This document shows positions 1-61,855 of a stretch of 61,855 bases of DNA, one piece after another; positions within the stretch are counted from its first letter, which is position 1, and every line of letters begins with the position of its first letter. The DNA is from Wickerhamiella versatilis (Eukaryota). Position numbers and translations under genes: made by a program. Under the pieces are notes generated by a model. It had not been told where the DNA came from, searched no databases, and saw only the letters and a list, made by a program, of their open reading frames with translations. Where the stretch lies: contig JAQOWU010000001.1 of NCBI GenBank assembly GCA_030867685.1, positions 1,054,001-1,115,855 on the forward strand, given 5' to 3'.

Positions 1-1
1 A

Positions 2-190
2 GGTTGCGGTGAAACAGACACCATCGAATATCCTGAATTATATGTTGAGGATTTTCTTGGTGCACAAGACTATCTGATAACGCTTTCTCATGTCGTTAAG
101 GATCTCATTGGAGTTTTTAGCGTTTTCAGAGGGGTAGATACTCGATCAATGCAGCAATAGTCAAACACCGAATTAAAGCAGTCAACAATA
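2..190 (+). pseudogene. Decayed alpha/beta-hydrolase fragment (YcjY-like), running off the left edge
   Basis: Manual translation gives GETDTIEYPELYVEDFLGAQDYLITLSHVVKDLIGVFSVFRG, then after a frameshift GRYSINAAIVKHRIKAV. This resembles the family pattern E.P..R.ED.SA..DYL.TL..VD..RIG.MGIC.G.GY..NAA..D.RIKA. The nucleophile elbow is degraded. Confidence 0.55.
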
Positions 191-249
191 TATGCAAATA
201 AAACTCTCGTGATAGCGTTTGGGCACGAGATACCACTTTTTATTAGTTC

Positions 250-1341
250 CTAGGTTAACAAGTCATAAATAGAGACAATGTAGTTTCCATTCAGAAAGAG
301 ACTAATTGCGATGAAAATACTTCTCTCCTGAAAGACTGCTGTTAATAGACATCCGAAAATTGTGAGAAATCGAAAGAGGAGAATAACAGAGATCATATCT
401 TGTTTTACACCAGCTAGACGAAAATCCTCAAACATACTCTCACACAAAATCCAACATATAAGGATATCTGCGATGCAAATTGTCACTATGAATATGGCAA
501 AACATGTTATCCACTTAGGATCACTATTCTGACCTGACAAGAATCCAGTAGATTTAAGAACGAGATAGCTGGATAGCAATATAGCGCCAGCATCAGAAAT
601 TGTTCGCGTTATAGGATCCACCTCATGGAATGAGGTGCGTACATCTTCGGGTGCCATCGATATGTTGGTTTCAGGGGTAGACGTTCTCCCTGAAAATGGT
701 GTTATGATGCTGGATACCGACCTCAGAAGAGCATTGCCATCTAAAGAGGAAGATGCGGACAGTTGTGCCTGAGGATTTTCGTGAAGAATCTTCAATCGCT
801 CTACATTTTTAAGTATAGCAAGGTAATTTGTTAAGAACCAGGAGACAACAAGTAGAAGAAAAATTATCGCAAAGATTGTGTTACTTTCATACACTGCGAC
901 TATCATACAACTGCAAGCAGTAACGAACTTGACAGATGAAGCGATAGCAAAACTCAAAGACTCATGCGAGCTTATTGTAAAATTCATATGAAGTTTTCTG
1001 TTCAGAATTATTTCAGTAACACAGAAGACTGTTATAAATATATTAAAGCCAAATATTCCATTTAAAGGGATAGAATCGTAGGAGAGGTATCTGAGCGTAT
1101 TGAAAATATTAAAAGAGCACAAACAAATGACCGAAATACTTAATACCATCGAAGAGGCAGCAATAGTACTCGACGAGCACACTGCCATCAGAATGACCTG
1201 ATTAGTACACAATGATAAATAAACAAATCTAAATCCGACTAAAAGTCGAAGGAAAGAGCAGATAGTATACAGATTCAAGAAAGCTATAATCGCATGGGCT
1301 GTAGGAGAATCAGGGCAAAGCTGATAACCACCTAAAACCAA
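250..1341 (-). CDS. Uncharacterised polytopic membrane protein (start uncertain; first in-frame ATG at 1188)
   Basis: 363-codon ORF with two blocks of hydrophobic segments separated by an S/T/P-rich hydrophilic loop. No family recognised. The ORF track start is TTG. Confidence 0.55.
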   Translation of the reverse strand: MVLGGYQLCPDSPTAHAIIAFLNLYTICSFLRLLVGFRFVYLSLCTNQVILMAVCSSSTIAASSMVLSISVICLCSFNIFNTLRYLSYDSIPLNGIFGFNIFITVFCVTEIILNRKLHMNFTISSHESLSFAIASSVKFVTACSCMIVAVYESNTIFAIIFLLLVVSWFLTNYLAILKNVERLKILHENPQAQLSASSSLDGNALLRSVSSIITPFSGRTSTPETNISMAPEDVRTSFHEVDPITRTISDAGAILLSSYLVLKSTGFLSGQNSDPKWITCFAIFIVTICIADILICWILCESMFEDFRLAGVKQDMISVILLFRFLTIFGCLLTAVFQERSIFIAISLFLNGNYIVSIYDLLT

Positions 1342-2272
1342 GCCAATGTTACCCCGTTTTTCTGCTTACTTAGCTCCGCAGCGCTGCTGACTATTAAGTG
1401 TAGATGCTTACTGCTAGGCTTGGTGCTTTAGAAGGTCCAAGTATATATCACTCTAACTAGTGGATTTTAGATGGTAAAATGTGCCTCTTGCTCACTTCTG
1501 AAAAGAAGTGGAATAGGTTAGATGAGTAATCCAACACCTCGGAAAGAACCCGAAGTATGCCTTTCGGTACTACTCAACGAATTCGAACTTTCACCTACCT
1601 GTGAATTTTCTTTTTTTTGCATGAGGTTATATGTATATGCTTAGGTAAATCCGCTTCTCAAGAAAGTCTCAAGAAATGTTGCTCTCAAAAATACTTTTTA
1701 ATTACAGAAATTATGTTTACTAATTAGTAGCTCTAGTTTTTCAAATTTTAAGATATCAATATTTGTTTACGATTATCCTAGTTTTTACTCAAACCCATAT
1801 TGGTAAAAGAGGCAACCCTATTTCTTATGATTTATTAGAAGTCGAGGCTACAGCGTGTAGCTTCACATATCTCTATTAATTTATTGACTGACTAGTAGAC
1901 CATCGAGAGAAGATGGGAGAACCCTAGCAACAAACTTTAATTTACGAGAGTCTTTTTGTTACAATATTCTGCGTGACAGAAGCGCTGGTGTCCGGAAGAT
2001 CATTAGTATTAATATTTGGAGCCCGCCTGATTGGAAACCGATGAACTCGAACTGGTCTCGCGACTTTCAGCGTCATAGATATATCCACTTATAGTTCACC
2101 AAGCCTAAATTTCGCAAGTGTACAAATTGTCAATTTTTGGTCATCGAACGTGTAATTTTTCATCTGTGCCCAATATCAGTAGTATCGTTTATGGACCTGT
2201 CATTGTACCACGTGATGAATTAGCTAATCAACTTATATAACGCAATAAGTAGTTATGGTGTTTAGTTAGCGT

Positions 2273-4570
2273 ATGGAAAACAAAGGTATATCCACTTCCC
2301 AGGCTCTTCGCTATCTCAGGGAAGTGGGATATAATGAAGTTGATACGCAAGATGCATATCTGTTTACTAACGTATTGCATCGGCTGTGGGGCTTCAAACT
2401 CTGGATGCTCGAATTTGCATTGATCCTGGAAATAGTACAGAGAAAAAGGCCTGAAGCTATATCTATATTCATTTTTATCTCGTTCCAGACTGTTATAGAT
2501 GGCTTTGGGGATTGGTTGAGCCACGATCTTTCTAAATCTCTAAAAAGGAGACTAAAAGTTGCTGCTAGGATCAAGAGAGATGGTCGTTGGCAATTAATAC
2601 CTTCCAGGGTCATAGTTCCTGGAGACGTTATATCATTAAAATCTGGCGATATGGCTCCCGCAGACGTAATTCTCACTTCAGGAGCTGTTGAAGTCGATCA
2701 ATCAGCATTCACTGGTAATCCATCCCCAGTATATCGCATGTCTGGAAGCATCATACTGTCTAATACAATTATTGAACATGGAGAGGCAATTGGTACTATT
2801 CAAAATACTGGCCCAAGAACCCGTTTTGGCCAGGCTAGCGATATTGATAGCGTGCGAATTCATAATGCTCCAAATAATATTGAGAGATCAGTATCATCAG
2901 TGCAACAGATTCTTGCAGGGATAGTTGTGGTTACCTTGACATTCTTGGCCAGTGTGGGTTTTTGGTATGTTGGAGAAACTGTTGAGCCGATTCCGTATTT
3001 TTTGGTTCTGGCTTCTGTTATAGTACCTATTGATGTACCAGAATTATCTGAAAATCTCATCACAATTTTGACAAGGTGGTTAGCCAAAAATGGAGTTCTC
3101 CTTACCGATTCTTCAGCATTATATGGCATAGCGGCCATAGACACACTTTGCGTGGATCGATCCAGTATTTTAACCACACATTCATCGCTGGACAAGATTG
3201 TTACGTTTAATAATGCAAAAGAGGATGAAATCCTTGGATGGGCTGCATCAACCTGTGATATCACTTCCAGCAGTTCTTTGGAAAAAGCGGTATGCCGTGA
3301 AGTTTCCAAACGCAAAATAACAGCCCCTAAAGTTGCGAAACGCTTGAGTTTTGACCCCAGCAGCAGACAATCAGGTGCAATTTTGCAGTCAGGTACTAGG
3401 ATTGTATGGGGATCCCCATCATCTATCGCCTTTTTTGTTGGCCCGGAGGCGATTCCCGAGCTATTCTATGAGCTATTAGACAGTCTAAGCTTATATGGGT
3501 CGCAGGTTCTCGCTATTGCCATGCAGCATGAAGGACAGCGGTTTGCTATACAGGGATTAATCTCTTTTCATGCTCAAATTGAGGAGAACTCTCGTTCGTT
3601 AATAAGTTCACTTAAAGATCTTGGATTGAAAATTATAATGGTCACTGGTGATACCATGTTGGCGACGCGAGCAAATGTCAGCAAGACTAGTATTGGGTAC
3701 CGCGTTTCTGAGGGAAGGGAGGGTATAGCTGACCCTGAGTTATTCCAAGCATTTGCAGACCTCTATCCAGAGGAAAAGGTTGATATAATTAATTCTTTGA
3801 AGAGAAAGGGGCACATTGTTGGTGTAGTGGGACGTGGAATAAATGATGTGGCTGCTTTGAGCTCTGCAGATATCGGTATTGCAGTAGATTCTGCATCCAG
3901 CATAGCCAAATTGTTTTCAGGTTTTATTCTGGGTACCCCTGGACTGGCGGGAATATTGACTGCAGTTGAGTTAGGACGTAAGGTGTCCCAGCGATTCTCC
4001 ACGTATATTACATTAGAATTTGTTTCAGTGCTTCAGCTTTCTTTTTTCCTGACCACCTGCTTCATTGCTACTGGGCATATTTTGCTTCCCTTAGTTGGAC
4101 TGTCATTCATAGGTCTTACTGGATGCATTATGCGAGTTGCAATAGCTACAGATAACACATATGTACCCCGACTACCTCAAGAATGGCGGGTCCGCTTTGT
4201 TTTTCGTGTTAGTTCGTTACTTGCATTAGCATGGCTCGGACTTGGGTTATCGCTAGTGTACGTGGCGACGCAATATCTCAAACTTCCAATAGAGAGCATT
4301 CAGACATTGTGTTTTGTTTATTTTCTGTTCACGTATCTTTTAACAGTAGCCATTACTAGGACTCCGAGGATATCTTGGACTCTGCCCCCTGGTTATCTGC
4401 TTCTAATCACGATGCTATGCAGCGGCATTTTTGCGGTTTCTATCAGTTGTTTTGGCTGGGGTCTTAGACCCGCTGATTTCAGGATCACAATTTCACTTGT
4501 GGGTATTATTATGATTGTGGGTATTGTGCTAGATTGGATTAAATCAAGAGTTCTATCTAAATCGACCTGA
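2273..4570 (+). CDS. P-type ATPase-like protein, P3A (H+-efflux) type, with degenerate catalytic motifs
   Basis: VPGDVI, VDQSAFTGN (for TGES), CVDRSSILT (for CSDKTGTLT), MVTGD, PEEK, GRGIND (for GDGVND), IATDN, ~10 TM segments, short N-terminus. Confidence 0.85.
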   Translation: MENKGISTSQALRYLREVGYNEVDTQDAYLFTNVLHRLWGFKLWMLEFALILEIVQRKRPEAISIFIFISFQTVIDGFGDWLSHDLSKSLKRRLKVAARIKRDGRWQLIPSRVIVPGDVISLKSGDMAPADVILTSGAVEVDQSAFTGNPSPVYRMSGSIILSNTIIEHGEAIGTIQNTGPRTRFGQASDIDSVRIHNAPNNIERSVSSVQQILAGIVVVTLTFLASVGFWYVGETVEPIPYFLVLASVIVPIDVPELSENLITILTRWLAKNGVLLTDSSALYGIAAIDTLCVDRSSILTTHSSLDKIVTFNNAKEDEILGWAASTCDITSSSSLEKAVCREVSKRKITAPKVAKRLSFDPSSRQSGAILQSGTRIVWGSPSSIAFFVGPEAIPELFYELLDSLSLYGSQVLAIAMQHEGQRFAIQGLISFHAQIEENSRSLISSLKDLGLKIIMVTGDTMLATRANVSKTSIGYRVSEGREGIADPELFQAFADLYPEEKVDIINSLKRKGHIVGVVGRGINDVAALSSADIGIAVDSASSIAKLFSGFILGTPGLAGILTAVELGRKVSQRFSTYITLEFVSVLQLSFFLTTCFIATGHILLPLVGLSFIGLTGCIMRVAIATDNTYVPRLPQEWRVRFVFRVSSLLALAWLGLGLSLVYVATQYLKLPIESIQTLCFVYFLFTYLLTVAITRTPRISWTLPPGYLLLITMLCSGIFAVSISCFGWGLRPADFRITISLVGIIMIVGIVLDWIKSRVLSKST

Positions 4571-5624
4571 TATCATGTATTCCCTATCTCCACTCAGTGA
4601 TACAGGATAGCGTTAAAAACGCATTCCAGCTAATTATTCTAGGTAAATGTTCCATTGTCAGTTATCCAAGCTTTTACCAATATCACCTACAACTACTGTT
4701 ACATACCTTCGACAAGAACTAAGATATACCTCATTCGCCCAAGAAACACGATTATACCTAATCCAAATATACTAGGAAGGGATTAAAAGCCCTGTTCTTA
4801 TGTCGATTAGTTATTTGCCGGGGCTAAGAAAAAGTATGTAAGCGTCGGTAATCCCCTGATACAAAATTGAGTTAATCATGAGGTATACTGTAAATATGCT
4901 TTTATAAAAAAAGAGCTGTGAGCTCCCAGGGGTGCCTTTGTCAAAATATTTTCGAGTGTTATTGTTTGGATAGGTTCATTGGCTGCATGCCTTGTAATGT
5001 TTGCAAATTTTTTTTCGGATCTCTATGTGACCCAGATACCAGCGTGGGAAGTCATTGTTAGAGTATGCAAAAAAAAATAACACTTATATATTGGGACAGC
5101 AATTGACAATTACTCGAGAGCTCAAAAGCATCTGAAATCGATTACGATAGATTTTATTGAATACGGTTGTCACAGCAGCACTTAGGGCTAGGTTGAGCTG
5201 CACATGTGCAGAAATGTAACCATTATCATAACGACATATCTCCATTTATACAGTTCTAGAGCATTATTAATCATTATTTTATTTTATTTTTCTATTACCT
5301 GGTTCAAGAGAATACGATATTTTGCTCCAAAAAGCTCAACACCGTTCCAATTCCAATAATCTGCTTTATGCTTATGCAAGGACAAGTTAGTAGATTGCCG
5401 CGTACTTAGTCACTATATATATTGGAATAGTAGGGTTTATCCTCGCCAATCACGTATCTGCGCAAAGAAGTTGATAAAGACAGTAAAACTTGGTTATCAC
5501 AGATAAAAAGCAAAAGTATATCACTTCATAGAGGTTATATAGATTTAGGTCTTAACAGGCTCTTTGCATGACTTTATGTGAATGATCGATGCAATATAAA
5601 TGGTGCATAGCGCATGGTATAGGG

Positions 5625-5638
5625 CTGGCACGTGCCAG
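5625..5638. promoter_or_regulatory. CACGTG E-box in a 14-bp perfect palindrome (Pho4-type site) upstream of the acid phosphatase
   Basis: CTGGCACGTGCCAG ~70 bp before the ATG at 5707. Confidence 0.55.
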
Positions 5639-5706
5639 TGGTGAGTCTTTAAATTGAGTTGAATTGCGCATGATTTCAAATTCACCAAGAGGCCTTTGGT
5701 GATAAT

Positions 5707-7230
5707 ATGCTTTCTGCCGTGGTGTTTGCTGCTGGAGTTCTAGCTTATGGGCCTATGGCCCCTTACGACCAGGACTTCCTGGAAAATTATAATATCCTCA
5801 AGTATTTAGGAAATGGAGGACCGTATAATACTCGTCGTGGTCTCGGTATTAGCCTCGATGCGCCAGAAGGGTGCTCGGTTGACCAGGTAGCGATGGTGAT
5901 GCGTCACGGTGAGCGTTATCCAGATTTGGGTTCTGTAAAGTCATATGAAGAAGTTTGGGCCAAATTCGATCAGAAAAAGGGGACATACGTTAATGACCTC
6001 GAATTTGTCAACTACTGGGAACCATTCGTTTCTCATGATGATCCTTTTGTTTCACAAGAATCCACAGTTGGTCCCTATTCTGGTCTTCAGACTGGTTACC
6101 TTGCTGGAACAATCTATCGCCAACGGTATGGTCATCTTTGGGACAGTCAAACAATTACCCCTGTATTCACTTCAGGGAGTGAGCGTGTTGTTGATACGGC
6201 TCGCCGTTTTGCTGAAGGGTTTTTCGGCTACAATATTTCTGCGGCCGCGGTCAATATTGTTCCGGAGGTCGCAGACCAGGGTGCTAACTCTCTAGTACCT
6301 GTGTGCAACAATGCTTCCTATGAAAAATCAAACGAGTCTGCTTGTTCGGGCAAAGGTGATTACCCACCTTTATATGCCCTCGCGAAGAAGTGGAACCAGA
6401 AGTTTGGGCTCAACCTCACATGGTTTGATATTCAAACACTATGTTCAGCTGCTGGATTCGAGCTTCAGGTCCGTGGAGATTCCCCGTGGATTAAAGCTAT
6501 CCCTCAGGATGTTTGGATTGCTTATGAACACTATCTATCGGCGTCATTCTGGTGCACAAACGGCCCAGGGTCTCCTTCAGCTCTTGCACGTGGATCCAAC
6601 TGGGCTAATGCCACACGTCAACTATTCCTTGGTGGCCCTAGTAAAGGGCTTCCTCTTGCTTTCTCCTTCTCTCATGATACTGACATAGCCCCGATTAAGG
6701 CGTTTTTGGGACTTGACGCGGCGCCCCAAACCAACCTCAGCCAGGTCCAGGCGGATAGTGGCTATCATATTTCGGATGTTATGCCTATGGCAGGTCGTCT
6801 CGTTCTCGAGCGGCTCGTTTGCACCGGTGAAGAAACTGATAAGACTCGCTTTGCGAATGCTAACCCTCCTGCCTTCAATGGGTCGTATGTCAGCTCGAAT
6901 GTGTCACGTCCTTCCAATGCAACAGATGCTGGTGATGGAAAGAGTTACTACGTACGGGTAGTCTCTAATGATGCTGTTGTACCAATTAACGACTGCCTTT
7001 CGGGCCCTGGCTACTCCTGCCCTCTTCAGGAGTATAGTGATTACATCGACAGGCGCTTGGTTGGCAGAGAATACTCTCAGGTTTGCAATTTGACCGAGAG
7101 CGCACCAAAATATCTGGACTTTTTCTGGAATTATAATACCACTACCGATTTGAACCCCATTAATAACACAGTTGCGTACCAGGCCTACTTGGTTAACTAC
7201 CTTGGTCAAGCCATACCAAGGGATTCTTAG
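5707..7230 (+). CDS. Secreted histidine acid phosphatase / phytase (PHO5-like family)
   Basis: Signal peptide, RHGERYP catalytic motif, FSHD, many N-x-S/T sequons, C-terminal VRVVSNDAVVP..C..GPGYSCPL. Confidence 0.95.
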   Translation: MLSAVVFAAGVLAYGPMAPYDQDFLENYNILKYLGNGGPYNTRRGLGISLDAPEGCSVDQVAMVMRHGERYPDLGSVKSYEEVWAKFDQKKGTYVNDLEFVNYWEPFVSHDDPFVSQESTVGPYSGLQTGYLAGTIYRQRYGHLWDSQTITPVFTSGSERVVDTARRFAEGFFGYNISAAAVNIVPEVADQGANSLVPVCNNASYEKSNESACSGKGDYPPLYALAKKWNQKFGLNLTWFDIQTLCSAAGFELQVRGDSPWIKAIPQDVWIAYEHYLSASFWCTNGPGSPSALARGSNWANATRQLFLGGPSKGLPLAFSFSHDTDIAPIKAFLGLDAAPQTNLSQVQADSGYHISDVMPMAGRLVLERLVCTGEETDKTRFANANPPAFNGSYVSSNVSRPSNATDAGDGKSYYVRVVSNDAVVPINDCLSGPGYSCPLQEYSDYIDRRLVGREYSQVCNLTESAPKYLDFFWNYNTTTDLNPINNTVAYQAYLVNYLGQAIPRDS

Positions 7231-7417
7231 AAAACATCCCCTAGACTAGTCGTAATATACCTTTGTGAAAATTATTGTAAGCAATGAATGTGTATTTTTA
7301 TCTTTACGGGGAAAATGACAAGACTCTCCATTATCAAGCTATTCATTCATACCTTAAATCGGTAGGTAGCTACTTAATGTCATTTTGACGATGTGAGATA
7401 TTTCACTTCTGAAATAA

Positions 7418-7420
<3 letters not shown>

Positions 7421-7450
<30 letters not shown>
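7421..7450. repeat. (TC)15 microsatellite
   Basis: Read directly from sequence. Confidence 0.95.
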
Positions 7451-7452
<2 letters not shown>

Positions 7453-8069
7453 ATTATATTGAATATTAAGTATATTTATCCCACTTAACTCTTTTCTTTG
7501 TGACCCATGGCTCCTTCAGCCATGCAAAATAGCCCAATCTAGTTGGGCAAAGCAAAATAGCCTACTTCTTTGATAATTACTTGGAGCAATTGACTGTGGT
7601 TCTGACAGCGTATGTTACACTAAATTATTTGGTTGCGTGAATGAGAATGGCGCTAGTTGTGGTGCAGTCCTGGACCTTCGGCATGGACTGCTGTCTAATG
7701 CAAACATTTATCTACTGAAATGGAGTTATTTCATCGTATATTGATTGCAATATTCTCTCATATGACTTTTAGCACCAGTTAATCAGTCCGTTAACGGTTG
7801 AACGGGAAAGATACTCCTGTTTATGGGGTTGCTTTGTCATAATATACTCTGAAAGGAGGTGGTTTATTCAAAGCAAACGTTTGGGGACCTACTACGTTTC
7901 CAAGAATGCTTTAGTGTTTTCTAATAAAATTGTGGCTCTTGATTATACAGATAATGTCAACCTTGAGGCTGAGTAAATTGTTAGAGGAATGTCGTGATCA
8001 GCTTACTCAGTATCCCTGCTGCGTCGTCGGAGACAAACTTTATCAACTACTTTTGTCGGTGCCGCTCAA

Positions 8070-10064
8070 ATGGCAGAGCAGACCTTGGAAAAAAGTAGGC
8101 AAAAGAGAAATCGTGCTTCGCTAGCCTGTGATAAGTGTCGCGAAAGAAAAGTGCGCTGTGACTCTGCTCGCCCCAGGTGCAACCAATGTTGTCGGTCTGG
8201 GTTCTCCTGCACTTACAAAGTGAATCAGGGCACGGTAAAGCATCCTTCAACTCACAAACGTACAGAAAGACCTGATATTTACACCCGTGTTCAGCGGCTC
8301 GAACACTTAGTTGACGATATTATGCAGAACTCAAACATGGGGTCTACAGCAGTTTCTGGCTCTCTAGAAAGAGATTCAAACCAGCTCGAAGAATCAAACA
8401 GACCTTTATTTGGAGATTCAACTGTGAATGACCAAATAAAAGATATGAGAGCTCTCGAATTCCAACTCACAGTAGAAGGGAGAGATCACAGGCCCCCACT
8501 CTACAGCTACTCGATTCTGGGAATGTTGGCGACAGCGCAGAATCTTCAATTAATTGGAAATAGAATCGGTCAGCCTGATATGCCTCAAAAACTTATGTCC
8601 AGCATTCAAAGAAGCCACAGAGCGCACGAGGATCGAAAAAAGGCTTTGTTTCGGCAGCAACCAGCTGAACATTCATTGCTAGATGCTGATTTGAAATCAT
8701 TCTGCCAAAGACATTTTCATACACTTGGTTCCGACTACATATACGCTATCTTAACTCCAGAAGAATCTGATTATGCTTTCAGGAATGATTCTGGCATGTC
8801 AGCCATGATAGAACCCTTGGTTGTTCTCCTTGTGATATGTCACATGCGCTTTGTGGGAAATACCCATGGTATCTCAGAAGAACTGTTAGAACAACAGACG
8901 GTAGTCGCGTTTATGCATGCAACAAGACATTGGGCATTGAGCGGTCTTTTGCCATGTAGTTCCGGTCTATTCCGCTCACTTGTTTTTTATGCATTGGTCA
9001 CACTATTGTTCACGCCTCTATCACAGGACTTTCGGGCTCTGGCAGTTGCTCATTCTGCTGGGCATCAGTTGGGTGTAGATGATATGGAATACTGTCAGGC
9101 ACATGATCAGTCGGTCTGGAAACGAAATATAATTGTTTGGAATATCTTGAGAGAACTTGATAGTAACATATCTCTAAGTGCGTCCCAGCCACCAGGAGTT
9201 CGTGTTTACGAGAACTCAAAGATTTCACCAAATTTGTCATTAAGAAGCGACTCCGACCTAAAGATCCAGTTGTACCAATGGCGACTTTGTGAAATTTATG
9301 AAAAATGTTACAAAGAAGTGTTCAGCAGAGAAGCCCTCAAGAAATCCCATCGAAATATTTTCGAAAATATTCTTCGGCTAGATGGAGAATTGGAAGTTTG
9401 GCGATCAGGACTACCTGATAGTATGACTACTCCGTCTGAAGATGGAATTTTTTATCTGGATAACACATCTACCTTACCACTGCCACCTATAGCTTCTTTT
9501 ATGCTATTGACGATGAACATGTCCTTTTTTGCACTTAAGGCGCAGCTCCATATTTTACCAGCTTTTGTCCGATCTTTTTTGAAGAACGTTGATGACGATG
9601 TTCTCCTGTCAAAAGCCTCAAAATCACCGATAATAGCATCAGAAGCTGCTCGAGACATATTTCGTCTGGCATTGTCCACCAAAAAAGCCTTGAAACACTT
9701 GCCGTTGTACCAATTCTGTGTTATTACAGCTCATCAAGTACTCTCCCTTTATTGCATGATGTTTCCTGGGAACGACAGCTTTTATAGAGACCTTAGTCTA
9801 TTGCTTGACGGTCCACAAGCGAGGGGCGCCACTCCTATAGTATTTGATGAGACTTTTGAAACAGTGAACGAAATACTCTCGCGGTTTCGTGAAGATGTAG
9901 TTCAGCAGGGTCATTCTTCCGGTGGGGGTAATACGACTACCACACACCCCATGGGTAATCCCCTGTTAGCTGAGGGGCAACCACCTTCAAATCTCGCACC
10001 TTGGTTCGATATTGAGCCGACTACCTTTGATCAATTACCTGTGGACTCGTGTCAAGCAATGTGA
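8070..10064 (+). CDS. Zn(II)2Cys6 fungal transcription factor
   Basis: ACDKCRERKVRCDSARPRCNQCCRSGFSC, followed by a coiled coil (RVQRLEHLV) and a fungal TF middle region. Confidence 0.93.
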   Translation: MAEQTLEKSRQKRNRASLACDKCRERKVRCDSARPRCNQCCRSGFSCTYKVNQGTVKHPSTHKRTERPDIYTRVQRLEHLVDDIMQNSNMGSTAVSGSLERDSNQLEESNRPLFGDSTVNDQIKDMRALEFQLTVEGRDHRPPLYSYSILGMLATAQNLQLIGNRIGQPDMPQKLMSSIQRSHRAHEDRKKALFRQQPAEHSLLDADLKSFCQRHFHTLGSDYIYAILTPEESDYAFRNDSGMSAMIEPLVVLLVICHMRFVGNTHGISEELLEQQTVVAFMHATRHWALSGLLPCSSGLFRSLVFYALVTLLFTPLSQDFRALAVAHSAGHQLGVDDMEYCQAHDQSVWKRNIIVWNILRELDSNISLSASQPPGVRVYENSKISPNLSLRSDSDLKIQLYQWRLCEIYEKCYKEVFSREALKKSHRNIFENILRLDGELEVWRSGLPDSMTTPSEDGIFYLDNTSTLPLPPIASFMLLTMNMSFFALKAQLHILPAFVRSFLKNVDDDVLLSKASKSPIIASEAARDIFRLALSTKKALKHLPLYQFCVITAHQVLSLYCMMFPGNDSFYRDLSLLLDGPQARGATPIVFDETFETVNEILSRFREDVVQQGHSSGGGNTTTTHPMGNPLLAEGQPPSNLAPWFDIEPTTFDQLPVDSCQAM

Positions 10065-10904
10065 CTTCAAGATAAGAGACCTCAAGTTTACCTTGCTAAG
10101 CCAAGTTTTTTTTTCAAATTGTGTGTCGAAATATCGAGATCCACTCCACCACCTGAGATTGGTTGGATTGATGCTAAGAGATACATATTTATCAAATTAT
10201 AGAAATAGAAAGAGTCCTATTGAATTGGCATTTGAAATTTGATGAACCTCGAAAAGACTATTCCATCAGTTATTTTGTCATTAATAACTGGTGACCTGAC
10301 GCATCTCAACTATAGTAGAAACCATTTCTAATCCTTTTCTTGTGTCTATACCGGTTAACACCCACTGATAGTAAAAGAGTTACCATAACGCCAACCAGGA
10401 TGCCTACAACGAGTCCCGCCTTCTCTTCCTCTGCCCACTTTGGCCAGGACTCCACATATACAAGCTAATATTTTCAACATATGTCTTGGAAGCTTTTGTT
10501 GTTACACTCGCACTTCTGCTTGGCACAGGAGCACCCTTTCTTATCTGTGATAACGTTAAATAGCTAATATTTCATTACGCGCCTTGGTGGTCTTTGCTTG
10601 GTCAATTTGAAGCATCACCAGTGCTGTAGAACTGTAAAAAAAATACCCCAACTGAGAAAATGATGAGTCATAGAGATATGTATTATGTGTGTATAACCAA
10701 AGCGCATTTAACTTCCTCATTAGTCATTATGAACTTCATAACGTTTCACTGACTCGAGGAAAAATCTATCGACAAGTTAGACAGTCTGATCAGTGTATAT
10801 TAGTTACTTAGACCCCTTTTGCTACCCAAAAGTGTGAGGTGAGTAGATGTGACGCCTTTTTTGGTTGCAGATTAGCCTAGTGTTACGTCATAGCTCTCCT
10901 TGCG

Positions 10905-12890
10905 ATGAATGTCGGGAAATTGTTCGGGGAGCTTGAAGCCAGCTTGGATGTAGGGAAGCCTCAGGGTGGCTTCTTTACAAAGGGCGATGCTGTTAAAGGT
11001 ACTTTACACCTGAACGTGGCTAAAAAGGAACAAATCAAGAAGATAGAGATGTGTCTTCGATGCACCGAAGAATCAGTTGTGTTGAGGAAGGAGGATATGG
11101 ACAAGTTATCCAAGGGCACTCCCATAAAGAAGAACTCTTTGCAGTCACGTGCTACGGAGTCGAAAGTTCACTGGGAAAGTGTGCAGGTATTCATTGCAGA
11201 GGGAAAGAGTGATATTATACCGATACACGAGACAAGCAGAGGAGAATATACACATCAGTTTTCTTTTAACATACCAGAAAACCTGGACCTTATTCCGGGT
11301 AGTGCCATTATAAATGTATCCGACGGCCAAGAAATCGGCATTAAGTGGACTATAGAGGCTGTTGTTCACCGCCCAGGTCTTGCACCCAAGCGTAAAATCA
11401 CCACTATAATATCAGTTTTGAACGATGGGCCTGTCCTTCCAAAACACCAAGATAGAGCTTTCTTTACTGGCTCTAGATACGTGAGATCCTATAGACCGGG
11501 CGATTTGTCGGGCATTAGTGGAATACGCAAAATGATCGCGGGAAAAAATCGGGAGAAGGCATTAATGAGCTTCCGAGCTTCCTATCCAGCTACTATTTTA
11601 CCACAGATCCCTTTGAGGTGTCAAATTGGATTAACTTTAACTTCCAGTCATCCCGGACTGATATATTTGGATGACATTCATATTAATCTTATTCAGCACT
11701 GTTCTGCCCAGGCTAAGAATCAGAAGGCTGACTACTTCAAGAAGCATGAAATCGGCTGTATTACAGAGCATCGTATTCTCTATGAAAATTCTGTTGATTT
11801 CACGCCCAAGTTGGAGAAATGGGGTCTCAACGTACCCTTCCCGCCTAATTTTGAGACAAATATGCTGAAATGCTCCTACAAAATAGAGGTTGAAATGAAC
11901 TTCAAGTATCTTAATACCAAGAAAGGAAGGGAAATTGACTCCATTGAAACCCTTTCTTCGACAATTCCTGTGATTCTGGCATCACTTGTGGATTCAGCGA
12001 AAGTATACGAGGACACAAAGGAAAAGGAGCTGGTCGCGGCTCAAGTAATTCCCAAAACGCCTGACATTAGTATGGGACTCGACTTTAGATCTCAAAAAGG
12101 TGAAAATAAACTTTCATCATCAGAGGGTAAATCTACTCATAAAAGAAAACTAGAATTGTCACCTGCTGCACCAGTTGAAGCAGAAATCTCGATCACGCAG
12201 TCAAAAGAAGGCGAAACTGCGCTATTGCCTCAAATTAGTGCCAAAGAGAAAGTTATTTGCGAGGAAGAACTTAATGCTCCTTTGAGCTCCATATTGGAGT
12301 TGTTTGTGAATAATTCGTCTTCGTGGTACGAAAAATTTCTCACAGATGTTGAGCATAATACTGATTTGTCGTGTATCCCGAATTTCCAAAAGAATGATTC
12401 CGGAAGAGAAAATCGAGCCTACGAGTACACAAAGCATATGAATGCGTCCGTTGGGCCTAAGTCGACCAAGTGTATCTGTGTTGATGAGATAGAATCGTTC
12501 GAGCCTGATAAAAGTGTTGTCGTATTAACAACCACGAAGACTCCTGATGTCCCAAATGGGGATATTTTTACAACATTTACAAGACTTTGTGTGGCTCGTA
12601 GGGAGAACAATGGAACTAAAATTCGCATTTCTTCATGGTTAGAGTGGAAAGGGAAATCATGGCTGAAGTCAGCGATAGAAAAGGGTGCCGTAAAAGGTCA
12701 AATGGAACATTCGCTACTTTTCGTAAACCATCTTAAAGAATCAAACGGGGAGAAAGTCGTGGAGTCTCCTCAGCAATTGCGTATTTCAGAAAATGGCAGT
12801 TTCAATATTTATATTATTGCGTGTATCATTTCGGGTTTGGTGCTATTTGTATTATACTTGAATAATTATTGGGCACCATGGGCTAAGTAA
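10905..12890 (+). CDS. Arrestin-fold N-terminal region fused to a VASt/StARkin sterol-transfer-like domain with a C-terminal TM anchor
   Basis: N-term FTKGDAVKGTLHL..I..C.E and GEYTHQFSFNIP (arrestin_N pattern). C-term TPDVPNGDIFTT..RLC..LEWKGKSWLKSAIEKG (Lam/Ysp2 VASt pattern). Hydrophobic tail. Confidence 0.7.
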   Translation: MNVGKLFGELEASLDVGKPQGGFFTKGDAVKGTLHLNVAKKEQIKKIEMCLRCTEESVVLRKEDMDKLSKGTPIKKNSLQSRATESKVHWESVQVFIAEGKSDIIPIHETSRGEYTHQFSFNIPENLDLIPGSAIINVSDGQEIGIKWTIEAVVHRPGLAPKRKITTIISVLNDGPVLPKHQDRAFFTGSRYVRSYRPGDLSGISGIRKMIAGKNREKALMSFRASYPATILPQIPLRCQIGLTLTSSHPGLIYLDDIHINLIQHCSAQAKNQKADYFKKHEIGCITEHRILYENSVDFTPKLEKWGLNVPFPPNFETNMLKCSYKIEVEMNFKYLNTKKGREIDSIETLSSTIPVILASLVDSAKVYEDTKEKELVAAQVIPKTPDISMGLDFRSQKGENKLSSSEGKSTHKRKLELSPAAPVEAEISITQSKEGETALLPQISAKEKVICEEELNAPLSSILELFVNNSSSWYEKFLTDVEHNTDLSCIPNFQKNDSGRENRAYEYTKHMNASVGPKSTKCICVDEIESFEPDKSVVVLTTTKTPDVPNGDIFTTFTRLCVARRENNGTKIRISSWLEWKGKSWLKSAIEKGAVKGQMEHSLLFVNHLKESNGEKVVESPQQLRISENGSFNIYIIACIISGLVLFVLYLNNYWAPWAK

Positions 12891-13333
12891 TACCACACAT
12901 GATATCTACTTAGTAATCGGGTGGTCATTGCTAGAGATCCCAATTTCTTGACGTAAAACGTAGCAGCAGATTTTATATTGAGTAATATTTTATAGCTATA
13001 CAAATACACGGTATTTCGCTGCATAGTGCTTCAGCTGCATACCCTTGATAAAGTTCGACCTACGTCCGGCACCGTACTAGTGACATACCTGATTTCCCCC
13101 ATATAAAATGTCAGGATTCGTTACAATTAGCCCTGCAGGCCACGGTAAAGGAAGAGAAATCGCGCATCTATCCATCAGTAAACGTAATATTTAGTAATTC
13201 CTAGGCAGCAATATATTTCGACCATGAATACCTACTAATCACATTGCCATAACCAGAATTATGGCAATCATTCTCTAAAAAAAATCGTGCTTCACTATAG
13301 AGCTTTTTATGCATTTCGGGTCCCCTTAATGTT

Positions 13334-14284
13334 TCAACAAAGAGGATTCAGCCATCTCTCTACCGGATCTTCAGGCTGAAAAGTCGAAAAGTAGTGTGGA
13401 TCAGACTTCATAATGGCCAAGAGGTCCTCAGCTATATGGGCTCCCTCCCTGGTAGGGTTTACCACTGCCAATACGTTATGATCGGGTACGCACCAGTCTG
13501 GAAGGATTCTAGTAAGCCTGCCAGCTTTAATCTCTTCGGAAACTGTCCATTCAGTGCCTTGGATAATGCCTTGACCTTCTATGGCCCACTTGTACACAAC
13601 ATCGACGTCATTGCAAACAAAACTGGGACAAAACCTTGCCTCGAAACTTTTTCCGCTTTGGCCTTCCAATCGCCAACATGCATTCGCGACATCTCTGCTT
13701 TCCTGAACAACACCACAAGAATGCTTCCATAACTGCTCAGGATGACTAGGATTTTCACATTTCGAAAGATAACTGGGGGAAGCGCAAAGAAATCTGTGAT
13801 TGGGGCCAAGGTTAACCTGCTTTTTGTCGGTCCTGCGAGCCTCTCCGAGATAGATTATCAAGTCCCAGTCGGGTTTTGAGAGATGTTCACATGGATTTTC
13901 AAGAAGCACGAGTTGTATTTTAAGACTAGGCCTCATTTTTCTCAAAGATATAACCTTTTTAGCCACGAAATTTTGTCCAAATCCCAGTGGTGCCAGAATT
14001 CGCAATGTTTCGTCTCCTCCACCACGAACACTATTGAGCTCGCAAGTAATACCTGCGATCATAGCTAGCACAGCAGCTCCTCGCGAGGCTAAAAGTACCC
14101 CTGCTTCAGTGAGAGTGTATCCTGTCTGACGTCGCTTAACTAATTGCAACTGTAGCTTGCGCTCCAATTGTGTTAGTCTCTGGGAAACTGCGGGGGCTGA
14201 TACATGCAGAGCATGAGACACTTCTACAAATGTCTCTTGCAGGGCCACAGCCTGGAAGAATTTCATGTCGGAAGAATCCAGCAT
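13334..14284 (-). CDS. Bacterial-type LysR-family transcriptional regulator (CrgA-like)
   Basis: HTH F..VS.ALHVSAPAVSQRLTQLERKL..QLV.R....TLTEAG. Substrate-binding domain motifs PLGFG, CASPSYL, ND...WA.EGQGI, AGRL.RILPDW. ATG at 14284 (the ORF track starts at GTG 14329). Confidence 0.9.
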   Translation of the reverse strand: MLDSSDMKFFQAVALQETFVEVSHALHVSAPAVSQRLTQLERKLQLQLVKRRQTGYTLTEAGVLLASRGAAVLAMIAGITCELNSVRGGGDETLRILAPLGFGQNFVAKKVISLRKMRPSLKIQLVLLENPCEHLSKPDWDLIIYLGEARRTDKKQVNLGPNHRFLCASPSYLSKCENPSHPEQLWKHSCGVVQESRDVANACWRLEGQSGKSFEARFCPSFVCNDVDVVYKWAIEGQGIIQGTEWTVSEEIKAGRLTRILPDWCVPDHNVLAVVNPTREGAHIAEDLLAIMKSDPHYFSTFQPEDPVERWLNPLC

Positions 14285-15350
14285 TCTCAACAAGAAATAC
14301 ACGAAAAGCAGTTTGTTACTAATACTCACCGGGAGACCTTTTAGCTCCCAAAGGGATGGTTCTAGATAACGTCAGTCCCAATTGAAACCCACTGATTGCG
14401 CCACAAAAACTTAGTTATTCAAGCATACCATACATAATTGTTACTATCCTCAACATATTACTTGCAAGCTCGACCTACTTTGCATTGTTTTAGTATCACC
14501 ATATGGAACACAAAGGTCTCTTGGTCTCCAGCTACGTGTTGCTTGTCACATCAATACGTATTTATTCGCCATCATCGATTTTATTGCTTTTCTGAGATTT
14601 TATATGTAGCCTTGCGGACTCTCTGCGTTATATAAGCTTTAAATTGTCGATGTGGTCCAGTGCTTCGTCAACAAGTAGCTGATATAATTGGCTAAATATA
14701 GGCTTACTGGGCTACTGAAAGATTGATATCACTCTTATAGATATAACTGCAAACATTAGGATGACAATTATTAATGTATTCAAGTTTCTCTATTTCAAAA
14801 GGGTGTCCTGCACAAATTATCCACTGTAGCAAGTTCCACAATAATAAGATCAATATCTATCTTGCTATTTCTGTTTAAGTGGATGCATAGTTCATGCTAC
14901 GGGCTATCCTGCCTTTCTATGTCTTCTCAAATTATCTCTTGTCATCAGGGTCAGGGCTAGACAAACACTATGTGAGCAAACGCTTAACTTGCAGTTAATA
15001 TTAATAATATGCAGAAAGTTTTGCCACGATCTAGGTTTCCAGGCGACCAATGGACGGAACTGTAAATAAGTATTTACATAAAAAATTCAACTTAAAGAGG
15101 TATGCCAAGGACAGAGCCGAGACTATTTATTATGCTTCACTGATGAACCAGCAACGATTTGCCTTAACAACAAATATTTATGTGCTATGAATATAACAGG
15201 TTTGTTTTATTTATATCTACTCTTATCTCAAGTTTTCTCTGGAAGCAGTGGCAAAATGTTGGAGAACTCCGATGTTATATAATCTCGCAAGTTTTCCCTC
15301 ATGGTATATAAGCCGCAGCATGACGCACCACTCTCCACAGATTGCAAAAG

Positions 15351-15974
15351 ATGAAAATCACGAATCAAAGAGAGGTTGAAGAATATTCTAAGGCCTTAAT
15401 GTATGGCGGATTGAAAGGTGTAGCGATTGGTGCAGTGGGATCGCTGGGTGCTTTTTTTTATCTAAGGCGACGTCTCGGTAGCGCACTGACTGGAGCAAAG
15501 AGTAGTGGTCTTGTTAAAAACCTTATTTACATCTCTCCTCCAGTGTTTGCGGGTATTACATACGCTGAAGTTGAATCACGAAAGTTTGAAGCTCGTCAGC
15601 GCGAAAAGCAATACAGCATGGATCCGGTTCAGGAGAAAAGTGGCGATCCTGCAACAGAATCATGGGATCGCATTGTGAACTTCTTTGGAGAACACAAGTA
15701 TAAATTTGTTGTGGGTGGATGGGCTGCCTCTATGGCTGGATCATTTTACTTGGTGAATCGTAATAAATACATGACAAAGGCTCAGAAGGTTGTTCAAGCT
15801 CGTGTTTATGCCCAGGGTCTCACAGTAGCACTGCTACTAGCTACCGTTTTGTTATCTGTCGAGCCAAAGAAAAGTAAAGAAGAACAGATTGCGTCTGCAA
15901 AAGAAGAGGCAGCTAAAAGTTGGGAACGAGATATTCAGTACGTAGAACAAAGCAATCATAGCATGGGATCATAG
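15351..15974 (+). CDS. RCF2: Respiratory supercomplex factor 2 (HIG1-domain protein)
   Basis: HKYKFVVGGWAASM..S and MTKAQKVVQARVYAQGLTV HIG1 signature. TATATAA just upstream. Confidence 0.9.
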   Translation: MKITNQREVEEYSKALMYGGLKGVAIGAVGSLGAFFYLRRRLGSALTGAKSSGLVKNLIYISPPVFAGITYAEVESRKFEARQREKQYSMDPVQEKSGDPATESWDRIVNFFGEHKYKFVVGGWAASMAGSFYLVNRNKYMTKAQKVVQARVYAQGLTVALLLATVLLSVEPKKSKEEQIASAKEEAAKSWERDIQYVEQSNHSMGS

Positions 15975-16439
15975 AAAGGGAAGCTCTTTAACAGGCTCTC
16001 TTTTCAATCCTGAAAGCTATGACTTGATTTTCCGTTCTGCTTGTGCGAGGAAGCTTGTGCAAATGAGGTGGCCCACTTATGGTAAAGCCCGTTTGAAACC
16101 TATAATGTATGGATTGATTTGCTTGTAATTGTAGACAATCATAGGACGTATTGGCATTAATTTGATGAAATTACAGGTCTAAGAGACATATAAGCTAGAT
16201 AGCTACTTAAGTTTATAATGAGATCTTGACCAAGGAGGTATGTGATATGAGGGGACAAGATGGCTCGGTGCAAGTGCACCCTCCTGTCGATCTTCGCAGT
16301 GAAGTTATTTAGTCCGAAATATATATTGCTAACTGGAGATCTACATATTATAAAGATAGGATGACATCTCAAGATAGTTGAATACCAAGACAATATAATC
16401 CTAGTCAATGAAATTATTCAAGTGCTTGTCTCATCGAGT

Positions 16440-17510
16440 CTACAATTTGATATCATCACGGGTCCAACCAACAGGATGTTCTATTTGTCCTTCCAGTGTT
16501 TTCGTGGGCCTAGGTATTGACTTAGGAAGCCGCGAGTAGTCCAAAACATATGGATTAGGATCCACTTTTTGCAAGAGGTTTCCAAAAGTATGATTTACTT
16601 CTCGATGTTTGCTCTCATCTGCTCGCACATAGTAAATGAGATCCTTAACAGTGGCATTGTCTGGCATACCCCAATATTTCTTAGCAATGTCAGGGGCAGG
16701 TGTGTTAGCAAAATCAGTAATCTTGCCTTTTTCCATGTCCTCAATGCACCTAGTGTAAGTGACAACTGCTTCTTCTTCTAGGTACCCCACAAATCTGTGG
16801 CAGACTCGTGGCCATATGAGATAACACACAAAGAACATATTGAAAAAAACACCTTGGGCTCCAAGAACCATGAGACGCATCAACATACCTGGATCCTTTA
16901 GCTTGATAAATGTGAGGAGATGCATTCGCTCATTATAGGCTTCCTCCAGCAGGCTTTCAATCCAGGCCCGATCTCGCTTAAAAAGCCTTAGGCTTTGAAG
17001 ATGTCTTACCATTCCACCCACCATACCTGGAACGCCCGCCACACTTTCTAGAAATACGAATCTTGTAAGCCATTGGTTTCTGTCCATGTTGTATTTCGGG
17101 TCGAATTCATGAGCTTGGTCAGGAGGCGGATGCTTATACCCAGTGAACAAATCAAAAGTCGCTCTTATAAATTGAAGCGTTCGCCAAGCAACTCTATCTG
17201 ACATTTTCTTCGGTTGTAGATGAGATACTTGAACTTGGTGCATTTGTTCCACATCAAAACCTGGATGCTTCCATCCGCTCGATAGATGATACTCATCAGC
17301 TTTGAACAAATCCCTCGCAGATGAGCGTGGCAAATCTATTTGTGACAACTCCCTTGGATGCTCGTTCTCTCCTGTGTTGGGAGACTGAACTGGTTTACTT
17401 GGGCTCATGGTGCTGGCCGCATAGCGAGCTGGATATGTTGAAAAGTGTGATGCTGAGGCCAACGGGAGGCAAGGATTAACAACGCGGAGATTACTGGTGA
17501 ATAGTTTCAT
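16440..17510 (-). CDS. AOX1: Mitochondrial alternative oxidase
   Basis: FLESVAGVPGM, EAYNERMHL, GYLEEEA, RADESKH di-iron motifs and an N-terminal presequence. ATG at 17510. Confidence 0.97.
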   Translation of the reverse strand: MKLFTSNLRVVNPCLPLASASHFSTYPARYAASTMSPSKPVQSPNTGENEHPRELSQIDLPRSSARDLFKADEYHLSSGWKHPGFDVEQMHQVQVSHLQPKKMSDRVAWRTLQFIRATFDLFTGYKHPPPDQAHEFDPKYNMDRNQWLTRFVFLESVAGVPGMVGGMVRHLQSLRLFKRDRAWIESLLEEAYNERMHLLTFIKLKDPGMLMRLMVLGAQGVFFNMFFVCYLIWPRVCHRFVGYLEEEAVVTYTRCIEDMEKGKITDFANTPAPDIAKKYWGMPDNATVKDLIYYVRADESKHREVNHTFGNLLQKVDPNPYVLDYSRLPKSIPRPTKTLEGQIEHPVGWTRDDIKL

Positions 17511-19004
17511 GCGGTTCAAATTACGGGAAGCGGCCTCTATTATAGCTGTAACTCACAAATTTTATTTGTCATACTATTTCGGGGGGGTGATACAAATGGG
17601 CGCGAATAACGAGCTCTTACACGGCAATCTCACTCGGAGTTCTTTCAAGAAGTGTATTTAAGTGTCGAGAACACCATATCAGTACCTATTGCCCCTTGGC
17701 AGCCAGGTAAACTTACTGTCGGAGATAGGGTACGGTAACCCCCAAGCCTTAATGCAATGAAAAGGTGCAGCATATTGACGTATGCACCGAGGTGGGCCAT
17801 CTTGCATTATCGGATGATTTCTCACCTATATGATGAAAATAGCACGTTAGTACTTGAACACCCTTTAGGTAGCAACGCCTTTATCCTTTTTACACTATAG
17901 AACGCGATTCATCTTGGTGGCAAAAAACTGGCCCTTAATCTAGCTGACAAATAAATCTCTCGTTTTATGCTCAATGCATTAATGTCATATGAGAAATTCT
18001 ACCAGAGCAACCGCACGTTGGCTATGACTTATATGAGACGCCCTCGGGTAGGAATATAGGAATATCCACGTGTAGCGATATTAAAGCTACGCTTTAGATT
18101 ATACTCATACATATACTTATGTTAGAACTTGACCCAACCCTAAAAACCTATATTTACTATCTTCTCTCCAGGAAAGTCGGCGGTATTTTGCGCTATAATA
18201 CCCTCTTATCTTGACACACTATTAGTATGTAGCGTCCACACTATCCAAATTTGTTATATTTGAGGGTCTGCGGTACTATTTTCGAAGAGTAGTACCCAAC
18301 GCACTTGTTAGCTACAAACTATCAACATCTAACAGTTAATCCCCAGTCTCCCTTCCTGATAAAAGACCACATTAGCAACATATTTCACTCTAGTCGAGGA
18401 GTTCCATTTCTACTATTGCTTTTATCACAGTTTGCATTGTCCTACTACAACCCCTTCCAATCAGGCATACTGCAAAGTTCTCATGAAAATTCGTTCGACT
18501 GCTTACCACTCTTACCAGTTATCTGATTTCAATCAGTATCTCACTGAGGGTTGCCTCCTCAACCGATATTTTTTCCCTGCTGTTACGATACTACGACCCC
18601 ACATAGCAGGGTAAGGTAAACTAAACGTGATGCGCGCCCGCAGTTCATGTCTGCTTAATATTATTAAATATCCGACGATAAGTCAGCACCAATGAGTCAA
18701 ATGCGAATGCCGCGATAGGGCAATTTACGCGATTGTCAGCAAAGAAAAAAGGAAAAATTAAGACAGGCCAATCCAAGAAGTACTTTTAATCTTGGATTGT
18801 GGAGATATTGACACCGAATACAGATGTTATGATACTGTGTGAAATTGCTTTCAGAAAGTATCTGACACTGGCATCAGGGTTGCCTGTATGTCCATATACA
18901 CTATAGTTATATTATATTATGTTATTATGTTATTTTATGTCATTTCATGTTATGTTTGATTCGTATTCCCAGCTACGAGCCACGGTGCTATAGCTAAGAT
19001 GATA

Positions 19005-22000
19005 TCAGCCTTCTTTCCTGCTGTCAGTGTCCTTGTTGAAAACACTTGAAGCATAAGATATGCTAGTGTAAGTTCGGAAAGGATGATGTGCAACTTCAGC
19101 GGTTCCGGACTCTTCGTCACCACTGGTGGTGCTTCCATACTTCCTACGAATATATACTCGCTTTGCCCACTTCCATAATTCTGACCCAATCAAATAAACC
19201 AGCGAAAATCCGACAGCCACGCCCCATTCATAGCCAATCCCCTTATGCTGGAATACTTTGTCGTTAATAACTGGAATATACACCAGAGGGAATACTGTGA
19301 TGAACCCACCTAATAGCGACCAGAAGAGGAATTTGTTTGACCACAGTTGGTGCCAAGTTTGCACATACCATCGGTCTCCACTGTGTGGACGCGGGAAGAA
19401 TATAGAATTGCGTAGATGTACACATTCCCAGGCGAGTATCAGCGCTGTCCAAGTCATAGTGACAAATGCTGCAGCTCTTGCCTCAAGAACTAAATCACAA
19501 CCCACTAGATTTGAAGAAAGACTCTCGTTGCAGTTTTCACCGAGCTGACCATCGCCTCTACCGTGCCAGACTACTGTAAAAGATGCCATACAGCAACTTG
19601 CCATCCAAAGACCATAGACAAACATATCAAGGAGTAGCTCTGGCGTGAATATGGAATTGCTCGGTGGTAGGTCAAGAATATCCTCCTGGGCTGCTTCTTG
19701 GCCTAGCCCCATGGCTGGAAAGCAGGAGGTGACAACGAGAACCCAGAGAACTTCAACAGGGGAGAGAGGAAATACGGAAAACCACTCGTTGTCTTTAAAC
19801 GCTAAACCAGCCGTCAAATAGATGCCCTCAGCGATGTTTTCAGCTAGCAGTTGAAGCACAAATTTTTGAATATTTGCGGCAATTCTGCGACCCTCTCGAA
19901 TGGCCGCCAAAATTGAGGCAAAGTTATCATCCGTCAGAACGATGTCTGAAGCATCCTTTGCAACATCCGAGCCATTTTGGCCCATCGCAATGCCCACATC
20001 GGCTATTTTGAGAGAAGGACTATCATTTACACCATCACCAGTCATGGCACATAGCATCTTGCGGCGATGAAGGGCTTCAATCATTCTCACTTTTGTCTGT
20101 GGTGCACAGCGGGCTATAACCAAGGGCAGGACTGGCAGGCGATCTATCTGTTCATCAGTAAGTTCATCAAACTGCATCGCAGTCATAACCATAGCGTCGG
20201 CAACTTCTTTACTAAAAGCTTCCATATGTTTAGGAAGGATCCCAACCTCCTTTGCGATTGCCGCTGCGGTGGATGGATGATCACCTGTTACCATGTGTAC
20301 ACTAACCCCCGCATTGTGGCAGAGTCGTACGGATTCTGCTGTTTCCAAACGCGGTGGATCATAGATGCCAACAAGACCCAGGAAAATCAAATTGCTTTCA
20401 ACGGCTTCGCGGTCGTCAGAATCTTCGTTGTCCTCGTCAAAAGGCCGGCAGGTTAGAGCCAAGACTCTCAGTCCTGACGAGGAAAGTGCATCGACATTTT
20501 TCTCGATCATAGCTATATCATCCTCGGTGAGATCGCATAAAGCTTCCTCTGAGCCTTTAACTTCATTCTCGCCTTTCCATTTAGTACATAGTCTCAGGAC
20601 ACGTTCCACGGCACCTTTTGCGTATACCTTCACGGGAACATTTTCGTCCTCACCAAGCCTCCAGATAGATGACATCCTTTTAATTGAGGAGTCAAATGGA
20701 TGCTCCTTAAGATGCTCATAATTTCTTTCGTTGACAATATTTTCGCGCTGGAAACCTAGCCGCGAACAAAACACTTCGATCGCTATTTCGGTGGCATCTC
20801 CATTAGCCTTCCACACCAAATCGCCACTTTCGCCGTCTGCTGGCTGCTGACTGACATTTGCAACATTGGCCAGCGTGCCACAATGAAGCCACTCGACAAG
20901 GTGGGGATGAAACTCTGCTTCATTCTTTCGATCGATATCGCTAAACGAACTGGAACCAGGATTACCCTTGAGCTCCAGTGGCGAGCTTGAGGAAACCCGT
21001 AAACTTCCAATATCTGGGTGATATGGATCGTTAGAGTCATCCATGCGATACGTCCCCGCGCCCGGAACCCATATAGTCCTTACAACCATCTTTCCCTGGG
21101 TGAGAGTTCCGGTTTTGTCTGAACAAATATCATTAATTCCCCCAAGCGCTTCTAACGAATTAAACTTGCGGACGATTACGTTGTTGGCGATCATTGCCTC
21201 AGCCCCAATGGCCATGGTTATTGTCAACGTAACCACTAGTGCAGCAGGAATCAGAGATACCGCAACGCATACGGCATAAATACCGATCTCTTTCGTTACA
21301 TCCATCTTCTGGGCCGCCATGACGATTATGGCAAAAACCACAGCAATCCAGAACAGGATCACTGCCAGCCAGGATAACTTGCGCTGAAGTGGTGTGCCTA
21401 CGTTAGTCCCGAGGAAGTATCCGATCATGTTTTTACAGGTCAGTCCACATGATCGTGAATAATCTTTGAAATGTCGCGTCCCATCCTCACGTTTCTCAAC
21501 TGGAACAATTATTCCACCCTGATTCCGTAGTGTTTTGGCAATACTCCCTATTTCTGTGTCCAACCCAATGGCCGTTACGATCCCTATGCCTCGTCCTTTT
21601 GCGATTAGGGAGGATGAGTACAATAAATTGAGACGATCACCCACGGGTATAGGGATTGATGTATCTTCGTATATTTCATGTGGATCCTTTGCGATGGGTA
21701 AAGACTCTCCAGTGAGGAGTGCCTCGTCCGCCTCAAGATTAGTAGCCTCAATCAGTCTCATGTCCGCTGGCACTGAGTCACCTGATGTGACATGTACGAT
21801 GTCACCGGGCACCAGTATGGATGCCTCCACGGTCTTCAGCTCTCCATCCCGCAATACCCGGGCCGAAGGGGTGCTGAGCATGCGCAGAGCGCCCATAGTT
21901 CGTTCCGCCTTAACCTCCTGGATGAAGCCTATACCGACATTCATAAAAACTACAAAGCCGATTACTCCTCCAGAAATCCAGTCTTTAATAGCTAAAGCAA

Positions 22001-22301
22001 TAATCATAGATGCAAATAAAACTATAACCATGGCGTTGAAAAACTGATGAACTAGAATGCCCAAGTAATTCACTCGTTGGTCGTCACCCAGGGCGTTTTT
22101 ACCATATTTCGTGCTACGCTCCGCAGCCTGGGTGGAGTTGAGCCCAACGTCCAGATTTACTTCCAATTTATTTGCACAATCGTCCACGCTCAGCCGATAC
22201 GGCTCGAACGCTGAAGCAGCGACGTCGTTTTTCTGAACACTATTACCCTGATCACTTAATGTATTTGCCTGTTGCAATGCTGGATTATTAGGTGAGGGCA
22301 T
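19005..22301 (-). CDS. ENA1: P2D-type Na+/K+ efflux ATPase
   Basis: LTGES, CSDKTGTLTQGKM, KGAVE, TGDH, TGDGVND, LLAENIAE; fungal ENA features. Confidence 0.95.
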   Translation of the reverse strand: MPSPNNPALQQANTLSDQGNSVQKNDVAASAFEPYRLSVDDCANKLEVNLDVGLNSTQAAERSTKYGKNALGDDQRVNYLGILVHQFFNAMVIVLFASMIIALAIKDWISGGVIGFVVFMNVGIGFIQEVKAERTMGALRMLSTPSARVLRDGELKTVEASILVPGDIVHVTSGDSVPADMRLIEATNLEADEALLTGESLPIAKDPHEIYEDTSIPIPVGDRLNLLYSSSLIAKGRGIGIVTAIGLDTEIGSIAKTLRNQGGIIVPVEKREDGTRHFKDYSRSCGLTCKNMIGYFLGTNVGTPLQRKLSWLAVILFWIAVVFAIIVMAAQKMDVTKEIGIYAVCVAVSLIPAALVVTLTITMAIGAEAMIANNVIVRKFNSLEALGGINDICSDKTGTLTQGKMVVRTIWVPGAGTYRMDDSNDPYHPDIGSLRVSSSSPLELKGNPGSSSFSDIDRKNEAEFHPHLVEWLHCGTLANVANVSQQPADGESGDLVWKANGDATEIAIEVFCSRLGFQRENIVNERNYEHLKEHPFDSSIKRMSSIWRLGEDENVPVKVYAKGAVERVLRLCTKWKGENEVKGSEEALCDLTEDDIAMIEKNVDALSSSGLRVLALTCRPFDEDNEDSDDREAVESNLIFLGLVGIYDPPRLETAESVRLCHNAGVSVHMVTGDHPSTAAAIAKEVGILPKHMEAFSKEVADAMVMTAMQFDELTDEQIDRLPVLPLVIARCAPQTKVRMIEALHRRKMLCAMTGDGVNDSPSLKIADVGIAMGQNGSDVAKDASDIVLTDDNFASILAAIREGRRIAANIQKFVLQLLAENIAEGIYLTAGLAFKDNEWFSVFPLSPVEVLWVLVVTSCFPAMGLGQEAAQEDILDLPPSNSIFTPELLLDMFVYGLWMASCCMASFTVVWHGRGDGQLGENCNESLSSNLVGCDLVLEARAAAFVTMTWTALILAWECVHLRNSIFFPRPHSGDRWYVQTWHQLWSNKFLFWSLLGGFITVFPLVYIPVINDKVFQHKGIGYEWGVAVGFSLVYLIGSELWKWAKRVYIRRKYGSTTSGDEESGTAEVAHHPFRTYTSISYASSVFNKDTDSRKEG

Positions 22302-22720
22302 ATATACTAGTATAACGGTATGCTGTCGCCGACTCTTATAGTTTCTATAGCATATCTCTACCCTTACCTGAATATGGGATACCCGTACCCAGACAGGTTA
22401 GTAATAGCAATGTTTTAATCCTTGCGGTATATAAAATTATCGATATCAGTTAGATAACAGGTCTCTTCTTTCCAAGTACGAGTACAGCGTTACTGTAAAT
22501 TTCTTTCTACGTCACATTTCAGGCATTCAGCCGTATAGAGCGTACTAACTGTCTCATTTCTAACTGTTTTATTATTAATTAGTTTTATCCCATGAGGGAC
22601 CATCCCCACATTTACCCCTGCTGAGGAACCACCTGTACCCCTACCACATGAGAAGCCACTGATTTTGTCGTGTTACGAGTTAGTATTTTTCATTTTTTTA
22701 CCAGAACCTCTAAAAGACAT

Positions 22721-22785
22721 AAAAAAAATTATGCGGGGAATCGGTGCTGGGTTAGGGCAATCGGTGCTGGAAGTGGGCAATCGGT
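22721..22785. promoter_or_regulatory. Mig1/CreA-like site (AT-rich flank + GCGGGG) overlapping a 3x 20-bp-period repeat GGG(C/G)AATCGGT, upstream of ENA
   Basis: aaaaaaaattatGCGGGGaatcggtgctgg..gggcaatcggtgctgg..gggcaatcggt. Confidence 0.45.
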
Positions 22786-23854
22786 AACACCTGTTCCGAG
22801 CCGAAGTTAAAAATAACATCTCAATGACCTAGTATACCGTGCTCTGCTAGCTCGTGTCCTTAACGACAAATGCAGAGGGTAGCTCCGTGATTAGATTCCC
22901 AATCCTAGTAGACTCAGGTACGCATTTTCTTCTTAATCCTCAGACTTTTCATCTCAGGATCCGAGAAGCAATAGAACTTCAAGGGGCAAGAAGAGGCTTA
23001 CTGGAATGGAGGGAATTGGTGGGATTGAAACAGAAGGAAAGAAATGACGTCTGGCTCAGCACATGAGAGGTAGAGTAAACTTGTAATGCTCAAGTGGCAG
23101 TGAACTCCGATAATCTTCAGGTTTTCATGCCACATAAACAAGGCGTTTGTCGTCCTAAGCAGGGTCTCAAGCTAAGTATAATTTACGGTCTTAGCATTCC
23201 TTGGTCTCCAACTGTTATTTCGGTGTATCTTGGTGACTACCATGGTGGCAGGACAAAATTCAAATGAGGAATTCAAACCCCATGCAAAAATGCTTGTAAA
23301 GGCTTTAAATACTTGCCACCATTGACGTTTAATACTGTGTGCGACCCTGGCTCCGTAGTCCATCATCTTAGCTTAAAAATCATTTTAGCATCGAATGTAT
23401 TAATAATAAAGGTAAGGGCGGCAACGGCGGGGCGGCGAAGTTCCCGAGGTCCCTGCGTACCTTCAGCTCACCTTCCGAACAATGATTTGTGGGGTTAAAT
23501 TAGTCTTTCTCGGTTTTTGGATTTTTTGAATAGGAATTTTTAGCCTCGGCACCCTTGGAAGTGGTCCATTGAACATGCAGTCTCGAGAGGCTAGTCCTAG
23601 TCCCATTACGTCCCGCTATGTGCGACGCATAGGCCTAGTGGAGTCAGAGGCAATGCGGAGGGTTGTTGACTAATAATATGCAATGCTATTATTGTGGACG
23701 CATGGCACTACTTTAGATCCTGCTTCTCATTAAGTTTGAGAGGTTCGGTACGAAAAGGTGGGTTATCAAAAGGTACTGCAATGTGGCGTTTCAATTGTAA
23801 TGCCAATGTACGATGATATTTTAAGCGTAAAATAAAATCGGATGTATCCTAGAT

Positions 23855-24292
23855 TTACTGATATACGACAAAGCGTGCCCATTTCATGAAGTAATCCCCA
23901 CCTTTGATCTTTCTTACCATAAATCCAAAAGGGGTGAGACAGGACATCTGTCCTGTACCTGTCTCTGGACCTATTGGTACTAGCGTTATCCAGCCGCCCT
24001 TGCTATGGGTTTTGCTTGGGGACTTACCAGACAATTCAGACTTAGCATTTGACGATGCCACGGATGCTTGTTAAACCGCCCGGATAAACAGCTTCTGCTT
24101 GTGCTGTGTCACATCGCCTGGAGCATATATCCTGTCGGCAACCTTCATATGCTTATCGACCTTCACGAATCCATCTTCATCCAAATACGATTTGGGGACG
24201 AAATCGCTGTTAGCCTTAACACCAATAGATAGAATGTATAAATCAGTATCAATGGTCTTACCTGAGTCGTCGGATGTTAACCAATCTATCAT
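23855..24292 (-). pseudogene. 3' remnant of an AIF/AMID-like pyridine nucleotide-disulfide oxidoreductase
   Basis: GKTIDTDL..IGVKANSDF..LDEDGFVKVD..IYAPGDV, then an in-frame TAA (24071-24073), continuing QAS.ASSN..LVPIGP..G.GQ..IKGGDYF. The N-terminal half is absent. Confidence 0.75.
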
Positions 24293-24529
24293 GTTGGAGT
24301 CATTAATTTAGTGTTGCAGTATCGCACTAGTATACGTTCTGATTTTGCGTCAGTCAAACGCATGGTACCCAATTTATTCTACTTACTTGCCCTTTAAACA
24401 CCATCTCGAGGTTTCAGGGAGTCTCAAATTGCTTATTGTTCATTTGTAATATTACAAATCTTAGTGTTGTATTTTTCAGGAGGAAGGTTATATAAGAGTG
24501 GTTATAGTTATCGTCAGACCAGAACCTAG

Positions 24530-25537
<1,008 letters not shown>

Positions 25538-26237
25538 CTTGTTGTTTTACAGAAATAGGCATTGCCAATATGGGTTAACTACCAGCTCTAAGTTGTAAAA
25601 ACTAGCAACTTTCACTATTTTTTAAGTGCGAGGTAATAAGTCAGATGGTTGTACTCATCAGATGCTATTTCATGGGAACTGGTGGATAAACTATTCAAGC
25701 ATACATGATGCTATTTTTAACCATAGGCCATATTATTGGAGGCTCTCACTTAGAAGATTCTGCTAGCCTTTACTGACAGAAATTATGATATAATGTTGAT
25801 TTAAGCACGAAGAAATCGAGTGGATTGAGTTTTTGCCCTTGACAAACTACCTTGCCTTGCTTGACAGCTTCGAGCAGTTATGCTTTATGTATGACATTTG
25901 TATATTCATAAGCGAAGGTGCAGATGGCTAAATTTCCTATTAGGACCATACATTGGGCATAGAAAGAGTAATTAGATGACTTAATTTATTATTATGTGCA
26001 CCTTGGCCAGATTTGAGCTTAAACCTGATTATTGGCTCATCTCTGCGATTATAAATTGTTGCTTATCACCTTTACTAAGACGGTAGATCTAATACTTGGT
26101 TATGTAAGTAGGTACCATATATAATTATATACGAATGCGTAGATGTGAGAGTAGCAAGTCTTACTGATTGTAAGCAATAAATGAATTTCTTTTGAATAAA
26201 GTTGCGCTTGCCATTGGTTGGACAATGCAAAATAGCT

Positions 26238-26768
26238 ACTGGGGCAAGTGAGGTATTTGTTTTGCTACAAGCAGCGCTTCATGAAAGAAGGTGCCACCGC
26301 AGTTTTCGTGGCTGGTCAGAGATCGGAAAACTTGGAGAACACGGCACTGGATATTGGTGAAAGAGTAGTTCCAATCACCGTTGATCCTTGATTCTTCTGA
26401 TACCGCTGATCTTGATAAAGTGTTCAAAGTTATCGAGAAGTAAAACAGCACGGAAAGTTAGATGTCTTTTTATTCAATGCTTCGGTTGCAACTATGGGCC
26501 CGCTCGAAGCTGTAACTAAATATTCTATGGAAAATACGTATTCCATCAACGTACCGTGTGTGGTTTTAACGGTTCAGAAGGCCCCTAACTTGCTAGCAGA
26601 TAAGGTCTCTGTAATGCTTAACGCATCCATACCTACTTCTTTTGTGGAGGGTGGATCAATATAGGCCTTCACCAAGGCTACTGTGATTCACTTGGTTAGA
26701 ATTTGATCTTTTGACTAAAGTCGAGACGAATCCGTATTAATACCGTGCACCTGGGTCCAATTCAGACT
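26238..26768 (+). pseudogene. Decayed classical short-chain dehydrogenase/reductase (absent from the ORF track)
   Basis: Manual translation across frameshifts gives TGAS/GICFAT, RFMKEGA..VFVAG, DLDKVF, HGKLDVFLFNAS, INV..VVLTVQKA..LL, NASI, SI*AFTKA (catalytic Tyr codon is TAG at 26662-26664), LKSRRIRINTVHLGPIQT. Confidence 0.85.
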
Positions 26769-27272
26769 TGCATACTAGAATCCTTGAACGAGTATCCTTA
26801 ATAACTCATCTACCATGATTCTATGTTAGTCATGTGTAAGTATACAATCTAATTTGGCAACGTAGCATAACATATCCATATTCGTCTCAATCAAAATGTA
26901 ATTTTAGCAAGAGAAGGCAAAATGTACTTGGTATCGAGTGGGATATCACAAGTTGTCTCTTTAGAACAGCCAAATTTTCCTTTCCAGGCCGGGTGTTCAG
27001 GAAACACTTTCCGAATCCCGATGGTCCCTTTAAGTTTTATACGGATTACACTAAAACAACCTTGAACGTGGACCAGCTCATTCTTCATTGAAATATAAGG
27101 GGCACTTCCAATATTAAGGCTTGTCTAAATGAAACCTGCTAGATGTCATTGGACAGCCTACATTGGGTCTCACTCGCACCTTTAACTGGTACTATGTCAT
27201 TCGAGAGTACTTAGGCTGTGAGGTTCACATGGTTCTCTTTTCTAGGAAATTTACCATTGTTGGCTATTCTAT

Positions 27273-27803
27273 CTAGTGAGTCTCGCTAGTGTTTATTTCA
27301 CCGATATATTCAACGGGGAAATCATCAACTCTATTCAGTATAAAAAAGTAGTAATAATTTCCTCCTTGAACAATTGCAGGAAGGCTTGACGTGGTTTTAC
27401 CATTCATGACACCTAAGAGGGTATTGTCATCCACCTTTCGGAAATGGTCGAAAACAGGTATACCGTCGTAGACCATGGTGCCTGACACCTTTCCTCTAAA
27501 CTCAACCATCCATAATGAGGCCTCACCATTGAATTTCGTATCAGCAAATAGCTTATTGTCTTCATTGAAGCATACCAATGGATGCGCATCGAATTTGCTT
27601 GGATACCACTTACCAAACCAGTTCATATCATCCATGGATTTTGTCACCCAATGACCAACACAGTTAATACTAGAACCCTTCCACTTACCAATCATTTCTT
27701 CAATTGTCACTGGGGGTAATTTATCGTAGAATTCGAAAAGTTCCTCGCTTCCATGATATGATTTTTTTTGAATTTCGTTCAACTCACTCTTGTAATTTGT
27801 CAT
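27273..27803 (-). CDS. GXWXG / DUF4334 domain protein
   Basis: LPPVTIEEMIGKWKG, WFGK, ASLWMVEFRGKVSGTMVYDGIPVFDHFRKVDDNTLLGVMNGK. The ATG at 27803 follows a TATATAA. Confidence 0.88.
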   Translation of the reverse strand: MTNYKSELNEIQKKSYHGSEELFEFYDKLPPVTIEEMIGKWKGSSINCVGHWVTKSMDDMNWFGKWYPSKFDAHPLVCFNEDNKLFADTKFNGEASLWMVEFRGKVSGTMVYDGIPVFDHFRKVDDNTLLGVMNGKTTSSLPAIVQGGNYYYFFILNRVDDFPVEYIGEINTSETH

Positions 27804-28198
27804 TGTCTGCTTAGCAAAATTGCAAGCAAGAAAAGTACCCCTTATATAGATCTCCAATGAATAAATTACTAACGTTATACCGTTGCGGCTGTGATTCATC
27901 GGCACTAAGTTGCCGTAATCTGGGCAGAAGAGTATCGACGGAACTTCTCTTATGATCGCTCGTTGTTGAGCAAGACCGTTTTTTAGACTCATATATTTGT
28001 AACCAGGCCTACAATCAATACGTAAAGCTGCTCAATGATTTATGAATTCTATCATCTATAAAATGGTCTCGAAATATGAGACATGGCAATGTAACACTAC
28101 TTACCGGGCCAAGGGTTCGGAAGAAGCCTTTCCGTATCCCGATTTGAGCTTAAATTTCGTAAGCAAAATAAAACTCTCTTTTCGTCCTGGAACATTCT

Positions 28199-29746
28199 AT
28201 GGAAAATAATTCAATGAAAGAGAATTCTCAATCGCCCACTAAGGGCAGTAATTTGGATAGAGTGACTGAAAATATTGCTATTGCACCAGGTCGTTATCTT
28301 CCACCCGTTCCCGAAACGCCGGAAAATGACTACATGGTAGAGTTTCTTGGTCCAGATGATCCGGACAGACCTACTAATTGGCCCTTGGGGAAGAAAACCT
28401 ACCTTTCTGTGGTCATGACTTTGTCCACATTGGTAGTGGCATGGGGCTCTGCGGTATTAGCTGCCGGTGTAGAAGAAGTTGCCGAGCAATTTCACGTAGG
28501 CAGAGTGGTAGCTACTCTTGCAGGAATATCTCTCTATGTAGTAGGATTTGCTGCTGGTCCAGTGGTGTGGGGCCCCAGCTCCGAAATTGTTGGCCGAAAA
28601 CTTCCTCTAGTTTTAGGGCTCTTTGGATTTACATGCTTTACTTTTGCCACTGCCACGTGTAAAGATTTCCAAACATTCGCGCTTTCTCGTTTTTTCATGG
28701 GGACTCTTGGTTCTTGTGTCCTTGTTGTTGCACCCGCCACCATATCCGATTTATTTACCACAAAGACAAGAGGCAAGATTATGGCTATCGTTTCAGCAGT
28801 AATCGTTGCGGGACCAATGATCGCCCCTGTTGTTGGAGGCTATATTGCTGCCTCTTATCTTCACTGGAGGTGGACGATGTATATTACAGGGTTTATGTCG
28901 TCGGCAATCCTTGTTCTCGTAACCTTCACGCAAGAGGAGAGTTTCTGCCCTAGGATCCTCCAGTACAAAGCTAACCGCCTTCGGGAGGAAACAGGTGTCT
29001 GGCCCCTGCACTCGGCTATGGACAAGGAAACTCTGAATGTTAAAAGTATCGCGCAAAAAGTCCTTGTTAAACCTATCAAGATGCTTGTAGTCGAGCCGAT
29101 TCTCCTTCTACTTTCGGTATACATGGGATTGGTATATGGGATATTGTACTTGTGCTTAGAGGCTGAACCTTTAATCTTCCAAGGAGTATACCAATGGAAG
29201 GGAGGCAATGTGTTCTTGCCATATCTCGGTATGGTTACAGGGGCTATCATAGTCGTAATTGTTCAGGTACTCTTCTTTGAGAGAGTATTTTATGACGGAC
29301 TCAAGGCCCGTGGTGTTCCCGTTTGGCCGGAAGGGCGCCTTCCTGCAATGATGGTGTCAGGATTTGTATTCCCCTCAGGAATATTTTTGCTCTGTTGGTC
29401 GGGAGCATACGGGGTACATTGGATAGCACCGACAATTGGACTTGCTTTGATAGGTTTTGGGCTGATAGGAATATTCTTGGCAGGCTTTAATTATATTATT
29501 GATACCTATCTGATGAATGCCGCCTCCGCGCTTGCGGCTAACACGTTTCTCCGCTCAGGAATGGGGGCTGCATTTCCAATATTTGCCACTGCAATGTTCA
29601 AGAATCTTGGAATTCAGTGGGCAGGAACTCTGCTTGGGTGCTTAGCTGCGATATTGGCACCGGTACCTATTCTCTTCTATGTATTTGGTGAAAAGATACG
29701 TGGGGCCTCCAAGCACAGTATGGATCTTTCAGATCTGAAGAATTGA
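28199..29746 (+). CDS. MFS drug:H+ antiporter, DHA1 family (Tpo/Flr1/Mdr1-like)
   Basis: DDPDRPTNW, GP..WGP.SE..GRK, WRW, PEGRL, AASALAANTFLRS. Confidence 0.95.
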   Translation: MENNSMKENSQSPTKGSNLDRVTENIAIAPGRYLPPVPETPENDYMVEFLGPDDPDRPTNWPLGKKTYLSVVMTLSTLVVAWGSAVLAAGVEEVAEQFHVGRVVATLAGISLYVVGFAAGPVVWGPSSEIVGRKLPLVLGLFGFTCFTFATATCKDFQTFALSRFFMGTLGSCVLVVAPATISDLFTTKTRGKIMAIVSAVIVAGPMIAPVVGGYIAASYLHWRWTMYITGFMSSAILVLVTFTQEESFCPRILQYKANRLREETGVWPLHSAMDKETLNVKSIAQKVLVKPIKMLVVEPILLLLSVYMGLVYGILYLCLEAEPLIFQGVYQWKGGNVFLPYLGMVTGAIIVVIVQVLFFERVFYDGLKARGVPVWPEGRLPAMMVSGFVFPSGIFLLCWSGAYGVHWIAPTIGLALIGFGLIGIFLAGFNYIIDTYLMNAASALAANTFLRSGMGAAFPIFATAMFKNLGIQWAGTLLGCLAAILAPVPILFYVFGEKIRGASKHSMDLSDLKN

Positions 29747-30662
29747 AGCACAAGCATCAGGAAGAAAAATAGAAATTTTATAGAGTGGACTTTTTTATCA
29801 GTTTTCCACAAGAAGGTGAGACTAATACAAAAAGTCCATGTCATTAATTGCATAGTAAGATCTTGTCAGTTTTCCGAGACGGTAAGACCTGAATGTTTCG
29901 AAAAGGGAGTAATTACTTAGAACCATCTCGCTGCTTGAGACTGGTTGAATAATTGAAGATAGCATTCTTACTGTTCAGAACTTAGAATAATCACGACGTG
30001 ATAAACTGTTATCGCCATACTTTACTAGCAATTCCCTTAAGGTCACTATTGTCCTTTTTTAGGTTCAGCACGTCATGAGGGTGAATATTATAGCGACCTT
30101 CACACTATCTGAGACTGGTTGGAAACTGCAAGATGACAAATATTACAGGATTAGTCGCAGTTTAAACGTTCATGCTGAGTAATTTCAGATAAGGACTGGA
30201 AGCGAGGTTTCCCCACTAGCTGCATTGTATAAGCGATGTGATAATACAGAAATAGTTGCATTTCTGAAGACACTTCAATAGCATTGTAGTAACAAGCTCG
30301 AAATTTGTAAATATGGAAAGCATTGGGATATTAAAAGCTTCGAATTTGGGTAATGACAACGAATCACCGAAATAAATTAGTATGGCCATTATAGGTGTAG
30401 CAATATCGAACAAGAGAGAATCTGTGGGCACTTAAACTATCTGAAGCGAGAAAACCTACCCGATACCACTTCCGCCAGGAGAAACCTTCCGATAAATCAA
30501 TCTGCATTGCCCCTAAGCATTTCAGTCTCCGCTGACAAACTAGCGAAGATTAGAAATCCAACCGCATGATGTCTGGTGTGACATCACGTGGTATAACGCA
30601 TTTCCTTTCGAAGATATAACATTTCAATCTCGTAAAAGCCACTTGTAGTGTCAACGGCCTGA

Positions 30663-33071
30663 ATGTCTCTTTTTGAGCCGGTGGGTCTAGGTGATGTCGA
30701 GCTAGGCCATAGAATTGTCTTGCCACCACTCACCCGATTGCGAGCCAACGAGAAAGGAGTTCCAAGTGGACTGGATGCGGAGTACTACAGGCAACGAGCC
30801 CAAGCAACCGGAACCTTGCTAATTGCAGGTGCCTTAATCAATGATGATGACGAGGCACATCCGTCGACACCAGGCATATACACTAGTGATCAGATAAAAG
30901 GCTGGAAGAAAGTCACTGCTGCTGTACATCAGCAGAAATCTTTAATATTTCTACAGCTATGGTCGATTGGTAGGTATTCGGCTGGTAAAAACTATGGAGG
31001 TAAAGGTGAGCCAGTAGGTGCCCCAATAGATGAGCTTTCCACAGCGGATATAAGTGATGTTGTCAAGGATCATGTGAAGGCAGCTAGGAATGCTATTGCT
31101 GCTGGATTTGATGGTGTCGAGATTCATGGAGCTCACGGCTGCTTGCTAAATCGATTCCTGTATGACGATAACAGTAGGAATGATAGATATGGTTGTTCAA
31201 TTGAAAACAAAGTGAGGATATTTTTTGACATCATAGACGCCGTATCAGATGCCATAGGGTCCCCAAAAGTCGGATTGCGCCTTTCTCCATTTGATAGCGA
31301 CTATGCCTATGGCCCTATCCCCATATTTTCTTACTTATTAGCAAGGTTGGAACAAAAGAAGAAGGAGGGAAGAGAAATTGCATATGTACATCTCGTAGAA
31401 CCTCGAAATCCAGGCGAGAATTCGGACTTTATCCGCCATATTTGGTCAGGCATACTTATTAGGGCTGGTGGCTTCACTCCAAAGACAGCAGCAGAGGCTG
31501 TGAAGGATGATCCTAAGCTACTGATAGCTTTTGGTAGGTATTTTATATCGAATCCTGACCTTGTAAGGCGCTTGCGGGATAACCTCCCTCTCACCAAATA
31601 CGATAGAAGTACGTTCTACAGTCAGGATGCAAAAGGCTATACCGATTATCCAACTTATGACGAACAGATAGAGCGGGAACGGTTACATCAACCCAAGAAA
31701 TCCCGCCTGCAGAAAAAGCTCATTCTAAATGCGTTTGCGATGACGACGCCAAACCATCTGTCACCCGGTTTATGGAGGCATCCAAGTAGTGACACCTCCA
31801 ATTATAACAAGGTTGAATACTGGGTGAACTTAGCGAAGTTGCTTGAACGGGGGAAATTACATGCACTTTTTATCGCTGATACGCTTGGACCCTATGATGT
31901 ATATGGAGGCCCAAGGAACATTAAGCCTGCTGTCACAACTGGCACTCAGTTTCCAGTTGGTGATCCTGCACTAGCTGTATCTGCAATGGCTGATGTGACC
32001 CAAAAACTTGCCTTTGACGTGACGACAAGCACAACTTATGAGCATCCCTACACTGTAGCTCGAAGGTTTTCGACCTTAGATCATTTGTCAAATGGACGGG
32101 TTATCTGGAATATAGTAACTTCTTACTTAGAAAGTGCAGCCCAAATGTATGGTCTGGAAACGCAGATTGATCATGATGAGAGGTATGGTAAAGGTGAAGA
32201 GTTCCTAGAAGTTTGCTATAAGCTCTGGGAATCCAGCTGGAAGGACGATGCTGTCCTTCGCGATAAAGCTCAAGGGATATTTGCTGATGTGAACAAAGTA
32301 CGACCTATTCATCATGAAGGGAAGTATTTCAAGGTTGATGGTGTGCATATCAATGAGCCATCTCCTCAGCGCACACCTCTACTTTTTCAAGCAGGAACCT
32401 CCAAGCGCGGAAGTGAATTTGGTACAAAGCATAGCGAGCTGATCTTTATATCCGGATTTAATTCTGCTCGTACAGGTCAAACGGTAGCGGGCCTTAGAAA
32501 ACAAGCTGAAGAGCAGGGGCGCCGTGCCGACCAAATCAAGATCGTGGTTAGCGTTGCTTTGATTTTAGGAGAAACAGATGAAGAGGCGCAGCAGAAGTAT
32601 AATGATTTCTTGTCTTATGCGGATGTTGAGGGTGCTCTCACCCTTTTTGGTGGATGGACAGGGAGTGATCTGGCGAAATTTCGTGACGATGATGACTTTC
32701 GTTTTGAAGGTCCGCCCGCCATTCAGTCAACTGTACTTAGTATTGACGATTCCAGACGGTGGACTAAAGCAGATATTGCCAAGGAATTGATTCTTGGCGG
32801 GTTTAGCCGCAAGATAGTCGGTAGCCCAACTACTGTGGCAGATGAGCTGGAGCGTTGGGCGACCGAATCGGATCTTGATGGGTTCAACCTTGCCCATATT
32901 ACATCTCCTGGGTCTTTTGAGGACATCGTCAACTTGCTTGTGCCGGAGCTCCAGCGGCGCGGCATATTTCACGATGACTATGACAGCGCTGAAACCGCAA
33001 GAGGCCAGGTTTTTGGCCATGACCATTTGCCAAGCGAACACCCAGGGTATCAGTACAAGTGGCTTGATTGA
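30663..33071 (+). CDS. Fusion: Old Yellow Enzyme barrel + NtaA/DszA/DmoA-type luciferase-like monooxygenase
   Basis: aa ~1-333: PLTRLRA, GFDGVEIHGAHG, AYVHLVEPR, FGRYFISNPDL, GYTDYP. aa ~350-802: LNAF..GLWRHP, LERG..HALFIAD, STLDHLS.GR..WNIVTS, PSPQRTP.LFQAGTS, PELQRRG. One uninterrupted ORF. Confidence 0.92.
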   Translation: MSLFEPVGLGDVELGHRIVLPPLTRLRANEKGVPSGLDAEYYRQRAQATGTLLIAGALINDDDEAHPSTPGIYTSDQIKGWKKVTAAVHQQKSLIFLQLWSIGRYSAGKNYGGKGEPVGAPIDELSTADISDVVKDHVKAARNAIAAGFDGVEIHGAHGCLLNRFLYDDNSRNDRYGCSIENKVRIFFDIIDAVSDAIGSPKVGLRLSPFDSDYAYGPIPIFSYLLARLEQKKKEGREIAYVHLVEPRNPGENSDFIRHIWSGILIRAGGFTPKTAAEAVKDDPKLLIAFGRYFISNPDLVRRLRDNLPLTKYDRSTFYSQDAKGYTDYPTYDEQIERERLHQPKKSRLQKKLILNAFAMTTPNHLSPGLWRHPSSDTSNYNKVEYWVNLAKLLERGKLHALFIADTLGPYDVYGGPRNIKPAVTTGTQFPVGDPALAVSAMADVTQKLAFDVTTSTTYEHPYTVARRFSTLDHLSNGRVIWNIVTSYLESAAQMYGLETQIDHDERYGKGEEFLEVCYKLWESSWKDDAVLRDKAQGIFADVNKVRPIHHEGKYFKVDGVHINEPSPQRTPLLFQAGTSKRGSEFGTKHSELIFISGFNSARTGQTVAGLRKQAEEQGRRADQIKIVVSVALILGETDEEAQQKYNDFLSYADVEGALTLFGGWTGSDLAKFRDDDDFRFEGPPAIQSTVLSIDDSRRWTKADIAKELILGGFSRKIVGSPTTVADELERWATESDLDGFNLAHITSPGSFEDIVNLLVPELQRRGIFHDDYDSAETARGQVFGHDHLPSEHPGYQYKWLD

Positions 33072-33902
33072 GTCTGGGTGTAGCTAGTCTAAGCTATAAT
33101 CATTTATAGAGATTATAGAGAGTTACATGATCATTAAATCTGTAGCTACATAGTCAATTTGATTTGATAGGTCAAGCTTTCTCGGGAATAGACAGTTCTG
33201 TATATGTATAGTTATCATATAAGAACCGTCTCTGGTCGTCACAGCAGTGACAGTCCACTCTGAAGATTTCCCGTATGTATAATAATGTGCACTTTTTATG
33301 ATACTATATCAGTAGATGAAAATCTCTAGGCTTTTTGAAAGACCCATATTTTTTCTTGGCATGAAGTTAGGATCTTTTATTTGGGGACTCGAAGGAGTAT
33401 TAGAGCCGTCAGACGAATGGATATAGAAAAAAAAACACATTATATTCTACACATGAAAATTCATTGCTCAACTCTGCATTAAAGACAGCCTTCATCATCT
33501 CACGTGTAATTGGTAATGGTCACGTGCCTAGCCGAGACCGTTGGCTTGACTCCAACCGGGGGCTATCTTGCATTGTCCAACCAGTTTGGTGCGGAATATA
33601 TATATATATATATATTGAAACCTCAGCTTTAATTTAGCGACAAAGCTTTGATCGGGGTCCTCTACGTTGAACAATAATAAGGTTCGTGAGGCAATGAAGT
33701 ATAGTCCATAGTCAACATCCAAGCTTCAAAAAAGGGTCAAATCCCCGTCTTCAAAAGTATTTTCTCCGAAATCAAACTGCTCTCATTCGGTTTTACAATG
33801 TTTTTAGCCGCATTATTACAAAGATATGACGATCACGCCATTGAATTTAATAATGGGCCATCAATGCATTTAGTTTAGCGAATTTGTCGACTAGCCCCCA
33901 CG

Positions 33903-35966
33903 ATGTCTGGTCAGAGTGGATCGGCGATCCTAAGTCTAGCTGAAGGTTATGGTGTCACAGTTGGTCTAGGCGTAGCATTTGCCCTCGTTATTGTGCTGGC
34001 GGTCTATCTGCAGAAAGTGTACTTGAGTGAGGATTCTGAGCACACAGAAATGTTTATGGTCGCCAATCGATCTGTTGGTACAGGACTCACTACCTCAGCT
34101 GTGTTTTCTTCCTGGATGTGGGTTAATGAGACTATATACTGTGCTCTTCAGACTTACAATTACGGGATTGCGCTTCCAATTTGGTGGGGTGGAGGACTCA
34201 GTTTCCAGATAGCGCTAATGGCTGTCTTGGGTGTCTTGGCGAAAATAAGAATCCCACATGCTCATACTTCCCTGGAAATAGTGCGAATAAGATATGGGAG
34301 ATTGGGCCATATTGCGTTCATGATCTTATGTTTAGTCTTGAACATACTTGGTTGTTCGAATTTGCTTTTTACTGGATCATCGGTTCTGAGTGCCATGACG
34401 GGTATGCATTTCGTAGCATCTACTATCTTACTACCAGCGGGTGTGGTGGTTTACACCGTACTCGGTGGTATCAAGGCTACTTTTTTGACAGACTTTCTTC
34501 ATACCACCATTGCCTTGATACTGATAATATATTTCACAATTGGAGTACTTACTAGTGATCATGTTGGTGGGCTTTCTGGGCTTTACGACAAATTGGTAGC
34601 TACAGCACCAAATCAATATATCGATGGAAATTACAAGGGCTCGCTTTTGACGTTCAGGTCACAGCAATCTGCCATTTGGGGATTGATGTTGAAGTTCGGA
34701 AACTTGGCATTGGTTGTCATGGATACCTCATTCTGGCAGAAGTCATTTGCTTCGGAGGCAAGGTCAACTGTACCTGCTTATGACTTAGCTTCTATAGCTA
34801 TATTTGCGATACCGTGGGGGCTTGGAACTGTGATAGGGCTGACCTGCAGGGCCATTGAGCTGACTCCCATATTTCCGACTCATGGCATGAGTGCAAAAGA
34901 TCTAGGTAATGGACTAGTCATGCCATACACAGTTTATGCGGTTCTGGGGAAGGGATCCGCAGGTGGTGTCATAGTTCTGATATTCATGGCAGTTACCAGT
35001 AGTCTTTCCTCCACATTTATTGGTGTTGGCAGCATCTTATCGTTCGACCTCTATCGTACGTATTTCCATCCCGCGGCAAACGACAAGCACACTGTAAGAG
35101 CTTCACATATTTCGGTTGTTATATTTGGGGTATTCCTGACAGGTTTTACGATAATGCTCAAATATGTGGGTGCCGATATCAATTGGGTCAATTATTCTTA
35201 CGCTGTAATTACTGTCCCAGGAATCATACCCATAATACTAACACTCTTCTGGAAGGACCAATCTAAATTCGCATTCATTACTTCCATGTACCTAGGTCTT
35301 GCATCTGGATTAGCCGTGTGGCTTTCATTATCTTGGTATATGTATGGTGCTATCAATCTCCAGACAACCCAGCAGCCGGTTGTGTGTCTTTATGGTGCAA
35401 TAACATGTTTTTTCACTCCAGCAATATATTCACTGGTATTTTCTCTTATGAGACCACAAAATTACAACTGGAAAGAGTTTCTGCACCTTGAAACTCTGGA
35501 TGATGTACCCTCCTCTCGGTCAGACGAGGTAGACTCCACAGAGAATGGAGAAAAGGCATTTGAAACAAGTATTGAAGAGGCGAAGGGTACTTCCCACTTC
35601 GATGAATCTTCTGTTTCCAGTAATAAGTTTTTCAAGTATTTCCAATGGGTTACTGCGCCCCAGGAATCTGATAGTTTGCACCCATTTTCTGCTCAAGAGC
35701 TGAAGGAGCTTCGAGAGTGGCTAGTAGTCTCATCGATTTTCTTTGTCGTCATTGTTCTCCTAACGTTCGTTTTATGGCCCATGCCTTTATACCGTAACTG
35801 GATTTTTAATAAGCCCTTTTTTAAGGGATGGATTGTCGTTGCTATTATTTGGCAGTTTTTTGCGCTAGCGGCGGTTGTGGTATTTCCGGTTTATGATGGG
35901 AGACATGCGCTCTGGAAGGGGCTGGTAGGGCTATTAAAAGAGCTGCATCTTAAGAAAAGGAATTAG
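33903..35966 (+). CDS. DUR3-family sodium:solute-symporter-fold urea/polyamine-type transporter
   Basis: E.FMVANRSVGTGLT.SAVFSSW.W, P.AHTSLE..R.RYG, GGIKATFLTD.LHT, LWPMPLY. Confidence 0.9.
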   Translation: MSGQSGSAILSLAEGYGVTVGLGVAFALVIVLAVYLQKVYLSEDSEHTEMFMVANRSVGTGLTTSAVFSSWMWVNETIYCALQTYNYGIALPIWWGGGLSFQIALMAVLGVLAKIRIPHAHTSLEIVRIRYGRLGHIAFMILCLVLNILGCSNLLFTGSSVLSAMTGMHFVASTILLPAGVVVYTVLGGIKATFLTDFLHTTIALILIIYFTIGVLTSDHVGGLSGLYDKLVATAPNQYIDGNYKGSLLTFRSQQSAIWGLMLKFGNLALVVMDTSFWQKSFASEARSTVPAYDLASIAIFAIPWGLGTVIGLTCRAIELTPIFPTHGMSAKDLGNGLVMPYTVYAVLGKGSAGGVIVLIFMAVTSSLSSTFIGVGSILSFDLYRTYFHPAANDKHTVRASHISVVIFGVFLTGFTIMLKYVGADINWVNYSYAVITVPGIIPIILTLFWKDQSKFAFITSMYLGLASGLAVWLSLSWYMYGAINLQTTQQPVVCLYGAITCFFTPAIYSLVFSLMRPQNYNWKEFLHLETLDDVPSSRSDEVDSTENGEKAFETSIEEAKGTSHFDESSVSSNKFFKYFQWVTAPQESDSLHPFSAQELKELREWLVVSSIFFVVIVLLTFVLWPMPLYRNWIFNKPFFKGWIVVAIIWQFFALAAVVVFPVYDGRHALWKGLVGLLKELHLKKRN

Positions 35967-36393
35967 TATTGGACATATCTAAGTTCTCCTGAGTGGTCCC
36001 AAAGTTCCCATATAGATTTTACACAGTGATAGATTCAATAAGTATAATAATTCCATACACTTCACGATGTTATCTGTAGACTGATTGCAAGATAGCAATG
36101 CAAGATAACCTACTGATGTGGGATCGAAACTTGGCAACCTGGTAGGTATATTTTAGTTGTTTATTTTTTATAGTAGCAGTGTGGCATAAGGGCGGTGGAT
36201 TCGTATAAATACTAATTTTGCCCGCGAATTTAGATAATTATATATGAAAAGCCCTAATTCGTGAATTAATATATAATCGCTAGAAGCACCCCACAGATAG
36301 TACTGTACTCAACATGACTACCTACAAATTTCATTACTAGCAGTACATGAAGTTTCAAAAAAGGGCTGCCTCCGATGGCATTCAGAGCTTCAA

Positions 36394-37346
36394 TCAGTTG
36401 AACCCGTCGTCAATCTCATAGTCACCCGCGCGTTTTTCATACGACGCATTGTCATGGTAGTTCTTCACGCGTTGACGTACATACTCTGTCCCTGTAACGG
36501 GATTATGTTTCTGGTCCAAGCCTAGTCGCTGGAGAAGGGGCGATGGTGCAGTCTCAATTGCTGCCTGGCCGGGCTGCACAAAATAGAAAAGACCGATTCG
36601 AGGTCGATCGGCCTGATCCGGAGGAGGCCTAACCACACGATGTACGGTGCTCTTAAAGTAACCATTTGACCAAAATGACAGCGTGTCTCCAACGTTGCAA
36701 ATTATCCCATCATCAACCGGTGGTATATATTTCCATTCACCAGTCCTAGTTTTCAGTTGGAGCCCCCTAACTACTTGGCTCCAGAGCAAAGTTAGGCTAC
36801 CAAAGTCGGTGTGGGCACGGACCCAAATATTCTCAACCAATTGATCATCCTCCACGGACCGAGAGTGTATTTCATATAGCGTAAGTGATCATCGCTGGGG
36901 TCGTCATATAGATGTCGCTCAACAAAGTAGTTCTCATTCTCCAGCTCAAGAACAATGGCAAACTTTGGAATGTTTATAAACTCTGAGTTCTCTAGGACTG
37001 CTGTTCCGAAAACTGGACGTCGATTTAGACGCTTGTAGCCAAAATAATTACCGTTCGAAAAGTCGCATTCGAGGACAGTTTTTTCCTCCAAGGGTTGATT
37101 AAAAAACGCTTGGGCCAGAGAAAGCTGGATTTGTACTTCCCTTTTGCTGATTCCAGAGCCTACCACGGCCCAAAATCCGTCTTTTTTTAATGCATCCTTG
37201 AGAACTTCAGCTAATTGTTGCTTGCCGCCTGGGTTGTCGAAATTCGACAGATCTATCTTAGTTAACTGAGCCTAGTCAAGCTCATAAGCTGTGTCTGGCG
37301 GACTCTCCCAGTCGGTAATCGTCGAGGTTCCCGTGACAGATGTCAT
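36394..37346 (-). pseudogene. Broken 2OG-Fe(II) oxygenase (DIOX_N / isopenicillin N synthase-like family)
   Basis: ATG at 37346, TAG at codon 25 (37272-37274), IDLS.FD.PGGKQ.LA, a frameshift near 36862, then HTDFGSLTLL and FKSTVHRV..PP.DQ..R. Confidence 0.85.
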
Positions 37347-37607
37347 TTATGGATTTTGAATCAACGAAACTCCGGCCAGGTACATACATACAAGCTGTTC
37401 ACCATATATTGCGTGATGATTGTATAATCCTCCGACTGATGCATATAGTTTCACGAGTGGGGTAAAAAAGCCACGCAATTACAGGAAATTACAAAAAAAA
37501 TAGAGATCAAGCTACTGCATGGTTTAATTTAGATAAGAGTAATATGTGCCATACTGCGTAAGTGAGGAAAGGACTACGGTATCACCTCTGGAGCTATAAA
37601 CCTAATT

Positions 37608-38693
37608 TCAGACACCCCTTTCCTCCAAGACACGGCGGACTCGTGGTATTATCTCCCGCCCGTAGTCGATCGCATCGTTAAGATTGTCATAGCCTCTAAT
37701 AGATATGAGGTCAGCACCAAGATCAACATAGTCAAGTATCGAGTCAGCGATAGTCTTTGGAGAACCAACTAGGGCAGTGGAGGCTCCACGGGCATTAGTT
37801 GCCTGGACAGTGGGGTACCAAAGTGCTCGGTCCTGGATCTCCCCCTTTGCAGCAATCTCGAGAAGGCGCTGCGACCCCACATTCTGCGGGGGAGGCGCAT
37901 TTGCGGGTGTTTTAACCAACTCGCCAGCTGCCCGGTTCTTCTTAAGTATCTCAAGCGTTCTATGAGCCTTTTCCCAGGCCAAGTCATCAGTTTCAGCAGT
38001 AATTGGGCGGAATGTAACCCAGATTCTTGGTTTGTCAGTTCTACCGGCCTTCTCTGCCTCCGCGTAGATACGATCAATTTGCTCCTTGGTCTCTTTGAGT
38101 GGTTCACCCCAAAGACCGAAAATATCTGCTAATGACCCCCCGATCCTGTATGCTTCTGGAGACGAGCCACCTACTGAGATTGGGATCTTGCCATTCACAG
38201 GTAGAACCCGATTGCTGAATTGCTTGAACTGATAGAACTTGCCGTCCCAGTCGAAAGGCTCCGATGACTTCCAAGCCCTCTTAAGGATCTTGATGTATTC
38301 CTCTAGACGAGCATACCGCTCTTCCTTGGTCAAGAAGTCGCCCTCCCTAGCCTGCTCGGCATCATTTCCACCAGCAATGAAATGCACGACTGCCCGGCCT
38401 TTGCTGAGCTGGTCTAGAGTAGCAAGTGCCTTAGCGGCCACTGTTGGATATAGGGTGTTGGGACGGAGTGCGACAATGACCTTTAGCTGTTTTGTCACGG
38501 AGGCGATTGTGGCTGCTGTGGTGAAAGGATCAAATCCACCAGAATCATATGGCTGCAGTGTGTAATTAAATCCGTAGTCATCTAAATTACGAGCGTAGCG
38601 GACCAGATAATCGGGGTCCACACCTGCTTTGGGCTGTGGATTGATCTCAGTAGACGCATTCGGAAACGCCAAGCTGATGAATTCAACCGGCAT
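37608..38693 (-). CDS. Luciferase-like (SsuD-like) FMNH2-dependent alkanesulfonate monooxygenase
   Basis: IVALRP, ATLDQLSKGR, EQAREGD..K.ERYAR..EY, VGGSS.EA, WGEPL, TALVGSP. Likely start MPVEF at 38693 (an upstream in-frame ATG lies at 38759). Confidence 0.92.
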   Translation of the reverse strand: MPVEFISLAFPNASTEINPQPKAGVDPDYLVRYARNLDDYGFNYTLQPYDSGGFDPFTTAATIASVTKQLKVIVALRPNTLYPTVAAKALATLDQLSKGRAVVHFIAGGNDAEQAREGDFLTKEERYARLEEYIKILKRAWKSSEPFDWDGKFYQFKQFSNRVLPVNGKIPISVGGSSPEAYRIGGSLADIFGLWGEPLKETKEQIDRIYAEAEKAGRTDKPRIWVTFRPITAETDDLAWEKAHRTLEILKKNRAAGELVKTPANAPPPQNVGSQRLLEIAAKGEIQDRALWYPTVQATNARGASTALVGSPKTIADSILDYVDLGADLISIRGYDNLNDAIDYGREIIPRVRRVLEERGV

Positions 38694-39389
38694 TGTAACT
38701 TTTCTCGTCTTTGCCCTATCTGTAGAATACTGTTTCTGTATATACTCGACCTTAGGCATTTTTAAATGTATCCCACTTTAGTCACAAAGGGATTGCGACA
38801 AAGGCTCAGTGATCACGCCATATCAGATATGTGATGACTAATACATTAAGCTACTGAAGACAACCAACAAGACAGCAAGCTTTACAATTGACGAGTCTTA
38901 ACTCTCCAGCTTTTGCCCCAGACTTATCTTGAATTTATGTGGTTGCATAGTACGTATATACATATACACTGGTCTATCCGGAATTATCTACACGATACTC
39001 AAACTAAGGTTCACGACTTGTTGCAATCCAAACATTTAAATAAAATACCAGCAAATATTTCGCGAATTAAAATGATTATACAGCTATAAGATGATGTTAA
39101 AGACTATGCTGGAGGCACAGTGCAGGAGATAAGACATATTCTCGCGTAATAGCAAATTCAATAGTTGAGGATAAGGAAATAGGTTGTCTAGAAAATCAGG
39201 TAGTAAAACAATATCAGAAATGAAATAAATTGCCGAAATTGTGTTCGTCTTGTCATTTTACAATTGCTTTCAGATATCTGAGAAAGATTCAACGATCTTA
39301 CTGATAATGAGGTTCGTGATGTCACGTGCCATGGGGCAAGACACAGTATTTAGCGTAGGCTCTGCCGATTTCTAACCTCAACCTCGAGA

Positions 39390-40577
39390 ATGGCACCAAT
39401 TTCCACACAGGCTGAAGCTATCCCAAGCGAAGTTGATGGGTCTAAGGCTTCACATGGTCCTATCACTGGTCTAGATATTCAAAGATTGTATCTGGAGGAT
39501 TCGCAGTCGAATTTACTGGATAATTACGAATTTAAGGATTTACTGCCAACCTTTCCTGATCTCAAATGGGAGCCACTCCCTGTTCATGAATACACGGATA
39601 GAGCGCTTAGTGCTGACCCCACGTTCCCCACACTATTCAAAAGTGTGACTCGGGTGGAGCATCTAACCCCTAAATTTGGTTCAGTTCTCCATGGAGCTGA
39701 TCTCTCGAAGCTTTCTGATTCGCAAAAGGATGAGCTCGCACTATTCACTGCTTACCGAGGGGTCGTGTTTTTTAAAGATCAGAGAAACCTTGATATCAAG
39801 AAGCAGTTAGAGTTGGGCCGATACTGGGGGAGATTGCATCGCCATGCTACAACTGGAATCCCCCGAGAGGCTGAAAATGATCCTAACTTGCTTGACGTCC
39901 ATGTGGTATATGCATCGGAAAAGCGCGCAACTAGCCTGGGAGGAGGGTCACCATGGCATTCGGATGTATCATACGAAAAACAGCCGCCGTCGTATACTAC
40001 GCTCAAACTACTTCATGGTCCACCAACTGGCGGTGATACTGCTTGGGGTAGTGCTTATGGTCTATATGACAGCCTGTCCCCCCGTTTCCAACGCTACCTT
40101 GAGGGTCTCACAGCACTCCATTCGGCTGTTGAACAGGCAGATGGTGCACGCAGACTTGGTAAGACTATACGAAGGGAGCCTGTCATTACTGAGCACCCAA
40201 TTGTTCGAACACATCCTGTGACTGGTTATAAAGGGGTGTATGTTAATCCTGGATTCACTCGTCGTATAGTCGGGGTGCCAGGAGCCGAATCTGACTTTGT
40301 GCTCAAATATCTGTTTAAGCTGATCGAGGAAAATGTGACACATACCGCGCGCTGGCACTGGGACCCGCAGGATGTTGCTCTGTGGGATAATCGGTCAACT
40401 GTGCATGCAGCCTCCTACGGTTTTTACCCACATCGCAGGCATGCAGTAAGGGTAACTACCCATGGCGAAGTTCCATACTTTGATGGAGGTAAGTCAGAAC
40501 AAGAAACGATTGATGCAACTCTCGGGCTTCATAGTTTCGAGAAAGATTGTGCCAAACCTCCTGCATTCGCAGACTAG
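39390..40577 (+). CDS. TauD/TfdA-family 2-oxoglutarate-dependent sulfonate dioxygenase
   Basis: RGVVFF.DQ, WHSD, GGDT, HPIVRTHPVTG, WDNR.T.H, R..VRV. Confidence 0.95.
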   Translation: MAPISTQAEAIPSEVDGSKASHGPITGLDIQRLYLEDSQSNLLDNYEFKDLLPTFPDLKWEPLPVHEYTDRALSADPTFPTLFKSVTRVEHLTPKFGSVLHGADLSKLSDSQKDELALFTAYRGVVFFKDQRNLDIKKQLELGRYWGRLHRHATTGIPREAENDPNLLDVHVVYASEKRATSLGGGSPWHSDVSYEKQPPSYTTLKLLHGPPTGGDTAWGSAYGLYDSLSPRFQRYLEGLTALHSAVEQADGARRLGKTIRREPVITEHPIVRTHPVTGYKGVYVNPGFTRRIVGVPGAESDFVLKYLFKLIEENVTHTARWHWDPQDVALWDNRSTVHAASYGFYPHRRHAVRVTTHGEVPYFDGGKSEQETIDATLGLHSFEKDCAKPPAFAD

Positions 40578-40829
40578 TATCAACTGGTAGAACTTAAAAT
40601 ATATTTATGTCCTCGCACACATTGCTATATAGCTTTTGAAATGCAAGTCATACTGCTGTCCCCTATATATATAGCTTTCTGAAGCCTTCGAGTTTAAGGT
40701 TTATGACATAACATAGCATAGCATCTGGAGACATGGAGCAAAAGTCATGAATCGTTATCGTCATATAACGTGACCACAGGTGATCGCCGCAAAAGGGTTA
40801 TCAGGTAATTTTCAGGGTCATCTGAAACC

Positions 40830-42518
40830 ATGGGATTCAAAGAAATTTTGAAGCGTGGTGAATCCATATTCTCGTCTTCGGACTCTACAGAGAAGAAGGA
40901 GGATGCTAATGTGGAAGTTAGCTCGGATGTGGCTGAGGAGTATGAAGAGAATAACCATCAAACAATAAATGTATTCCAACATCCTGAGACTGCTAAATAC
41001 TATATGAGTCTTTATGAAAATGCCAATTACGAGTGCCGTCATCTCGTGGACCCAGACTTCCGCTGGACAAAAGAGGAGGAGCGGAAGCTGGTGCGAAAAA
41101 CCGACTGGTATGTCACATTCTGGGCATTCATCATGTTCTGTGGTTTGAACCTTGATAGATATAATTTGACTTTTCTTACTGCTACGAATATGCTTGATGA
41201 CATTGGAATCTCCACCAACGATTACAATACAGGTAATGTAGTCAACCTTGTATGTTTCCTTGGGTGCGAGCTTCCTTCGCAGCTGATTTCGAAGTGGCTG
41301 GGGCCCGACCGCTGGATTCCTGCCCAACTCACACTTTGGAGTGTTGTTTCGATCTCACAATGCAAAATGCACTCACGAGGCGCTTTTTTGGCCACCCGTG
41401 CGCTCATAGGTGGACTCGAAGGAGGTTTCATACCAGATGTCAGTCTATGGATGTCATACTTTTACACTAACAAAGAGCTAACGGTACGGTTTGCATGGTT
41501 TTATATCAGTAACCCGTTCACTCAGGCGATAACCGGGCTATTATCGGCAGCAATCTTCCCCATAGAAAACAGACCCGGTGTAAAGCATCTTGGGATGTAT
41601 AACTGGCAATGGACGTTCCTTATTGAAGGACTGATTACTCTTGTAATTGGGCTTTGTTCGTTTTTTAAAATGCCGGCATCCGTTGCGCAAACAAGAAAAT
41701 GGTTCCGCCGTGAGGGCTGGTTCACAGAGAGGGAAGAAAAAATCATGGTAAATCGAGTCATCCGAGATGATCCTTCTAAAGGTACAATGAACAACCGCCA
41801 GGCTATCAGTCCCAAAATGTTATGGCATTCTCTTACTGACTATGACCTGTGGCCATTATATTTCATTCGTGTCTTGATAGACATCATTTCCACTCCCCTA
41901 TCAAAGTATTCTTCCATTATTTTGAAACAGCAGGGATTCTCAGCTGCGATCAATAATCTTCTTCAAGTGCCATGGTCCTGTTTATCCATTATTACGCTGG
42001 TAAGCGCTAGCCATGGAGCGCAATATTTCAAAAAGTTTGGATGGTTTCTTGTCCTTTCACCTCTTTGGCTTATGCCATGTATAGTTGCCATGAGGTGGTG
42101 GCCTGATTACGCCGAGAAAGGCTATACTTGGCAAAGTTACATTATACTTTTCTTCGCGCTGGGCTACCCTCCGTCATGGGCTATTTCAATCTCTTGGACA
42201 TCAGAAAACTCAAATAGTGTCCGTACTCGATCGGTTTCTGCAGCGTTGGTTAACATGTTCTCCCAAGCAGGATCTATCATTGGTTCCGAGCTGTTCCGCA
42301 AAGACGATCAACCGAAATTTCATCGCGGCCTGGAACAAGACTTTGGTATTTCTATTGGGGCTATTGCCGCCGTAATACTAGGAGTTTTCTATTATATCCT
42401 GAAAAACAAATGGCGTGATCGTAAGTGGGCCAGTATGTCAGAAGAGGAACAACTTGATTACACGCTGCATACCAAAGATATTGGTAACAAGAGGTTGGAT
42501 TTTCGCTTTTCTTACTGA
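40830..42518 (+). CDS. SOA1: Allantoate-permease-family MFS transporter, Soa1-like (sulfonate/inorganic sulfur)
   Basis: ELPSQLISK.LGPDRWIP.Q, EGGFIPD, RDDPSKG.MNNRQ, C-terminal RLDFRF. Confidence 0.85.
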   Translation: MGFKEILKRGESIFSSSDSTEKKEDANVEVSSDVAEEYEENNHQTINVFQHPETAKYYMSLYENANYECRHLVDPDFRWTKEEERKLVRKTDWYVTFWAFIMFCGLNLDRYNLTFLTATNMLDDIGISTNDYNTGNVVNLVCFLGCELPSQLISKWLGPDRWIPAQLTLWSVVSISQCKMHSRGAFLATRALIGGLEGGFIPDVSLWMSYFYTNKELTVRFAWFYISNPFTQAITGLLSAAIFPIENRPGVKHLGMYNWQWTFLIEGLITLVIGLCSFFKMPASVAQTRKWFRREGWFTEREEKIMVNRVIRDDPSKGTMNNRQAISPKMLWHSLTDYDLWPLYFIRVLIDIISTPLSKYSSIILKQQGFSAAINNLLQVPWSCLSIITLVSASHGAQYFKKFGWFLVLSPLWLMPCIVAMRWWPDYAEKGYTWQSYIILFFALGYPPSWAISISWTSENSNSVRTRSVSAALVNMFSQAGSIIGSELFRKDDQPKFHRGLEQDFGISIGAIAAVILGVFYYILKNKWRDRKWASMSEEEQLDYTLHTKDIGNKRLDFRFSY

Positions 42519-42829
42519 TATTTCTTGTCTTATCTTCGAATTAATAGCATTTTTACAATTAAGAATCGTGGTTTCGCTTCACACACAAATTATGTAAATT
42601 ATCATCATAGATCAATCCAATGCGGTTTGATGAAAAAGTGATATAGAAAATTTGCGCTTCAATAACTTTGGCTGGCTGTAGAACGCAATATAGGCTAACT
42701 ACATGGCATTTAGCAGCATTCTGCAACAGACATCCAATTCACAATGGTCACGTGAATTGTAGTGATATTCTCATTACTTTGAAAAATTCTTTCGTCTCTG
42801 GTTTCCTTCTTGAGCTCAAAGAGAGGTTG

Positions 42830-44311
42830 ATGGCAATACTCCCACTGAAAAAGTTTGGGATAGAAGACAAAAAATTAAATGATAGGAAGACAGAGTCAAG
42901 CGAGACAGAGTCAAATGAGACAGACAGCCAAACGAAGTGGTATCATTCAACATTTTTTAACGCCACAATTCTAGGACTTTGTGACTTCACAGCTCCTGGT
43001 CTATGGAACGCTATGAGCTCTCTCGGTGCTAGTGGCATGGAAAAGCCCTATCTTGTCAATGCTTCGAGTGCGCTCACTTTTGGACTTATGTTCGTCGTAT
43101 CATTCTTTGGTTCTGCTGTGGTGCAGAGAGTTGGCTTAAGACAAGCTCTTGCGATTGGATGTGTGGGATATGCCCCCTATTCTGCCGCGTTGTACTGTAA
43201 TAATAGATTCGGTACTGAGTGGTATGTGATTTTCGGAGCAGCGTTGTGCGGGTTAAGTGCAGGGATATTCTGGACCGCTGAAGCAGCTATAGCTTTGAGT
43301 TATCCAGAGGTTAATCGTAAGGGTAAAATTTTGGCGTATTGGATGTGTTTCAATGTTGGTGGTGAACTTGTTGGCGGCTCAGTTAATTTGGGTCTTGACG
43401 CCAATAGGAATACCAAGGGCTCTGTATCCTCCAAAGTTTATTTGGTATTCATTGCGTTGCAGTGTCTTGGGCCGTTTATTGCCTTTTTACTCTCCCCGCC
43501 AGAAAAAGTTCAGCGCGTTGATGGCAAAAGGGTGAGACTTTACACTGACAATTCCGTCCTTAAAGAACTGCGAGAAACCGCTAGGTTCTTCATTAGAAAA
43601 GAATTTCTACTAATCTTACCCTTTGTTCTACAGAAAATGTTTCCAGGTCCATTCTTCAGCACTTATGAGACCCAGTTTTTCAGCGTACGGGCACGGGCCT
43701 TGGCATCCTTCCTTGGTTCTGTCGTATCTATGTTCTCCGGTCTACTTCTTGGCTTCTTATTCGACCGTAAATCGGTATCCAACAAGAATAAGGCTCGTAT
43801 TGGGTTTTGTATTATTGAAATATTGCAAGGAGGTATATTCATCTGGTCTACTATTAACACATTCTACTTCGAAAAGGAGGACAGGAACTACAACGTATTT
43901 GACTGGAGCGATCCCGGGTTTGGCAAGGCATTCGGTGTTCTTATGTTTTCTGACATTGCAACACAGCTAACAAGTCTTTATTTATATTACCTCATTGGTA
44001 ATTTGGCTAATAACCCTCAGGAAATCATAAGGCTTTCTGCAATTATGAGAGGATCAGAATCGGCATCTGAAGCAGTGAGCTATGGTCTTAATGCGGTTAA
44101 TGACCTGATAACTATCCCAAATAATGCTATAAACTTTGGTTTATGGGCAATTTCTCTGATAACTCCTGCGATCTTCGCTTGGAGAATTGGTATTCCTGGC
44201 GGTATAGGGGCAATACATGGCACGCTGAAGACTGACGAATCTGATAGTGACAGTGATGAGTTTATAGAAAATAGGGAAAAGGAGCCCACTACCACAGTTC
44301 AGCCGGCATAG
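42830..44311 (+). CDS. UNC-93-like MFS membrane protein
   Basis: PGLWNAMSSLGA.G, GYAPYSAALY, CGLSAGIFW.AEAAI..SYPE, FSVRARAL. ATG at 42830. Confidence 0.85.
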   Translation: MAILPLKKFGIEDKKLNDRKTESSETESNETDSQTKWYHSTFFNATILGLCDFTAPGLWNAMSSLGASGMEKPYLVNASSALTFGLMFVVSFFGSAVVQRVGLRQALAIGCVGYAPYSAALYCNNRFGTEWYVIFGAALCGLSAGIFWTAEAAIALSYPEVNRKGKILAYWMCFNVGGELVGGSVNLGLDANRNTKGSVSSKVYLVFIALQCLGPFIAFLLSPPEKVQRVDGKRVRLYTDNSVLKELRETARFFIRKEFLLILPFVLQKMFPGPFFSTYETQFFSVRARALASFLGSVVSMFSGLLLGFLFDRKSVSNKNKARIGFCIIEILQGGIFIWSTINTFYFEKEDRNYNVFDWSDPGFGKAFGVLMFSDIATQLTSLYLYYLIGNLANNPQEIIRLSAIMRGSESASEAVSYGLNAVNDLITIPNNAINFGLWAISLITPAIFAWRIGIPGGIGAIHGTLKTDESDSDSDEFIENREKEPTTTVQPA

Positions 44312-44806
44312 TATATTGAAGCAACAGCAATTTTAGTTGCAATTAACAATGCCACTCCAAATATTGACTCATGTAGTGTACACTAGCATACCCATTAAGG
44401 TGATGCGTCTGTCAAGATAAGATAAATAAGTAGACGGTTAATAGACCAGAAAAGACGCAGATACTTTCGTATTTGCTGGAAGTTCATATTTATAGTGTAT
44501 CCTAAAGTAATTTATCCACCAAACATAATTCTATGCTTCTATGATCTTGCCATCCTTGTAGTGCATTTACTTCTGTAGATAAGAATCTATGTTGATTATT
44601 AATCGGAGTCCTTGGTTTTCTGTGGGGAAATACGAGGCATCACGCAATAGTGTAGTACAAACCCTTATATCCGTAATTCGAGAACTCTTCATTTCCGGAA
44701 GTAAAGGAAAAACTCTGGAGAGTACTAGATAGAGTTAAGGCTAAAGTTTAGGTCTCGTTCTCAGTGGTGACATATTGGCGAATTGCCTCCAAACAACTCA
44801 ACCGAT

Positions 44807-46120
44807 ATGGCACCTCCAGCAGCTCTCAAGGCAGAGCCAGAACCTACACTACAATCCATTGACTCCAATGCGATTGGCAAGCTAACCTTGAATAGTAGCT
44901 CACCTTCCTATAGAGAGGGGACAAATTCACTCACTATACCCAAGCCGTCACCAAATAATGTGAACGCGGTGAAACATCTTCCAAAGCAAACCAGATCTAG
45001 ATTCCAGCGGCATGGGGTGGACCTTTCAAAAGGTTACCCTGAGTATCCTGAGAACCCTCCGTTTTACTTGGATGAAGGATATGCGATTCGCGGCGAGCCG
45101 TGGACACACATCGAGCGCGGGAAAAATGCAGACCCTGATAAGAAAGCTCTTTTTGACGCGGCTAAGGAGGTAAAACATCTTACTAAATACATCGGAACCG
45201 AGATTGTAGGCCTTCAGATCTCTGAACTTACTGATCAGCAGAGAGATGAATTAGCCCGGCTTATCGCTGAAAGAGTTGTAGTTTTCTTCCGCGACCAGGA
45301 CTTGTCACCCCAGAAACAACTCGAATTAGGCCACTACTACGGTAAAGTTGAGATCCATCCGAAGGTTCCTCACGTACCTGGACTTAATGGAACAACCGTT
45401 ATTTGGCCCAAACTAGCGAATCTCTCAGCGAAGAACAAATTCAGCTTCAAACATCCGGCAGGTACGTCATACTGGCATACCGATCTGGTGCACGAAATCC
45501 AGCCAGCTGGGATCACACACCTCCACAATGATACAATTCCTTCCGTAGGTGGTGACACCGTGTGGGCATCGGGATATGCGGCATATGATAAGTTGTCCAG
45601 ACCTTTCCAGAAATTTCTCGACGGTAAGAAAGCTGTCTACCGGTCCGCACACACATACTTGGACCGCAATGATCCTTTGTCAGGACCTAAATACATTGAA
45701 CGTGAGCACTATCTAGTACGGACCCATCCTGTTACTGCTTGGAAGTCTCTGTTTGTGAACCGGAGCATGACTGTGAGAATTGTCGGTCTCGAGCCAAAAG
45801 AATCAGCTACAATTCTGGAGCTACTCTACGAGGTTTACGAGGGTAATCCAGATATTCAAGTACGGTTTAGTTGGCAACCCACAGTTGAAGGTCTTGGTAC
45901 TTCCGCGTTATGGGACAATCGTATATCCCAGCATTTTGCCGTATGGGACTACGCAAACGAATCTTCTGCAGATGGCATAGAAGATGAAAGTATCGCCCGT
46001 CATGGTACACGTGTTACCTCTCTCGCAGATAAGACTTTTTTGATCCGAATTCGAAATCTCAGAGGGATAGCCTTGGCCTATCGAATCCTTGAACTGGTCC
46101 CATTCATATCTATCTTTTAG
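44807..46120 (+). CDS. JLP1: Jlp1-type sulfonate/2OG dioxygenase; C-terminal tail apparently frameshifted at a T6 run (46036-46041)
   Basis: DLSKGYP, AERVVVFFRDQDLSPQKQL, WHTDLVHE.QPAGITHLHND, WDNRISQH, RHGTRVT. One extra T would give the family-like tail FFDPNSKSQRDSLGLSNP* ending at 46092. Confidence 0.9.
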   Translation: MAPPAALKAEPEPTLQSIDSNAIGKLTLNSSSPSYREGTNSLTIPKPSPNNVNAVKHLPKQTRSRFQRHGVDLSKGYPEYPENPPFYLDEGYAIRGEPWTHIERGKNADPDKKALFDAAKEVKHLTKYIGTEIVGLQISELTDQQRDELARLIAERVVVFFRDQDLSPQKQLELGHYYGKVEIHPKVPHVPGLNGTTVIWPKLANLSAKNKFSFKHPAGTSYWHTDLVHEIQPAGITHLHNDTIPSVGGDTVWASGYAAYDKLSRPFQKFLDGKKAVYRSAHTYLDRNDPLSGPKYIEREHYLVRTHPVTAWKSLFVNRSMTVRIVGLEPKESATILELLYEVYEGNPDIQVRFSWQPTVEGLGTSALWDNRISQHFAVWDYANESSADGIEDESIARHGTRVTSLADKTFLIRIRNLRGIALAYRILELVPFISIF

Positions 46121-46353
46121 ATTTGAATAACTTGAAACATTGCTATTAGAGATTATTTAACTACTATGTGGGATAATTCTTGGTTTTTAAGATCTTCATA
46201 TATATATACGAGGGACTACACTGCGGAATGCTTTTGCTTCCTCATTGATTTTTTCAATATGGAATTTCGGTTTTATTGTCTGGGCTGGCAAACACAAAAA
46301 GGTCCTGGTAAATAAAACAAGCTATTTGCTAGATTTAGAAGTAAAATACTTGA

Positions 46354-47958
46354 TTAAATACTGTGTTCCGCAATTCCATCCTTCTCTGTGAAAGATATTT
46401 GAGCATCTTTCTCATGAATGAAATGCTCATCATGTCTCCCACCCAACCCTGGTAGCGCTCTGTCCTGATAGCTTAGATATATCGCGATGAGTGTTAATAT
46501 CAGGCCTCCTGTACACAAACATGCTGTATATGTCCAGCCAATGAAAAACTCGGGCTTGTAGTCTGTATCCCAGACAAGTATAGGTACAAATGCACCCGTC
46601 ACATACGCAAGATTATTTGTTAATGTGAGAACAATGTGTCTTTTCTCAGTATCACCTCTTAACAATTGGTTAGCCCAGCTGAATATATGGGGCTGACCCC
46701 AGGCTGTAGGTGCACCTACCACGAAATAAGCAAACCAATGCAGTCCAATAGGAACATCCCAGCCAGCTAGAACACCATTGCCAAAAATCTCACAGACAAA
46801 AAATGCTAACACAAAAGGGTAATTGAGACTTCCAAAATAATCACAAACCCAGCCAAGTATCAAAGCTATACCAATCCCAGTACCTAGTATCGCTGTAGGA
46901 TAAGTATTTTTTGCTTCTGGACCAAAGCCAAGATCCTCTTGAAGCCAATATAAAAACTGATTCTGTGACGATACCTCGCAGCTGTTGTTATAAGCCAAAA
47001 ATATCCACGGAAAGATGTATACTTCCCAAGACATAAAGGCTTTCTTAAAAGAGCTCCACGTAAAACTTTTCTGAGGACGCGCTCCAAACTTTTTCCGCCG
47101 AAGTAGAGCAATTTGTCGATCTTCATGTGTAAAATACCAGGATGTTGTTGTCTCTGGCGTGTTGGGATTCATTAGTATTGTATAGAGAGCAATAGGGAAT
47201 GATACAATTCCATCAATGATAAACACCCACTTGTAGGGTGGTTGAACACTAGTATGTTGCAGCCCTTTGATGACGGCAACCTGGAAGTAACTAGTAACCA
47301 TCTGACCAGCGACACCTGAAACTGCGAAAAGAGTAGAGCGCTTGGTGATCTCTCCACTGCTATACCAGCAGCCCAGAAGATACTCTACAACAGGAAAGTA
47401 GCCACTTTCCACAAGACCAACGAAGAATCTCAATGCACAAAGCTTGCCTATTGTATTACATGTTGGAGTGAGGAATGTGAGTGCCATCCAAACCAGCTCC
47501 AATACTCCAAGAAACCAGCGCGCGGGGAACCTATGAACTAGGTAGTTAGAAGGAATTTGGCCAACGATATATCCTGCAGTCCAGCAGGAAGTGAAAACTT
47601 GCTGGTCATTACCACTAGCATGCATATATTCAGCCAAGCCATTGGCGTATGCCACCGTGACATTGTTTTGGTCGACATACTTCAGGAAATAGCCAAAGCA
47701 TACTGAGCTCAGAAAGAATGCATCAAGCTTGAATAAGAAGTTTCTTTCTTTTGGAGGCTTATCGGCGGTATCCCAGAACACCTTAGCAAGCTTGTATTTC
47801 CAGCCACTTCTCCTTTCCAGTTCTCTATCATCCACGGTATTATCAAGTAGTCCCTCCCAGTCTCGATCAAGGTCTGTATACTCCGAATTTGTATCAGAAG
47901 CACCATGGACCCAGTATTCGTCCTTCGTACTTGGATTTACTTCCAAGCTTTGAGCCAT
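46354..47958 (-). CDS. SEO1: Allantoate/pantothenate-family MFS permease, Seo1-like
   Basis: KLD.FFL..C.GYF.KY.DQ.N..AY..G, GQIPSN, LRFFVGL.ES..FP..Y.LG.WY, W.FIIDG. ATG at 47958. Confidence 0.75.
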   Translation of the reverse strand: MAQSLEVNPSTKDEYWVHGASDTNSEYTDLDRDWEGLLDNTVDDRELERRSGWKYKLAKVFWDTADKPPKERNFLFKLDAFFLSSVCFGYFLKYVDQNNVTVAYANGLAEYMHASGNDQQVFTSCWTAGYIVGQIPSNYLVHRFPARWFLGVLELVWMALTFLTPTCNTIGKLCALRFFVGLVESGYFPVVEYLLGCWYSSGEITKRSTLFAVSGVAGQMVTSYFQVAVIKGLQHTSVQPPYKWVFIIDGIVSFPIALYTILMNPNTPETTTSWYFTHEDRQIALLRRKKFGARPQKSFTWSSFKKAFMSWEVYIFPWIFLAYNNSCEVSSQNQFLYWLQEDLGFGPEAKNTYPTAILGTGIGIALILGWVCDYFGSLNYPFVLAFFVCEIFGNGVLAGWDVPIGLHWFAYFVVGAPTAWGQPHIFSWANQLLRGDTEKRHIVLTLTNNLAYVTGAFVPILVWDTDYKPEFFIGWTYTACLCTGGLILTLIAIYLSYQDRALPGLGGRHDEHFIHEKDAQISFTEKDGIAEHSI

Positions 47959-48021
47959 TTTGTCAGATTTGGCAATTTCGCCACTGCTCACTTTTTTATC
48001 AATTCTAACACTGGTTTGATA

Positions 48022-48048
48022 TCACGTGAATTATGTATTTTCACGTGA
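48022..48048. promoter_or_regulatory. Tandem TCACGTGA (Cbf1-type) sites upstream of the SEO1-like gene
   Basis: TCACGTGA at 48022-48029 and 48041-48048; ACTGTGG (Met31/32-like core) at 48166-48172. Confidence 0.7.
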
Positions 48049-48666
48049 CGTTTATCCTCGAGATAGCGTCTGAAAGTAGAGAGCAGAACGACACAACCGA
48101 TAAATGAAGAATTCCCTCCAGTATTGCTTTTTGGCAATACTTATGTTATCTTGTGGGCTACTTTCACTGTGGTAATTCGCCCTTCTTAGAATCTTTACCC
48201 TAAACCGATCACGTATGACCAGGCCCGGATGGACATGATAAGATTCTTGACTGAATATTGAGAGTTGTGGTTCCTTGAATATATCAAAAATTAGCCTTTT
48301 GAAGCTAATAAGCCAAGCTTCCTGCTCTAGTGAGCTATTGCTGGGTATTTAATAACAACAATAATCCGTTTTCTGTCGTTCTTCAAGTCTTTGCCATGAT
48401 ACTCAGGACTTTTTAGTACTCAGTTCGCTGATATAAACCTATTCTCAGTCATTCAGCCGCATGAGCCAAAACAAGCTGAAACATACCGCTCGAAAGTATA
48501 AGCAATTCTCGCAATTTCTCTGGTGGAGTGAAGATGGTGCTCCTTTTGCTAGTAACTCGAGATCTAGCAGTAAACAGAGCTTAAATTAGATAGTTTAACT
48601 TATTTATTAGAATAGTTATTTCATTGGTAGGAGATAGTGATAAGACTCACTTAATTGAAACTATGC

Positions 48667-51072
48667 TTATCGGTTCTCGTATTGTTTCTTTTTGAAAGAC
48701 ACCGAATCAAAGAGTATCTGCGTCCATTCTCTTGGCCAATCGCGTAAGAGTTCATCATCTATTGCCTCTGGACGATTAAGGTAATCGCTTGCAATGAGAT
48801 TTAGGTTTTCAAGGAACAAAGTCCTATCACTCAACGATAGCAGTGAGTGAGCATTTCTTTGACCACCAGGCCGACTAAGTCTCTCTGCTTCCCAATGCTC
48901 CATCAGCTCGCGATTCGGAAGTTTAGCCAATTTATTGAATACGAGTGCAGCCACAAAGGCTTGCTTTTCCCAGGCCGTGAAAGAGGGAGTACCAGTAGGT
49001 GGCCCAACAAAGGCAATATGATTGGAGTATATGTCGAACGTATGCTCGAAAATACCTGGTATATAATGAGCACCACCAGGAGATGAATAGGGTACCTTTT
49101 TGTGAGATTCTGGGTGGCGCCGATCCAAGTTCTGGAGAAACGGGAAGTGAAAGCGGTAGCCCGTTGCCAATATAATAGCATCAACAGTTTCTCCAGCATC
49201 AGTGTCCGAAAAATAAACGGAATTCCCAGCTACTTTTACCAAACTGCTTCGAAGTTCGACTCCTTTGCTCTCCACAGATCGTCCATAGGGGTGTTCCGAC
49301 CTTTGAGCAAGGAAAATCTTTGAAGCCGCAGTTCTGAGCTGATCCTTGATATCTAGACCACTTTCCCGTGTACCTACAACAAGAACCTTCTTATTTCGAA
49401 ATGGCGTGGGACCACGATAATCCGCGGAGTGAATCAGTTTTCCTGGAAACTTATCTAACCCTGGCACATCGGGTACTCGAGGCTCCCAGTTGTGGCCTAC
49501 CGCAACAATCAAGAAATCATAGTCCTTTTCCTCCCAGAGATTCTCGGATTCATTCACTTTTTGGCAGGTTATGATTCTGAATTTGGGATGATCCTCAGAC
49601 CCATGATTTTTTACATCCTCCACGGATGTGTTAAAATGAATATACTTTTCATATGGTTTTATTGAATTATCAACACGCTCCGCAACTTCCTCGCCAGAAA
49701 TAAAAAAAGGGCTTTCTTTTTGCAAGTCTTGTTTGAAGGCAGTAAAGCCAAACATAATCTGCTGGGGTACATTTGTCACAAGACCTGGATAAACAGGTGA
49801 TTCACTGTATTTCTCCCTAGAATTGCTGGGTAGTTTTGAAGGAAAGGGTCCATTTGGTATCTGCAAAGACTTTTTCGGTTGCCTTAAGTCTTCAGAATCT
49901 GAGAAATCTTTTTCATTTCTTTTTGCCCATATCCCCCCAGGTTTATCTCGCCGCTCAAAAATATCAATTTGATGATGAGGAAACTTAAGAAATGCTCTGG
50001 CTGAGGATATTCCAGATGGACCTGAGCCAATTATGGCTACACGTTTGGGCTCAAGTTCATAAGATGGCGACGGGAGCTGAGAGCCGAATGATATATAGTT
50101 CGGAGCTCCATGCGCTTGTCCATACGGAAGCTTTTTAAATGGCTCTGTCGGCTTACCTTGCTCCAAAAGTTGCCTCAAACTGGGATTGCTGATAAAATGA
50201 TCCGAAAAACTTACTGCTTGCGCAGTATTTAATGCCTCCCCGATCAAAGAGGGATCTGGCAAAGACCATATTACTGGGAACCGTTTTGAAGGAAGTTTTG
50301 TTCCAAATGGTAGTCTCAAATATGCAATCTTGATACCTAGAGAACTTAGATCAACTTCTCGGTCCAGGTAAACACCCACCCTACCCGGAAAGATGCCCGA
50401 TAAGGCTGAAATTGTCTCTTTCAGGAGTCGTAGTGGGTCAGCATACTTATCACTACGCAAATTGCTCTGAGGATCCAGAAATTGACCTATGAGGGAATTA
50501 CCCCCAGCATTCACCTCTACTCCATCGGCACCTGAAAGTTTTGCATTTTGTGAGCTGATGGCAAAGCTGTCGATGATTCGCGCTATCTCCTCTGCAGTAA
50601 GCTCTCGAGGAATACTCGATTTATCACACCATTCGTCATTGAGCTCTACCACTGGCGTAGTGGTAGATGGACCTACGGTCTCAGTGTCCTCAAAAGATGA
50701 GGGAGTGAGTTTATCGTAGTAATAGACCTGGTTGCGCAACAGAACACCTTTAGTAGTGCTTCGCCCAGGATGAAATAACTGAATATAGAACTTGCCACCT
50801 GATTGGTGAATTAGGTCAACTATCGCCTTCCACGCTGCTACCTGTTCCAAACTTGCAATGAGAGGAGCGAATAACGATGTGCCAGCACTATATCCAACCC
50901 CCACAGGTTCTGAAATGGTGAGCGACTTACCTTGAGACCTTTCAATGTAAAACTTTCTGGCTAATTGAGATGGTATTCCCCAAGGAGCACGTCGATTATC
51001 AGAAGATGCGTGAACAACGCGATTATCGACTACTTGGCCACCAATTTCAATTTCTGAGAACACAGCGGCCAT
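48667..51072 (-). CDS. Fusion: degenerate Old Yellow Enzyme barrel + class B flavin-containing monooxygenase (FMO)
   Basis: N-term NRVV.A, WK.IVD.IH..G.KFYIQLFHPGR, PRELT.EEI, GADGVEVN, QFL...SN.R.DKY, FISNP. C-term AIIGSGPSG, FPGKLIHSADYR (FxGxxxHxxxY), VVGTRESGLD, ATGY. Confidence 0.88.
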   Translation of the reverse strand: MAAVFSEIEIGGQVVDNRVVHASSDNRRAPWGIPSQLARKFYIERSQGKSLTISEPVGVGYSAGTSLFAPLIASLEQVAAWKAIVDLIHQSGGKFYIQLFHPGRSTTKGVLLRNQVYYYDKLTPSSFEDTETVGPSTTTPVVELNDEWCDKSSIPRELTAEEIARIIDSFAISSQNAKLSGADGVEVNAGGNSLIGQFLDPQSNLRSDKYADPLRLLKETISALSGIFPGRVGVYLDREVDLSSLGIKIAYLRLPFGTKLPSKRFPVIWSLPDPSLIGEALNTAQAVSFSDHFISNPSLRQLLEQGKPTEPFKKLPYGQAHGAPNYISFGSQLPSPSYELEPKRVAIIGSGPSGISSARAFLKFPHHQIDIFERRDKPGGIWAKRNEKDFSDSEDLRQPKKSLQIPNGPFPSKLPSNSREKYSESPVYPGLVTNVPQQIMFGFTAFKQDLQKESPFFISGEEVAERVDNSIKPYEKYIHFNTSVEDVKNHGSEDHPKFRIITCQKVNESENLWEEKDYDFLIVAVGHNWEPRVPDVPGLDKFPGKLIHSADYRGPTPFRNKKVLVVGTRESGLDIKDQLRTAASKIFLAQRSEHPYGRSVESKGVELRSSLVKVAGNSVYFSDTDAGETVDAIILATGYRFHFPFLQNLDRRHPESHKKVPYSSPGGAHYIPGIFEHTFDIYSNHIAFVGPPTGTPSFTAWEKQAFVAALVFNKLAKLPNRELMEHWEAERLSRPGGQRNAHSLLSLSDRTLFLENLNLIASDYLNRPEAIDDELLRDWPREWTQILFDSVSFKKKQYENR

Positions 51073-51598
51073 AACCTTACTTTATAGTGAGTAAAAACGC
51101 AAATATTAATCTCTAGTCTGCTTATTCGCCTAATCTCTATCGATGGTGCAACAACATGTGATTTGACATGCGTGATGACTTACCATGGTCTATCTATGTG
51201 ATAGCACTTACGAACGGAGAAATGGTCAAGCAATTAGGTCTGAAATAATTACTAGCAACCCGATGAGTTGAGTGGTTACCCTCTCAATATTAAGTTTTTT
51301 CTTCTTTATCACCCTGCCGTGAAAACCTTCTAGTCCATCTGAGCAGACATGCCAGTATTACTGGTGTTTGGTAAGTGCAATGCGGTATCATTTGATGGTT
51401 TAAATGCTATTTAAATGGCGTGAGTTCTAATCAGTAAGATAAGCCGCATTCTCGTGCAGGAAGTAGTTATCATTATGTCTACTTCACTACCTTAGGCTGC
51501 CTGGGCGATGCACGGTAGCTTTTGTCGTGGTGGGTTACCAATGAATGTATTTCGGGCAATATTTTATATCTATACAAAGTACAGGTCTATTCCGCAGT

Positions 51599-52156
51599 CT
51601 AGTGCTTGAGCTGCATGAGCCGAGTGTTGGCATTGGTCAGCGCATTAACCTTGTTATCACTAACATGGTAGTCCTTGGATGCCATGTCATTCAGCTTGCC
51701 AATGGCTTCTGAGAGATCCTTGACCCCGCCGTCGGTTATCATGTCAATAGCACCACCACCGATGTTACCGATCAGAACTTCGACACCATTGGTCACCGAC
51801 TGGAAGAAGTCGCCGAGAAGGAAGTTGCCAATGTCCTTGTTGATACCGAGGGAAGCATATGTCAACAGCTTGGAGTCCGTGAGCATACCCAGAACATTGT
51901 CAATCTGGGAATCAGTCCCAGTAATCAAGGCGTTGAGGGAGCTGGCAACTGCATGGCCGTCTCCAGATTTGATTTGTCCTGCCAGAGTATCAACGACTTG
52001 CTTCGAGTTTGTTATCGCATTGTGGAGGCCAGCCATGTTAGGGTTGGAGTTGGAATCATAGTCGCTCTGGTCGAAGCAATCCTCAACAGTGTTGTCGAAG
52101 TTTGAAGGGGCAGCAAGGACGGCAGAGACAAGTAGGGAAAGAGTGGTAAATTGCAT
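51599..52156 (-). CDS. Small secreted protein of unknown function
   Basis: Signal peptide MQFTTLSLLVSAVLA-AP, 185 aa, visibly C/G-ending codon bias. Confidence 0.8.
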   Translation of the reverse strand: MQFTTLSLLVSAVLAAPSNFDNTVEDCFDQSDYDSNSNPNMAGLHNAITNSKQVVDTLAGQIKSGDGHAVASSLNALITGTDSQIDNVLGMLTDSKLLTYASLGINKDIGNFLLGDFFQSVTNGVEVLIGNIGGGAIDMITDGGVKDLSEAIGKLNDMASKDYHVSDNKVNALTNANTRLMQLKH

Positions 52157-53800
52157 GAGCGAGTGAATGATGAATTATTTGGTGAAATTTGCTACTGTAT
52201 TTAAGCGACCACTGCAAAATTAGCTCATACTCCTGAAACAATCATCCAAATTTCTTAAGCTTTAGGGTTATGTCGGCTAATATCGCTTCGAGGCCTTAAT
52301 GTATCAGTGAAATGAACCTAATTCCTTTCACTATGACTACGCATAGTACCTCTCTCCCTTTCGAGTATATTGATAACAATCGATCCAATTTGTCATATAT
52401 GTACACACGTGTCCGGACAATATATATATAAAGCCGGTTGCTCTTCGACTCAAATAATCTCATTAAACATTTATCTAGTCAGTGATGTATAGGATTGAAT
52501 AACTGTCATGTAAAAATATACAGTCTAATTTGGCATTACAAATGAACTGAACTCATCTAAGCTGCAATGTATTAAGCCGATTAACCCAACACATCCAAGA
52601 TGGATAACAACTAGAAATCTCTCGAAGCCGGGGATGTGTATATATCGGAAAAGAAGAAAACAAGCCAAGAAACTGCCTAAGACCACCAGGACAATAAAAA
52701 GTTAGCCACTTCTCGTGGTGAGAAGAACATTATATTTCACAAAATCTACTAGATAGTACTCTCAAGAGCGTTTTGCTGGTGAATTGTAAGACTTGTGAGA
52801 TATCTTTCAACGTACTTGTCAAACCTCACCAATATTTGAGGGTTGATCACCGCATTTACAAACAAGGTTAAATATTTCGCAGCAGAATTAAGCCAGAAAC
52901 AAGGAAACGAGGAAAAAACAACGCAACAATAGACGGTGAAAAAGATGCAAAAAAAAACTACAGCACCTGCCGTTCTCACGTGGTCTCCCACCGTAATACT
53001 GAATCAGGCTCTCAGCAGCTTATGTATGGCTGATCGGACGGGAAGCCCAGTTACCTGCTGGATATGGCCGTAGCTGTTAATGAAGTTTGTACAATACTTT
53101 ATAATCATACTTCTGAGAAGTGCCTTGTGCTAGCTCTAGGTACGTCCACGGTATGCAAAGATAAGAATATACGAGAGGTTGAATACTCGCGCATCAGCTT
53201 CTGCTATGATAAGAGCTATAGTATGCAAATGTACCAATGGTATGTAGATAATCGATTGGTTCCCACAATAACAAGCGGGAAAATGGACTGGTAAAACCTG
53301 CCAGTAACATTGAAAGCTTTCGGGCTTTTCAACGATACCACTGAGACCCTACTTGCGGTGAAAAACCTGTCCCAGCGGACGCTAAATTTGAATTTTAACC
53401 TACCTTAACGGCACCCATTTTATTCCTGGCGCCCCGGAAAACCAGCAATACATGACGGAAACGCTTCTGGAATGGCTACCTAATCTATAAGCGCTGACTG
53501 GGCCCATTCGAACAATATAATTAGTTTGATTATTCGCCTAGCCCGTGTAGATATCAGCCTGTGAATACTAGATAGTATTACCAGCGACCGGGAGATATTG
53601 CGCTCATGTAATTTGGGTAGCGGCTGGTAGGATAAGCAGACCGAGGGGCAAATCTATGTCATTCTTAGATGATTAAATTGTGGGTTTATACAGCAATTTG
53701 ATTTATAAAGAATTCAATCTGTTTCAAACACATAAATGGATCCAATAGCCATTGTGGTAATCACAAATAACGTTATTCTATTCTTAAAGAAAATAGCTCT

Positions 53801-55085
53801 CTAATCGCGATTCCAAGAAGATCCTGCTTTTTCCTTTTCCTTTGCTGCATTCGCCAGGTCCTCTGTGCGGAGCTTCGAATTTGGATCCAAAAATGGTCGC
53901 TCACCTAGAGAAAGTGCACGTATACCTACGCGGGGTAGAATATCGCGGTTGGGAAGTCTGAGGTCGTGAATTATCGTGTGATAAGTTGATCTATTGTCCC
54001 AAATTGCGATATCATATTTGTTCCACTTGTAACGCAGTTGAATCTCAGGGCTGCTCTTCAACAAGTCGCTCAAATACCTTTTGACATAGTCGTTTTCTTG
54101 ACCACTGACTTCGTTGATCTTAGTGAAATGGTGTCCGATTCCGAATATAGACTTCCAGCCGGTAACTGGATTGGTACCAACTATTGGATGAGTAGCTGTT
54201 AGCTCGGTGCCTACGTTTTCCGGTGCACCTCGCTCTTCAGACCAGAAAGGAACCTTCTGTTTCGCTGAGACATTAGCAAATTGCGGCTGAGAGTACTCTC
54301 CTGTAAGCTTTTCCAAGTATGAAAGAAACTCGGGACTGACTTTTTCAGCCAATCCATAGCCAGATGCCCAGATTGTATCGCCGCCACTGCCCCCCTACAC
54401 TACCTGAATGGACTTGGGAAAGTTCACTTTCATCAGCCGAGCTGCTAGGGGTCTTTGTAAGCCTCAAACCAGCATAACTAGCTGGCACAGGCTCAAAAGT
54501 GATATCACTGTGGAATCCTCCCGCGGGATCCCACCCAGATGAACGACTGATGCCTTTGAATTATTCCGCAAGCAGTTCAGAGTCAAGCACATGGACTTCT
54601 GGAATCGCTTTCCCGTTGTGGGGATCAATTGCAGAATTAGTAAATGATGTGGGGTGAATGTGGAGACCTGAAGAAGATGGTTTATTTGCGGCTCGACCCA
54701 GAGCGTCCACCAGGCGTTTCTGCTGGTCAACGGATAGATCATACTGATTCTTGAAAAAGACCACACCTCTTTCGCTAACCGTTATAGCTAGATCACGCAA
54801 GAGCTCTTCATCCTGTAGTATGTCTGTTAGCCTGGCTTCTTCGTAGAATTTTCGGCCCAGACCTGGCGTCACTTCAGTAAACTTGTACTTTCCACTTAGT
54901 TTTCCCGAGTGTTTCAGAGGCTTGTAATTTTTGAGAACCGATGGGCCTTCTTTAGGCGTATGCGCCCAAGGAGATGGTCCTACCAGCTTAGATTTGGGGT
55001 TGTTCCTGAATGGGGTAGGATCTTCTTGATAACTAACAAATTTAAGCGAGTCTAAAGGAGAATCAACCGAGAGAGCCGGTGCCAT
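53801..55085 (-). pseudogene. Third TauD-family dioxygenase, interrupted
   Basis: RDLAITVSERGVVFF, an in-frame TAA at 54561-54563, FHSDITFEPVP, a +1 shift in a G6 run (54390-54395), then GGDTIWASGY, HPIV.TNPVTGWK, WDNRSTYH. Confidence 0.88.
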
Positions 55086-55272
55086 TTTCTGCTCACTTGT
55101 TGAAATAGTAGGACCATCGTCGTTCCTTTATACTTGCAAATTGCATCATAGCATTACAAAACACGTGATACATGTTATACACGACAACTAAGCTAGCCCA
55201 ATTGCAATCAACATATCAAAATACGTATAGCAGCCGTGAAAAGCTAGTGAACTGTCTCGTTAAAAGATATCT

Positions 55273-56979
55273 CTATGTAGTAAATCTGAAATCTAATCTC
55301 GCCGTGTCTTCCTTCTCAGAGCGATCCAAATAGTCCATTTGCTGCTTATGCGTCATTCCGCTCCACTGTTTCTCTTTCTGGGAGTTTCGCATGTAATAAT
55401 ATAAGTACGAAAGAGCGATGGTGAAGAAACTCGCTATTGTTATCGCGATTAGTTGGGTAAGACCACGTCGATAGTAAGGTGAATCATCGGCACGGAACAT
55501 CTGCGATGCAATGATGCCCGCCAACTGAGAAAAAACATTGGTTACAGCTCCAGATACTGTACGCATACCAACTCCTGCTGAATTGTGCGAGGCCCAGGTC
55601 ACATTAAGTGCTTCCACACGAGGAGCACCAAGGGCTAGAAGAAGGAGAGCATAGGATCCCCAATGGTCTTTGAGAAATCCAGGCCACCATCGCATTGCAG
55701 CAAAACACGGAAGCATCCATAGAGGAACAATGACCATGGGTATCCAGTAGGATTTCAGAGCTCTACGTCCGTAAATCTGAGCCAGAAGTGTGATTATCTG
55801 GAGAAAGTTTTGTGGAATCATGAGAAGACTTGTGTTCACTGATGAGAAGCCCATCCTCCTCAGAAGAACAGGCATATAATTGGTTAATGGTCGGTTTTGT
55901 AAATCACCGAATATTCTTACAATATATATCGGCCACAAATCATAATTTAGGATGCAGCGAACAATTTGTTTCAACCCCATGGGTGCTCGATTATTCATTG
56001 TGCCTTTTGCTGGTTCATCTCTTAATACATGATTGATAATGACCTTCTCTTCATGAGGAGAATACCATCCATGTGGCCTATACCACGCTCGGGTCTGAGA
56101 TGGTGAAGGAGACATCAGAAAGAATGCGAGCACGCCGATTAACAAAGAAAATAGTCCTTCAATCAGAAATACATACTGCCATCCATGCCAGCCATTGGAT
56201 CCCTCAAGATTAGAGTAGATGCCGTATGAAATAAGGGAGCTGAATGCTTGCGTCAGGGGATTAGCCGTGTATAGCCAGCCGACCCGAGTAGCGAGCTCAG
56301 GTCCGGTGTAGAAATAGCTCATCCATAATATCATATCACTTTTGTTAGCATCGAATTGAAATATTTTCCCTCTTTTGAATACTTACGGAATAAATCCTCC
56401 TTCCATCGCACCTATTAAGCATCGAGTTACCAAGAAGCCCGCCCGTGACTTTATCCGACATTGAACAATGGCGACGATTGACCAGAGGCACATTTGCGTA
56501 GGAATCCAAATATCGGGTCCGATCCATTTTGAGATCAAATTTGAAGGAAGCTCCATTCCTAAGAAGCACACGAGATTAACGGTGTTTCCCAGGTTGTAAT
56601 CGTCAGTCGATAATTTCAAATCGGAGAGGAAATTATCTGAAACAGCATTTTGAAGATTGAACCTATCGATATTCAGAGCAAATAACATGATGAATGCGAA
56701 AAGACATACATGAAGATCAGTTTTCCTAAGCGTAATTTTCCGGACTTCTGCTTTCGTGTAATAGAAGACAGGATCAAATAAATGCCTATTTTCGTATCCT
56801 GATTCTTCGTAAAGCCTTTTCCAGTATTTTGCTACTTCTTTATCACTGAATGGGTTTTTCAAGCCACCGTCGCACTCAGGCTCTTTGTGCAAATTCTCGC
56901 ATGTAACAGCGTTTTCAGAATTCCTGCTGAGACTATGGGAGCCAATCTCTTGGACTTCCACTTGTGGTTCTTCTTTCAT
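55273..56979 (-). CDS. Second Soa1-like MFS sulfonate transporter, two exons: 56979-56387 and 56338-55273
   Basis: Splicing joins the two ORF-track entries as EGGFIP-DMILWMSYFY, colinear with EGGFIPDVSLWMSYFY in the paralog at 40830. Ends RLDFRFTT. Confidence 0.9.
56339..56386 (-). other. 48-nt spliceosomal intron
   Basis: GTAAGT donor and TGCTAAC branch point followed by AAAAG acceptor. It contains an in-frame stop and its removal restores the protein. Confidence 0.9.
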
Positions 56980-57163
56980 TTCTTGCTTTACTTTGCTGCT
57001 GCCAGTAATCTCAATTTATCACAGACTGTGTCTCCTATCACGCAACTGATCATAATTACTAACACGCTGATATCTCGGGGAAAGTGCCACATTTACCGCG
57101 AATGCCGTATTTAGTAAAGAGTGACCCAAGTCTTCGTGTCATTATCGTCAGAAAATTTTAATA

Positions 57164-58285
57164 ATGACTTGCGTAGACCAAATTTCTTTGAGGCGCCGCG
57201 GCGTGGGCTTGATAAGTGTGGATCGGGAAAAGTCTGCTGGCGGCTATGTCCTGATTGCCCCCCAAACTGCCGATGGAAAAGTATTCCTTGTTGAGGCGAT
57301 TTCGGGGGATATCGCTCATGAATGGAAACTACCGGTGAGGCCTGGTAGGCATGCAGTACTACTACCTAATGGGAACCTGGGGTACAATGGTAATCATGCA
57401 AATTCATTTAACAGGTACGCCCCATGGTCAATGTGGCACGGTGGTGATTTTTACGAGGTATCTCCAGAAAATAGGATACTGTGGCATTATGAGGATCCAG
57501 ATCACCATCACGATGCTCAGTGGCTTCCTAATGGCAACATTTTGTACTCTGCATGCGAGAAAGCCTCTCCCTCGTTCGCAGCAAGAATACAGGGAGGAAC
57601 ACCTAGCTATCAAAATGACAATATGTGGATCGATGTCATCAAGGAAGTAGACCGCGAAGGGACAGTTCTGTGGCAGTGGAAAGCTTCAGAGCACTTAGAT
57701 CCGAAGGACTTTCCAATTCATCCAGGATTTGGACGAACACACTGGCCGCTTATCAATGGTTTAGATATCACTGATAATGGCGCGACAGTACTGATGAGTT
57801 TGCGTGTCACTTCAGGAATAATAGGAGTTAATAAGAAGAGTGGGGTTGTAAACCTTCATATACCGCCAGGACCTCTATCGCATCAGCATGCACCAGTCCC
57901 ACTTTCGAATGGAAACATACTAGCATTCGACAACGGGAACTTTCGGCCTGGCGCACATGTTCCGTTTTCCAGAATAGTAGAGATCAATACCTCCGACAAC
58001 ACCCTTGCCTGGAGTTATGCCGATGAGCATGTGAGTGCTTTTTTCTCACCATATATGGGTAATGCGCAACCGCTGCCAAATGGAAACGTGCATATTACGG
58101 ATTCTACTTCAGGAAGGCTCTTTGAGGTGACGAGAGAAGGTGAGGTTGTCTGGGAATATGTTATACCCTGGTTTAACTGCTATCCTGATGTTGAAGCTCG
58201 TAAAACTGGACCAGGAAGAGTGAACACCGTTTTCAAGACATATAGATACTCACCAGAGGAGATACCGTGGCTTAAACGAAACTAG
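57164..58285 (+). CDS. Arylsulfotransferase (ASST)-like beta-propeller protein, no signal peptide
   Basis: Repeated LPNGN blades, HHHDAQWL, W.WKASEHL, HWPLING, HQHAP..L.NGNIL.FDNG, FFSPYMG.AQ.LPNGN..IT, GRLFEVT..GEVVWEY. Confidence 0.85.
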   Translation: MTCVDQISLRRRGVGLISVDREKSAGGYVLIAPQTADGKVFLVEAISGDIAHEWKLPVRPGRHAVLLPNGNLGYNGNHANSFNRYAPWSMWHGGDFYEVSPENRILWHYEDPDHHHDAQWLPNGNILYSACEKASPSFAARIQGGTPSYQNDNMWIDVIKEVDREGTVLWQWKASEHLDPKDFPIHPGFGRTHWPLINGLDITDNGATVLMSLRVTSGIIGVNKKSGVVNLHIPPGPLSHQHAPVPLSNGNILAFDNGNFRPGAHVPFSRIVEINTSDNTLAWSYADEHVSAFFSPYMGNAQPLPNGNVHITDSTSGRLFEVTREGEVVWEYVIPWFNCYPDVEARKTGPGRVNTVFKTYRYSPEEIPWLKRN

Positions 58286-58440
58286 TATTTAATTGAATCT
58301 CTGAATTAATAGAACAGTGTGTATTTAACTAGAATTGAGTTCTGGGTATCGTCGCTTTCCATCTAGCAACGCTATCAATCAACGGTAAACGAGCTATTAT
58401 ATAATACGCGGAAACTGCTTGTCGTGTCCGCGAGACGTCC

Positions 58441-60306
58441 ATGTCTTCACGAATCGAGAAGCAGCGCCGTACGAGGGTATCAATTGCTTGTGACAGCTGC
58501 AGAAGACGGAAGATACGCTGTAATGGGGGAAGTCCGAGATGTAGCAACTGTGAAACATATGGCGATGAATGCGTATATGCATTTCTACCTGACAGCCAGA
58601 GCGATCCGAAACTTGTGGAGATAAGCAAAAGACTGGAAAAAATCGAGGGATTGATTCGAGCAAAACATGACTCACACTGCTCCCCTGTTATTGACAGGCA
58701 TTTCGATATAGTCAACAACGAAAATGCACATCGAGGGATTAATCAGGAGGTATCCTTGTTCAATAATGTTCAAGGGAAGGAGAAAAATCTTGGACCGACG
58801 TTCAATGATAAAATTACACATTTAAAGGCGCATACTAGTGGAATAAAGGAAAGCTCGACAGTGTACATGTCGGGAGTGTTTCTCTCAATTCTCAGTACAT
58901 CCGACATATCACTGCTTTCAGAAAAGTTGAATGATCCATATTTGTGGCAAAGTCTAGAGGAAAAATCATACAACATGTGGCGCTTGTCTCACGCGTTACT
59001 AGGACGTCTTCTAGAGCCATCGAAAAATTTCTCTCCCGATCCATTATACTTTATGAATTGTATAAGAATTTATCGGCAGATCGATGGTCCATACGTTCAT
59101 CCTCTCATTTCACCCGAGGAGCTGTCAGATGACTTTTTGAATAATCTAACTGAGCCTGTTAAGAATGGCATTTTGGCTGCTGTAGTAATTATTGGGAGCC
59201 TTGGGATGCGAATGTATCCCTCATCAGAGCTAACTCATTTAGCTACAATCAAGGAACATGAAGATTCTGCTTATTACCAGGTGATTCGCAGTCTAAATAT
59301 GATTCGCTTTTCTCAGCCTGGATTCATCGAAGTCAGGATATCTATGTTACTTTGGTGGCTACTCCACTCATTCAGCTTCTTCCCGTCTACTGCACACTTC
59401 TTCGCGCCAATAGTCGAAATGGCGAAGGCTATTGGGATTGACCGGCGTGAGCTAAATGAACGATATGATCCAGATGATGCTATGCGGCGGAATAAAGTGT
59501 GGTTCTTGTTAACTAACTATCAGTATATTCTTTGCATACCACTTTCCTTGAAGGCTGCAGTCCCTCAGTCCACAATTGATTCAAGCTCGGATTCAATGGC
59601 GGATGAAATCCTCAAATATGCAATAGGTATCCACAAAATATATGACAAATCTCGTGATCGTTTATTTTCAGTTCTTAGCCGTAACTGCTCCTCAACTCAG
59701 CTTCTGAATGATATTACTTCGCTAAGCAAAGAACTAGAAAATTGGCGTGAGTCGCTCCCTGGTGCTCTATGGACAAACCATTTCGAACCTCAGCTCAGTC
59801 TCAAAGAATTTTTACACAAGTTCCCTGCAGATAATTTGAGATATAAGTACTACTACACAGTTATAGCCATTCACTCCATTCCCGCGTACGATGGTAATCT
59901 GCTCCCCCAAAGGATCTTGGTGTCTTTACAAAAAGTATCCGATGTCGCAAAAGAACTATTTAATATGGCTGTTCAGTCACAAAAGTTAAAAGGAGGTTGT
60001 ACATTACTACATAATTGCAATATTACCACTGCGTTGTCATGCTTTCTCTATAAACAGCTGCGCTATCCTGACGAGTACTCTAACTTTGAGGACTTATGTA
60101 TGCTCCAGGAGCATATCAAGCTGTTCAGAGAGAACAGCTGGTCTCCGACTGGGAAGGAAAACCCTATCTCACAAATTTGGGAAGTGTTGATAGATATAAT
60201 GGCACGACACCATGATATTTATTGTGCGACTTCCTCAGAAGAGGTGTATAATGAAATGATATCTACGGCCGGTATAGGTGGCAAAGATCAATGCCTCATT
60301 GGGTAA
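58441..60306 (+). CDS. Zn(II)2Cys6 fungal transcription factor
   Basis: ACDSCRRRKIRCNGGSPRCSNCETYGDEC, RLEKIE coiled coil and a fungal TF middle region. Confidence 0.93.
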   Translation: MSSRIEKQRRTRVSIACDSCRRRKIRCNGGSPRCSNCETYGDECVYAFLPDSQSDPKLVEISKRLEKIEGLIRAKHDSHCSPVIDRHFDIVNNENAHRGINQEVSLFNNVQGKEKNLGPTFNDKITHLKAHTSGIKESSTVYMSGVFLSILSTSDISLLSEKLNDPYLWQSLEEKSYNMWRLSHALLGRLLEPSKNFSPDPLYFMNCIRIYRQIDGPYVHPLISPEELSDDFLNNLTEPVKNGILAAVVIIGSLGMRMYPSSELTHLATIKEHEDSAYYQVIRSLNMIRFSQPGFIEVRISMLLWWLLHSFSFFPSTAHFFAPIVEMAKAIGIDRRELNERYDPDDAMRRNKVWFLLTNYQYILCIPLSLKAAVPQSTIDSSSDSMADEILKYAIGIHKIYDKSRDRLFSVLSRNCSSTQLLNDITSLSKELENWRESLPGALWTNHFEPQLSLKEFLHKFPADNLRYKYYYTVIAIHSIPAYDGNLLPQRILVSLQKVSDVAKELFNMAVQSQKLKGGCTLLHNCNITTALSCFLYKQLRYPDEYSNFEDLCMLQEHIKLFRENSWSPTGKENPISQIWEVLIDIMARHHDIYCATSSEEVYNEMISTAGIGGKDQCLIG

Positions 60307-61630
60307 TTTTTGATGCTAATATCGCTGCAATTAAGTACACATATGTTCTGTCAAACTATGTATTATGTACCTAGCCCAGTTCACTCGAGTATTTGAACGG
60401 TATTCTTCCCGCCACGCTCAACTTATTCCAGCCAGTCACCGGAACAACCAGGAAAACAAGATGGTTGTTATCATGGAGATTATCTATTAAAGCTTTACTT
60501 AGTGATATCAAGCAAATGATAACTTTATGCACAAATGCTAGTGCTGATTATGGAAGGAAGTCGAGTACGCGGCACAATTTATATCTACTAATTGCGTTTT
60601 ACCATACTGACATATTGATCACGTGATAATTTGCAATTGGTCTCAGACGGTTTATCATCGTCAGCCGCAAGATTCAACTAAAGCTGATCCTGGATACACA
60701 CGCTTAATTATCTTCGCAAGCTATTCCACTTCCAATTCACCACGCGAAACTTTGGAAGGTGGCTCAAGTTTTTCTCTGTTACCTATCAAAAGCTAGTCTC
60801 GACATCTTAGGTAAGAATATCTGAATGATATGAGAATCGACTTCAATAAGGTTTTTTTTGGCGAGATGACCAAGCAAGGTTATCGGTAGTAGTGTGCACA
60901 ACCAGAATAGGACGGGGTTAGAACGGGCCACTGAATTCTGGGTACTTTCTATCCAGAAAGTCACAAATTTGACACCATTTCCGCTGTACAGGGTTCATCA
61001 TTAAACCCATGTGCTCACTACTCTATTGATCAAAGTAAAGAGCTGGTGAAATACCCATAGAACATGACAACAATATTATCGCAATGGTTAGCTCTAAGAT
61101 GCAAGCTTCGGATATCCATCCCCGATATCCCAGAGGCGCTATCTGAAAGTGGTGTCTCAAAATATTTTAACAATACCTTACAGGAGTATGCTCGCTTTGA
61201 ACACTTCGGATTCTCGATGGCTATCTAAGCAGCTAGGGATCTCTGTCGACTCGCAATTATTATGGTTCTTAAGAAATTATAATGGTGACCCACTTGATAG
61301 CTTTTAAATTCAAAATAAGAAGTGTCGAATATCTAATAAATATCTTGTGGACGGATTCCTGTACAGTCAGACAACAGGGCATTCCACCAAACCGAGCCGA
61401 ATCATGCATGCTGAATCATAATGAACGAGCCACGCAGCCAGGACCAATCCATCCTGCGCCCAGCTTCAAGACTAAGGGACGACTTTGAGTTGTGGATTGC
61501 CACGGAGTAATCGTTTATCAGTGGAGCTTAGGTTGCTTTCCTGGCTGACAATGTTTGGTGGATGTAGATTTTCATAAGGTAGAGCAAATAGCGTCGGACT
61601 GCTGCAGAATTATTATATTTGTGTATTATA

Positions 61631-61855
61631 GACTGGTTGGACAATGCAAGATAGCCCACTTCACTACCTGAGACTGGTTGGACAATGCAAATAGCCCACT
61701 TCACTACCTGAGACTGGTTGGACAATGCAAGATAGCCCACTTCACTACCTGAGACTGGTTGGACAATGCAAGATAGCCCACTTCACTACCTGAGACTGGT
61801 TGGACAATGCAAGATAGCCCACTTCACTACCTGAGACTGGTTGGACAATGCAAGA
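61631..61855 (+). repeat. 41-bp tandem repeat, 5.5 copies, running off the window end (candidate telomeric or subtelomeric satellite)
   Basis: Unit GACTGGTTGGACAATGCAAGATAGCCCACTTCACTACCTGA starts at 61631, 61672, 61712, 61753, 61794 and 61835. Copy 2 lacks one G; the others are identical. Confidence 0.97.

Follow-up and report, generated by a model that had tools for sequence, protein, structure and literature searches.

A single open reading frame of 765 codons from a budding yeast (positions 2273–4570, plus strand, of the window, the stretch of 61 855 nucleotides analysed here) probably encodes a pseudo-pump: a bacterial-derived P3A-type ATPase homologue (P0001) that is kept under moderate purifying selection and would most likely act in the membrane by assisting or modulating a true pump or transporter. 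The gene may be viewed as a natural experiment, in which a bacterial P3A pump would have been moved into a yeast, stripped of nearly all of its catalytic and proton-site residues, and kept whole at the evolutionary rate of its neighbours. Few enzymes are as well understood as P-type ATPases, while their pseudo-enzyme versions are hardly treated in print. If the protein is functional, it would show what the P-type fold can do without ATP, as a partner, sensor or leak, and would extend the set of bacterial genes domesticated by yeasts, most of which are metabolic, to a membrane protein; if it is functionless, the gene is simply one more acquired gene that is being lost.

The frame opens with an ATG and, as the first-pass annotation of this DNA had stated, is uninterrupted throughout. 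Stop codons account for about 6% at the local base composition, giving an estimated chance of 0.94^765, or about 1e-21, for 765 open codons, and the ORF is therefore no chance event. Its base composition (GC 0.426, GC3 0.362) is accompanied by a codon-usage distance of 0.093, which lies within the range of 0.063–0.134 displayed by the neighbouring genes and is thus host-like. Those neighbours are fungal, among them Zn2Cys6 regulators, AOX, an ENA-like pump and an arrestin-VASt protein. Independent assemblies run across the ORF into its flanks, and the sequence is present in 20 runs from 10 studies; the uncovered parts of the gene in runs X15 and X17 are coverage gaps that say nothing on absence, and run X20, which may or may not be RNA and thus says nothing on transcription, contributes one contig of 463 nt (3941–4386) carrying the allele of a sister lineage, B. 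Upstream of the gene, an intergenic region of 931 bp (1342–2272) is common to a divergent ORF on the minus strand (250–1341) and harbours a uORF of four codons starting at position 2255. The host is a budding yeast from fermented foods.

The protein belongs to the P-type ATPase superfamily, with matches to the E1-E2_ATPase (PF00122, 85.8 bits for a cut-off of 28.1) and HAD-like (PF00702, 29.8 bits for a cut-off of 26.4) families, and with recognizable A, P and N domains. Its AlphaFold2 model (pLDDT 84.8, pTM 0.80) displays ten predicted transmembrane helices and matches Pma1 (7nxf), MgtA (8uy7) and AHA2 (5ksd) with Foldseek query TM-scores of 0.83, 0.82 and 0.80, respectively. Among 20 NCBIfam families, TIGR01647 ('plasma-membrane proton-efflux P-type ATPase') gives the highest score and is matched end to end (profile positions 1–754 of 755), although the score of 346.9 bits falls far below the equivalog cut-off of 615.5. 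The HMMER alignment to Pma1 spans only residues ~84–87 to ~857 of 918, from which it follows that both the fungal N-terminal extension, whose absence had been pointed out in the first-pass annotation, and the C-terminal tail are missing; the lack of these extensions, together with a position among bacterial short forms in the free tree described below, speaks against membership of the fungal Pma1 subfamily.

The P-type cycle requires the DKTGT motif, the Glu of TGES, the first of the two Asp residues in GDGVND, the Arg of the N domain and the DPPR hinge. The state of each motif was established from HMMER comparisons with Pma1 of yeast and of Neurospora and from two MAFFT alignments, with 42 aligned homologues as the reference set for conservation counts. 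In the A-domain loop (amino acids 147–150, 2711–2722) TGES reads TGNP, the equivalent of Glu149, which is Glu in 42/42 homologues, being Asn in both lineages. In the phosphorylation loop (amino acids 295–299, 3155–3169) DKTGT reads DRSSI, within LCVDRSSILT: Asp295 is kept, and both lineages have R, S, S and I in place of the K, T, G and T that follow it, each present in 42/42 homologues. GDGVND (amino acids 520–525, 3830–3847) reads GRGIND, with Asn524 and Asp525 kept and the equivalent of the Mg2+ ligand Asp521 (Asp in 42/42) replaced by Arg, again in both lineages. In M6, the segment SFIGLTGCIMRVAIATDN carries Cys618 where all 42 homologues have Asp. These four departures, and the retention of the phosphorylated Asp, had been read correctly in the first-pass annotation.

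Further losses were found beyond those already listed. They comprise N303H, R411Q at the N-domain Arg, D434A and R437E in the hinge, the change of KGAP to WGSP and the replacement of the M5 Lys/Arg by Glu582. The hinge motif DPPR, or D[TS]xR, reads AQIE (amino acids 434–437, 3572–3583), Ala and Glu standing at positions that are Asp in 42/42 and Arg in 41/42 homologues. WGSP (amino acids 379–382, 3407–3418) aligns with the N-domain KGAP of homologues, in which position 379 is variable (Leu in 19, Lys in 17, Met in four and Phe in two); since many short bacterial forms are devoid of the Lys, it was already dispensable there. An origin of WGSP in the LGSP motif that the nearest clade carries was considered and dropped, as it is indistinguishable from a direct change of KGAP. 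Glu582 (4016–4018) occupies a position held by Lys in 35, Arg in six and Ala in one of the 42 homologues, and in M6 the Asn-Asp proton site (Asn617 in 40/42, Asp618 in 42/42) has become Gly-Cys within GCIMR (amino acids 617–621, 4121–4135), or Gly-Ser in lineage B, the latter difference (C618S) being seen at the DNA level in run X20. The M5 basic residue serves as the built-in counter-ion, according to Palmgren (2023; PMC10654040). The same M6 motif contains a new Arg621 at a position that is Thr, Ile or Val in 42/42 homologues. The unwound segment of M4 reads PIDVPE (amino acids 252–257, 3026–3043), in which the invariant prolines Pro252 and Pro256 are kept and Asp254 and Glu257 are new, these positions being Thr/Ala/Ser/Gly and Ala/Thr/Ser/Gly/Met, respectively, across the 42 homologues; the AlphaFold2 model shows a helix break at residues 250–255.

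Other parts of the catalytic machinery are retained, namely TGD (amino acids 458–460, 3644–3652), Lys502, Asn524, Asp525, Asp627 and Arg696. Of 127 columns conserved in at least 90% of the 42 homologues, 80 are retained here. Fifteen positions that are invariant in 42/42 homologues are changed (E149N, L191I, L280S, K296R, T297S, G298S, T299I, N303H, R411Q, D434A, M518V, D521R, A526V, V552I and D618C), nine of which are catalytic or ion-site residues. The protein thus departs from a catalytically competent P-type ATPase in DKTGT, in the TGES Glu and in the first of the two Asp residues of GDGxND, and from a P3A proton pump in the M6 proton-acceptor Asp (equivalent to AHA2 Asp684) and the M5 basic residue (equivalent to AHA2 Arg655). 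At the level of sequence, these observations support the loss of pump function proposed in the first-pass annotation. Alternative decoding of CUG as the cause of the odd motifs was ruled out: none of the 13 CTG codons of the ORF (residues 30, 38, 52, 162, 246, 306, 553, 558, 593, 610, 685, 704 and 709) falls at a motif position, and the motif reading is therefore unaffected. The ENA-like P-type ATPase of the same window (19005–22301, minus strand) has intact TGES, DKTGT, DPPR, TGD and GDGVND motifs, which indicates that the degeneracy is specific to the P3A-like gene.

The expected consequences of these substitutions concern every stage of the cycle that the family is known to require. The usual binding of Mg2+ would be lost, judging from family knowledge, because Asp521 is now Arg; ATP would not be positioned, because Arg411 is now Gln and both the DPPR hinge and the KGAP Lys are gone; dephosphorylation would fail, because the TGES Glu is now Asn; protons would not be carried through M6, because Asn-Asp is now Gly-Cys or Gly-Ser; and the M5 counter-ion would be unusable, because Lys/Arg is now Glu. 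That the protein is still an enzyme, with a non-canonical HAD-type site hydrolysing ATP or another phosphate ester and perhaps coupled to transport, seems to us very improbable. Asp295, Ser297, Thr458, Lys502, Asn524 and Asp525 could form a candidate site, in which the nucleophile Asp persists together with TGD, the Lys of motif III and the Asn-Asp of motif IV, K296R and T297S are conservative, and conservation between the two lineages is highest in the A and P domains. However, the changes of Asp521 to Arg, of the TGES Glu to Asn and of Arg411 to Gln and the loss of the DPPR Asp and Arg stand against such activity, as do G298S and T299I in the phosphorylation loop and the loss of the M6 Asp and of the M5 counter-ion, every lost site counted being invariant in 42/42 or 41/42 homologues.

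A retained pseudo-pump is supported by a syntenic orthologue in sister lineage B (P0121), which is identical at 728 of 765 positions (95.2%) without a single gap and retains all of the degenerate motifs together with the new charges. The allele of each lineage, A and B, is found on four contigs. A lineage-B contig of 85 971 bases also holds orthologues of five downstream neighbours, with identities of 97.2, 93.4, 92.4, 97.3 and 95.2%, and the identity of the pseudo-pump orthologue is mid-range among these (92.4–97.3%). Amino-acid differences are unevenly distributed, affecting 11 of 400 residues in the cytoplasmic head and 26 of 365 in the membrane part and N-terminus (p = 0.008). The dN/dS ratio, a check suggested in the first-pass annotation, was pieced together from two runs covering 594 nt (26% of the gene), with four of the 16 X20 differences left out of the listing; dS amounted to 0.084–0.099 and dN to 0.021–0.030, and the resulting ω of 0.24–0.35 is not close to 1, although this partial value concerns two lineages and about a quarter of the gene. 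The ratio is relaxed for a yeast gene. Binomial p-values against neutrality range from 0.001 to 0.012 without correction for transition bias, which would weaken them.

These same data bear on the possibility of a dispensable gene that is slowly decaying, a bacterial import that lost its function along with its motifs and in which the disabling mutation has yet to come in the sampled genomes; we regard this as unlikely, but give it appreciable weight. An ω of this size is high for yeast genes, the gene is carried, according to protein searches, by only two close lineages, none of the listed runs with the gene is on record as RNA, and the surroundings look like accessory DNA that evolves fast and has taken up many genes. 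In run X15, one metagenome contig of 293 nt at depth 3.6 has TGA instead of TGG at the codon of the invariant Trp106 (2588–2590, plus strand), a W106* allele that, at this depth, may be an assembly error. Against decay, both lineages have an intact gene with no indel in 765 codons. With 4.2% of possible substitutions creating stops, neutral drift at a dS of about 0.09 would predict, by simple arithmetic, some 8–9 stop codons and about 81% protein identity, in contrast to the identity observed, and synonymous changes are in excess. The stem leading to the two lineages, at 3.06 substitutions per site in the maximum-likelihood (ML) tree (median tip 0.25), adds to the impression of decay, but this long stem was traversed without one break of the frame, which neutral drift cannot explain. 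Among shorter proteins, 64 matches were obtained and none exceeded 48% identity, so that fragments of a close orthologue were not found in the protein collection.

A pseudo-enzyme under selection is thus suggested by occurrence in two lineages, a partial dN/dS below 1 and an identity within the range of the neighbours. Of the two outcomes that the first-pass annotation had left side by side, a retained pseudo-enzyme or a gene in early decay, the former fits better, given the intact orthologue, its mid-range identity and ω, while the W106* allele keeps the latter in play. With the whole fold preserved and a rate of change that does not exceed that of functional neighbours, the protein is better described as a retained pseudo-pump than as a wreck, and since evolution has kept the gene whole though its pump residues were lost, it probably has a non-pumping job.

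A prokaryotic origin, also advanced in the first-pass annotation, is supported as far as the comparison of proteins reaches. The best match among 5.8 billion proteins (P0002) has 34% identity and 463 bits, with all others at or below 31%, and an exhaustive search of 1.84 billion representatives gave a top match of 33% identity and 418 bits, both best matches being short bacterial P3A ATPases; yeast Pma1 matched with 185 bits in HMMER. A scan of the GTDB collection, which holds prokaryotes only, returned 396 relatives, headed by Ralstonia, Sphingobium, Burkholderiales, Dyella, Pandoraea and metagenome-assembled genomes (MAGs) of other phyla. Identity is 30–34% to bacterial short P3A forms versus 22–28% to long Pma1/AHA-like forms, with a mean of 32.1% to the all-bacterial clade that falls to 29.6% for the remaining short forms and to 25.4% for the long ones. 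In the ML tree of 63 rows, which held the long Pma1/AHA-like forms as a separate clade but no bona fide fungal Pma1, the yeast pair fell inside a 23-row all-bacterial clade with an SH-aLRT of 96. The P3A phylogeny proposed as a check in the first-pass annotation therefore places the gene among bacteria when left free, while a position beside the long-form clade is not rejected by the AU test (ΔlnL 25.6, p = 0.103).

This last result is a point in favour of an origin that is not bacterial, in which an old P3A paralogue of eukaryotes or of fungi would have been lost from nearly all fungi and have diverged past recognition. Such a paralogue would also accord with the scarcity of signature residues: the protein shares 1/12, 3/31, 0/10 and 0/13 of those of four groups, the first being the Proteobacteria-rich clade, and, in a two-way split, 2/22 of those of the wider LGAP-type group versus 4/9 of the complement, which means that it is devoid of most signature residues of the bacterial clade. 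The prokaryote-only content of the genome collection scanned for relatives points in the same direction. We nevertheless judge an old paralogue to be very unlikely, since no eukaryotic protein closer than the bacterial ones was found in either search of billions of proteins, eukaryotes included, identity to the short bacterial forms is the higher, 17 of 20 informative indel blocks agree with the short forms, both terminal extensions are absent and the free ML tree groups the gene with bacteria. Linkage to host genes, host-like codon use and nearest relatives that are all bacterial agree with a probable acquisition from bacteria; nesting among bacterial sequences is not statistically secure, given the AU result and the signature residues, and neither is a position within the Proteobacteria-rich clade. 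The apparent absence from other yeasts comes from protein searches. Two of six bacterial loci examined adjoin genes of conjugation type (TraI_2 at one, DUF3363 at the other), and no conserved neighbourhood of the bacterial relatives was found in the six loci, for which 24 of 40 flanking ORFs were checked in Pfam.

The history that best accommodates a retained pseudo-pump would begin with the entry of a short bacterial-type P3A pump gene into the ancestor of two close budding-yeast lineages, Dipodascales-like by their neighbours. The acquired gene would have adapted fully to the base composition of the host and would have lost both P-type catalysis and the proton site. In the membrane, the protein would persist as a conformationally locked, non-cycling P-type fold that works by binding, without turnover of ATP. 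Its most likely role, by analogy with petunia PH1, would be to assist or modulate a true pump or transporter; alternatively, it may serve as a passive cation-binding or leak module through its remodelled charged core, which has gained Asp254, Glu257, Glu582 and Arg621 and has lost Lys582 and Asp618. The combination of K582E and T621R resembles a charge swap that would keep an M5–M6 salt bridge. A more specific and, in our view, rather doubtful elaboration is that the imported pump has been turned into an ATP-independent membrane device, in which Arg521 would occupy the Mg2+ position beside Asp295, giving a self-satisfied dead site, and which, with its rebuilt transmembrane core, would gate or leak a cation or dock on the Pma1-type pump of the host in the manner of PH1. 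If true, this would be the first functional P3A pseudo-pump and a case of neofunctionalization following inter-domain gene transfer.

Pseudo-pump P-type ATPases, including degenerate P3A-like cases, were not found described in the literature searched, and no report of an acquired P-type ATPase in budding yeasts was found among titles and abstracts, although supplementary gene lists of studies on horizontal gene transfer may list the gene. Other P3A-like proteins with degenerate motifs were encountered in a Rhodospirillum rubrum cluster (Q2RS32) and in a Parachlamydia MAG, and the Asp is replaced by Asn in degenerate P3A-like proteins of Oxalobacter vibrioformis (WP_269309143) and Spongospora subterranea (A0A0H5QW77). 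These four represent independent lineages with differing substitutions and are not close to the yeast protein; their existence suggests that pseudo-pumps may be a recurrent, overlooked class.

Among known systems, the yeast protein resembles the prokaryotic short P3A ATPases (TIGR01647), such as M. jannaschii MJ1226 (Q58623), in its length (~765–800 residues), in the lack of terminal regulatory extensions and in a colinear organization with a ten-helix transmembrane fold. In contrast to them, it is encoded by a yeast and has lost the DKTGT motif, the Glu of TGES, the Asp and Arg of DPPR, the first GDGVND Asp and the Arg of the N domain, as well as the Asn-Asp pair of M6 and the Lys/Arg of M5. 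According to Palmgren (2023; PMC10654040), who lists MJ1226, what the prokaryotic forms themselves transport is not settled. With fungal Pma1 (7vh5 and 1mhs/7nxf) and AHA2 (5ksd) the protein shares the family fold, with significant sequence matches (2e-53, 2e-50 and 2e-48); unlike these pumps, to which it is ~22–23% identical in structural alignments, it has no acidic N-terminal extension or C-terminal tail, and the catalytic and proton residues are lost.

The best precedent is petunia PH1, likewise a bacterial-type P3 ATPase with a non-pumping role in a eukaryote, although PH1 is a P3B and the yeast protein a P3A ATPase. PH1 is not known to have degenerate motifs, and the analogy is functional only. 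As described by Palmgren (2023; PMC10654040), PH1, a P3B ATPase that is a probable bacterial import, does not itself transport H+, and binds and boosts the P3A pump PH5. A comparable partnership with a host pump is what this analogy would suggest for the yeast protein.

The ORF at 2273-4570 on the forward strand begins with an ATG and stays open for 765 codons. It encodes a P3A-type ATPase homologue (P0001; termed here the pseudo-pump) in which Pfam detects E1-E2_ATPase (85.8 bits) and HAD-type hydrolase domains. Among the 20 NCBIfam families that it matches, the plasma-membrane proton-efflux P3A ATPase family TIGR01647 ranks first, with an alignment that spans profile positions 1-754 of 755, from end to end, and a score of 346.9 bits, below the curated cut-off of 615.5. 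The best solved-structure matches are yeast Pma1 (7vh5; 2.1e-53), Neurospora Pma1 (1mhs; 1.6e-50) and Arabidopsis AHA2 (5ksd; 1.7e-48). A confident AlphaFold2 model built from a 44-sequence alignment (mean pLDDT 84.8, pTM 0.80) shows the predicted fold to be intact, with the A/P/N head complete and ten helices, the unwound M4 among them, in the membrane, and resembles Pma1 (7nxf), MgtA (8uy7) and AHA2 (5ksd) with Foldseek TMq values of 0.83, 0.82 and 0.80, respectively. Upstream of the ORF lie a TATATAA-like box (2234-2240) and a four-codon ORF (2255-2269; ATG GTG TTT AGT TAG), the stop of which is 4 bases ahead of the main ATG.

The first-pass annotation had described an uninterrupted but apparently pump-dead ATPase that keeps the phosphorylated Asp, and both this frame and the motif states that it listed were recovered, the latter concordantly in three independent alignments: DKTGT reads D295-R-S-S-I, TGES reads TGNP, GDGVND reads GRGIND, and M6, described there as having no Asp, carries Gly-Cys at the Asn-Asp proton site. 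The degeneracy extends further than that list, with KGAP replaced by WGSP and the DPPR-type hinge by AQIE in the same alignments, and the changes R411Q, N303H and Glu582. In a comparison with 42 bacterial, archaeal and long-form (Pma1/AHA-like) homologues, 127 columns show 90% conservation or more; of these the pseudo-pump retains 80, and 15 positions invariant in all 42 are altered (E149N, L191I, L280S, K296R, T297S, G298S, T299I, N303H, R411Q, D434A, M518V, D521R, A526V, V552I and D618C). TGD, K502, N524, D525, D627, R696 and both M4 prolines are retained. The protein lacks the residues that serve Mg2+/phosphate chemistry, position ATP, allow dephosphorylation and carry protons. The membrane core, as read from the alignment, is changed in charge: M5 carries Glu582 in place of the Lys/Arg found in 41 of the 42 homologues, described as the built-in counter-ion of P3A pumps (Palmgren, 2023; PMC10654040), position 621 of M6 is Arg as opposed to Thr, Ile or Val in 42/42, and Asp254 and Glu257 are new in M4. 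No motif residue is encoded by any of the 13 CTG codons. Since a second, ENA-like P-type ATPase encoded in the window retains all canonical motifs, the degeneracy is specific to the pseudo-pump gene.

A gene so altered raises the question of whether it is decaying instead of being kept. It is known from only two close lineages, none of the 20 runs containing the stretch is on record as RNA, and in one 293-nt metagenome contig of run X15 (depth 3.6) a G>A change at position 2590 turns the codon of the invariant Trp106 into TGA. Run X15 also shows V219M, and its 3685-3835 stretch bears lineage-B states; this run may combine two alleles or strains. Against decay, the orthologue from the sister lineage B (P0121) differs from the pseudo-pump at 37 of 765 residues (95.2% identity) without a single gap, and carries all of the degenerate motifs and new charges, with Cys618 of M6 replaced by Ser; each allele is recorded on four contigs. 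The locus is syntenic, because the lineage-B contig (85,971 bases) also carries orthologues of five downstream genes, and the pseudo-pump lies within their range of identity (histidine phosphatase, 97.2%; Zn2Cys6 regulator, 93.4%; arrestin-VASt protein, 92.4%; ENA-like pump, 97.3%; aldo-keto reductase, 95.2%). A contig of run X20 differs at 16 positions over 3941-4386, the 12 listed being five synonymous and seven non-synonymous, all seven matching P0121 states, and a contig of run X15 at nine over 3685-3835 (seven synonymous, two non-synonymous). Over these 594 nt, Nei-Gojobori estimates gave a dS of 0.084-0.099, a dN of 0.021-0.030 and an omega of 0.24-0.35, the range being set by the treatment of the four unlisted X20 differences. 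Such an omega is relaxed, a point against retention. The synonymous excess departs from neutrality (binomial p of 0.001-0.012, uncorrected for transition bias, a correction that would weaken it). By an arithmetic estimate, neutral drift at a dS of about 0.09, with 4.2% of possible substitutions creating a stop, would introduce about 8-9 stops and leave the two proteins about 81% identical. The differences are also unevenly distributed, 11 falling in the cytoplasmic head (400 residues) and 26 in the other 365 residues (p 0.008). The dN/dS comparison proposed in the first-pass annotation, made between two lineages over these 594 nt, gave a value not near 1, and the broken orthologues that it envisaged were not seen, a search of shorter proteins finding no fragment of a close orthologue. 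Judged by these substitutions, the ORF is under moderate constraint.

The window is fungal DNA. The neighbours include Zn2Cys6 regulators, an ENA-like pump, an arrestin-VASt protein and an alternative oxidase, the named relatives of which come from Sugiyamaella, Trichomonascus, Magnusiomyces, Blastobotrys, Geotrichum and Lipomyces. The pseudo-pump ORF has a GC content of 0.426 (GC3 0.362) and a codon-usage distance of 0.093, within the range of 20 other window ORFs (0.063-0.134). The stretch occurs in runs from ten studies, mainly food-fermentation metagenomes but also an isolate, and independent contigs span the ORF and both flanks. With fungal neighbours, host-like codon use, bridging contigs and 20 runs from ten studies, contamination is ruled out as its source. 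Elsewhere in the window, an intact LysR-type ORF (13334-14329, reverse strand; HTH_1 and LysR_substrate) has a bacterial architecture in a yeast genome and is probably another bacterial import, of a regulator type not expected to function in a eukaryote. One ORF (10905-12890, forward strand) fuses arrestin N and C domains with a VASt lipid-transfer domain, and a series of sulfur-scavenging-type genes (30663-60306) comprises an OYE and luciferase-like monooxygenase fusion (30663-33071), a luciferase-like monooxygenase (37608-38759), two TauD dioxygenases (39390-40577 and 44783-46120), an OYE and FMO fusion (48667-51072), an arylsulfotransferase (57164-58285), several MFS transporters and an SSF transporter.

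In a collection of 5.8 billion proteins, the sole close relative is the 95%-identical P0121, a member of the same cluster; P0002 follows with intact motifs at 34% identity (463 bits), and the remaining matches, at 31% or less, are chiefly prokaryotic 'H+-transporting ATPases' of about 780 residues. An exhaustive HMMER search of 1.84 billion representatives yielded 39,307 matches at E <=0.001, the top one at 33% (418 bits). Scanning one genome per prokaryotic species gave 396 relatives, the best of which (32-34%) belong to Ralstonia, Sphingobium, Burkholderiales, Dyella and Pandoraea and to MAGs of Chlamydiota, Acidobacteriota, Planctomycetota and Synergistota. The P3A phylogeny called for in the first-pass annotation, which had proposed a prokaryotic origin, was computed with IQ-TREE ('quick', LG+C20) from 63 rows: 41 of 80 loci (near-full-length, hand-picked), 20 database proteins and the yeast pair, P0001 and P0121. 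This pair falls within a 23-row all-bacterial clade (SH-aLRT 96), its stem measuring 3.06 substitutions per site (median tip 0.25), and the long forms, represented by the proxies P0268 (558 bits to Pma1) and P0232 (605 bits to AHA2), form a separate clade (SH-aLRT 99). Constraining the pair to the long-form clade costs 25.6 log-likelihood units and is not rejected by the AU test (p 0.103), and the pseudo-pump shares 1 of 12 signature residues of the bacterial clade, 2 of 22 of the wider group lacking the KGAP Lys and 4 of 9 of its complement. The AU result, the few clade signatures and the lack of a verified fungal Pma1 among the rows count against a firm placement. Agreement with short prokaryotic forms in 17 of 20 informative indel blocks, mean identities that fall from 32.1% (bacterial clade) through 29.6% (other short forms) to 25.4% (long forms), and an alignment to Pma1 in which the fungal terminal extensions are missing make transfer from a bacterium to yeast, with no particular donor, the best reading. 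No conserved gene neighbourhood was found in the six bacterial homologue loci examined; in two, holding the closest homologues (L007:6333-8291 and L001:16-1878, from Dyella and a Ralstonia MAG), conjugative-element genes (TraI_2 relaxase/helicase and DUF3363) adjoin, which suggests that this pump clade moves between bacteria on conjugative elements.

Likened to the short prokaryotic P3A pumps, the pseudo-pump is, as far as its sequence tells, their degenerate descendant; its score falls short of the family cut-off and it lacks four defining motifs, so that it should not be classified among the P3A H+-ATPases. Nine further representatives among the best 150 matches have degenerate DKTGT, TGES and GDGVND motifs, namely P0254/P0276 (Rhodospirillum rubrum), P0238 (Oxalobacter vibrioformis), P0214 (a Parachlamydia MAG), P0229 (Spongospora subterranea), P0194, P0195, P0225, P0250 and P0251. 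Asn replaces the phosphorylated Asp in three of them, and some are conserved within a species, R. rubrum having six cluster members. It seems that this family has given rise to pseudo-pumps repeatedly. In the titles and abstracts searched, neither a P-type pseudo-pump nor a P-type ATPase acquired by a budding yeast is described.

Such a protein would be unable to run the E1/E2 cycle and would act as a static membrane protein, through binding. K582E and T621R have the look of a swap of charges between M5 and M6 in which each change compensates for the other, and Arg521 may form a pair with Asp295; the rebuilt charged core may serve an ATP-independent cation-binding or leak module. Alternatively, the pseudo-pump may assist a true pump, a reading for which petunia PH1, described as boosting PH5 without H+ transport of its own (Palmgren, 2023; PMC10654040), offers a precedent.

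Follow-up and report, generated by a model that had tools for sequence, protein, structure and literature searches.

LysR-type transcriptional regulators (LTTRs) control transcription in a ligand-dependent way, work as dimers or tetramers and use a dyad operator of the T-N11-A type, which typically lies in the promoter of their own gene, divergent from the target gene. The transfer of genes from bacteria to eukaryotes is discussed nearly always for enzymes and transporters, which are self-sufficient in function, while regulators are held to be poor candidates for transfer, since they rely on the transcription machinery of the donor. We describe here an LTTR gene found in a stretch of 61,855 nucleotides (called "the window" below, always at its full length) from Wickerhamiella versatilis, a budding yeast from food fermentations. 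The initial annotation of this gene assumed that LTTRs act through bacterial RNA polymerase. Taken as a strict rule this assumption does not hold, as BenM, FdeR and other bacterial activators have been reported to give ligand-dependent activation in Saccharomyces cerevisiae without sigma factors (PMC5812511), and Table 1 of that review gives neither BenM nor FdeR an added NLS or an added activation domain. These LTTR biosensors are synthetic and their operator was placed in a yeast promoter by design, whereas the gene considered here is almost certainly a natural transfer.

The closest sequences that we found, at 36-39% identity, are LTTRs encoded divergently from a DSD1-type gene in Dickeya oryzae (locus L001), Roseobacter (L004) and Bradyrhizobium (L016 and L018). 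They share with the yeast protein their length, N-terminus and order of domains, but they have a dyad at their own start and a divergent partner gene, while the yeast gene has neither and its protein ends in a longer tail. Among proteins of solved structure the best matches are AphB of Vibrio and CrgA of Neisseria (phmmer E 2e-20, Foldseek E 1e-24 to 1e-21), whose regulatory domains superpose on that of the yeast protein with a target-normalised TM of 0.79-0.86 despite an identity of only 21-23%; both are virulence or stress regulators working on bacterial RNA polymerase. The best match in NCBIfam is TtdR (NF007315), the activator of L-tartrate utilisation in E. coli, with 131.2 bits. As this score is far under the equivalog cutoff of 398, the yeast protein is not an ortholog of TtdR and we rejected this identity; there are no tartrate genes nearby either, and none of the 25 NCBIfam families listed reaches its own cutoff with this protein.

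The reading frame (13334..14284, minus strand) is intact from ATG to stop and codes for 316 amino acids, and its first methionine aligns with the N-terminus of the bacterial relatives, which start at the same residue. A winged helix-turn-helix, HTH_1 (PF00126), occupies residues 6-62 (14099..14269, minus strand) and scores 51.2 bits in Pfam against a cutoff of 26.6 (E 1.2e-13); in the AlphaFold2 model its helices span residues 4-15, 19-26 and 30-44 and the strands of its wing residues 49-58. A long linker helix is modelled at residues 60-86 (14027..14107, minus strand). It leads to the effector-binding domain, LysR_substrate (PF03466), at residues 88-293 (13406..14023, minus strand), which scores 71.4 bits (cutoff 28, E 9e-20). 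The model of the whole protein, with a mean pLDDT of 85.2, contains the winged helix-turn-helix, the linker helix and the two-lobed effector fold; the alternating beta/alpha lobes of the latter mostly reach 85-95. All the top matches of this model in Foldseek are LTTRs, and the effector domain matches the regulatory domains of AphB, CrgA and YfbA with target-normalised TM values of 0.78-0.86. The protein thus has the HTH_1 and LysR_substrate domains, the long linker helix and the length of about 300 amino acids that characterise the family, and, as judged from the ORF list, the Pfam matches and the alignment with bacterial relatives, it is a complete LTTR. The initial annotation had described it as a full-length regulator keeping both the helix-turn-helix and the effector domain, and so it is.

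What the bacterial proteins do not have is the tail formed by residues 294-316 (13337..13405, minus strand), delimited by the alignment, which is acidic and aromatic and extends about 10 residues beyond their ends. The motif EDPVE[RK]WLNP is common to this protein and to a yeast ortholog at 74% identity (see below), with which the tail shares 15 residues out of 23, against 2-4 out of 23 with the bacterial relatives. The tail is modelled with low confidence (55-59), and it may be an activation domain.

Two very large protein searches left the range between 40% and 74% identity empty. A word-indexed search gave 32 matches, two of them close (96% and 74%) and the other 30 at 38% identity or less; in an exhaustive phmmer search, of which we considered the best 150 of 15,347 matches, one cluster stands at 96% and all the others at 39% or less. 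Hence, outside a small clade of yeasts to which the orthologs at 96% and 74% belong, the relatives found do not exceed 40%, and those which carry a name are all bacterial and nearly all from Pseudomonadota. When genomes were searched with an alignment of nine sequences, the 50 loci obtained, at 30-40% identity, were all bacterial (49 proteobacterial by their title and one from Gemmatimonadaceae). In the trees, the three yeast rows form a single clade (100/100), nested among LTTRs of Pseudomonadota, at the end of a stem roughly 2 substitutions per site long. Each of the three trees puts the Dickeya sequence nearest to them, but its support as a sister is only 92/83, and the Roseobacter sequence changes place from one tree to another; these trees place the donor in Pseudomonadota and no finer. 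The searches thus point to the lack of any vertical fungal relative, with the reservation that few library entries carry names, so that a distant fungal copy is conceivable.

A native gene, inherited vertically among yeasts, would fit the host-like composition described below and the label "Native" which the corresponding gene carries in two supplementary tables of PMC13376923. The gap between 40% and 74%, the 50 bacterial loci, the bacterial character of both the HTH_1 and the LysR_substrate families and the nesting of the yeast clade within Pseudomonadota all speak against it, and the bacterial genes of that study were taken from an alien-index screen (PMC13376923), a kind of screen which can miss genes. 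We therefore hold a native origin to be very improbable. That this is a real chromosomal gene of bacterial origin is, on the contrary, almost certain, and the proposal of a horizontal acquisition made in the initial annotation agrees with the phylogeny.

The neighbours of the gene are eukaryotic, again as first described. On one side lie a Zn2Cys6 gene (8070-10064, Pfam) and a gene combining arrestin N and C domains with a VASt domain (10905..12890, plus strand, Pfam); the latter is convergent with the LysR gene and separated from it by a 3' spacer (12891..13333, from the ORF list). On the other side a divergent gene of the HIG1/RCF2 type (15351..15974, plus strand, Pfam HIG_1_N) is followed by an alternative oxidase (AOX) gene (16440..17510, minus strand, Pfam AOX, E 2.7e-102), whose nearest named relatives are from Dipodascales yeasts. 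The divergent neighbour being this RCF2-like gene, there is indeed no bacterial target gene adjoining the regulator. The promoter from which yeast transcribes the LysR gene is expected to lie between the two genes (14285..15350).

A chimeric assembly or a bacterial contaminant, which would also put an LTTR next to yeast genes, finds no support in our data, except that the one isolate contig spanning the locus (21,227 nt, covering 10900-17600 with 0 differences) may itself be the source of the window. The GC3 of the gene, 0.418, is within the range of the ORFs of the window, and by codon usage it is the 4th most host-like of 27, while the GC3 of eight bacterial relatives runs from 0.22 to 0.89. 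It is flanked on both sides by yeast genes within a single window of 62 kb. Once 11 rows which possibly are its source had been left out, seven rows from four studies contained at least 57% of the words of the stretch; in an independent metagenome (X13), contigs cross both boundaries of the ORF, one record (record 3, 13048-13645) running from the 3' spacer into it. The identical protein is encoded on a contig whose length reaches 400,565 nt, and a relative about 3-4% diverged keeps the gene beside the same arrestin/VASt neighbour, on two contigs overlapping by 10 nt. Lastly, the published order in a separately assembled genome of W. versatilis is ENA, AOX, RCF2, a TtdR-related HTH gene and a PTHR23319 gene (PMC13376923). 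An artefact thus has hardly any probability left: this is a chromosomal yeast gene, stably integrated and adapted to its host in composition, and the chimeric assembly or contamination which the initial annotation named as a refutation is not borne out.

About 17 genes of the window match genes 04021-04045 of W. versatilis JCM 5958 in function and order; the host belongs to the Wickerhamiella/Starmerella clade or sits next to it. The two gene lists differ at three places: the window lacks a Rieske ORF in 22302-24529, and it has two additional genes at 5707-10064. Because of these differences, the counterpart of the LysR gene, 04042 (PMC13376923), may be a close ortholog and not the identical gene. 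In Supplementary Data 6 of that paper it has TPM values of 2.28, 3.42 and 4.17 in YNB and of 0.96, 1.06 and 1.58 in YPD, and it is marked "Expressed" on YPD agar; in the YNB3 replicate, about 3-5 TPM are recorded even for genes which are otherwise silent. The initial annotation had named a lack of expression, together with neutral evolution, as evidence against its reading; the counterpart appears to be transcribed, but at 1-4 TPM its expression is very low.

Gene 04042 carries the PANTHER label PTHR30537 (PMC13376923), which occurs once among the W. versatilis rows listed there. In the tables where it is labelled "Native" its bacterial origin has been missed; the bacterial cohort of that study was taken from an earlier alien-index screen (PMC13376923), and we found no description of this gene as a LysR of bacterial origin in the literature searched or in the W. 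versatilis tables consulted. The same source counts six acquired bacterial gene-specific transcription activators in W. versatilis and presents the Wickerhamiella/Starmerella clade as an established hotspot for genes arriving from bacteria (PMC13376923). One of the regulators in its tables is an instructive comparison: the CbbR-like LysR 04050 is a bacterial LTTR of the same yeast and of the same chromosome region, and its expression too is low. It belongs to PTHR30126, carries the label "HGT Bacteria" and lies beside the acquired bacterial genes phnW and phnX, whereas 04042, of PTHR30537 and labelled "Native", is an orphan. A bacterial LysR in a yeast is thus a less isolated case than was first thought.

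The genes of the bacterial relatives have a conserved dyad, ATTAAG-N6-CTTAAT, whose end falls on their own start codon, as well as a divergent partner gene. Exact copies of the core of this dyad, TTAAG-N6-CTTAA, occur in 22 of the 50 bacterial loci; in 21 of these the last position of the copy is the first base of the start codon. There is no exact occurrence of it in the 62-kb window, and a single site with one mismatch, at 27114, where 3.1 are expected. The dyad operator in its own promoter, divergent from a target, that is usual for an LTTR is consequently absent from the window; a changed operator may be located elsewhere in the genome. Nor does the window contain relics of the partner gene. 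Eight proteins flanking the bacterial relatives (three DSD-like partners, one protein each of the S41, MFS and ALDH types and two other neighbours) were used as tblastn queries, and their matches were at chance level, with the exception of one from the MFS query, to a yeast MFS gene at 47350-47760.

The usual 3' end of an intron is CAG or TAG. The stretch GTGAGT...TTGAG (14286..14329, minus strand), which ends one base before the ATG and had been put forward as an acquired 5'-UTR intron, ends in GAG. It is 44 nt long, its sole branch-like heptamer, TAGTAAC, begins 2 nt past the 5' hexamer, and GTGAGT is no commoner in the window than by chance (24 occurrences for 25.45 expected). We rejected this candidate as a chance motif.

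The frame is open in the window, in the four contigs of the 96% cluster and in the two contigs of the 74% cluster. In 1000 neutral simulations with substitutions only, indels being excluded, 1% of the frames were still free of stops once identity had fallen to 74%. Identity to the 74% ortholog is highest in the helix-turn-helix (52/65), against 17/25 in residues 66-90; the effector domain has 149/203 and the tail 15/23. The yeast proteins differ from one another less often at the columns that bacteria keep invariant (26/148) than at the others (51/154; Fisher p 0.0023). We compared this with the neighbours by matching their relatives to those of the LysR through equal longest contigs only (66,335 for P0185/P0187 and 10,029 for P0035/P0188): the best relatives stand at 92% and 52% for the arrestin/VASt gene, at 91% and 74% for AOX and at 96% and 74% for the LysR, which thus appears to be as conserved as AOX. 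At the level of proteins, this evidence makes it likely that purifying selection acts on the gene in the lineages where its frame is intact. Both domains, noted in the initial annotation, appear to be retained under this selection.

These data bear on the possibility that the gene is a passenger on its way out, which arrived with a bacterial fragment, was perhaps once useful and is now a nearly silent orphan drifting in a chromosome-end region of low expression. The 1-4 TPM of 04042, the wealth of silent and acquired genes around it, the relaxed selection and higher dN/dS reported for acquired genes in chromosome "end" domains (PMC13376923) and the loss of both operator and partner would all fit such a fate. 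So would a frameshift in one relative: at the A5 run of codons 109-110 (13956..13960, minus strand) the X19 contig, which is about 4% diverged from the window (51 other letters in 1241 nt), lacks one base, at 13956; this is the single covering contig, with a depth of 16.8. But drift would hardly have left the frame open in both clusters, nor kept the differences away from conserved columns, nor left the gene as conserved as AOX. We regard a passenger as rather unlikely.

A slightly less unlikely alternative is that the protein has been retained but repurposed, its effector domain acting as a metabolite sensor, as a buffer or as a protein partner, with specific DNA binding lost. Only 77 of the 148 columns which are invariant in three bacterial relatives are retained in the yeast protein, and this, together with the very long stem branch, suggests that its activity may have changed; the disappearance of the ancestral operator and of the partner gene points the same way, and the new conserved tail could be a protein-interaction motif. 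Decay or loss of the helix-turn-helix would however be expected of a pure ligand binder, whereas it is here the best conserved region between the yeast orthologs, and residues Q35, R36, L37 and E41 of the recognition helix do not vary in an alignment of 18 sequences from yeasts and bacteria.

We favour the reading in which a proteobacterial LTTR was acquired and domesticated and may work as a one-component switch in yeast, and we give this account as a whole a probability of about 0.5. In this account an LTTR gene of the type found divergent from DSD1-type, D-serine-dehydratase-like genes passed from a proteobacterium to the ancestor of a few budding yeasts of the Wickerhamiella type. It has since turned into an ordinary chromosomal gene of the yeast, with host codons, a promoter region shared with RCF2 and a new tail, its self-operator and its partner being gone from the window, and purifying selection, apparently tightest on the helix-turn-helix, probably keeps it. 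A small molecule binding to the effector domain would shift the seating of the oligomer on a dyad DNA site, and such sites, in one or a few yeast promoters, would allow it to raise or to block transcription by RNA polymerase II, for which the heterologous LTTRs of engineered S. cerevisiae are a precedent. Since LysR activators work unaided in engineered yeast, we consider most likely that the protein still binds DNA and regulates in response to a ligand, at about even odds.

A more specific version may be proposed, which we consider improbable: the LTTR would have entered together with its divergent DSD1-type partner, from which a rearrangement later separated it; it would still sense the same ligand, of the D-amino-acid type, and act through RNA polymerase II to control this partner or further metabolic genes that were acquired, with the tail as a newly evolved activation or interaction motif. 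W. versatilis has elsewhere in its genome a DSD1-type D-serine-dehydratase gene, 00116, which is of bacterial origin and well expressed. Serine dehydratase, DSD1 and Saccharomycotina are not mentioned in PMC5169069.

The "Native" label of this gene has a practical consequence, as it implies that old, fully adapted transfers can escape alien-index screens. More generally, a complete bacterial regulator appears to have stayed intact across yeast lineages as distant as their AOX genes, and its DNA-binding part is what has been most conserved. Here a eukaryotic cell may, in nature, be making use of a bacterial regulator. If it regulates yeast genes, it would be the natural counterpart of the synthetic LTTR biosensors built in yeast, and it would show how a foreign switch can be wired into promoters of RNA polymerase II.

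An uninterrupted open reading frame of 316 codons lies on the minus strand at 13334-14284, and its product carries both the helix-turn-helix and the effector domain which the initial annotation had read in it: the LysR-type helix-turn-helix (residues 6-62) and the LysR substrate-binding domain (residues 88-293) are well over the curated Pfam cutoffs. In NCBIfam, 45 models of LysR-type transcriptional regulators (LTTRs) match the protein (E <= 0.01), the top one being TtdR, whose 131 bits fall far short of the equivalog cutoff (398). Since none of the 25 models listed reaches its own cutoff, we classify the protein, by sequence, as an LTTR which is not orthologous to any named regulator. AphB and CrgA are its top solved matches, by sequence and by fold. 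In the AlphaFold2 model (built from 18 sequences, mean pLDDT 85.2) the architecture is complete, with a three-helix winged helix-turn-helix and its wing, a linker helix (60-86) and two alpha/beta lobes, and low confidence is confined to the final ~23 residues. Met1 is aligned with the starts of the bacterial relatives, which means that the protein carries no extension or targeting peptide at its N terminus. Q35, R36, L37 and E41 of the recognition helix are unchanged in all 18 aligned sequences, and the C-terminal tail of the yeast proteins is acidic and aromatic, with the common motif EDPVE[RK]WLNP.

A word-indexed protein search returned 32 matches, two of them close (yeast relatives at 96% and 74% identity) and 30 at 38% or less. 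An exhaustive search gave 15,347 matches at E <= 1e-3 (39 at E <= 1e-30); among the best 150 of these there is one 96% cluster, and all else is at most 39% identical. Scanning one genome per prokaryotic species yielded 50 loci at 30-40% identity, 49 with proteobacterial titles and one from Gemmatimonadaceae. We built a first tree of 84 rows: three yeast sequences, the LTTRs of 47 loci (the partial L045, L048 and L050 being excluded) and 34 of the 44 protein search representatives P0036-P0079, namely those of 290-320 aa. In it the yeast sequences are monophyletic (SH-aLRT 100), with a stem measuring 1.74 substitutions per site, and fall within a group of seven rows (support 96) that includes LTTRs of Dickeya and Roseobacter. 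In a second tree, of 34 hand-chosen rows searched with care, the yeast clade has a support of 100/100 and a stem of ~2.0; its nearest row is from Dickeya, though the supporting split has 92/83, and long-branch effects on the placement are possible. The horizontal acquisition proposed in the initial annotation, which called for such a phylogeny, is thus upheld: the clade stands among bacterial LTTRs, and the other relatives found are at most 40% identical. From the trees and the identity searches, we concluded that the donor is, as far as sequences can place it, a member of the Pseudomonadota, with no finer placement.

The same annotation had named contamination or a chimeric assembly as the case against its reading. 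The GC3 of the gene (0.418) is within the range of the 27 ORFs of the window, and its synonymous codon choice ranks fourth of 27 in host-likeness; the GC3 of eight bacterial relatives goes from 0.22 to 0.89. A 3.1-kb stretch including both flanks is present in public runs of 11 studies, and at least 57% of the words of this stretch are found in seven rows from four studies (11 possible-source rows being left out). Four public runs were compared with the window in detail. A 21,227-nt contig from an isolate covers 10900-17600 with no difference, and may be the source of the window. The contigs of an independent food-fermentation metagenome (X13) tile the 3.1-kb stretch, one (13048-13645) crossing the 3' boundary of the ORF and another (14035-15100) its 5' boundary; as adjacent contigs overlap by 13-22 nt only, the ORF and a flanking gene are never on one X13 contig. 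In a relative ~3-4% diverged (X19), the gene adjoins the same arrestin/VASt gene, over two contigs with a 10-nt overlap. A protein identical from Met7 on has been recorded, its contig being up to 400,565 nt long. Given the host-like GC3 and codons, the X13 contigs across both boundaries and the X19 arrangement, we rejected contamination and chimeric assembly.

The neighbors are yeast genes, as had been noted: by Pfam, one flank encodes a Zn2Cys6 factor and an arrestin+VASt protein, the other a HIG1/RCF2-like protein and an alternative oxidase (AOX). The nearest named relatives of the AOX are from Trichomonascus, Sugiyamaella, Magnusiomyces, Blastobotrys and Geotrichum, all at 64% identity or less, which suggests a yeast of the Dipodascales. 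Elsewhere in the window are genes for transport (P-type ATPases and MFS transporters) and for redox enzymes (TauD dioxygenases, luciferase-like as well as flavin monooxygenases and an aldo-keto reductase), besides an arylsulfotransferase-like gene and another Zn2Cys6 factor. About 17 genes agree in function and order with genes 04021-04045 of the published list for W. versatilis JCM 5958, in which gene 04042 is the counterpart of the LysR gene; judged by gene order, the host is probably this species or one very close to it. Only the window has, at 5707-10064, genes for a histidine phosphatase and for a Zn2Cys6 protein, neither having a counterpart between 04043 and 04044. Conversely, the Rieske-domain ORF expected at the position of gene 04038 was not found between the aldo-keto reductase and ENA genes (22302-24529), where the longest open frame wholly inside is of 78 aa. 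These discrepancies reflect differences between strains or species, or else gaps in the annotation.

The segment 24530-58285 is dense in sulfur- and xenobiotic-scavenging genes: the aldo-keto reductase, a DUF4334/GXWXG gene, at least five MFS transporters, two luciferase-like monooxygenases, two full TauD genes and a fragment, an FMO and the arylsulfotransferase-like gene. In the tables of PMC13376923 their counterparts are nearly silent (TPM mostly <1), and several carry labels of acquisition, from bacteria (04037, 04036, 04021) or from Pezizomycotina (04032, 04029), which fits the low-expression "end" domain described there. Two fusion ORFs (30663-33071 and 48667-51072) join Oxidored_FMN, of the old yellow enzyme type, to a luciferase-like monooxygenase in one and to an FMO-like monooxygenase in the other. 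The TauD fragment (54561-55085; 174 aa, E 3.7e-4, under cutoff) and an MFS transporter lying over two adjacent ORFs (55273-56334, 56383-56979) are likely pseudogenes or intron-bearing genes. For the ORFs 250-1188 (312 aa) and 51599-52156 (185 aa), Pfam gave nothing up to E 0.1; the latter stands out by its GC3 (0.605, unusually high) and by a codon usage less host-like than that of any other ORF in the window.

The LysR frame is intact in the window, in the 96% cluster (four contigs) and in the 74% cluster (two contigs). In 1000 runs of a neutral simulation, starting from the coding sequence of the window and allowing substitutions only, the frame stayed free of stops in 1% at 74% identity and in 43% at 96% identity; indels would reduce both percentages. 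Identity to the 74% ortholog is highest in the helix-turn-helix (52/65), compared with 149/203 in the effector domain, 17/25 in the linker and 15/23 in the tail. The differences fall on 26 of 148 columns invariant in three bacterial relatives, versus 51 of 154 other columns (p 0.0023). The best relatives of the neighbors are at 92% and 52% (arrestin/VASt) and at 91% and 74% (AOX), so that the LysR protein appears conserved at least as well as these, if, as we infer, the relatives pair by organism. Against maintenance count the bacterial-invariant columns, only 77 of 148 of which are kept in the yeast protein, and the relaxed selection reported in PMC13376923 for acquired genes in chromosome "end" domains. 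Also against it, in the X19 contig one base is missing in an A5 run at 13956 (codons 109-110), either a lineage-specific loss or an error. The X19 sequence (~4% diverged) also has a 17-nt insertion at 14357 and is unlike the window past 14539, where it has a loose end; the region upstream of the gene may be rearranged in this lineage. Purifying selection on the gene is nevertheless likely.

No RNA-labelled run was found among the public runs containing the 3.1-kb stretch. In Supplementary Data 6 of PMC13376923, gene 04042 has TPM values of 2.28, 3.42 and 4.17 in YNB and of 0.96, 1.06 and 1.58 in YPD; it does not count as differentially expressed, and it is called "Expressed" on YPD agar. The YNB3 replicate is unreliable, because it gives 3-5 TPM (sometimes more) to many genes which are at 0 in the five other samples, which suggests DNA carry-over. 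In YNB1 and YNB2, gene 04042 (2.3 and 3.4) exceeds AOX (0 and 0.05) and RCF2 (0.9 and 0.65). As far as these tables go, expression of the counterpart is low but present under the conditions tested.

We scanned for families the ORF directly upstream of the regulator in 34 of the 50 bacterial loci, chosen once their ORFs had been listed. It is DSD1-type D-serine-dehydratase-like in eight (Ala_racemase_N, with D-ser_dehydrat in six), an S41 peptidase in 12, an aldehyde dehydrogenase in five, an MFS transporter in four, an ABC ATPase in one and an M81 peptidase in one (~1.5 kb off, not adjacent), and has no family in three; about ten further Bradyrhizobium loci have at the same place an ORF of 384-386 aa. 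Partners of the DSD type are scattered over four distinct parts of the tree, among them the nearest neighbors of the yeast clade, so that this pairing is probably the older arrangement. In all 11 intergenic regions inspected by eye, a dyad with the consensus ATTAAG-N6-CTTAAT (at ~4985-5002 in the loci L001-L050; 3529-3546 in L016) ends on the start codon of the regulator, its right half being degenerate in two. The exact core TTAAG-N6-CTTAA is found in 22 of the 50 loci, and in 21 of them its last base coincides with the first of the start codon. This dyad is probably the autoregulatory operator of the subfamily.

Unlike its bacterial relatives, the yeast gene has neither the start-codon dyad nor a bacterial partner. 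The exact core is absent from the window, where sites with one mismatch number 1 for 3.1 expected, and tblastn with eight bacterial flanking proteins gave no more than chance-level matches near the gene. Its divergent neighbor is the RCF2-like gene, across an AT-rich spacer of 1066 nt; the absence of a divergent bacterial target, remarked on earlier, is thereby confirmed. The acquired 5'-UTR intron that had been suggested fares worse. The candidate (44 nt, minus strand) runs from GTGAGT (14329-14324) to TTGAG (14290-14286). GTGAGT occurs 24 times in the window for 25.45 expected, the sole branch-like heptamer begins 2 nt past that hexamer at the 5' end, and GAG stands at the 3' end; by what is known of yeast splice signals, such a branch position and ending make a poor intron, and we set the candidate aside.

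The coding sequence is host-adapted and the promoter region new, and in the model the LTTR fold is intact, with conserved recognition helix and effector domain and a conserved tail specific to the yeasts. In one or a few promoters of the yeast, the protein would occupy a dyad site, and a small molecule would make it alter the transcription of its targets, which would lie outside the window unless the operator has changed. For BenM and FdeR in yeast, Table 1 of PMC5812511 has "NO" under both NLS and activation domain; it is speculation that the acidic and aromatic tail is an activation or interaction motif. Because the same gene type pairs with the nearest bacterial LTTRs, a candidate target is gene 00116 of W. 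versatilis, which encodes a DSD1-type D-serine dehydratase; in the tables of PMC13376923 its label is "HGT Bacteria" and its TPM 25-58. This link is weakened by W. domercqiae, which has a DSD1-type gene and no PTHR30537 entry among the table entries listed.

Bacterial regulators in yeasts of the Wickerhamiella/Starmerella clade are already on record, since the tables of PMC13376923 label them acquired: a CbbR-like LysR gene, 04050, adjoins phnW and phnX and is marked "HGT Bacteria". These three contiguous genes (04048-04050, all so marked in Supplementary Data 6), six to eight genes away from gene 04042, look like a bacterial aminoethylphosphonate operon acquired with its own regulator. Gene 04042 is labelled "Native" in both tables listing it, and its bacterial origin seems to have been missed there; the main text does not mention LysR. 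In our literature searches we came across no account of an LTTR occurring naturally in the nucleus of a yeast. The LysR gene belongs among the bacterial genes acquired by yeasts of this clade, which include a few regulators. What distinguishes it is that it is an orphan LTTR gene, a putative regulator apparently under constraint.

Follow-up and report, generated by a model that had tools for sequence, protein, structure and literature searches.

Fifteen consecutive loci with an organosulfur theme

We analyzed a 61,855-nt stretch of the Wickerhamiella versatilis genome (contig JAQOWU010000001.1, positions 1,054,001 to 1,115,855), hereafter called the window. Its left 30 kb holds genes unrelated to the block of 15 consecutive protein-coding loci at 30663-60306, which was characterized by Pfam scanning of 15 ORFs (13 with a family at E ≤ 0.001), NCBIfam scanning, and separate scans of relic segments. 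The preliminary description had proposed an organosulfur gene block here. Its gene families were recovered, with the corrections given below, and its borders are exact: position 30663 is the ATG of g01, and 60306 is the stop of g15. The genes are as follows.

30663-33071, forward strand: g01, 802 amino acids (aa), Oxidored_FMN plus Bac_luciferase (Pfam)
33903-35966, forward: g02, 687 aa, sodium:solute-symporter-family importer (Pfam SSF)
36397-37350, reverse: 2OG-Fe(II) oxygenase pseudogene, DIOX_N and 2OG-FeII_Oxy in two frames
37608-38759, reverse: g03, 383 aa, SsuD/MsuD/SfnG-like FMNH2-dependent luciferase-like monooxygenase (LLM; Pfam)
39390-40577, forward: g04, 395 aa, Jlp1-type sulfonate/2-oxoglutarate dioxygenase (Pfam TauD)
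40830-42518, forward: g05, 562 aa, MFS importer, best NCBIfam similarity TIGR00893
42830-44311, forward: g06, 493 aa, UNC-93-like MFS protein (Pfam UNC-93, 30.8 bits, cut-off 22.9)
44807-46120, forward: g07, 437 aa as written, second TauD/Jlp1-type dioxygenase (Pfam TauD)
46354-47958, reverse: g08, 534 aa, MFS importer, best NCBIfam similarity TIGR00893
48667-51072, reverse: g09, 801 aa, partial Oxidored_FMN plus FMO-like (Pfam; PDB matches)
51599-52156, reverse: g10, 185 aa, no known family (Pfam, NCBIfam), signal-peptide-like start
52955-53075, reverse: 5S rRNA gene (Rfam RF00001, 77.6 bits, gathering score 38)
53804-55127, reverse: third TauD/Jlp1-type gene, a pseudogene with TauD in three pieces (relic scan)
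55273-56979, reverse: third MFS importer, 552 aa once its intron is removed, best NCBIfam similarity TIGR00893
57164-58285, forward: g14, 373 aa, ASST-like, no signal peptide (Pfam Arylsulfotrans, 76.4 bits, cut-off 24.2)
58441-60306, forward: g15, 621 aa, Zn2Cys6 transcription factor (Pfam Zn_clus)

A single organosulfur theme fits 14 of the 15 loci, the Zn2Cys6 factor among them, and the gene arrangement is more than chance. We found no published description of such a cluster. The 5S rRNA gene, absent from the preliminary list, lies inside the cluster but probably does not belong to the system.

Oxygenases, two of them fused to Old Yellow Enzyme domains

The g01 protein, described earlier as a DszA/NtaA-like monooxygenase, is a fusion whose N-terminal half had been overlooked. 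A complete Old Yellow Enzyme (OYE) domain (residues 2-337; PDB matches to yeast OYE1-3 at about 1e-83) is followed by a basic linker and an LLM domain of the NtaA/DmoA family (residues ∼350-800; TIGR03860, 488.8 bits, cut-off 279.7). Family membership stood, and the likeness to DszA is the weaker one: the best PDB match of the LLM domain is the dimethyl-sulfide monooxygenase DmoA (6ak1, 7.5e-142), and DmoA and LadA both score far above DszA (2e-65). The proposed analogy to bacterial dsz systems is further weakened by their partners, since no DszB/DszC-like gene was found among the ORFs scanned, nor was an ABC importer or a separate flavin reductase. The predicted FMO, g09, likewise needed correction, in that its FMO domain (residues ∼340-801) follows a divergent OYE-like domain (residues 1-∼335; four fusions aligned).

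Both types of fusion are rare. The OYE-LLM arrangement occurs in seven other protein clusters, and a full HMMER search with g09 returned only two representatives aligning end to end, plus one distant protein in which a canonical OYE is joined to an FMO. No OYE gene was found in the fetched flanks of 71 metagenome loci encoding LLM relatives; in Firmicutes, OYE and LLM genes occur in shared operons (PMC4518038).

As predicted, g03 is SsuD-like: at E ≤ 1e-10, seven of its nine PDB matches are named alkanesulfonate, methanesulfonate, or dimethylsulfone enzymes, and it scores 184.9 bits against the NCBIfam SsuD model, below the 518.2-bit equivalog cut-off. Three TauD/Jlp1 dioxygenases had been counted, of which two, g04 and g07, are intact. 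Both retain the H-x-D...H iron triad, the 2-oxoglutarate Arg, and an Arg equivalent to the sulfonate-binding Arg of Escherichia coli TauD, which is the best PDB match of g04 (8.3e-42; H-x-D, distal His, and both Arg residues aligned). In four of four public assemblies compared, g07 carries one extra T after 46035; with it, the predicted frame would stop at 46092 and close with the C-terminal motif typical of the family.

The third TauD gene is dead. Contigs of runs X9 and X13 show the very same two lesions (0 differences), an in-frame stop codon at 54561-54563 and a single frameshift near 54390. The 2OG oxygenase relic of the preliminary description also holds up: its frame is interrupted by a TAG at 37272-37274 and shifts near 36880; in a diverged form found in four of four public runs, this TAG is TAC.

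Transporters, g14, and g15

Five importers accompany the oxygenases: three anion:cation-symporter-type MFS proteins, the SSF protein g02, and g06, in which the expected UNC-93-like transporter was recognized. The third MFS gene appears split. Removal of a 48-nt intron (56339-56386; GTAAGT...GCTAAC...AG) restores a 552-aa frame whose alignment with its paralogue g05 is unbroken (44.8% identical), and so we consider the gene intact.

The Pfam result for g14 agrees with the earlier ASST-like call. Residues 2-372 are 64 to 69% identical to genes in at least 80 Burkholderiales-type loci, which shows that g14 is of bacterial origin. Mixed ancestry is therefore borne out for g14, whereas g04 is of fungal type, its nearest named proteins being Jlp1-like proteins of Trichomonascus, Blastobotrys, and Sugiyamaella (58 to 61%). 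ASSTs are sulfate-transferring enzymes and are not known to release sulfate. In Raffaelea lauricola, annotated sulfur genes include arylsulfotransferases, and 108 of 150 such genes were upregulated in planta (PMC7441637). The terminal Zn2Cys6 factor, also anticipated, is a candidate regulator of the pathway; g15 is 22% identical to a left-flank Zn2Cys6 gene at 8070-10064.

Sulfur-poor oxygenases and Cbf1-type promoter boxes

Two independent features link the locus to sulfur limitation, as had been proposed. The first is composition. The five oxygenases contain 13 Cys+Met in 2,813 residues, versus 232 in 5,963 for flank proteins (Fisher p = 4e-25; Mann-Whitney U = 0, p = 1.6e-4): 0.75% for g01, 0.26% for g03, 0.25% for g04, 0.23% for g07, and 0.50% for g09, against 2.1 to 5.5% across the 12 flank proteins. 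The TauD pseudogene has none in 441 residues. The property extends to relatives, with Cys+Met at or below 1% in seven of seven OYE-LLM and three of three OYE-FMO fusions; other FMO and FadH-like matches average 3.56% and 2.42%. A low content of Cys and Met is a known trait of proteins induced by sulfur starvation (PMC11538405; PMC8557817).

The second is the E-box CACGTG, which occurs 11 times in 9,269 nt of cluster intergenic DNA versus 1.04 expected; none of 1,000 dinucleotide shuffles reached 11 (maximum, 5). Left-flank intergenic DNA has 3 versus 1.1 expected, a count reached by 101 of 1,000 shuffles. Boxes in and next to the cluster include the following.

30585-30590: E-box with 5' T, 78 nt upstream of g01
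33501 and 33521 (33501-33526): two E-boxes upstream of g02, at −402 and −382
39323-39328: divergent g03/g04 promoter, at −564/−67
42749-42754: 81 nt upstream of g06
48023 and 48042 (48023-48047): two E-boxes, 65 and 84 nt upstream of g08
52406: at −250 relative to g10
55162: at the TauD pseudogene
60620-60625: past g15, the last gene, with a flanking T on both strands

Several yeast bHLH factors besides Cbf1 bind CACGTG, and a 5' T favors Cbf1. Such a T precedes 10 of the 11 cluster sites, versus 2 of 7 other window sites; TCACGTG occurs 16 times in the window (4.79 expected), 14 of them at or beyond 30584. The Met31/32 motif, which dominates Candida sulfur promoters, was not enriched (CTGTGG, 5 in cluster intergenic DNA versus 2 in the flank; ACTGTGG, 1 in each). 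In Candida parapsilosis, TCACGTG in sulfur-starvation promoters is described as the Cbf1 motif (PMC11502921). We infer that the cluster genes may be coregulated.

A possible pile-up in a plastic region, with old paralogues

An alternative explanation for these data is that sulfur-related genes merely piled up in a plastic, repeat-bounded, possibly subtelomeric region, with neither selection for linkage nor shared control beyond each gene's own promoter. Several observations are compatible with this. Parts of the cluster are dispensable, as indicated by the decay of two of its 15 loci into pseudogenes and by a public variant form from which ∼4.4 kb (46283-50718, with g08 and most of g09) is missing. 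The 5S rRNA gene, whose two borders show loose ends and whose depth is high, lies inside the region, as does g10, which is multicopy by read depth. Only 8 of the 15 loci have an upstream E-box; g05, g07, g09, g14, and g15 are among the 7 without. In metagenomes, fungal relatives come in modules of two genes only (LLM+SSF or LLM+UNC-93-like), which also fits the earlier view of an assembled cluster. An SSF gene 61% identical to g02 adjoins an LLM homologue in locus L001 (SSF genes also occur in L015 and L051), and g06 homologues 44 to 51% identical directly adjoin one in L006, L007, L008, and L010. Overall, 27 of the 71 metagenome loci have another cluster family in the fetched flanks (SsuD-like, 12; TauD, 7; UNC-93-like, 4; SSF, 3; MFS, 2). 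Finally, copies of a 41-nt unit bound and punctuate the region.

29923-29963 and 30098-30135 (29923-30135), forward: two solitary copies upstream of g01
33562-33598, reverse: solitary copy upstream of g02, 26 nt exact
42655-42693, forward: solitary copy upstream of g06
51480-51519, forward: solitary copy upstream of g09
61630-61855, forward: tandem array, 5.5 copies, reaching the last base of the window

The array has 98% matches (Tandem Repeats Finder score, 445); the copies upstream of g01 gave nhmmer E values of 3.5e-8 and 9.1e-9 with a model built from the same copies.

Against a pile-up, this one element sits as solitary copies in four different promoters of unrelated genes (repeat search, nhmmer), and one theme runs through nearly all loci. 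Moreover, the paralogues are old: identities are 36.9% for g04/g07, 35.5% for g04/TauD pseudogene, 43.6 to 44.8% for g05/third MFS, and 23% for g05/g08. The arrangement is thus not the product of recent local amplification or tandem duplication. We regard a mere pile-up as unlikely, though it is the most serious of the alternatives.

An improbable role in nitrogen or xenobiotic catabolism

The cluster could instead serve nitrogen or xenobiotic catabolism, with amines or aminopolycarboxylates broken down by the NtaA-like enzyme and the FMO, Dur3-like uptake, and TauD-family hydroxylases acting on nonsulfur substrates. The NtaA/DmoA family does hold C-N-cleaving and hydrocarbon enzymes (PDB matches include LadA and hexachlorobenzene and riboflavin enzymes), trimethylamine monooxygenase is the best NCBIfam match of the g09 FMO (125.9 bits against a cut-off of 675, a wide shortfall), and urea and polyamine carriers belong to the SSF family. 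In Candida albicans, sulfur limitation raises nitrogen and sulfur genes together (PMC13170222). Almost all solved relatives of g03, however, are desulfonating, and the sulfonate-binding Arg is retained in g04 and g07. The T-flanked boxes are of the Cbf1 type, and extreme Cys/Met depletion is predicted by sulfur limitation, not nitrogen limitation. On balance, we judge this role improbable.

It is very improbable that the boxes belong to a different bHLH circuit (phosphate or lipid control, for example) and match sulfur regulation by coincidence. In favor of that reading, the motif is shared among bHLH factors, and a left-flank acid-phosphatase gene has a G/C-flanked CACGTG at −78. Against it, 10 of the 11 cluster sites carry the Cbf1-favoring T, and the low sulfur content of the oxygenases does not depend on the motif.

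A putative sulfur-scavenging pathway

We therefore consider it likely that this is a genuine budding-yeast metabolic gene cluster. Except for the dsz analogy, the main elements of the preliminary description (gene families, sulfur limitation, assembly, and mixed ancestry through g14) survive. Sulfur starvation in Candida induces PF00296, PF02668, FMO, and SOA1/SEO1-type transporter genes (PMC11502921 and PMC13170222).

In the working that we propose, the five importers would take up sulfonates, sulfones, thioethers, or sulfate esters. Oxygenation of sulfides would fall to the FMO domain of g09, the DmoA-like domain of g01 and g03 would cleave C-S bonds with FMNH2, and g04 and g07 would release sulfite from sulfonates with 2-oxoglutarate and Fe(II), so that a relay from sulfide to sulfite is plausible. 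Bacterial two-component systems use a separate reductase; here the complete OYE domain of g01 would take that role as the most likely source of reduced FMN. OYEs bind FMN tightly, and to our knowledge it is not established that an OYE can give up reduced flavin or pass it on. Transcription would probably run through a Cbf1/Met4-type sulfur circuit at the TCACGTG boxes, to which the neighboring g15 may add a further layer of control. The sulfite or thiol released would enter normal sulfur assimilation, and the cluster would thereby let the yeast draw on organic compounds as a sulfur source whenever sulfate, cysteine, and methionine run short.

A contiguous block of fifteen loci

The preliminary description had placed fifteen consecutive loci at 30663 to 60306. 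Mapping by Pfam (15 ORFs scanned, 13 with a family), NCBIfam, self-tblastn, six-frame reading and Pfam on the relic pieces reproduced that span exactly, with the families below as assigned by Pfam and NCBIfam. Under the standard code the window holds 28 ORFs of at least 150 aa with an ATG start, and its CTG codons coincide with conserved leucine columns, including columns common to named Penicillium and Blastobotrys proteins.

Loci of the cluster, in order along the window
g01: fusion of an Old Yellow Enzyme (OYE) domain and an NtaA/DmoA-type luciferase-like monooxygenase (LLM) domain
g02: SSF transporter
36397-37350, minus strand: relic of a 2OG-Fe(II) oxygenase, interrupted by an in-frame TAG and a frameshift
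g03: SsuD-like LLM
g04: TauD
g05: MFS transporter
g06: UNC-93-like MFS transporter
g07: TauD
g08: MFS transporter
g09: fusion of an OYE-like domain and an FMO domain
g10, 51599-52156, minus strand: small protein without a family assignment, the start of which resembles a signal peptide
53804-55127, minus strand: third TauD, broken by one in-frame stop and one frameshift
55273-56979, minus strand: third MFS transporter, of the g05 type
g14: ASST-like
g15: Zn2Cys6

The block has the arrangement expected of a fungal metabolic gene cluster, namely, adjacent nonhomologous genes of one pathway together with importers and a regulator; within 30 kb lie five enzyme families, five importers and one Zn2Cys6 gene. 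The 12 ORFs of the left flank (P-type ATPases, an acid phosphatase, an alternative oxidase, an aldo-keto reductase and others) are unrelated to it. The cluster is real and coherent, and sulfur scavenging, which we consider likely, is its best-supported reading; its induction, its substrates, the order of its reactions and a reductase role for OYE are predictions.

Several gene models required attention. The third MFS gene appears as two ORFs split by a stop, and it could be taken for a nonsense pseudogene; this is ruled out, as the stop lies inside a canonical 48-nt intron (56339-56386; GTAAGT, GCTAAC, AG), removal of which yields a 552-aa frame with an unbroken alignment to g05 (44.8% identity). 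The lesions of the third TauD gene showed 0 differences in contigs from two other runs, which means that this gene is truly dead in this lineage. In the 2OG relic, TAG is replaced by TAC in a diverged form present in all four runs. At 46035 in g07, the window has T6 where all four public assemblies have T7 at full depth, and an extra T would place the end of g07 at 46092 and give it the C-terminal motif usual for the family; the T6 is probably a one-base assembly error, or else a strain-specific frameshift, in the last ∼28 codons. Protein-atlas neighbors of g05 carry generic MFS names only.

The g10 gene differs from its surroundings in having several-fold-higher read depth, with loose ends exactly at its borders, which indicates a member of a multicopy family scattered in the genome. 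Its GC3 of 0.61 is the window's highest, and its protein-atlas neighbors are only unnamed ascomycete clusters (0.79 to 0.80). A 5S rRNA gene of the dispersed type (52955-53075, minus strand; 77.6 bits) occupies part of a 1.6-kb stretch of the cluster that had seemed empty; in all DNA runs its depth is high and both of its borders show loose ends, which marks it as multicopy as well. No tRNA genes were found in the window.

Predicted desulfonating enzymes

The two intact TauD proteins, g04 and g07, match PF02668 at 186.4 and 177.8 bits (cutoff, 27) and, aligned to 1gqw/1os7, keep the H-x-D...H iron triad and both arginines. Positions H190, D192, H339, R350 and R354 are invariant in 6/6 aligned sequences; we take these columns to correspond to the iron triad of E. 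coli TauD and to its arginines for 2-oxoglutarate and for sulfonate binding. Scores against the bacterial taurine dioxygenase equivalog NF007104 (186.8 and 175.1 bits) fall under its cutoff of 313, as would be expected of a fungal Jlp1 branch, and Trichomonascus, Blastobotrys and Sugiyamaella supply the named proteins nearest g04, which are Jlp1-like (58 to 61%) and annotated as Jlp1 or sulfonate dioxygenase. The affinity of g04 also puts the organism close to these yeasts. By this sequence evidence, g04 and g07 are putative TauD/Jlp1-type sulfonate/2-oxoglutarate dioxygenases, predicted to release sulfite.

The LLM g03 (PF00296, 252.9 bits) has nine solved relatives at an E value of ≤1e-10, seven of which are alkanesulfonate, methanesulfonate or dimethylsulfone enzymes by their PDB entries; SsuD 1m41 is the top match (1.6e-41), followed by more SsuD, MsuD and SfnG entries. 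Its 184.9 bits against the SsuD equivalog TIGR03565 lie under the cutoff of 518.2. In type, g03 resembles the SsuD/MsuD/SfnG group, a likeness that need not mean SsuD orthology. No SsuE/MsuE-type NAD(P)H:FMN reductase was found near g03 among the 27 scanned window ORFs of at least 150 aa, and the sole candidate flavin reducer among the scanned ORFs is the OYE domain of g01.

Two OYE fusions

The g01 LLM domain had been described as DszA/NtaA-like. The second half of that label holds: TIGR03860 scores 488.8 bits (cutoff, 279.7), which places the domain in the NtaA/DmoA family. The best solved relative is DmoA (6ak1; residues 350 to 799, 477 bits, 7.5e-142), followed by the alkane monooxygenase LadA (6.9e-126). 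DszA (5tlc) is far more distant than either, at 2e-65, and "DmoA-like" is therefore the better label. No DszB-like or acyl-CoA-dehydrogenase-like ORF occurs among the scanned window ORFs.

At its N terminus, g01 carries a full OYE, spanning profile positions 1 to 341 of the 342 in PF00724 and matching yeast OYE1 to OYE3 at ∼1e-83. In alignment with OYE2 and OYE3, it keeps Thr37, Gln114, Arg243 and Arg348, which we take to be the FMN-contacting residues in OYE1 numbering, together with His191; it has His at the Asn194 position and Cys at the Tyr196 position. The latter position is variable across eight OYE-LLM fusions (Tyr in five, Cys in two, Thr in one). Among the best 120 of 4,736 g01 matches, seven are such fusions, 61 to 96% identical and all unnamed, and the remainder are unfused LLMs, mostly of filamentous ascomycetes at ∼57% identity. 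An OYE fused to or adjoining the LLM relative was found at 0/71 metagenome loci, and no published OYE-LLM fusion was found in the literature searched. Firmicutes operons that combine OYE and LLM genes are described in the available excerpt of PMC4518038.

The OYE-like domain of g09 is less complete. It covers PF00724 profile positions 2 to 194 only and does not carry the canonical OYE residues: relative to morphinone reductase, Thr is replaced by Asp, His by Asn and the phosphate-site G-R by S-D, with a 4-residue deletion. The altered residues are invariant across four fusions, g09 and its relatives included. In its FMO domain (PF00743, 109.5 bits), the FAD GxGxxG and FxGxxxHxxxY, which we take as the class B FMO motif definitions, are both readable. 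The second, NADPH-site GxGxxG reads G-T/S-R-E-S-G in all four fusions, at a place where solved FMOs vary. Full-length relatives are rare: a word-based search returned three, and a full HMMER pass over 1.84 billion representatives gave only two end-to-end alignments, along with one distant 912-aa protein that joins a canonical OYE to an FMO. An AlphaFold2 model from the 4-sequence alignment was unusable (mean pLDDT, 42.9).

Sulfur-poor oxygenases

The five oxygenases (g01, g03, g04, g07 and g09) contain 13 Cys and Met among 2,813 residues (0.23 to 0.75% each), compared with 232 among 5,963 residues (2.1 to 5.5% each) in the 12 flank proteins (Fisher P = 4e-25), and each oxygenase lies below each flank protein. 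The TauD pseudogene encodes none in 441 residues. Transporters, g10 and g15 are not depleted. The property extends to relatives, with Cys plus Met at ≤1% in 7/7 OYE-LLM and 3/3 OYE-FMO fusions, compared with means of 3.56% and 2.42% in other FMO and FadH-like matches, respectively. Sulfur-poor proteins are a hallmark of sulfur starvation genes, according to excerpts of PMC11538405 and PMC8557817. For the otherwise ambiguous g09, this depletion is the only evidence in our analysis tying it to sulfur.

Promoter elements

The E-box CACGTG occurs 11 times in the 9,269 nt of cluster intergenic DNA, compared with a mean of 1.04 and a maximum of 5 in 1,000 dinucleotide shuffles; in the left flank, intergenic DNA holds 3, with 1.1 expected. 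The 5S gene contains one of the 11 sites, leaving 10 in promoter-like DNA, and boxes fall upstream of g01, g02, g03/g04, g06, g08, g10 and the TauD pseudogene (8/15 loci). A 5′ T precedes 10/11 cluster sites compared with 2/7 other window sites. Over the whole window, TCACGTG is found 16 times (4.79 expected), 14 of them in the cluster half. The same heptamer is the Cbf1 motif recovered from Candida parapsilosis sulfur starvation promoters in the available part of PMC11502921.

Among the other motifs of the Cbf1/Met4/Met31-32 regulon, the core of the Met31/32 motif AAACTGTGG was not enriched (CTGTGG, 5 in the cluster versus 2 in the flank; ACTGTGG, 1 versus 1); in Candida, the Met32 motif is dominant. 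The CYS3-type motif ATGRYRYCAT had 0 matches, and Gcn4 sites were not enriched. In the flank, a CACGTG at 5629, 78 nt upstream of the histidine acid phosphatase gene (5707-7230), has G/C flanks unlike those of the cluster boxes and may belong to a phosphate circuit.

Induction of the same families by sulfur starvation is reported for Candida in excerpts of PMC11502921 and PMC13170222. For Raffaelea lauricola, the available part of PMC7441637 lists arylsulfotransferases among annotated sulfur genes, 72% of which rise in planta. Contigs of X20, one of the public sequencing runs, stop near gene borders (39394-40633 over g04; 40822-42630 over g05), which hints at transcripts; that X20 is RNA is a guess, and its contigs carry no weight in our reading. 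X20 has no coverage over 56143-56799, the stretch that includes the intron of the third MFS gene.

A tandem array of a 41-nt unit occupies 61630-61855 and reaches the final base of the window. In solitary form the unit is confined to the promoters of g01 (twice), g02, g06 and g09, with copies at 29923, 30098, 33562, 42655 and 51480. It may act as a cis-element; alternatively, it may be a satellite relic or a mobile fragment.

A bacterial gene and fungal modules

The ASST-like g14 scores 76.4 bits against PF05935 (cutoff, 24.2), has no sequence match to solved chains at an E value of ≤0.01 and has a start unlike a signal peptide; E. coli ASST is ∼200 residues longer. Relatives of g14 numbered 99 in prokaryote contigs sampled at one genome per species. 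The 80 kept are 64 to 69% identical over residues 2 to 372 and by title belong to Burkholderia, Paraburkholderia, Variovorax, Comamonas, Delftia, Hydrogenophaga and allied genera, with one named to phylum only. Such identity to bacterial genes could reflect contamination. We reject this explanation because the GC3 of g14 (0.43) resembles that of its yeast neighbors and because the gene sits between an intron-bearing gene and the Zn2Cys6 gene; both observations favor an old transfer. As a case of transfer from a bacterium to a yeast, and into a metabolic cluster, g14 is a clean candidate.

The bacterial counterpart is an uncharacterized 370-aa ASST-like gene of the Burkholderiales. At 74/80 of its loci (L072 to L151), a divergent LysR regulator lies beside it, and the adjoining importer is of the xanthine/uracil permease type at 38, TctC at 20 and an SsuA/TauA-like NMT1 ABC system at 16; at L140, the gene lies between two NtaA/DmoA-type LLM genes. 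The LysR regulator and the varied uptake pairing suggest a conserved catabolic or scavenging role for the bacterial counterpart. In five of these Burkholderiales genomes, g04 had no match at an E value of ≤1e-40, and the best match to g03 was a Burkholderia gene at 46% identity.

A LysR gene of bacterial type also occurs in the window, among eukaryotic genes (13334-14284, minus strand). It is intact (316 aa), with HTH_1 and LysR_substrate above the Pfam cutoffs and a neighbor-like GC3 of 0.416. The genome scan gave no close relative, the best match in the five Burkholderiales genomes being 35% identical, and at an E value of ≤1e-6 it shows no relation to the LysR genes that accompany the ASST-like genes in bacteria.

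Likely fungal metagenome contigs carry partial versions of the cluster. The LLM homolog adjoins an SSF gene in L001 (61% to g02), L015 and L051 and an UNC-93-like gene, 44 to 51% identical to g06, in L006, L007, L008 and L010. No larger cluster was found in those contigs, only two-gene modules, and because of these pairs the yeast block looks assembled from such modules.

Public runs containing this DNA are mostly food and food fermentation metagenomes. A second form of 36800-52000, ∼1 to 8% different by gene, is present at about half depth in three metagenomes and is the sole form in X20; it may stem from a co-occurring strain, or else be an allele or a paralogous copy. This form retains g07 joined to g09, with the joint from 46282 to 50719 skipping g08 and most of g09.

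Comparison with known systems

The cluster shares much with the yeast sulfur starvation regulon (S. cerevisiae JLP1 and SOA1; the Met4/Met32/Cbf1 genes of Candida) as presented in excerpts of PMC5303821, PMC11502921, PMC13170222 and PMC11538405: PF02668, PF00296, FMO-like and SOA1/SEO1-type MFS families, a TCACGTG Cbf1-type box and proteins poor in sulfur amino acids. The regulon genes are there described as dispersed, with JLP1 and SOA1 on different S. cerevisiae chromosomes (PMC5303821), whereas the present cluster has 15 contiguous loci and two OYE fusions and shows no enrichment of the Met32 motif. No cluster is mentioned in the available parts of those papers, Candida supplementary tables aside. 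In excerpts of PMC5303821, JLP1 and a transporter form two-gene pairs in Basidiomycota and Eurotiomycetes, as do BDS1 and SOA2 in Saccharomyces; these likewise link a desulfurizing enzyme to a presumed importer, but in two genes, whereas the present 15 loci combine several modules with a regulator and a bacterial gene.

Like the bacterial ssuEADCB/tauABCD and sfn/msu operons, the cluster pairs SsuD-like and TauD-like enzymes with dedicated importers, and bacterial relatives of the g01 LLM domain lie beside SsuD-like genes at 12/71 loci and TauD genes at 7/71. Unlike those operons, it has MFS and SSF carriers in place of ABC importers, no SsuE/MsuE-type reductase gene among the scanned ORFs, a promoter for each gene and a fungal Zn2Cys6 factor instead of CysB/Cbl-type LysR control. 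DmoA, to which g01 residues 350 to 799 align, uses a separate reductase, DmoB, whereas g01 carries its putative reductase as the N-terminal OYE domain. StyA2B is a naturally fused two-component flavin monooxygenase. Like it and the FadH-type OYE plus FAD/NADPH proteins, the two fusions unite on one chain a module that reduces flavin and another that oxygenates or is a second flavin module. The pairings differ, being OYE with a group C LLM and OYE with a class B FMO, and g09, unlike the FadH type, has only two Cys and no Fe-S cysteine motif.

S. cerevisiae YLL055W-YLL058W is presumably a precedent for a sulfur neighborhood; no description of it as such was found in the literature searched. The component families and their sulfur regulation are already known. 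As far as the literature searched extends, with Linder 2012 and the Candida supplements outside its scope, there is no published yeast sulfur cluster, and the new features are the linkage of 15 loci, both OYE fusions and the ASST-like gene from bacteria.

Implications

Yeasts have few metabolic gene clusters, most of them small, and a 15-locus organosulfur block would rank among the largest. A more ambitious joint reading, which we put forward tentatively and regard as rather doubtful, is that the fusions are the first natural single-chain two-component sulfur monooxygenases in a eukaryote; OYE would have been recruited twice independently as a built-in flavin partner, once to a DmoA-like LLM and once to an FMO, in a cluster assembled from fungal two-gene modules and a Burkholderiales gene, with TCACGTG boxes and a 41-nt element specific to the cluster as its wiring. 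According to excerpts of a 2018 review (PMC5857272), the fungal PF00296 family has yet to be characterized genetically or biochemically, and a role of fungal FMN reductases in sulfur assimilation is undemonstrated. If true, the recruitment of OYE would answer what feeds FMNH2 to fungal PF00296 enzymes. With the OYE-LLM fusion, one can test directly which fungal protein delivers reduced flavin. Extreme Cys/Met depletion, which the rare fusion families share, is a cheap sequence-only flag for sulfur limitation genes. More speculatively, a DmoA-like enzyme in food fermentations could bear on volatile sulfur compounds. With this cluster, the substrates of fungal PF00296, PF02668 and FMO enzymes could be worked out at a single tractable locus.

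Follow-up and report, generated by a model that had tools for sequence, protein, structure and literature searches.

A two-component flavin monooxygenase needs a separate reductase, and its usefulness for biocatalysis and desulfurization is limited because free FMNH2 is lost to oxygen. DmoA (dimethyl-sulfide monooxygenase, PDB 6ak1) and LadA (long-chain alkane monooxygenase, PDB 3b9n) are such stand-alone oxygenases, each fed by a separate reductase. The physiological role of the Old Yellow Enzymes (OYEs), in turn, is a long-debated question. Among the systems closest to the one described here is the styrene monooxygenase StyA2B, whose reductase is C-terminal and of the HpaC type. StyA2B likewise holds its oxygenase and flavin reductase in one chain (PMC6017014, PMC4460183), but it differs from our protein in being FAD-dependent, in having another fold, and in containing no OYE. 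Firmicute SirTM operons recurrently pair OYE genes with genes for luciferase-like monooxygenases (LLMs) (PMC4518038), with a function called "elusive" (PMC11490716). In these SirTM/GcvH-L operons the same two Pfam families are associated as in the fusion analyzed here (PMC4518038), but as separate genes and in a lipoylation/ADP-ribosylation context. In the yeasts C. parapsilosis and C. albicans, sulfur starvation induces genes of the PF00296 and TauD families (PMC11502921, PMC13170222), and fungal PF00296 enzymes, although induced in this way, are presented as still uncharacterized (PMC5857272, PMC11502921, PMC13170222). The literature searched contained no paper on an OYE::LLM fusion and none in which an OYE supplies reduced flavin to an LLM.

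The window, which is the whole 61,855-nucleotide stretch of Wickerhamiella versatilis DNA that was analyzed, carries at 30663..33071 (+) a single unbroken frame of 802 codons with an ATG start, encoding 802 amino acids. In this protein a full OYE barrel (residues 1-332) is followed by a 20-residue linker and a full NtaA/DmoA-family monooxygenase (residues 353-802), as summarized in Table 1. The in-frame fusion claimed by the original prediction was borne out by the Pfam analysis, which matched both Oxidored_FMN (residues 2-310, E 6e-75, profile positions 1-341 of 342) and Bac_luciferase (residues 374-732, E 2.2e-45) within this one ORF. The short charged linker that it described was likewise recovered as the 20 residues DEQIERERLHQPKKSRLQKK, and the predicted structure shows low confidence around it (pLDDT <50 at residues 318-338 and 340-347), with no confident placement of the two domains relative to each other (pTM 0.64). 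Both the length and the sequence of the linker differ across the eight fused proteins that were compared.

Table 1. Parts of the fusion gene and neighboring features, in window coordinates
Feature	Position	Strand	Basis or remark
MFS transporter, upstream neighbor	28199..29746	+	MFS_1, E 1.4e-33
TCACGTG E-box, 73 bp 5' of the fusion ATG	30584..30590	-	motif search
OYE (Oxidored_FMN) barrel, residues 1-332, without two loop segments	30663..31658	+	Pfam E 6e-75; confident predicted fold
Active-site hexamer HGAHGC; H155, H158, C160 = OYE1 H191, N194, Y196	31125..31142	+	aligns to OYE "HSANGY"
Charged Lys-rich linker, residues 333-352	31659..31718	+	translation DEQIERERLHQPKKSRLQKK
NtaA/DmoA-family luciferase-like FMNH2-dependent monooxygenase (predicted), residues 353-802 and stop codon	31719..33071	+	TIGR03860
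Sodium:solute symporter family, downstream neighbor	33903..35966	+	Pfam; promoter with two TCACGTG (33500, 33520)
Stand-alone SsuD/SfnG-like LLM	37608..38759	-	23% identical to fused LLM half
TauD-family dioxygenase	39390..40577	+	profile match
Second TauD-family dioxygenase	44783-46120	+	profile match
TauD-family fragment	53801-54352	-	profile match

The C-terminal half is assigned by profile and structure comparison to the NtaA/DmoA family and is predicted to use FMNH2. The NCBIfam model TIGR03860, which represents this family, matches residues 355-775 with a score of 488.8 bits (cut-off 279.7), covering model positions 1-416 of 422. This assignment is further strengthened by end-to-end alignment and superposition with DmoA (479 bits, residues 2-453, full length; TM-score to target 0.91, 48% identity) and with LadA (427 bits, residues 2-434, full length; TM-score to target 0.96, 45% identity), which stand alone, whereas the window protein carries an OYE barrel in front. 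At the position of LadA His138, the fused LLM half has a Tyr, as does DmoA.

For the N-terminal half, comparison with the PDB identified S. cerevisiae OYE3, OYE2, and OYE1 as the best solved relatives (E ~1e-85), with 41-44% identity to OYE1-3 in a structure-based alignment. The segment LEQKKKEGREIAYVHLVEPR, put forward earlier as a motif of yeast-type OYE barrels, does align with the corresponding stretch of all three enzymes. Only OYE-type models match this half, and not the PF01613 HpaC-like, PF03358 SsuE-like, Fre-like, or nitroreductase-like ones. Residue counts were obtained from an OYE alignment of the eight fused proteins with the 120 nearest stand-alone OYEs, to which the window protein is 40-46% identical, the nearest reaching just 46%; 79 columns reach an identity of 95% or more across these 120 and were treated as canonical. 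Sharing the full barrel with classical yeast OYE1/2/3 (PF00724), the window protein keeps 71 of these columns, and seven of the eight fused proteins keep 68-71 (86-90%). Among the retained residues are T24, Q98, R206, and R292, equivalent to OYE1 T37, Q114, R243, and R348 and presumably FMN contacts, which are kept in 6/8, 8/8, 7/8, and 7/8 fused proteins, respectively.

Unlike in the classical enzymes, the catalytic positions are not conserved across the fused family. The H155 position is His in seven of the eight fused proteins vs all 120 stand-alone OYEs. The N194-equivalent is His in three, Phe in two, Tyr in two, and Asp in one, vs Asn in 112 and His in 6 of the 120, and the Y196-equivalent is Tyr in five, Cys in two, and Thr in one, vs Tyr in all 120. 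The hexamer HGAHGC was found as predicted, with Cys160 replacing the proton-donor Tyr of OYE ene-reductases and His replacing Asn194, so that the window protein differs from OYE1/2/3 at both positions and also lacks ~21 and ~12 residues of two loops. The alignment shows that the FMN-contact residues are retained in seven of the eight members, and that the ene-reductase catalytic residues have apparently been relaxed in the family. The proposed repurposing of an ene-reductase into an FMN reductase is supported in part, but not in two of its details. The His pair is present in the window protein (H155/H158), yet across the family it is kept in only three of eight members, and the Tyr-to-Cys change is seen only in the window protein and in a twin 96% identical to it; since five of the eight fused proteins keep the Tyr, this change cannot have repurposed the OYE domain. 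As a defining change of the fused family, it was therefore rejected.

What defines the family is instead a set of features absent from the original prediction: the loss of two loop segments, the change E56G, and an Arg at position 267 in every member. A 21-column deletion after residue 114 is common to all eight fused proteins, and a 12-column deletion after residue 252 is complete or partial in all eight, with no column filled in more than three of them. The two missing segments correspond to loops that in OYE1 cap the active site (OYE1 ~123-160 and the loop with P295/F296). The E56G change occurs in seven of the eight, and R267, invariant among the fused proteins, is found in only 11 of the 120 stand-alone OYEs.

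The fusion is not restricted to the window. Seven further fused clusters were identified (61-96% identity, 27 member sequences), with the junction in frame. The LLM halves of the eight proteins form one clade (SH-aLRT 100), which is sister to 21 stand-alone Pezizomycotina LLMs (SH-aLRT 99). This monophyly, together with the seven additional clusters, points to an old fusion that probably arose once and has been maintained since. A metagenome scan for orthologue DNA yielded 51 loci, none of them fused, the best stand-alone LLMs being 52-56% identical. Around the closest LLMs in 80 bacterial loci, an OYE gene lay within 6 kb in 1/80 and a PF01613 reductase in 8/80.

The genes surrounding the fusion suggest a role in sulfur metabolism, with two TauD-family dioxygenases and a TauD fragment, an SsuD-like LLM, five MFS transporters, and an arylsulfotransferase. 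The stand-alone SsuD-like enzyme that had been noted earlier is indeed present, although its TIGR03565 score of 185 bits is under the cut-off of 518. The sequence TCACGTG, which we take to be a Cbf1-type E-box, occurs 16 times in the window against 4.5 expected, a number reached in 0 of 100 shuffles, and its matches fall mostly in promoters within the sulfur-gene half. CTGTGGC, presumably the Met31/32-type core, was not enriched (7 observed vs 5.4 expected, with 28 of 100 shuffles reaching 7), and none lies in the fusion promoter. On gene content and motif counts, the fusion gene lies in a sulfur-scavenging cluster and carries a putative Cbf1-type site in its promoter. The claim that the window holds no flavin reductase agreed with a Pfam scan of 29 of its 32 ORFs of at least 150 aa, in which FMN_red, Flavin_Reduct, and Fre-type families had no match; the other three sit within or overlap larger ORFs, and the search covered uninterrupted frames. 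There are no intergenic ATG-ORFs of 80-149 aa in the window.

The OYE barrel is joined to an oxygenase that requires reduced flavin and may therefore supply that flavin as a built-in reductase. The reading we favor, though we would put it at slightly less than an even chance, is that the barrel works in cis as NAD(P)H:FMN reductase for a DmoA/LadA-like monooxygenase, which would make the protein a self-sufficient two-component enzyme for organosulfur scavenging. In such a scheme, FMN in the OYE barrel would be reduced by NAD(P)H, and the active site, opened by the loss of the two capping loops, could either release FMNH2 or pass electrons to a second FMN. The flexible 20-residue linker would then let FMNH2 travel a short distance to the tethered LLM barrel, where, by homology to DmoA, a flavin-peroxide may oxygenate a candidate C-S or related substrate to sulfite, a thiol, or an aldehyde. 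The retention of the fusion, the FMN contacts kept in seven of eight members, the relaxed ene-reductase residues, the lost loops, and the lack of a classical reductase in the window support this reading in part. Partial support also comes from the sulfur-gene context with its TCACGTG enrichment and from the Firmicute OYE/LLM pairing. Conversely, the second position of the His pair in OYE1 presumably also binds nicotinamide, so the Phe found there in two of the eight fused proteins could weaken NAD(P)H use. The rarity of OYE genes near the closest bacterial LLMs counts against the built-in reductase, as does a eukaryote-like locus (L001) with a stand-alone LLM relative, the one such locus examined, at which no OYE or reductase gene is adjacent.

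An independent fungal fusion offers a parallel that also lends the built-in reductase partial support by analogy. Among the 120 relatives listed for the protein P0264, 26 have Flavin_Reduct (PF01613) N-terminal to an LLM, with named members in Trichosporon asahii, Cutaneotrichosporon, and the chytrid Fimicolochytrium jonesii. In these proteins, too, an NAD(P)H-flavin domain at the N terminus is joined by a linker to a LadA/DmoA-like LLM at the C terminus. Their LLM half shares 50% identity with that of the window protein, but their reductase domain is HpaC-like rather than an OYE, and their LLM half is nested with actinobacterial LLMs. Since the LLM halves of the two fusion types fall in separate clades, the fusions are independent, and a true reductase occupies the same N-terminal position. 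No characterization of fungal PF01613::LLM fusions was found in the literature searched. The wider proposal, that in a yeast clade an OYE has become the dedicated NAD(P)H:FMN reductase to which a DmoA/LadA-type monooxygenase is covalently joined, is offered tentatively as a possible course of events.

In a different explanation, the OYE half is mainly a structural, oligomerization, or regulatory appendage, perhaps FMN-binding but under relaxed constraint, while the LLM uses FMNH2 from unlinked reductases, as stand-alone fungal LLMs must. Of 28 pairs of fused proteins, 27 show more rapid evolution of the OYE half than of its LLM partner, and the catalytic positions of the OYE half drift. In one lineage (P0006) the OYE half keeps only 40 of the 79 canonical columns and has lost H155, R206, and R292, and the LLM half beside it remains 65-77% identical to the other fused LLM halves. 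The oxygenase therefore appears to persist there without an active OYE half, which suggests that an active OYE half may not be indispensable. Both observations count against a built-in reductase. So does another clearly degenerate OYE-like barrel, joined to an FMO in the window, from which it follows that N-terminal OYE barrels can persist without redox function. FMN reductases such as Lot6p are, moreover, conserved in fungi (PMC5857272). However, the 86-90% of canonical OYE columns kept in seven of eight members, FMN contacts included, would be unexpected for a pure scaffold, and the invariant R267, E56G in seven of eight, and the shared loop deletions look like remodeling rather than decay. 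We consider an appendage of this kind unlikely, though still to be reckoned with.

Another explanation is that of a bifunctional enzyme whose OYE half reduces a pathway intermediate or by-product, such as an activated alkene, a quinone, a nitro compound, or a disulfide. Here the fusion would couple consecutive or protective steps and would not serve flavin supply. The identity of the complete barrel to OYE1-3 and to the 120 stand-alone OYEs, H155 in seven of eight, and Tyr160 in five of eight fused proteins would fit such a role. However, to our knowledge DmoA- and SsuD-type reactions yield no obvious enone intermediate. The substrate-anchoring second position is Phe, Tyr, or Asp in five of the eight, the proton donor is absent in three, including the window protein, and both drifting positions are nearly or fully invariant in the stand-alone OYEs (at least 118 of the 120). 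All eight, furthermore, lack the loops that form the substrate pocket. OYEs are tied to redox and thiol homeostasis (PMC11490716), which is in keeping with a reductive function of this kind, but overall we judge a bifunctional enzyme improbable.

Least credible of all, and close to refuted, is an artifact in which two adjacent genes were merged by an assembly or sequencing error, or in which the ORF is not made as one protein, given that the same in-frame architecture recurs in the seven other clusters and that contigs from three of the four independent runs compared, from different studies, bridge the OYE-LLM junction without indels. The possible split into two genes raised at the outset was checked in this way, and the OYE::LLM fusion at this locus is confirmed as real and conserved. 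In the run contigs compared, no indel is listed in the gene 3' of position 31415. No run catalogued as RNA contains this stretch, which counts neither for nor against an artifact. A 2428-nt contig, from a run that is only guessed to be RNA, spans 30616-33043 gap-free and ends near the ends of the ORF, providing a weak hint of a single transcript for the fusion.

Should the built-in reductase prove true, it would be the first case in nature of an OYE serving a two-component flavin monooxygenase as its reductase component. It would also serve as a "Rosetta-stone" clue that some stand-alone OYEs and the Firmicute OYE/LLM pairs supply flavin to luciferase-like oxygenases. The protein would then offer a naturally occurring single-chain enzyme, made of two well-behaved TIM barrels, in which flavin hand-over could readily be studied. 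The combination of a conserved fusion, drifting ene-reductase residues, and a kept FMN site provides a concrete and directly testable hypothesis on the role of OYEs, and the fusion bears on the question of where fungal PF00296 enzymes obtain their FMNH2.

As a separate observation, the degenerate OYE-like barrel mentioned above belongs to a second window protein, in which it is carried on an FMO-type monooxygenase, a type that needs no reductase; with a best protein-atlas score of 0.81, this second fusion is recorded as a lead only.

The fusion gene is an uninterrupted open reading frame of 802 codons (see the table below) that joins an Old Yellow Enzyme (OYE) barrel to a luciferase-like monooxygenase (LLM). 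Pfam places Oxidored_FMN at residues 2-310 (E 6e-75, profile positions 1-341 of 342) and Bac_luciferase at residues 374-732 (E 2.2e-45), and NCBIfam assigns residues 355-775 to the NtaA/DmoA family TIGR03860 (488.8 bits against a cut-off of 279.7); the top OYE-type NCBIfam model, NemA, scored 233 bits, below its cut-off of 403. Since the frame, both domains, the HGAHGC hexamer and the linker were all located, the coordinates, motifs and architecture of the original prediction are correct.

A homologue search across 5.8 billion clustered proteins listed 120 matches, seven of which (P0001-P0007; 769-814 aa; 96, 76, 62, 62, 61, 61 and 62% identical to the window protein) carry both Pfam domains, the remaining 113 being LLM-only. 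Together the seven comprise 27 sequences, drawn from Logan, ENA and JGI. Of the 150 proteins listed by phmmer from 1.84 billion representatives (50% identity level), P0004 alone aligned over both halves; fusions scoring below about 249 bits would fall outside this list. In a tree of 62 LLM sequences, the eight fused LLM halves group as a single clade (SH-aLRT 100), whose sister group consists of 21 stand-alone LLMs from Pezizomycotina (SH-aLRT 99). No recent parent of the OYE half is visible, because the stand-alone OYEs closest to it (120 listed) share only 40-46% identity with it and are a flat mixture of fungal and bacterial sequences. No description of the OYE::LLM architecture was found in our literature searches.

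The LLM half matches DmoA (6ak1, 479 bits) and LadA (3b9n, 427 bits) over the full length, and much more weakly BdsA/DszA (226 bits), NtaA (180) and SsuD (53). Its fold in the AlphaFold model (mean pLDDT 89.3) agrees closely with those of DmoA (TM-score to target 0.91) and LadA (0.96); the placement of one barrel against the other carries no confidence (pTM 0.64; pLDDT below 50 at 318-338 and 340-347), and no solved chain spanning both halves was found (best TM-score normalised to query, 0.54). The LLM half is also the more conserved of the two, with 65-98% identity and dense invariant columns among the eight fused proteins; the OYE half is the less conserved one in 27 of the 28 pairs (the other is a tie).

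The OYE half, which among solved structures is closest to OYE3, OYE2 and OYE1 of S. cerevisiae (E about 1e-85), was compared across an alignment of the eight fused OYE halves and 120 stand-alone OYEs. H155 (OYE1 H191) is His in all 120 and in seven of the eight; the H158 position (OYE1 N194) holds N 112, H 6, T 1 and S 1 in stand-alone OYEs vs H 3, F 2, Y 2 and D 1 in fused proteins; C160 (OYE1 Y196) is Tyr in all 120 vs Y 5, C 2 and T 1. The prediction had argued from HGAHGC, a kept His pair with Cys for the catalytic Tyr, that the OYE half had become an NAD(P)H:FMN reductase supplying the LLM half. At family level this argument fails on both residues: Cys160 is limited to the window protein and the one fused protein 96% identical to it, and the second His is not fixed. 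The reductive half-reaction of OYE1 Y196F stays normal, which fits a reductase role. Positions that we take to be FMN contacts are largely retained (T24 6/8, Q98 8/8, R206 7/8, R292 7/8), as are 68-71 of the 79 canonical columns (each at least 95% identical among the 120 stand-alone OYEs) in seven fused proteins. Two segments are missing, one of 21 columns after residue 114 (8/8) and one of 12 columns after residue 252 (each column filled in at most three of the eight); both are presumably loops capping the OYE1 active site, one of them with P295/F296. R267 is present in all eight fused proteins (Arg in 11/120 stand-alone OYEs), and the E56 position is Gly in 7/8 vs Glu in 120/120. Phe at the second anchoring position, to which we assign a nicotinamide-binding role, may weaken that binding in two of the eight. 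With its flavin site kept, its alkene-reduction residues drifting, its capping loops lost and family-specific changes fixed, the barrel shows the pattern that would be expected of continued NAD(P)H-flavin chemistry without reduction of small activated alkenes. Separately, five proteins of 720-1013 aa (P0262, P0315, P0318, P0320 and P0352) gave at least two separate Oxidored_FMN profile matches in the representative search, with no other Pfam family surfacing, and look like OYE-OYE tandems.

In a parallel arrangement, shown by 26 of the 120 clusters listed (P0264 among them), Flavin_Reduct (PF01613) lies N-terminal to an LLM. The sources of these proteins (P0264, P0409-P0432, P0491) are a chytrid, basidiomycete yeasts and numerous unnamed contigs; members of the P0264 family that carry a name come from Trichosporon asahii, Fimicolochytrium jonesii and two species of Cutaneotrichosporon. 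Their LLM is 50% identical to that of the window protein, and a genuine flavin reductase occupies the front position held there by the OYE. The LLM halves of the P0264 family are 60-68% identical to listed stand-alone LLMs, the named ones actinobacterial, and group with actinobacterial LLMs in a different clade from the OYE::LLM halves; a flavin-reducing domain would thus have been fused ahead of such an LLM in fungi at least twice. Among the evidence for a reductase role, this analogous family bears on it most directly. No publication on PF01613::LLM fusions was found in our literature searches. OYE and LLM genes are described as recurrently paired in Firmicute SirTM operons, where their role is termed elusive (PMC4518038, PMC11490716).

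The predicted reductase role is retained in part. Better arguments for it than the Tyr and His residues are the loop deletions common to the family, the drift of catalytic positions beside an FMN site that is retained, and the PF01613 fusion that parallels this one. That the OYE domain supplies FMNH2 to the fused oxygenase is the best single explanation, though we put it forward tentatively; with that role still somewhat doubtful, the gene might be placed as a variant among fused, self-sufficient two-component flavin monooxygenases.

Against this stands P0006 (members P0138-P0140), which falls within the window protein's own sub-clade. Here GGEDKT replaces HGAHGY, H155, R206 and R292 are lost, further deletions occur and 40/79 canonical columns remain, whereas the LLM half is still 65-77% identical to the others. 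By sequence, this lineage carries a decayed OYE half beside a conserved LLM half, so the oxygenase appears to persist without an active OYE half. Such persistence fits the known promiscuity of two-component systems towards reductases and, equally well, a dispensable appendage. Of the 80 bacterial loci that encode the closest LLMs (45-53% identical, kept from at least 582 matches), one has an OYE gene within 6 kb and eight have a PF01613 reductase. The second fusion in the window, P0121 (801 aa), has an OYE-like barrel at residues 3-333, 21% identical to the fusion's OYE half and without equivalents of H155, H158, R206 and R292, joined to an FMO-type flavin monooxygenase, a type that requires no reductase; an N-terminal domain derived from an OYE can thus be retained even where no redox function is evident. 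FMO genes are part of the sulfur-limitation response of C. albicans (PMC13170222).

An artefactual fusion is effectively excluded by its conservation in other clusters and by contigs from 3/4 runs compared that bridge the domain junction. The stretch occurs in 20 public runs from 10 studies, mainly food-fermentation, food and sediment metagenomes, and no indel was listed in the gene downstream of 31415. In one run, whose RNA label is a guess only, a single 2428-nt contig spans 30616-33043, from 47 nt before the ATG to 28 nt short of the stop-codon end, a weak hint of one transcript.

Features of the fusion gene and its surroundings
Feature	Position	Strand	Remark
LysR regulator	13334-14329	-	intact, 331 codons
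GXWXG/DUF4334 protein	27273-27992	-	just upstream of MFS gene preceding fusion
MFS transporter	28199-29746		upstream of fusion gene
Fusion ORF	30663..33071	+	OYE::LLM
Active-site hexamer HGAHGC	31125-31142	+	encoded in fusion ORF
Linker DEQIERERLHQPKKSRLQKK	31659-31718	+	between OYE and LLM halves
Solute:sodium symporter	33903-35966		downstream of fusion gene
SsuD/SfnG-like stand-alone LLM	37608-38759	-	
Second OYE-like fusion (P0121)	48667-51072	-	organosulfur-type run
TauD fragment	53801-54352	-	profile positions 138-251 only
MFS fragment	55273-56334	-	profile positions 114-346 only
2OG-Fe(II) oxygenase fragment			organosulfur-type run
TauD dioxygenases			two, beside the fragment listed above, organosulfur-type run
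Further MFS genes			four, organosulfur-type run
Arylsulfotransferase			one, organosulfur-type run

Zn2Cys6 factors, alternative oxidase, P-type ATPases, long ORFs free of introns and a G+C content of about 43% mark the window as fungal and yeast-like, and from about 28 kb to the end its genes form a series typical of organosulfur scavenging. Gene splitting, pseudogenisation or introns may explain the TauD and MFS fragments. The Pfam scan covered 29 of the 32 ORFs of at least 150 aa, the other three lying inside or overlapping larger ORFs; no classical flavin-reductase family appeared among the 29 and no intergenic ATG-ORF of 80-149 aa was found, which within this scope agrees with the lack of a separate flavin reductase in the window stated along with the prediction. 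TCACGTG, which we take to be the Cbf1 site of the sulfur regulon, gave 16 strand-matches in the window vs 4.5 expected (0/100 shuffles reached 16), corresponding to 12 sites (e.g., 30584, 33500, 33520, 39322, 42748, 48022, 48041, 55162 and 60619). Most occupy promoters within the sulfur-gene half (28-61 kb), one of them 73 bp upstream of the fusion ATG and others in promoters of the symporter, the divergent LLM/TauD pair and an MFS gene; the CTGTGGC core was not enriched in the window. Sulfur starvation strongly induces PF00296, TauD-family and FMO genes in both C. albicans and C. parapsilosis (PMC11502921, PMC13170222), and fungal PF00296 enzymes are described as uncharacterised, their FMNH2 source unknown (PMC5857272). 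The LysR regulator (HTH_1 and LysR_substrate) is of bacterial type, with an atlas score of 0.98 to bacterial LysR clusters (automatic taxa: Bacteria 100%) and best NCBIfam matches to TtdR and a choline-sulfate regulator, both below cut-off; its presence is unexpected in an otherwise fungal window and may reflect horizontal transfer.
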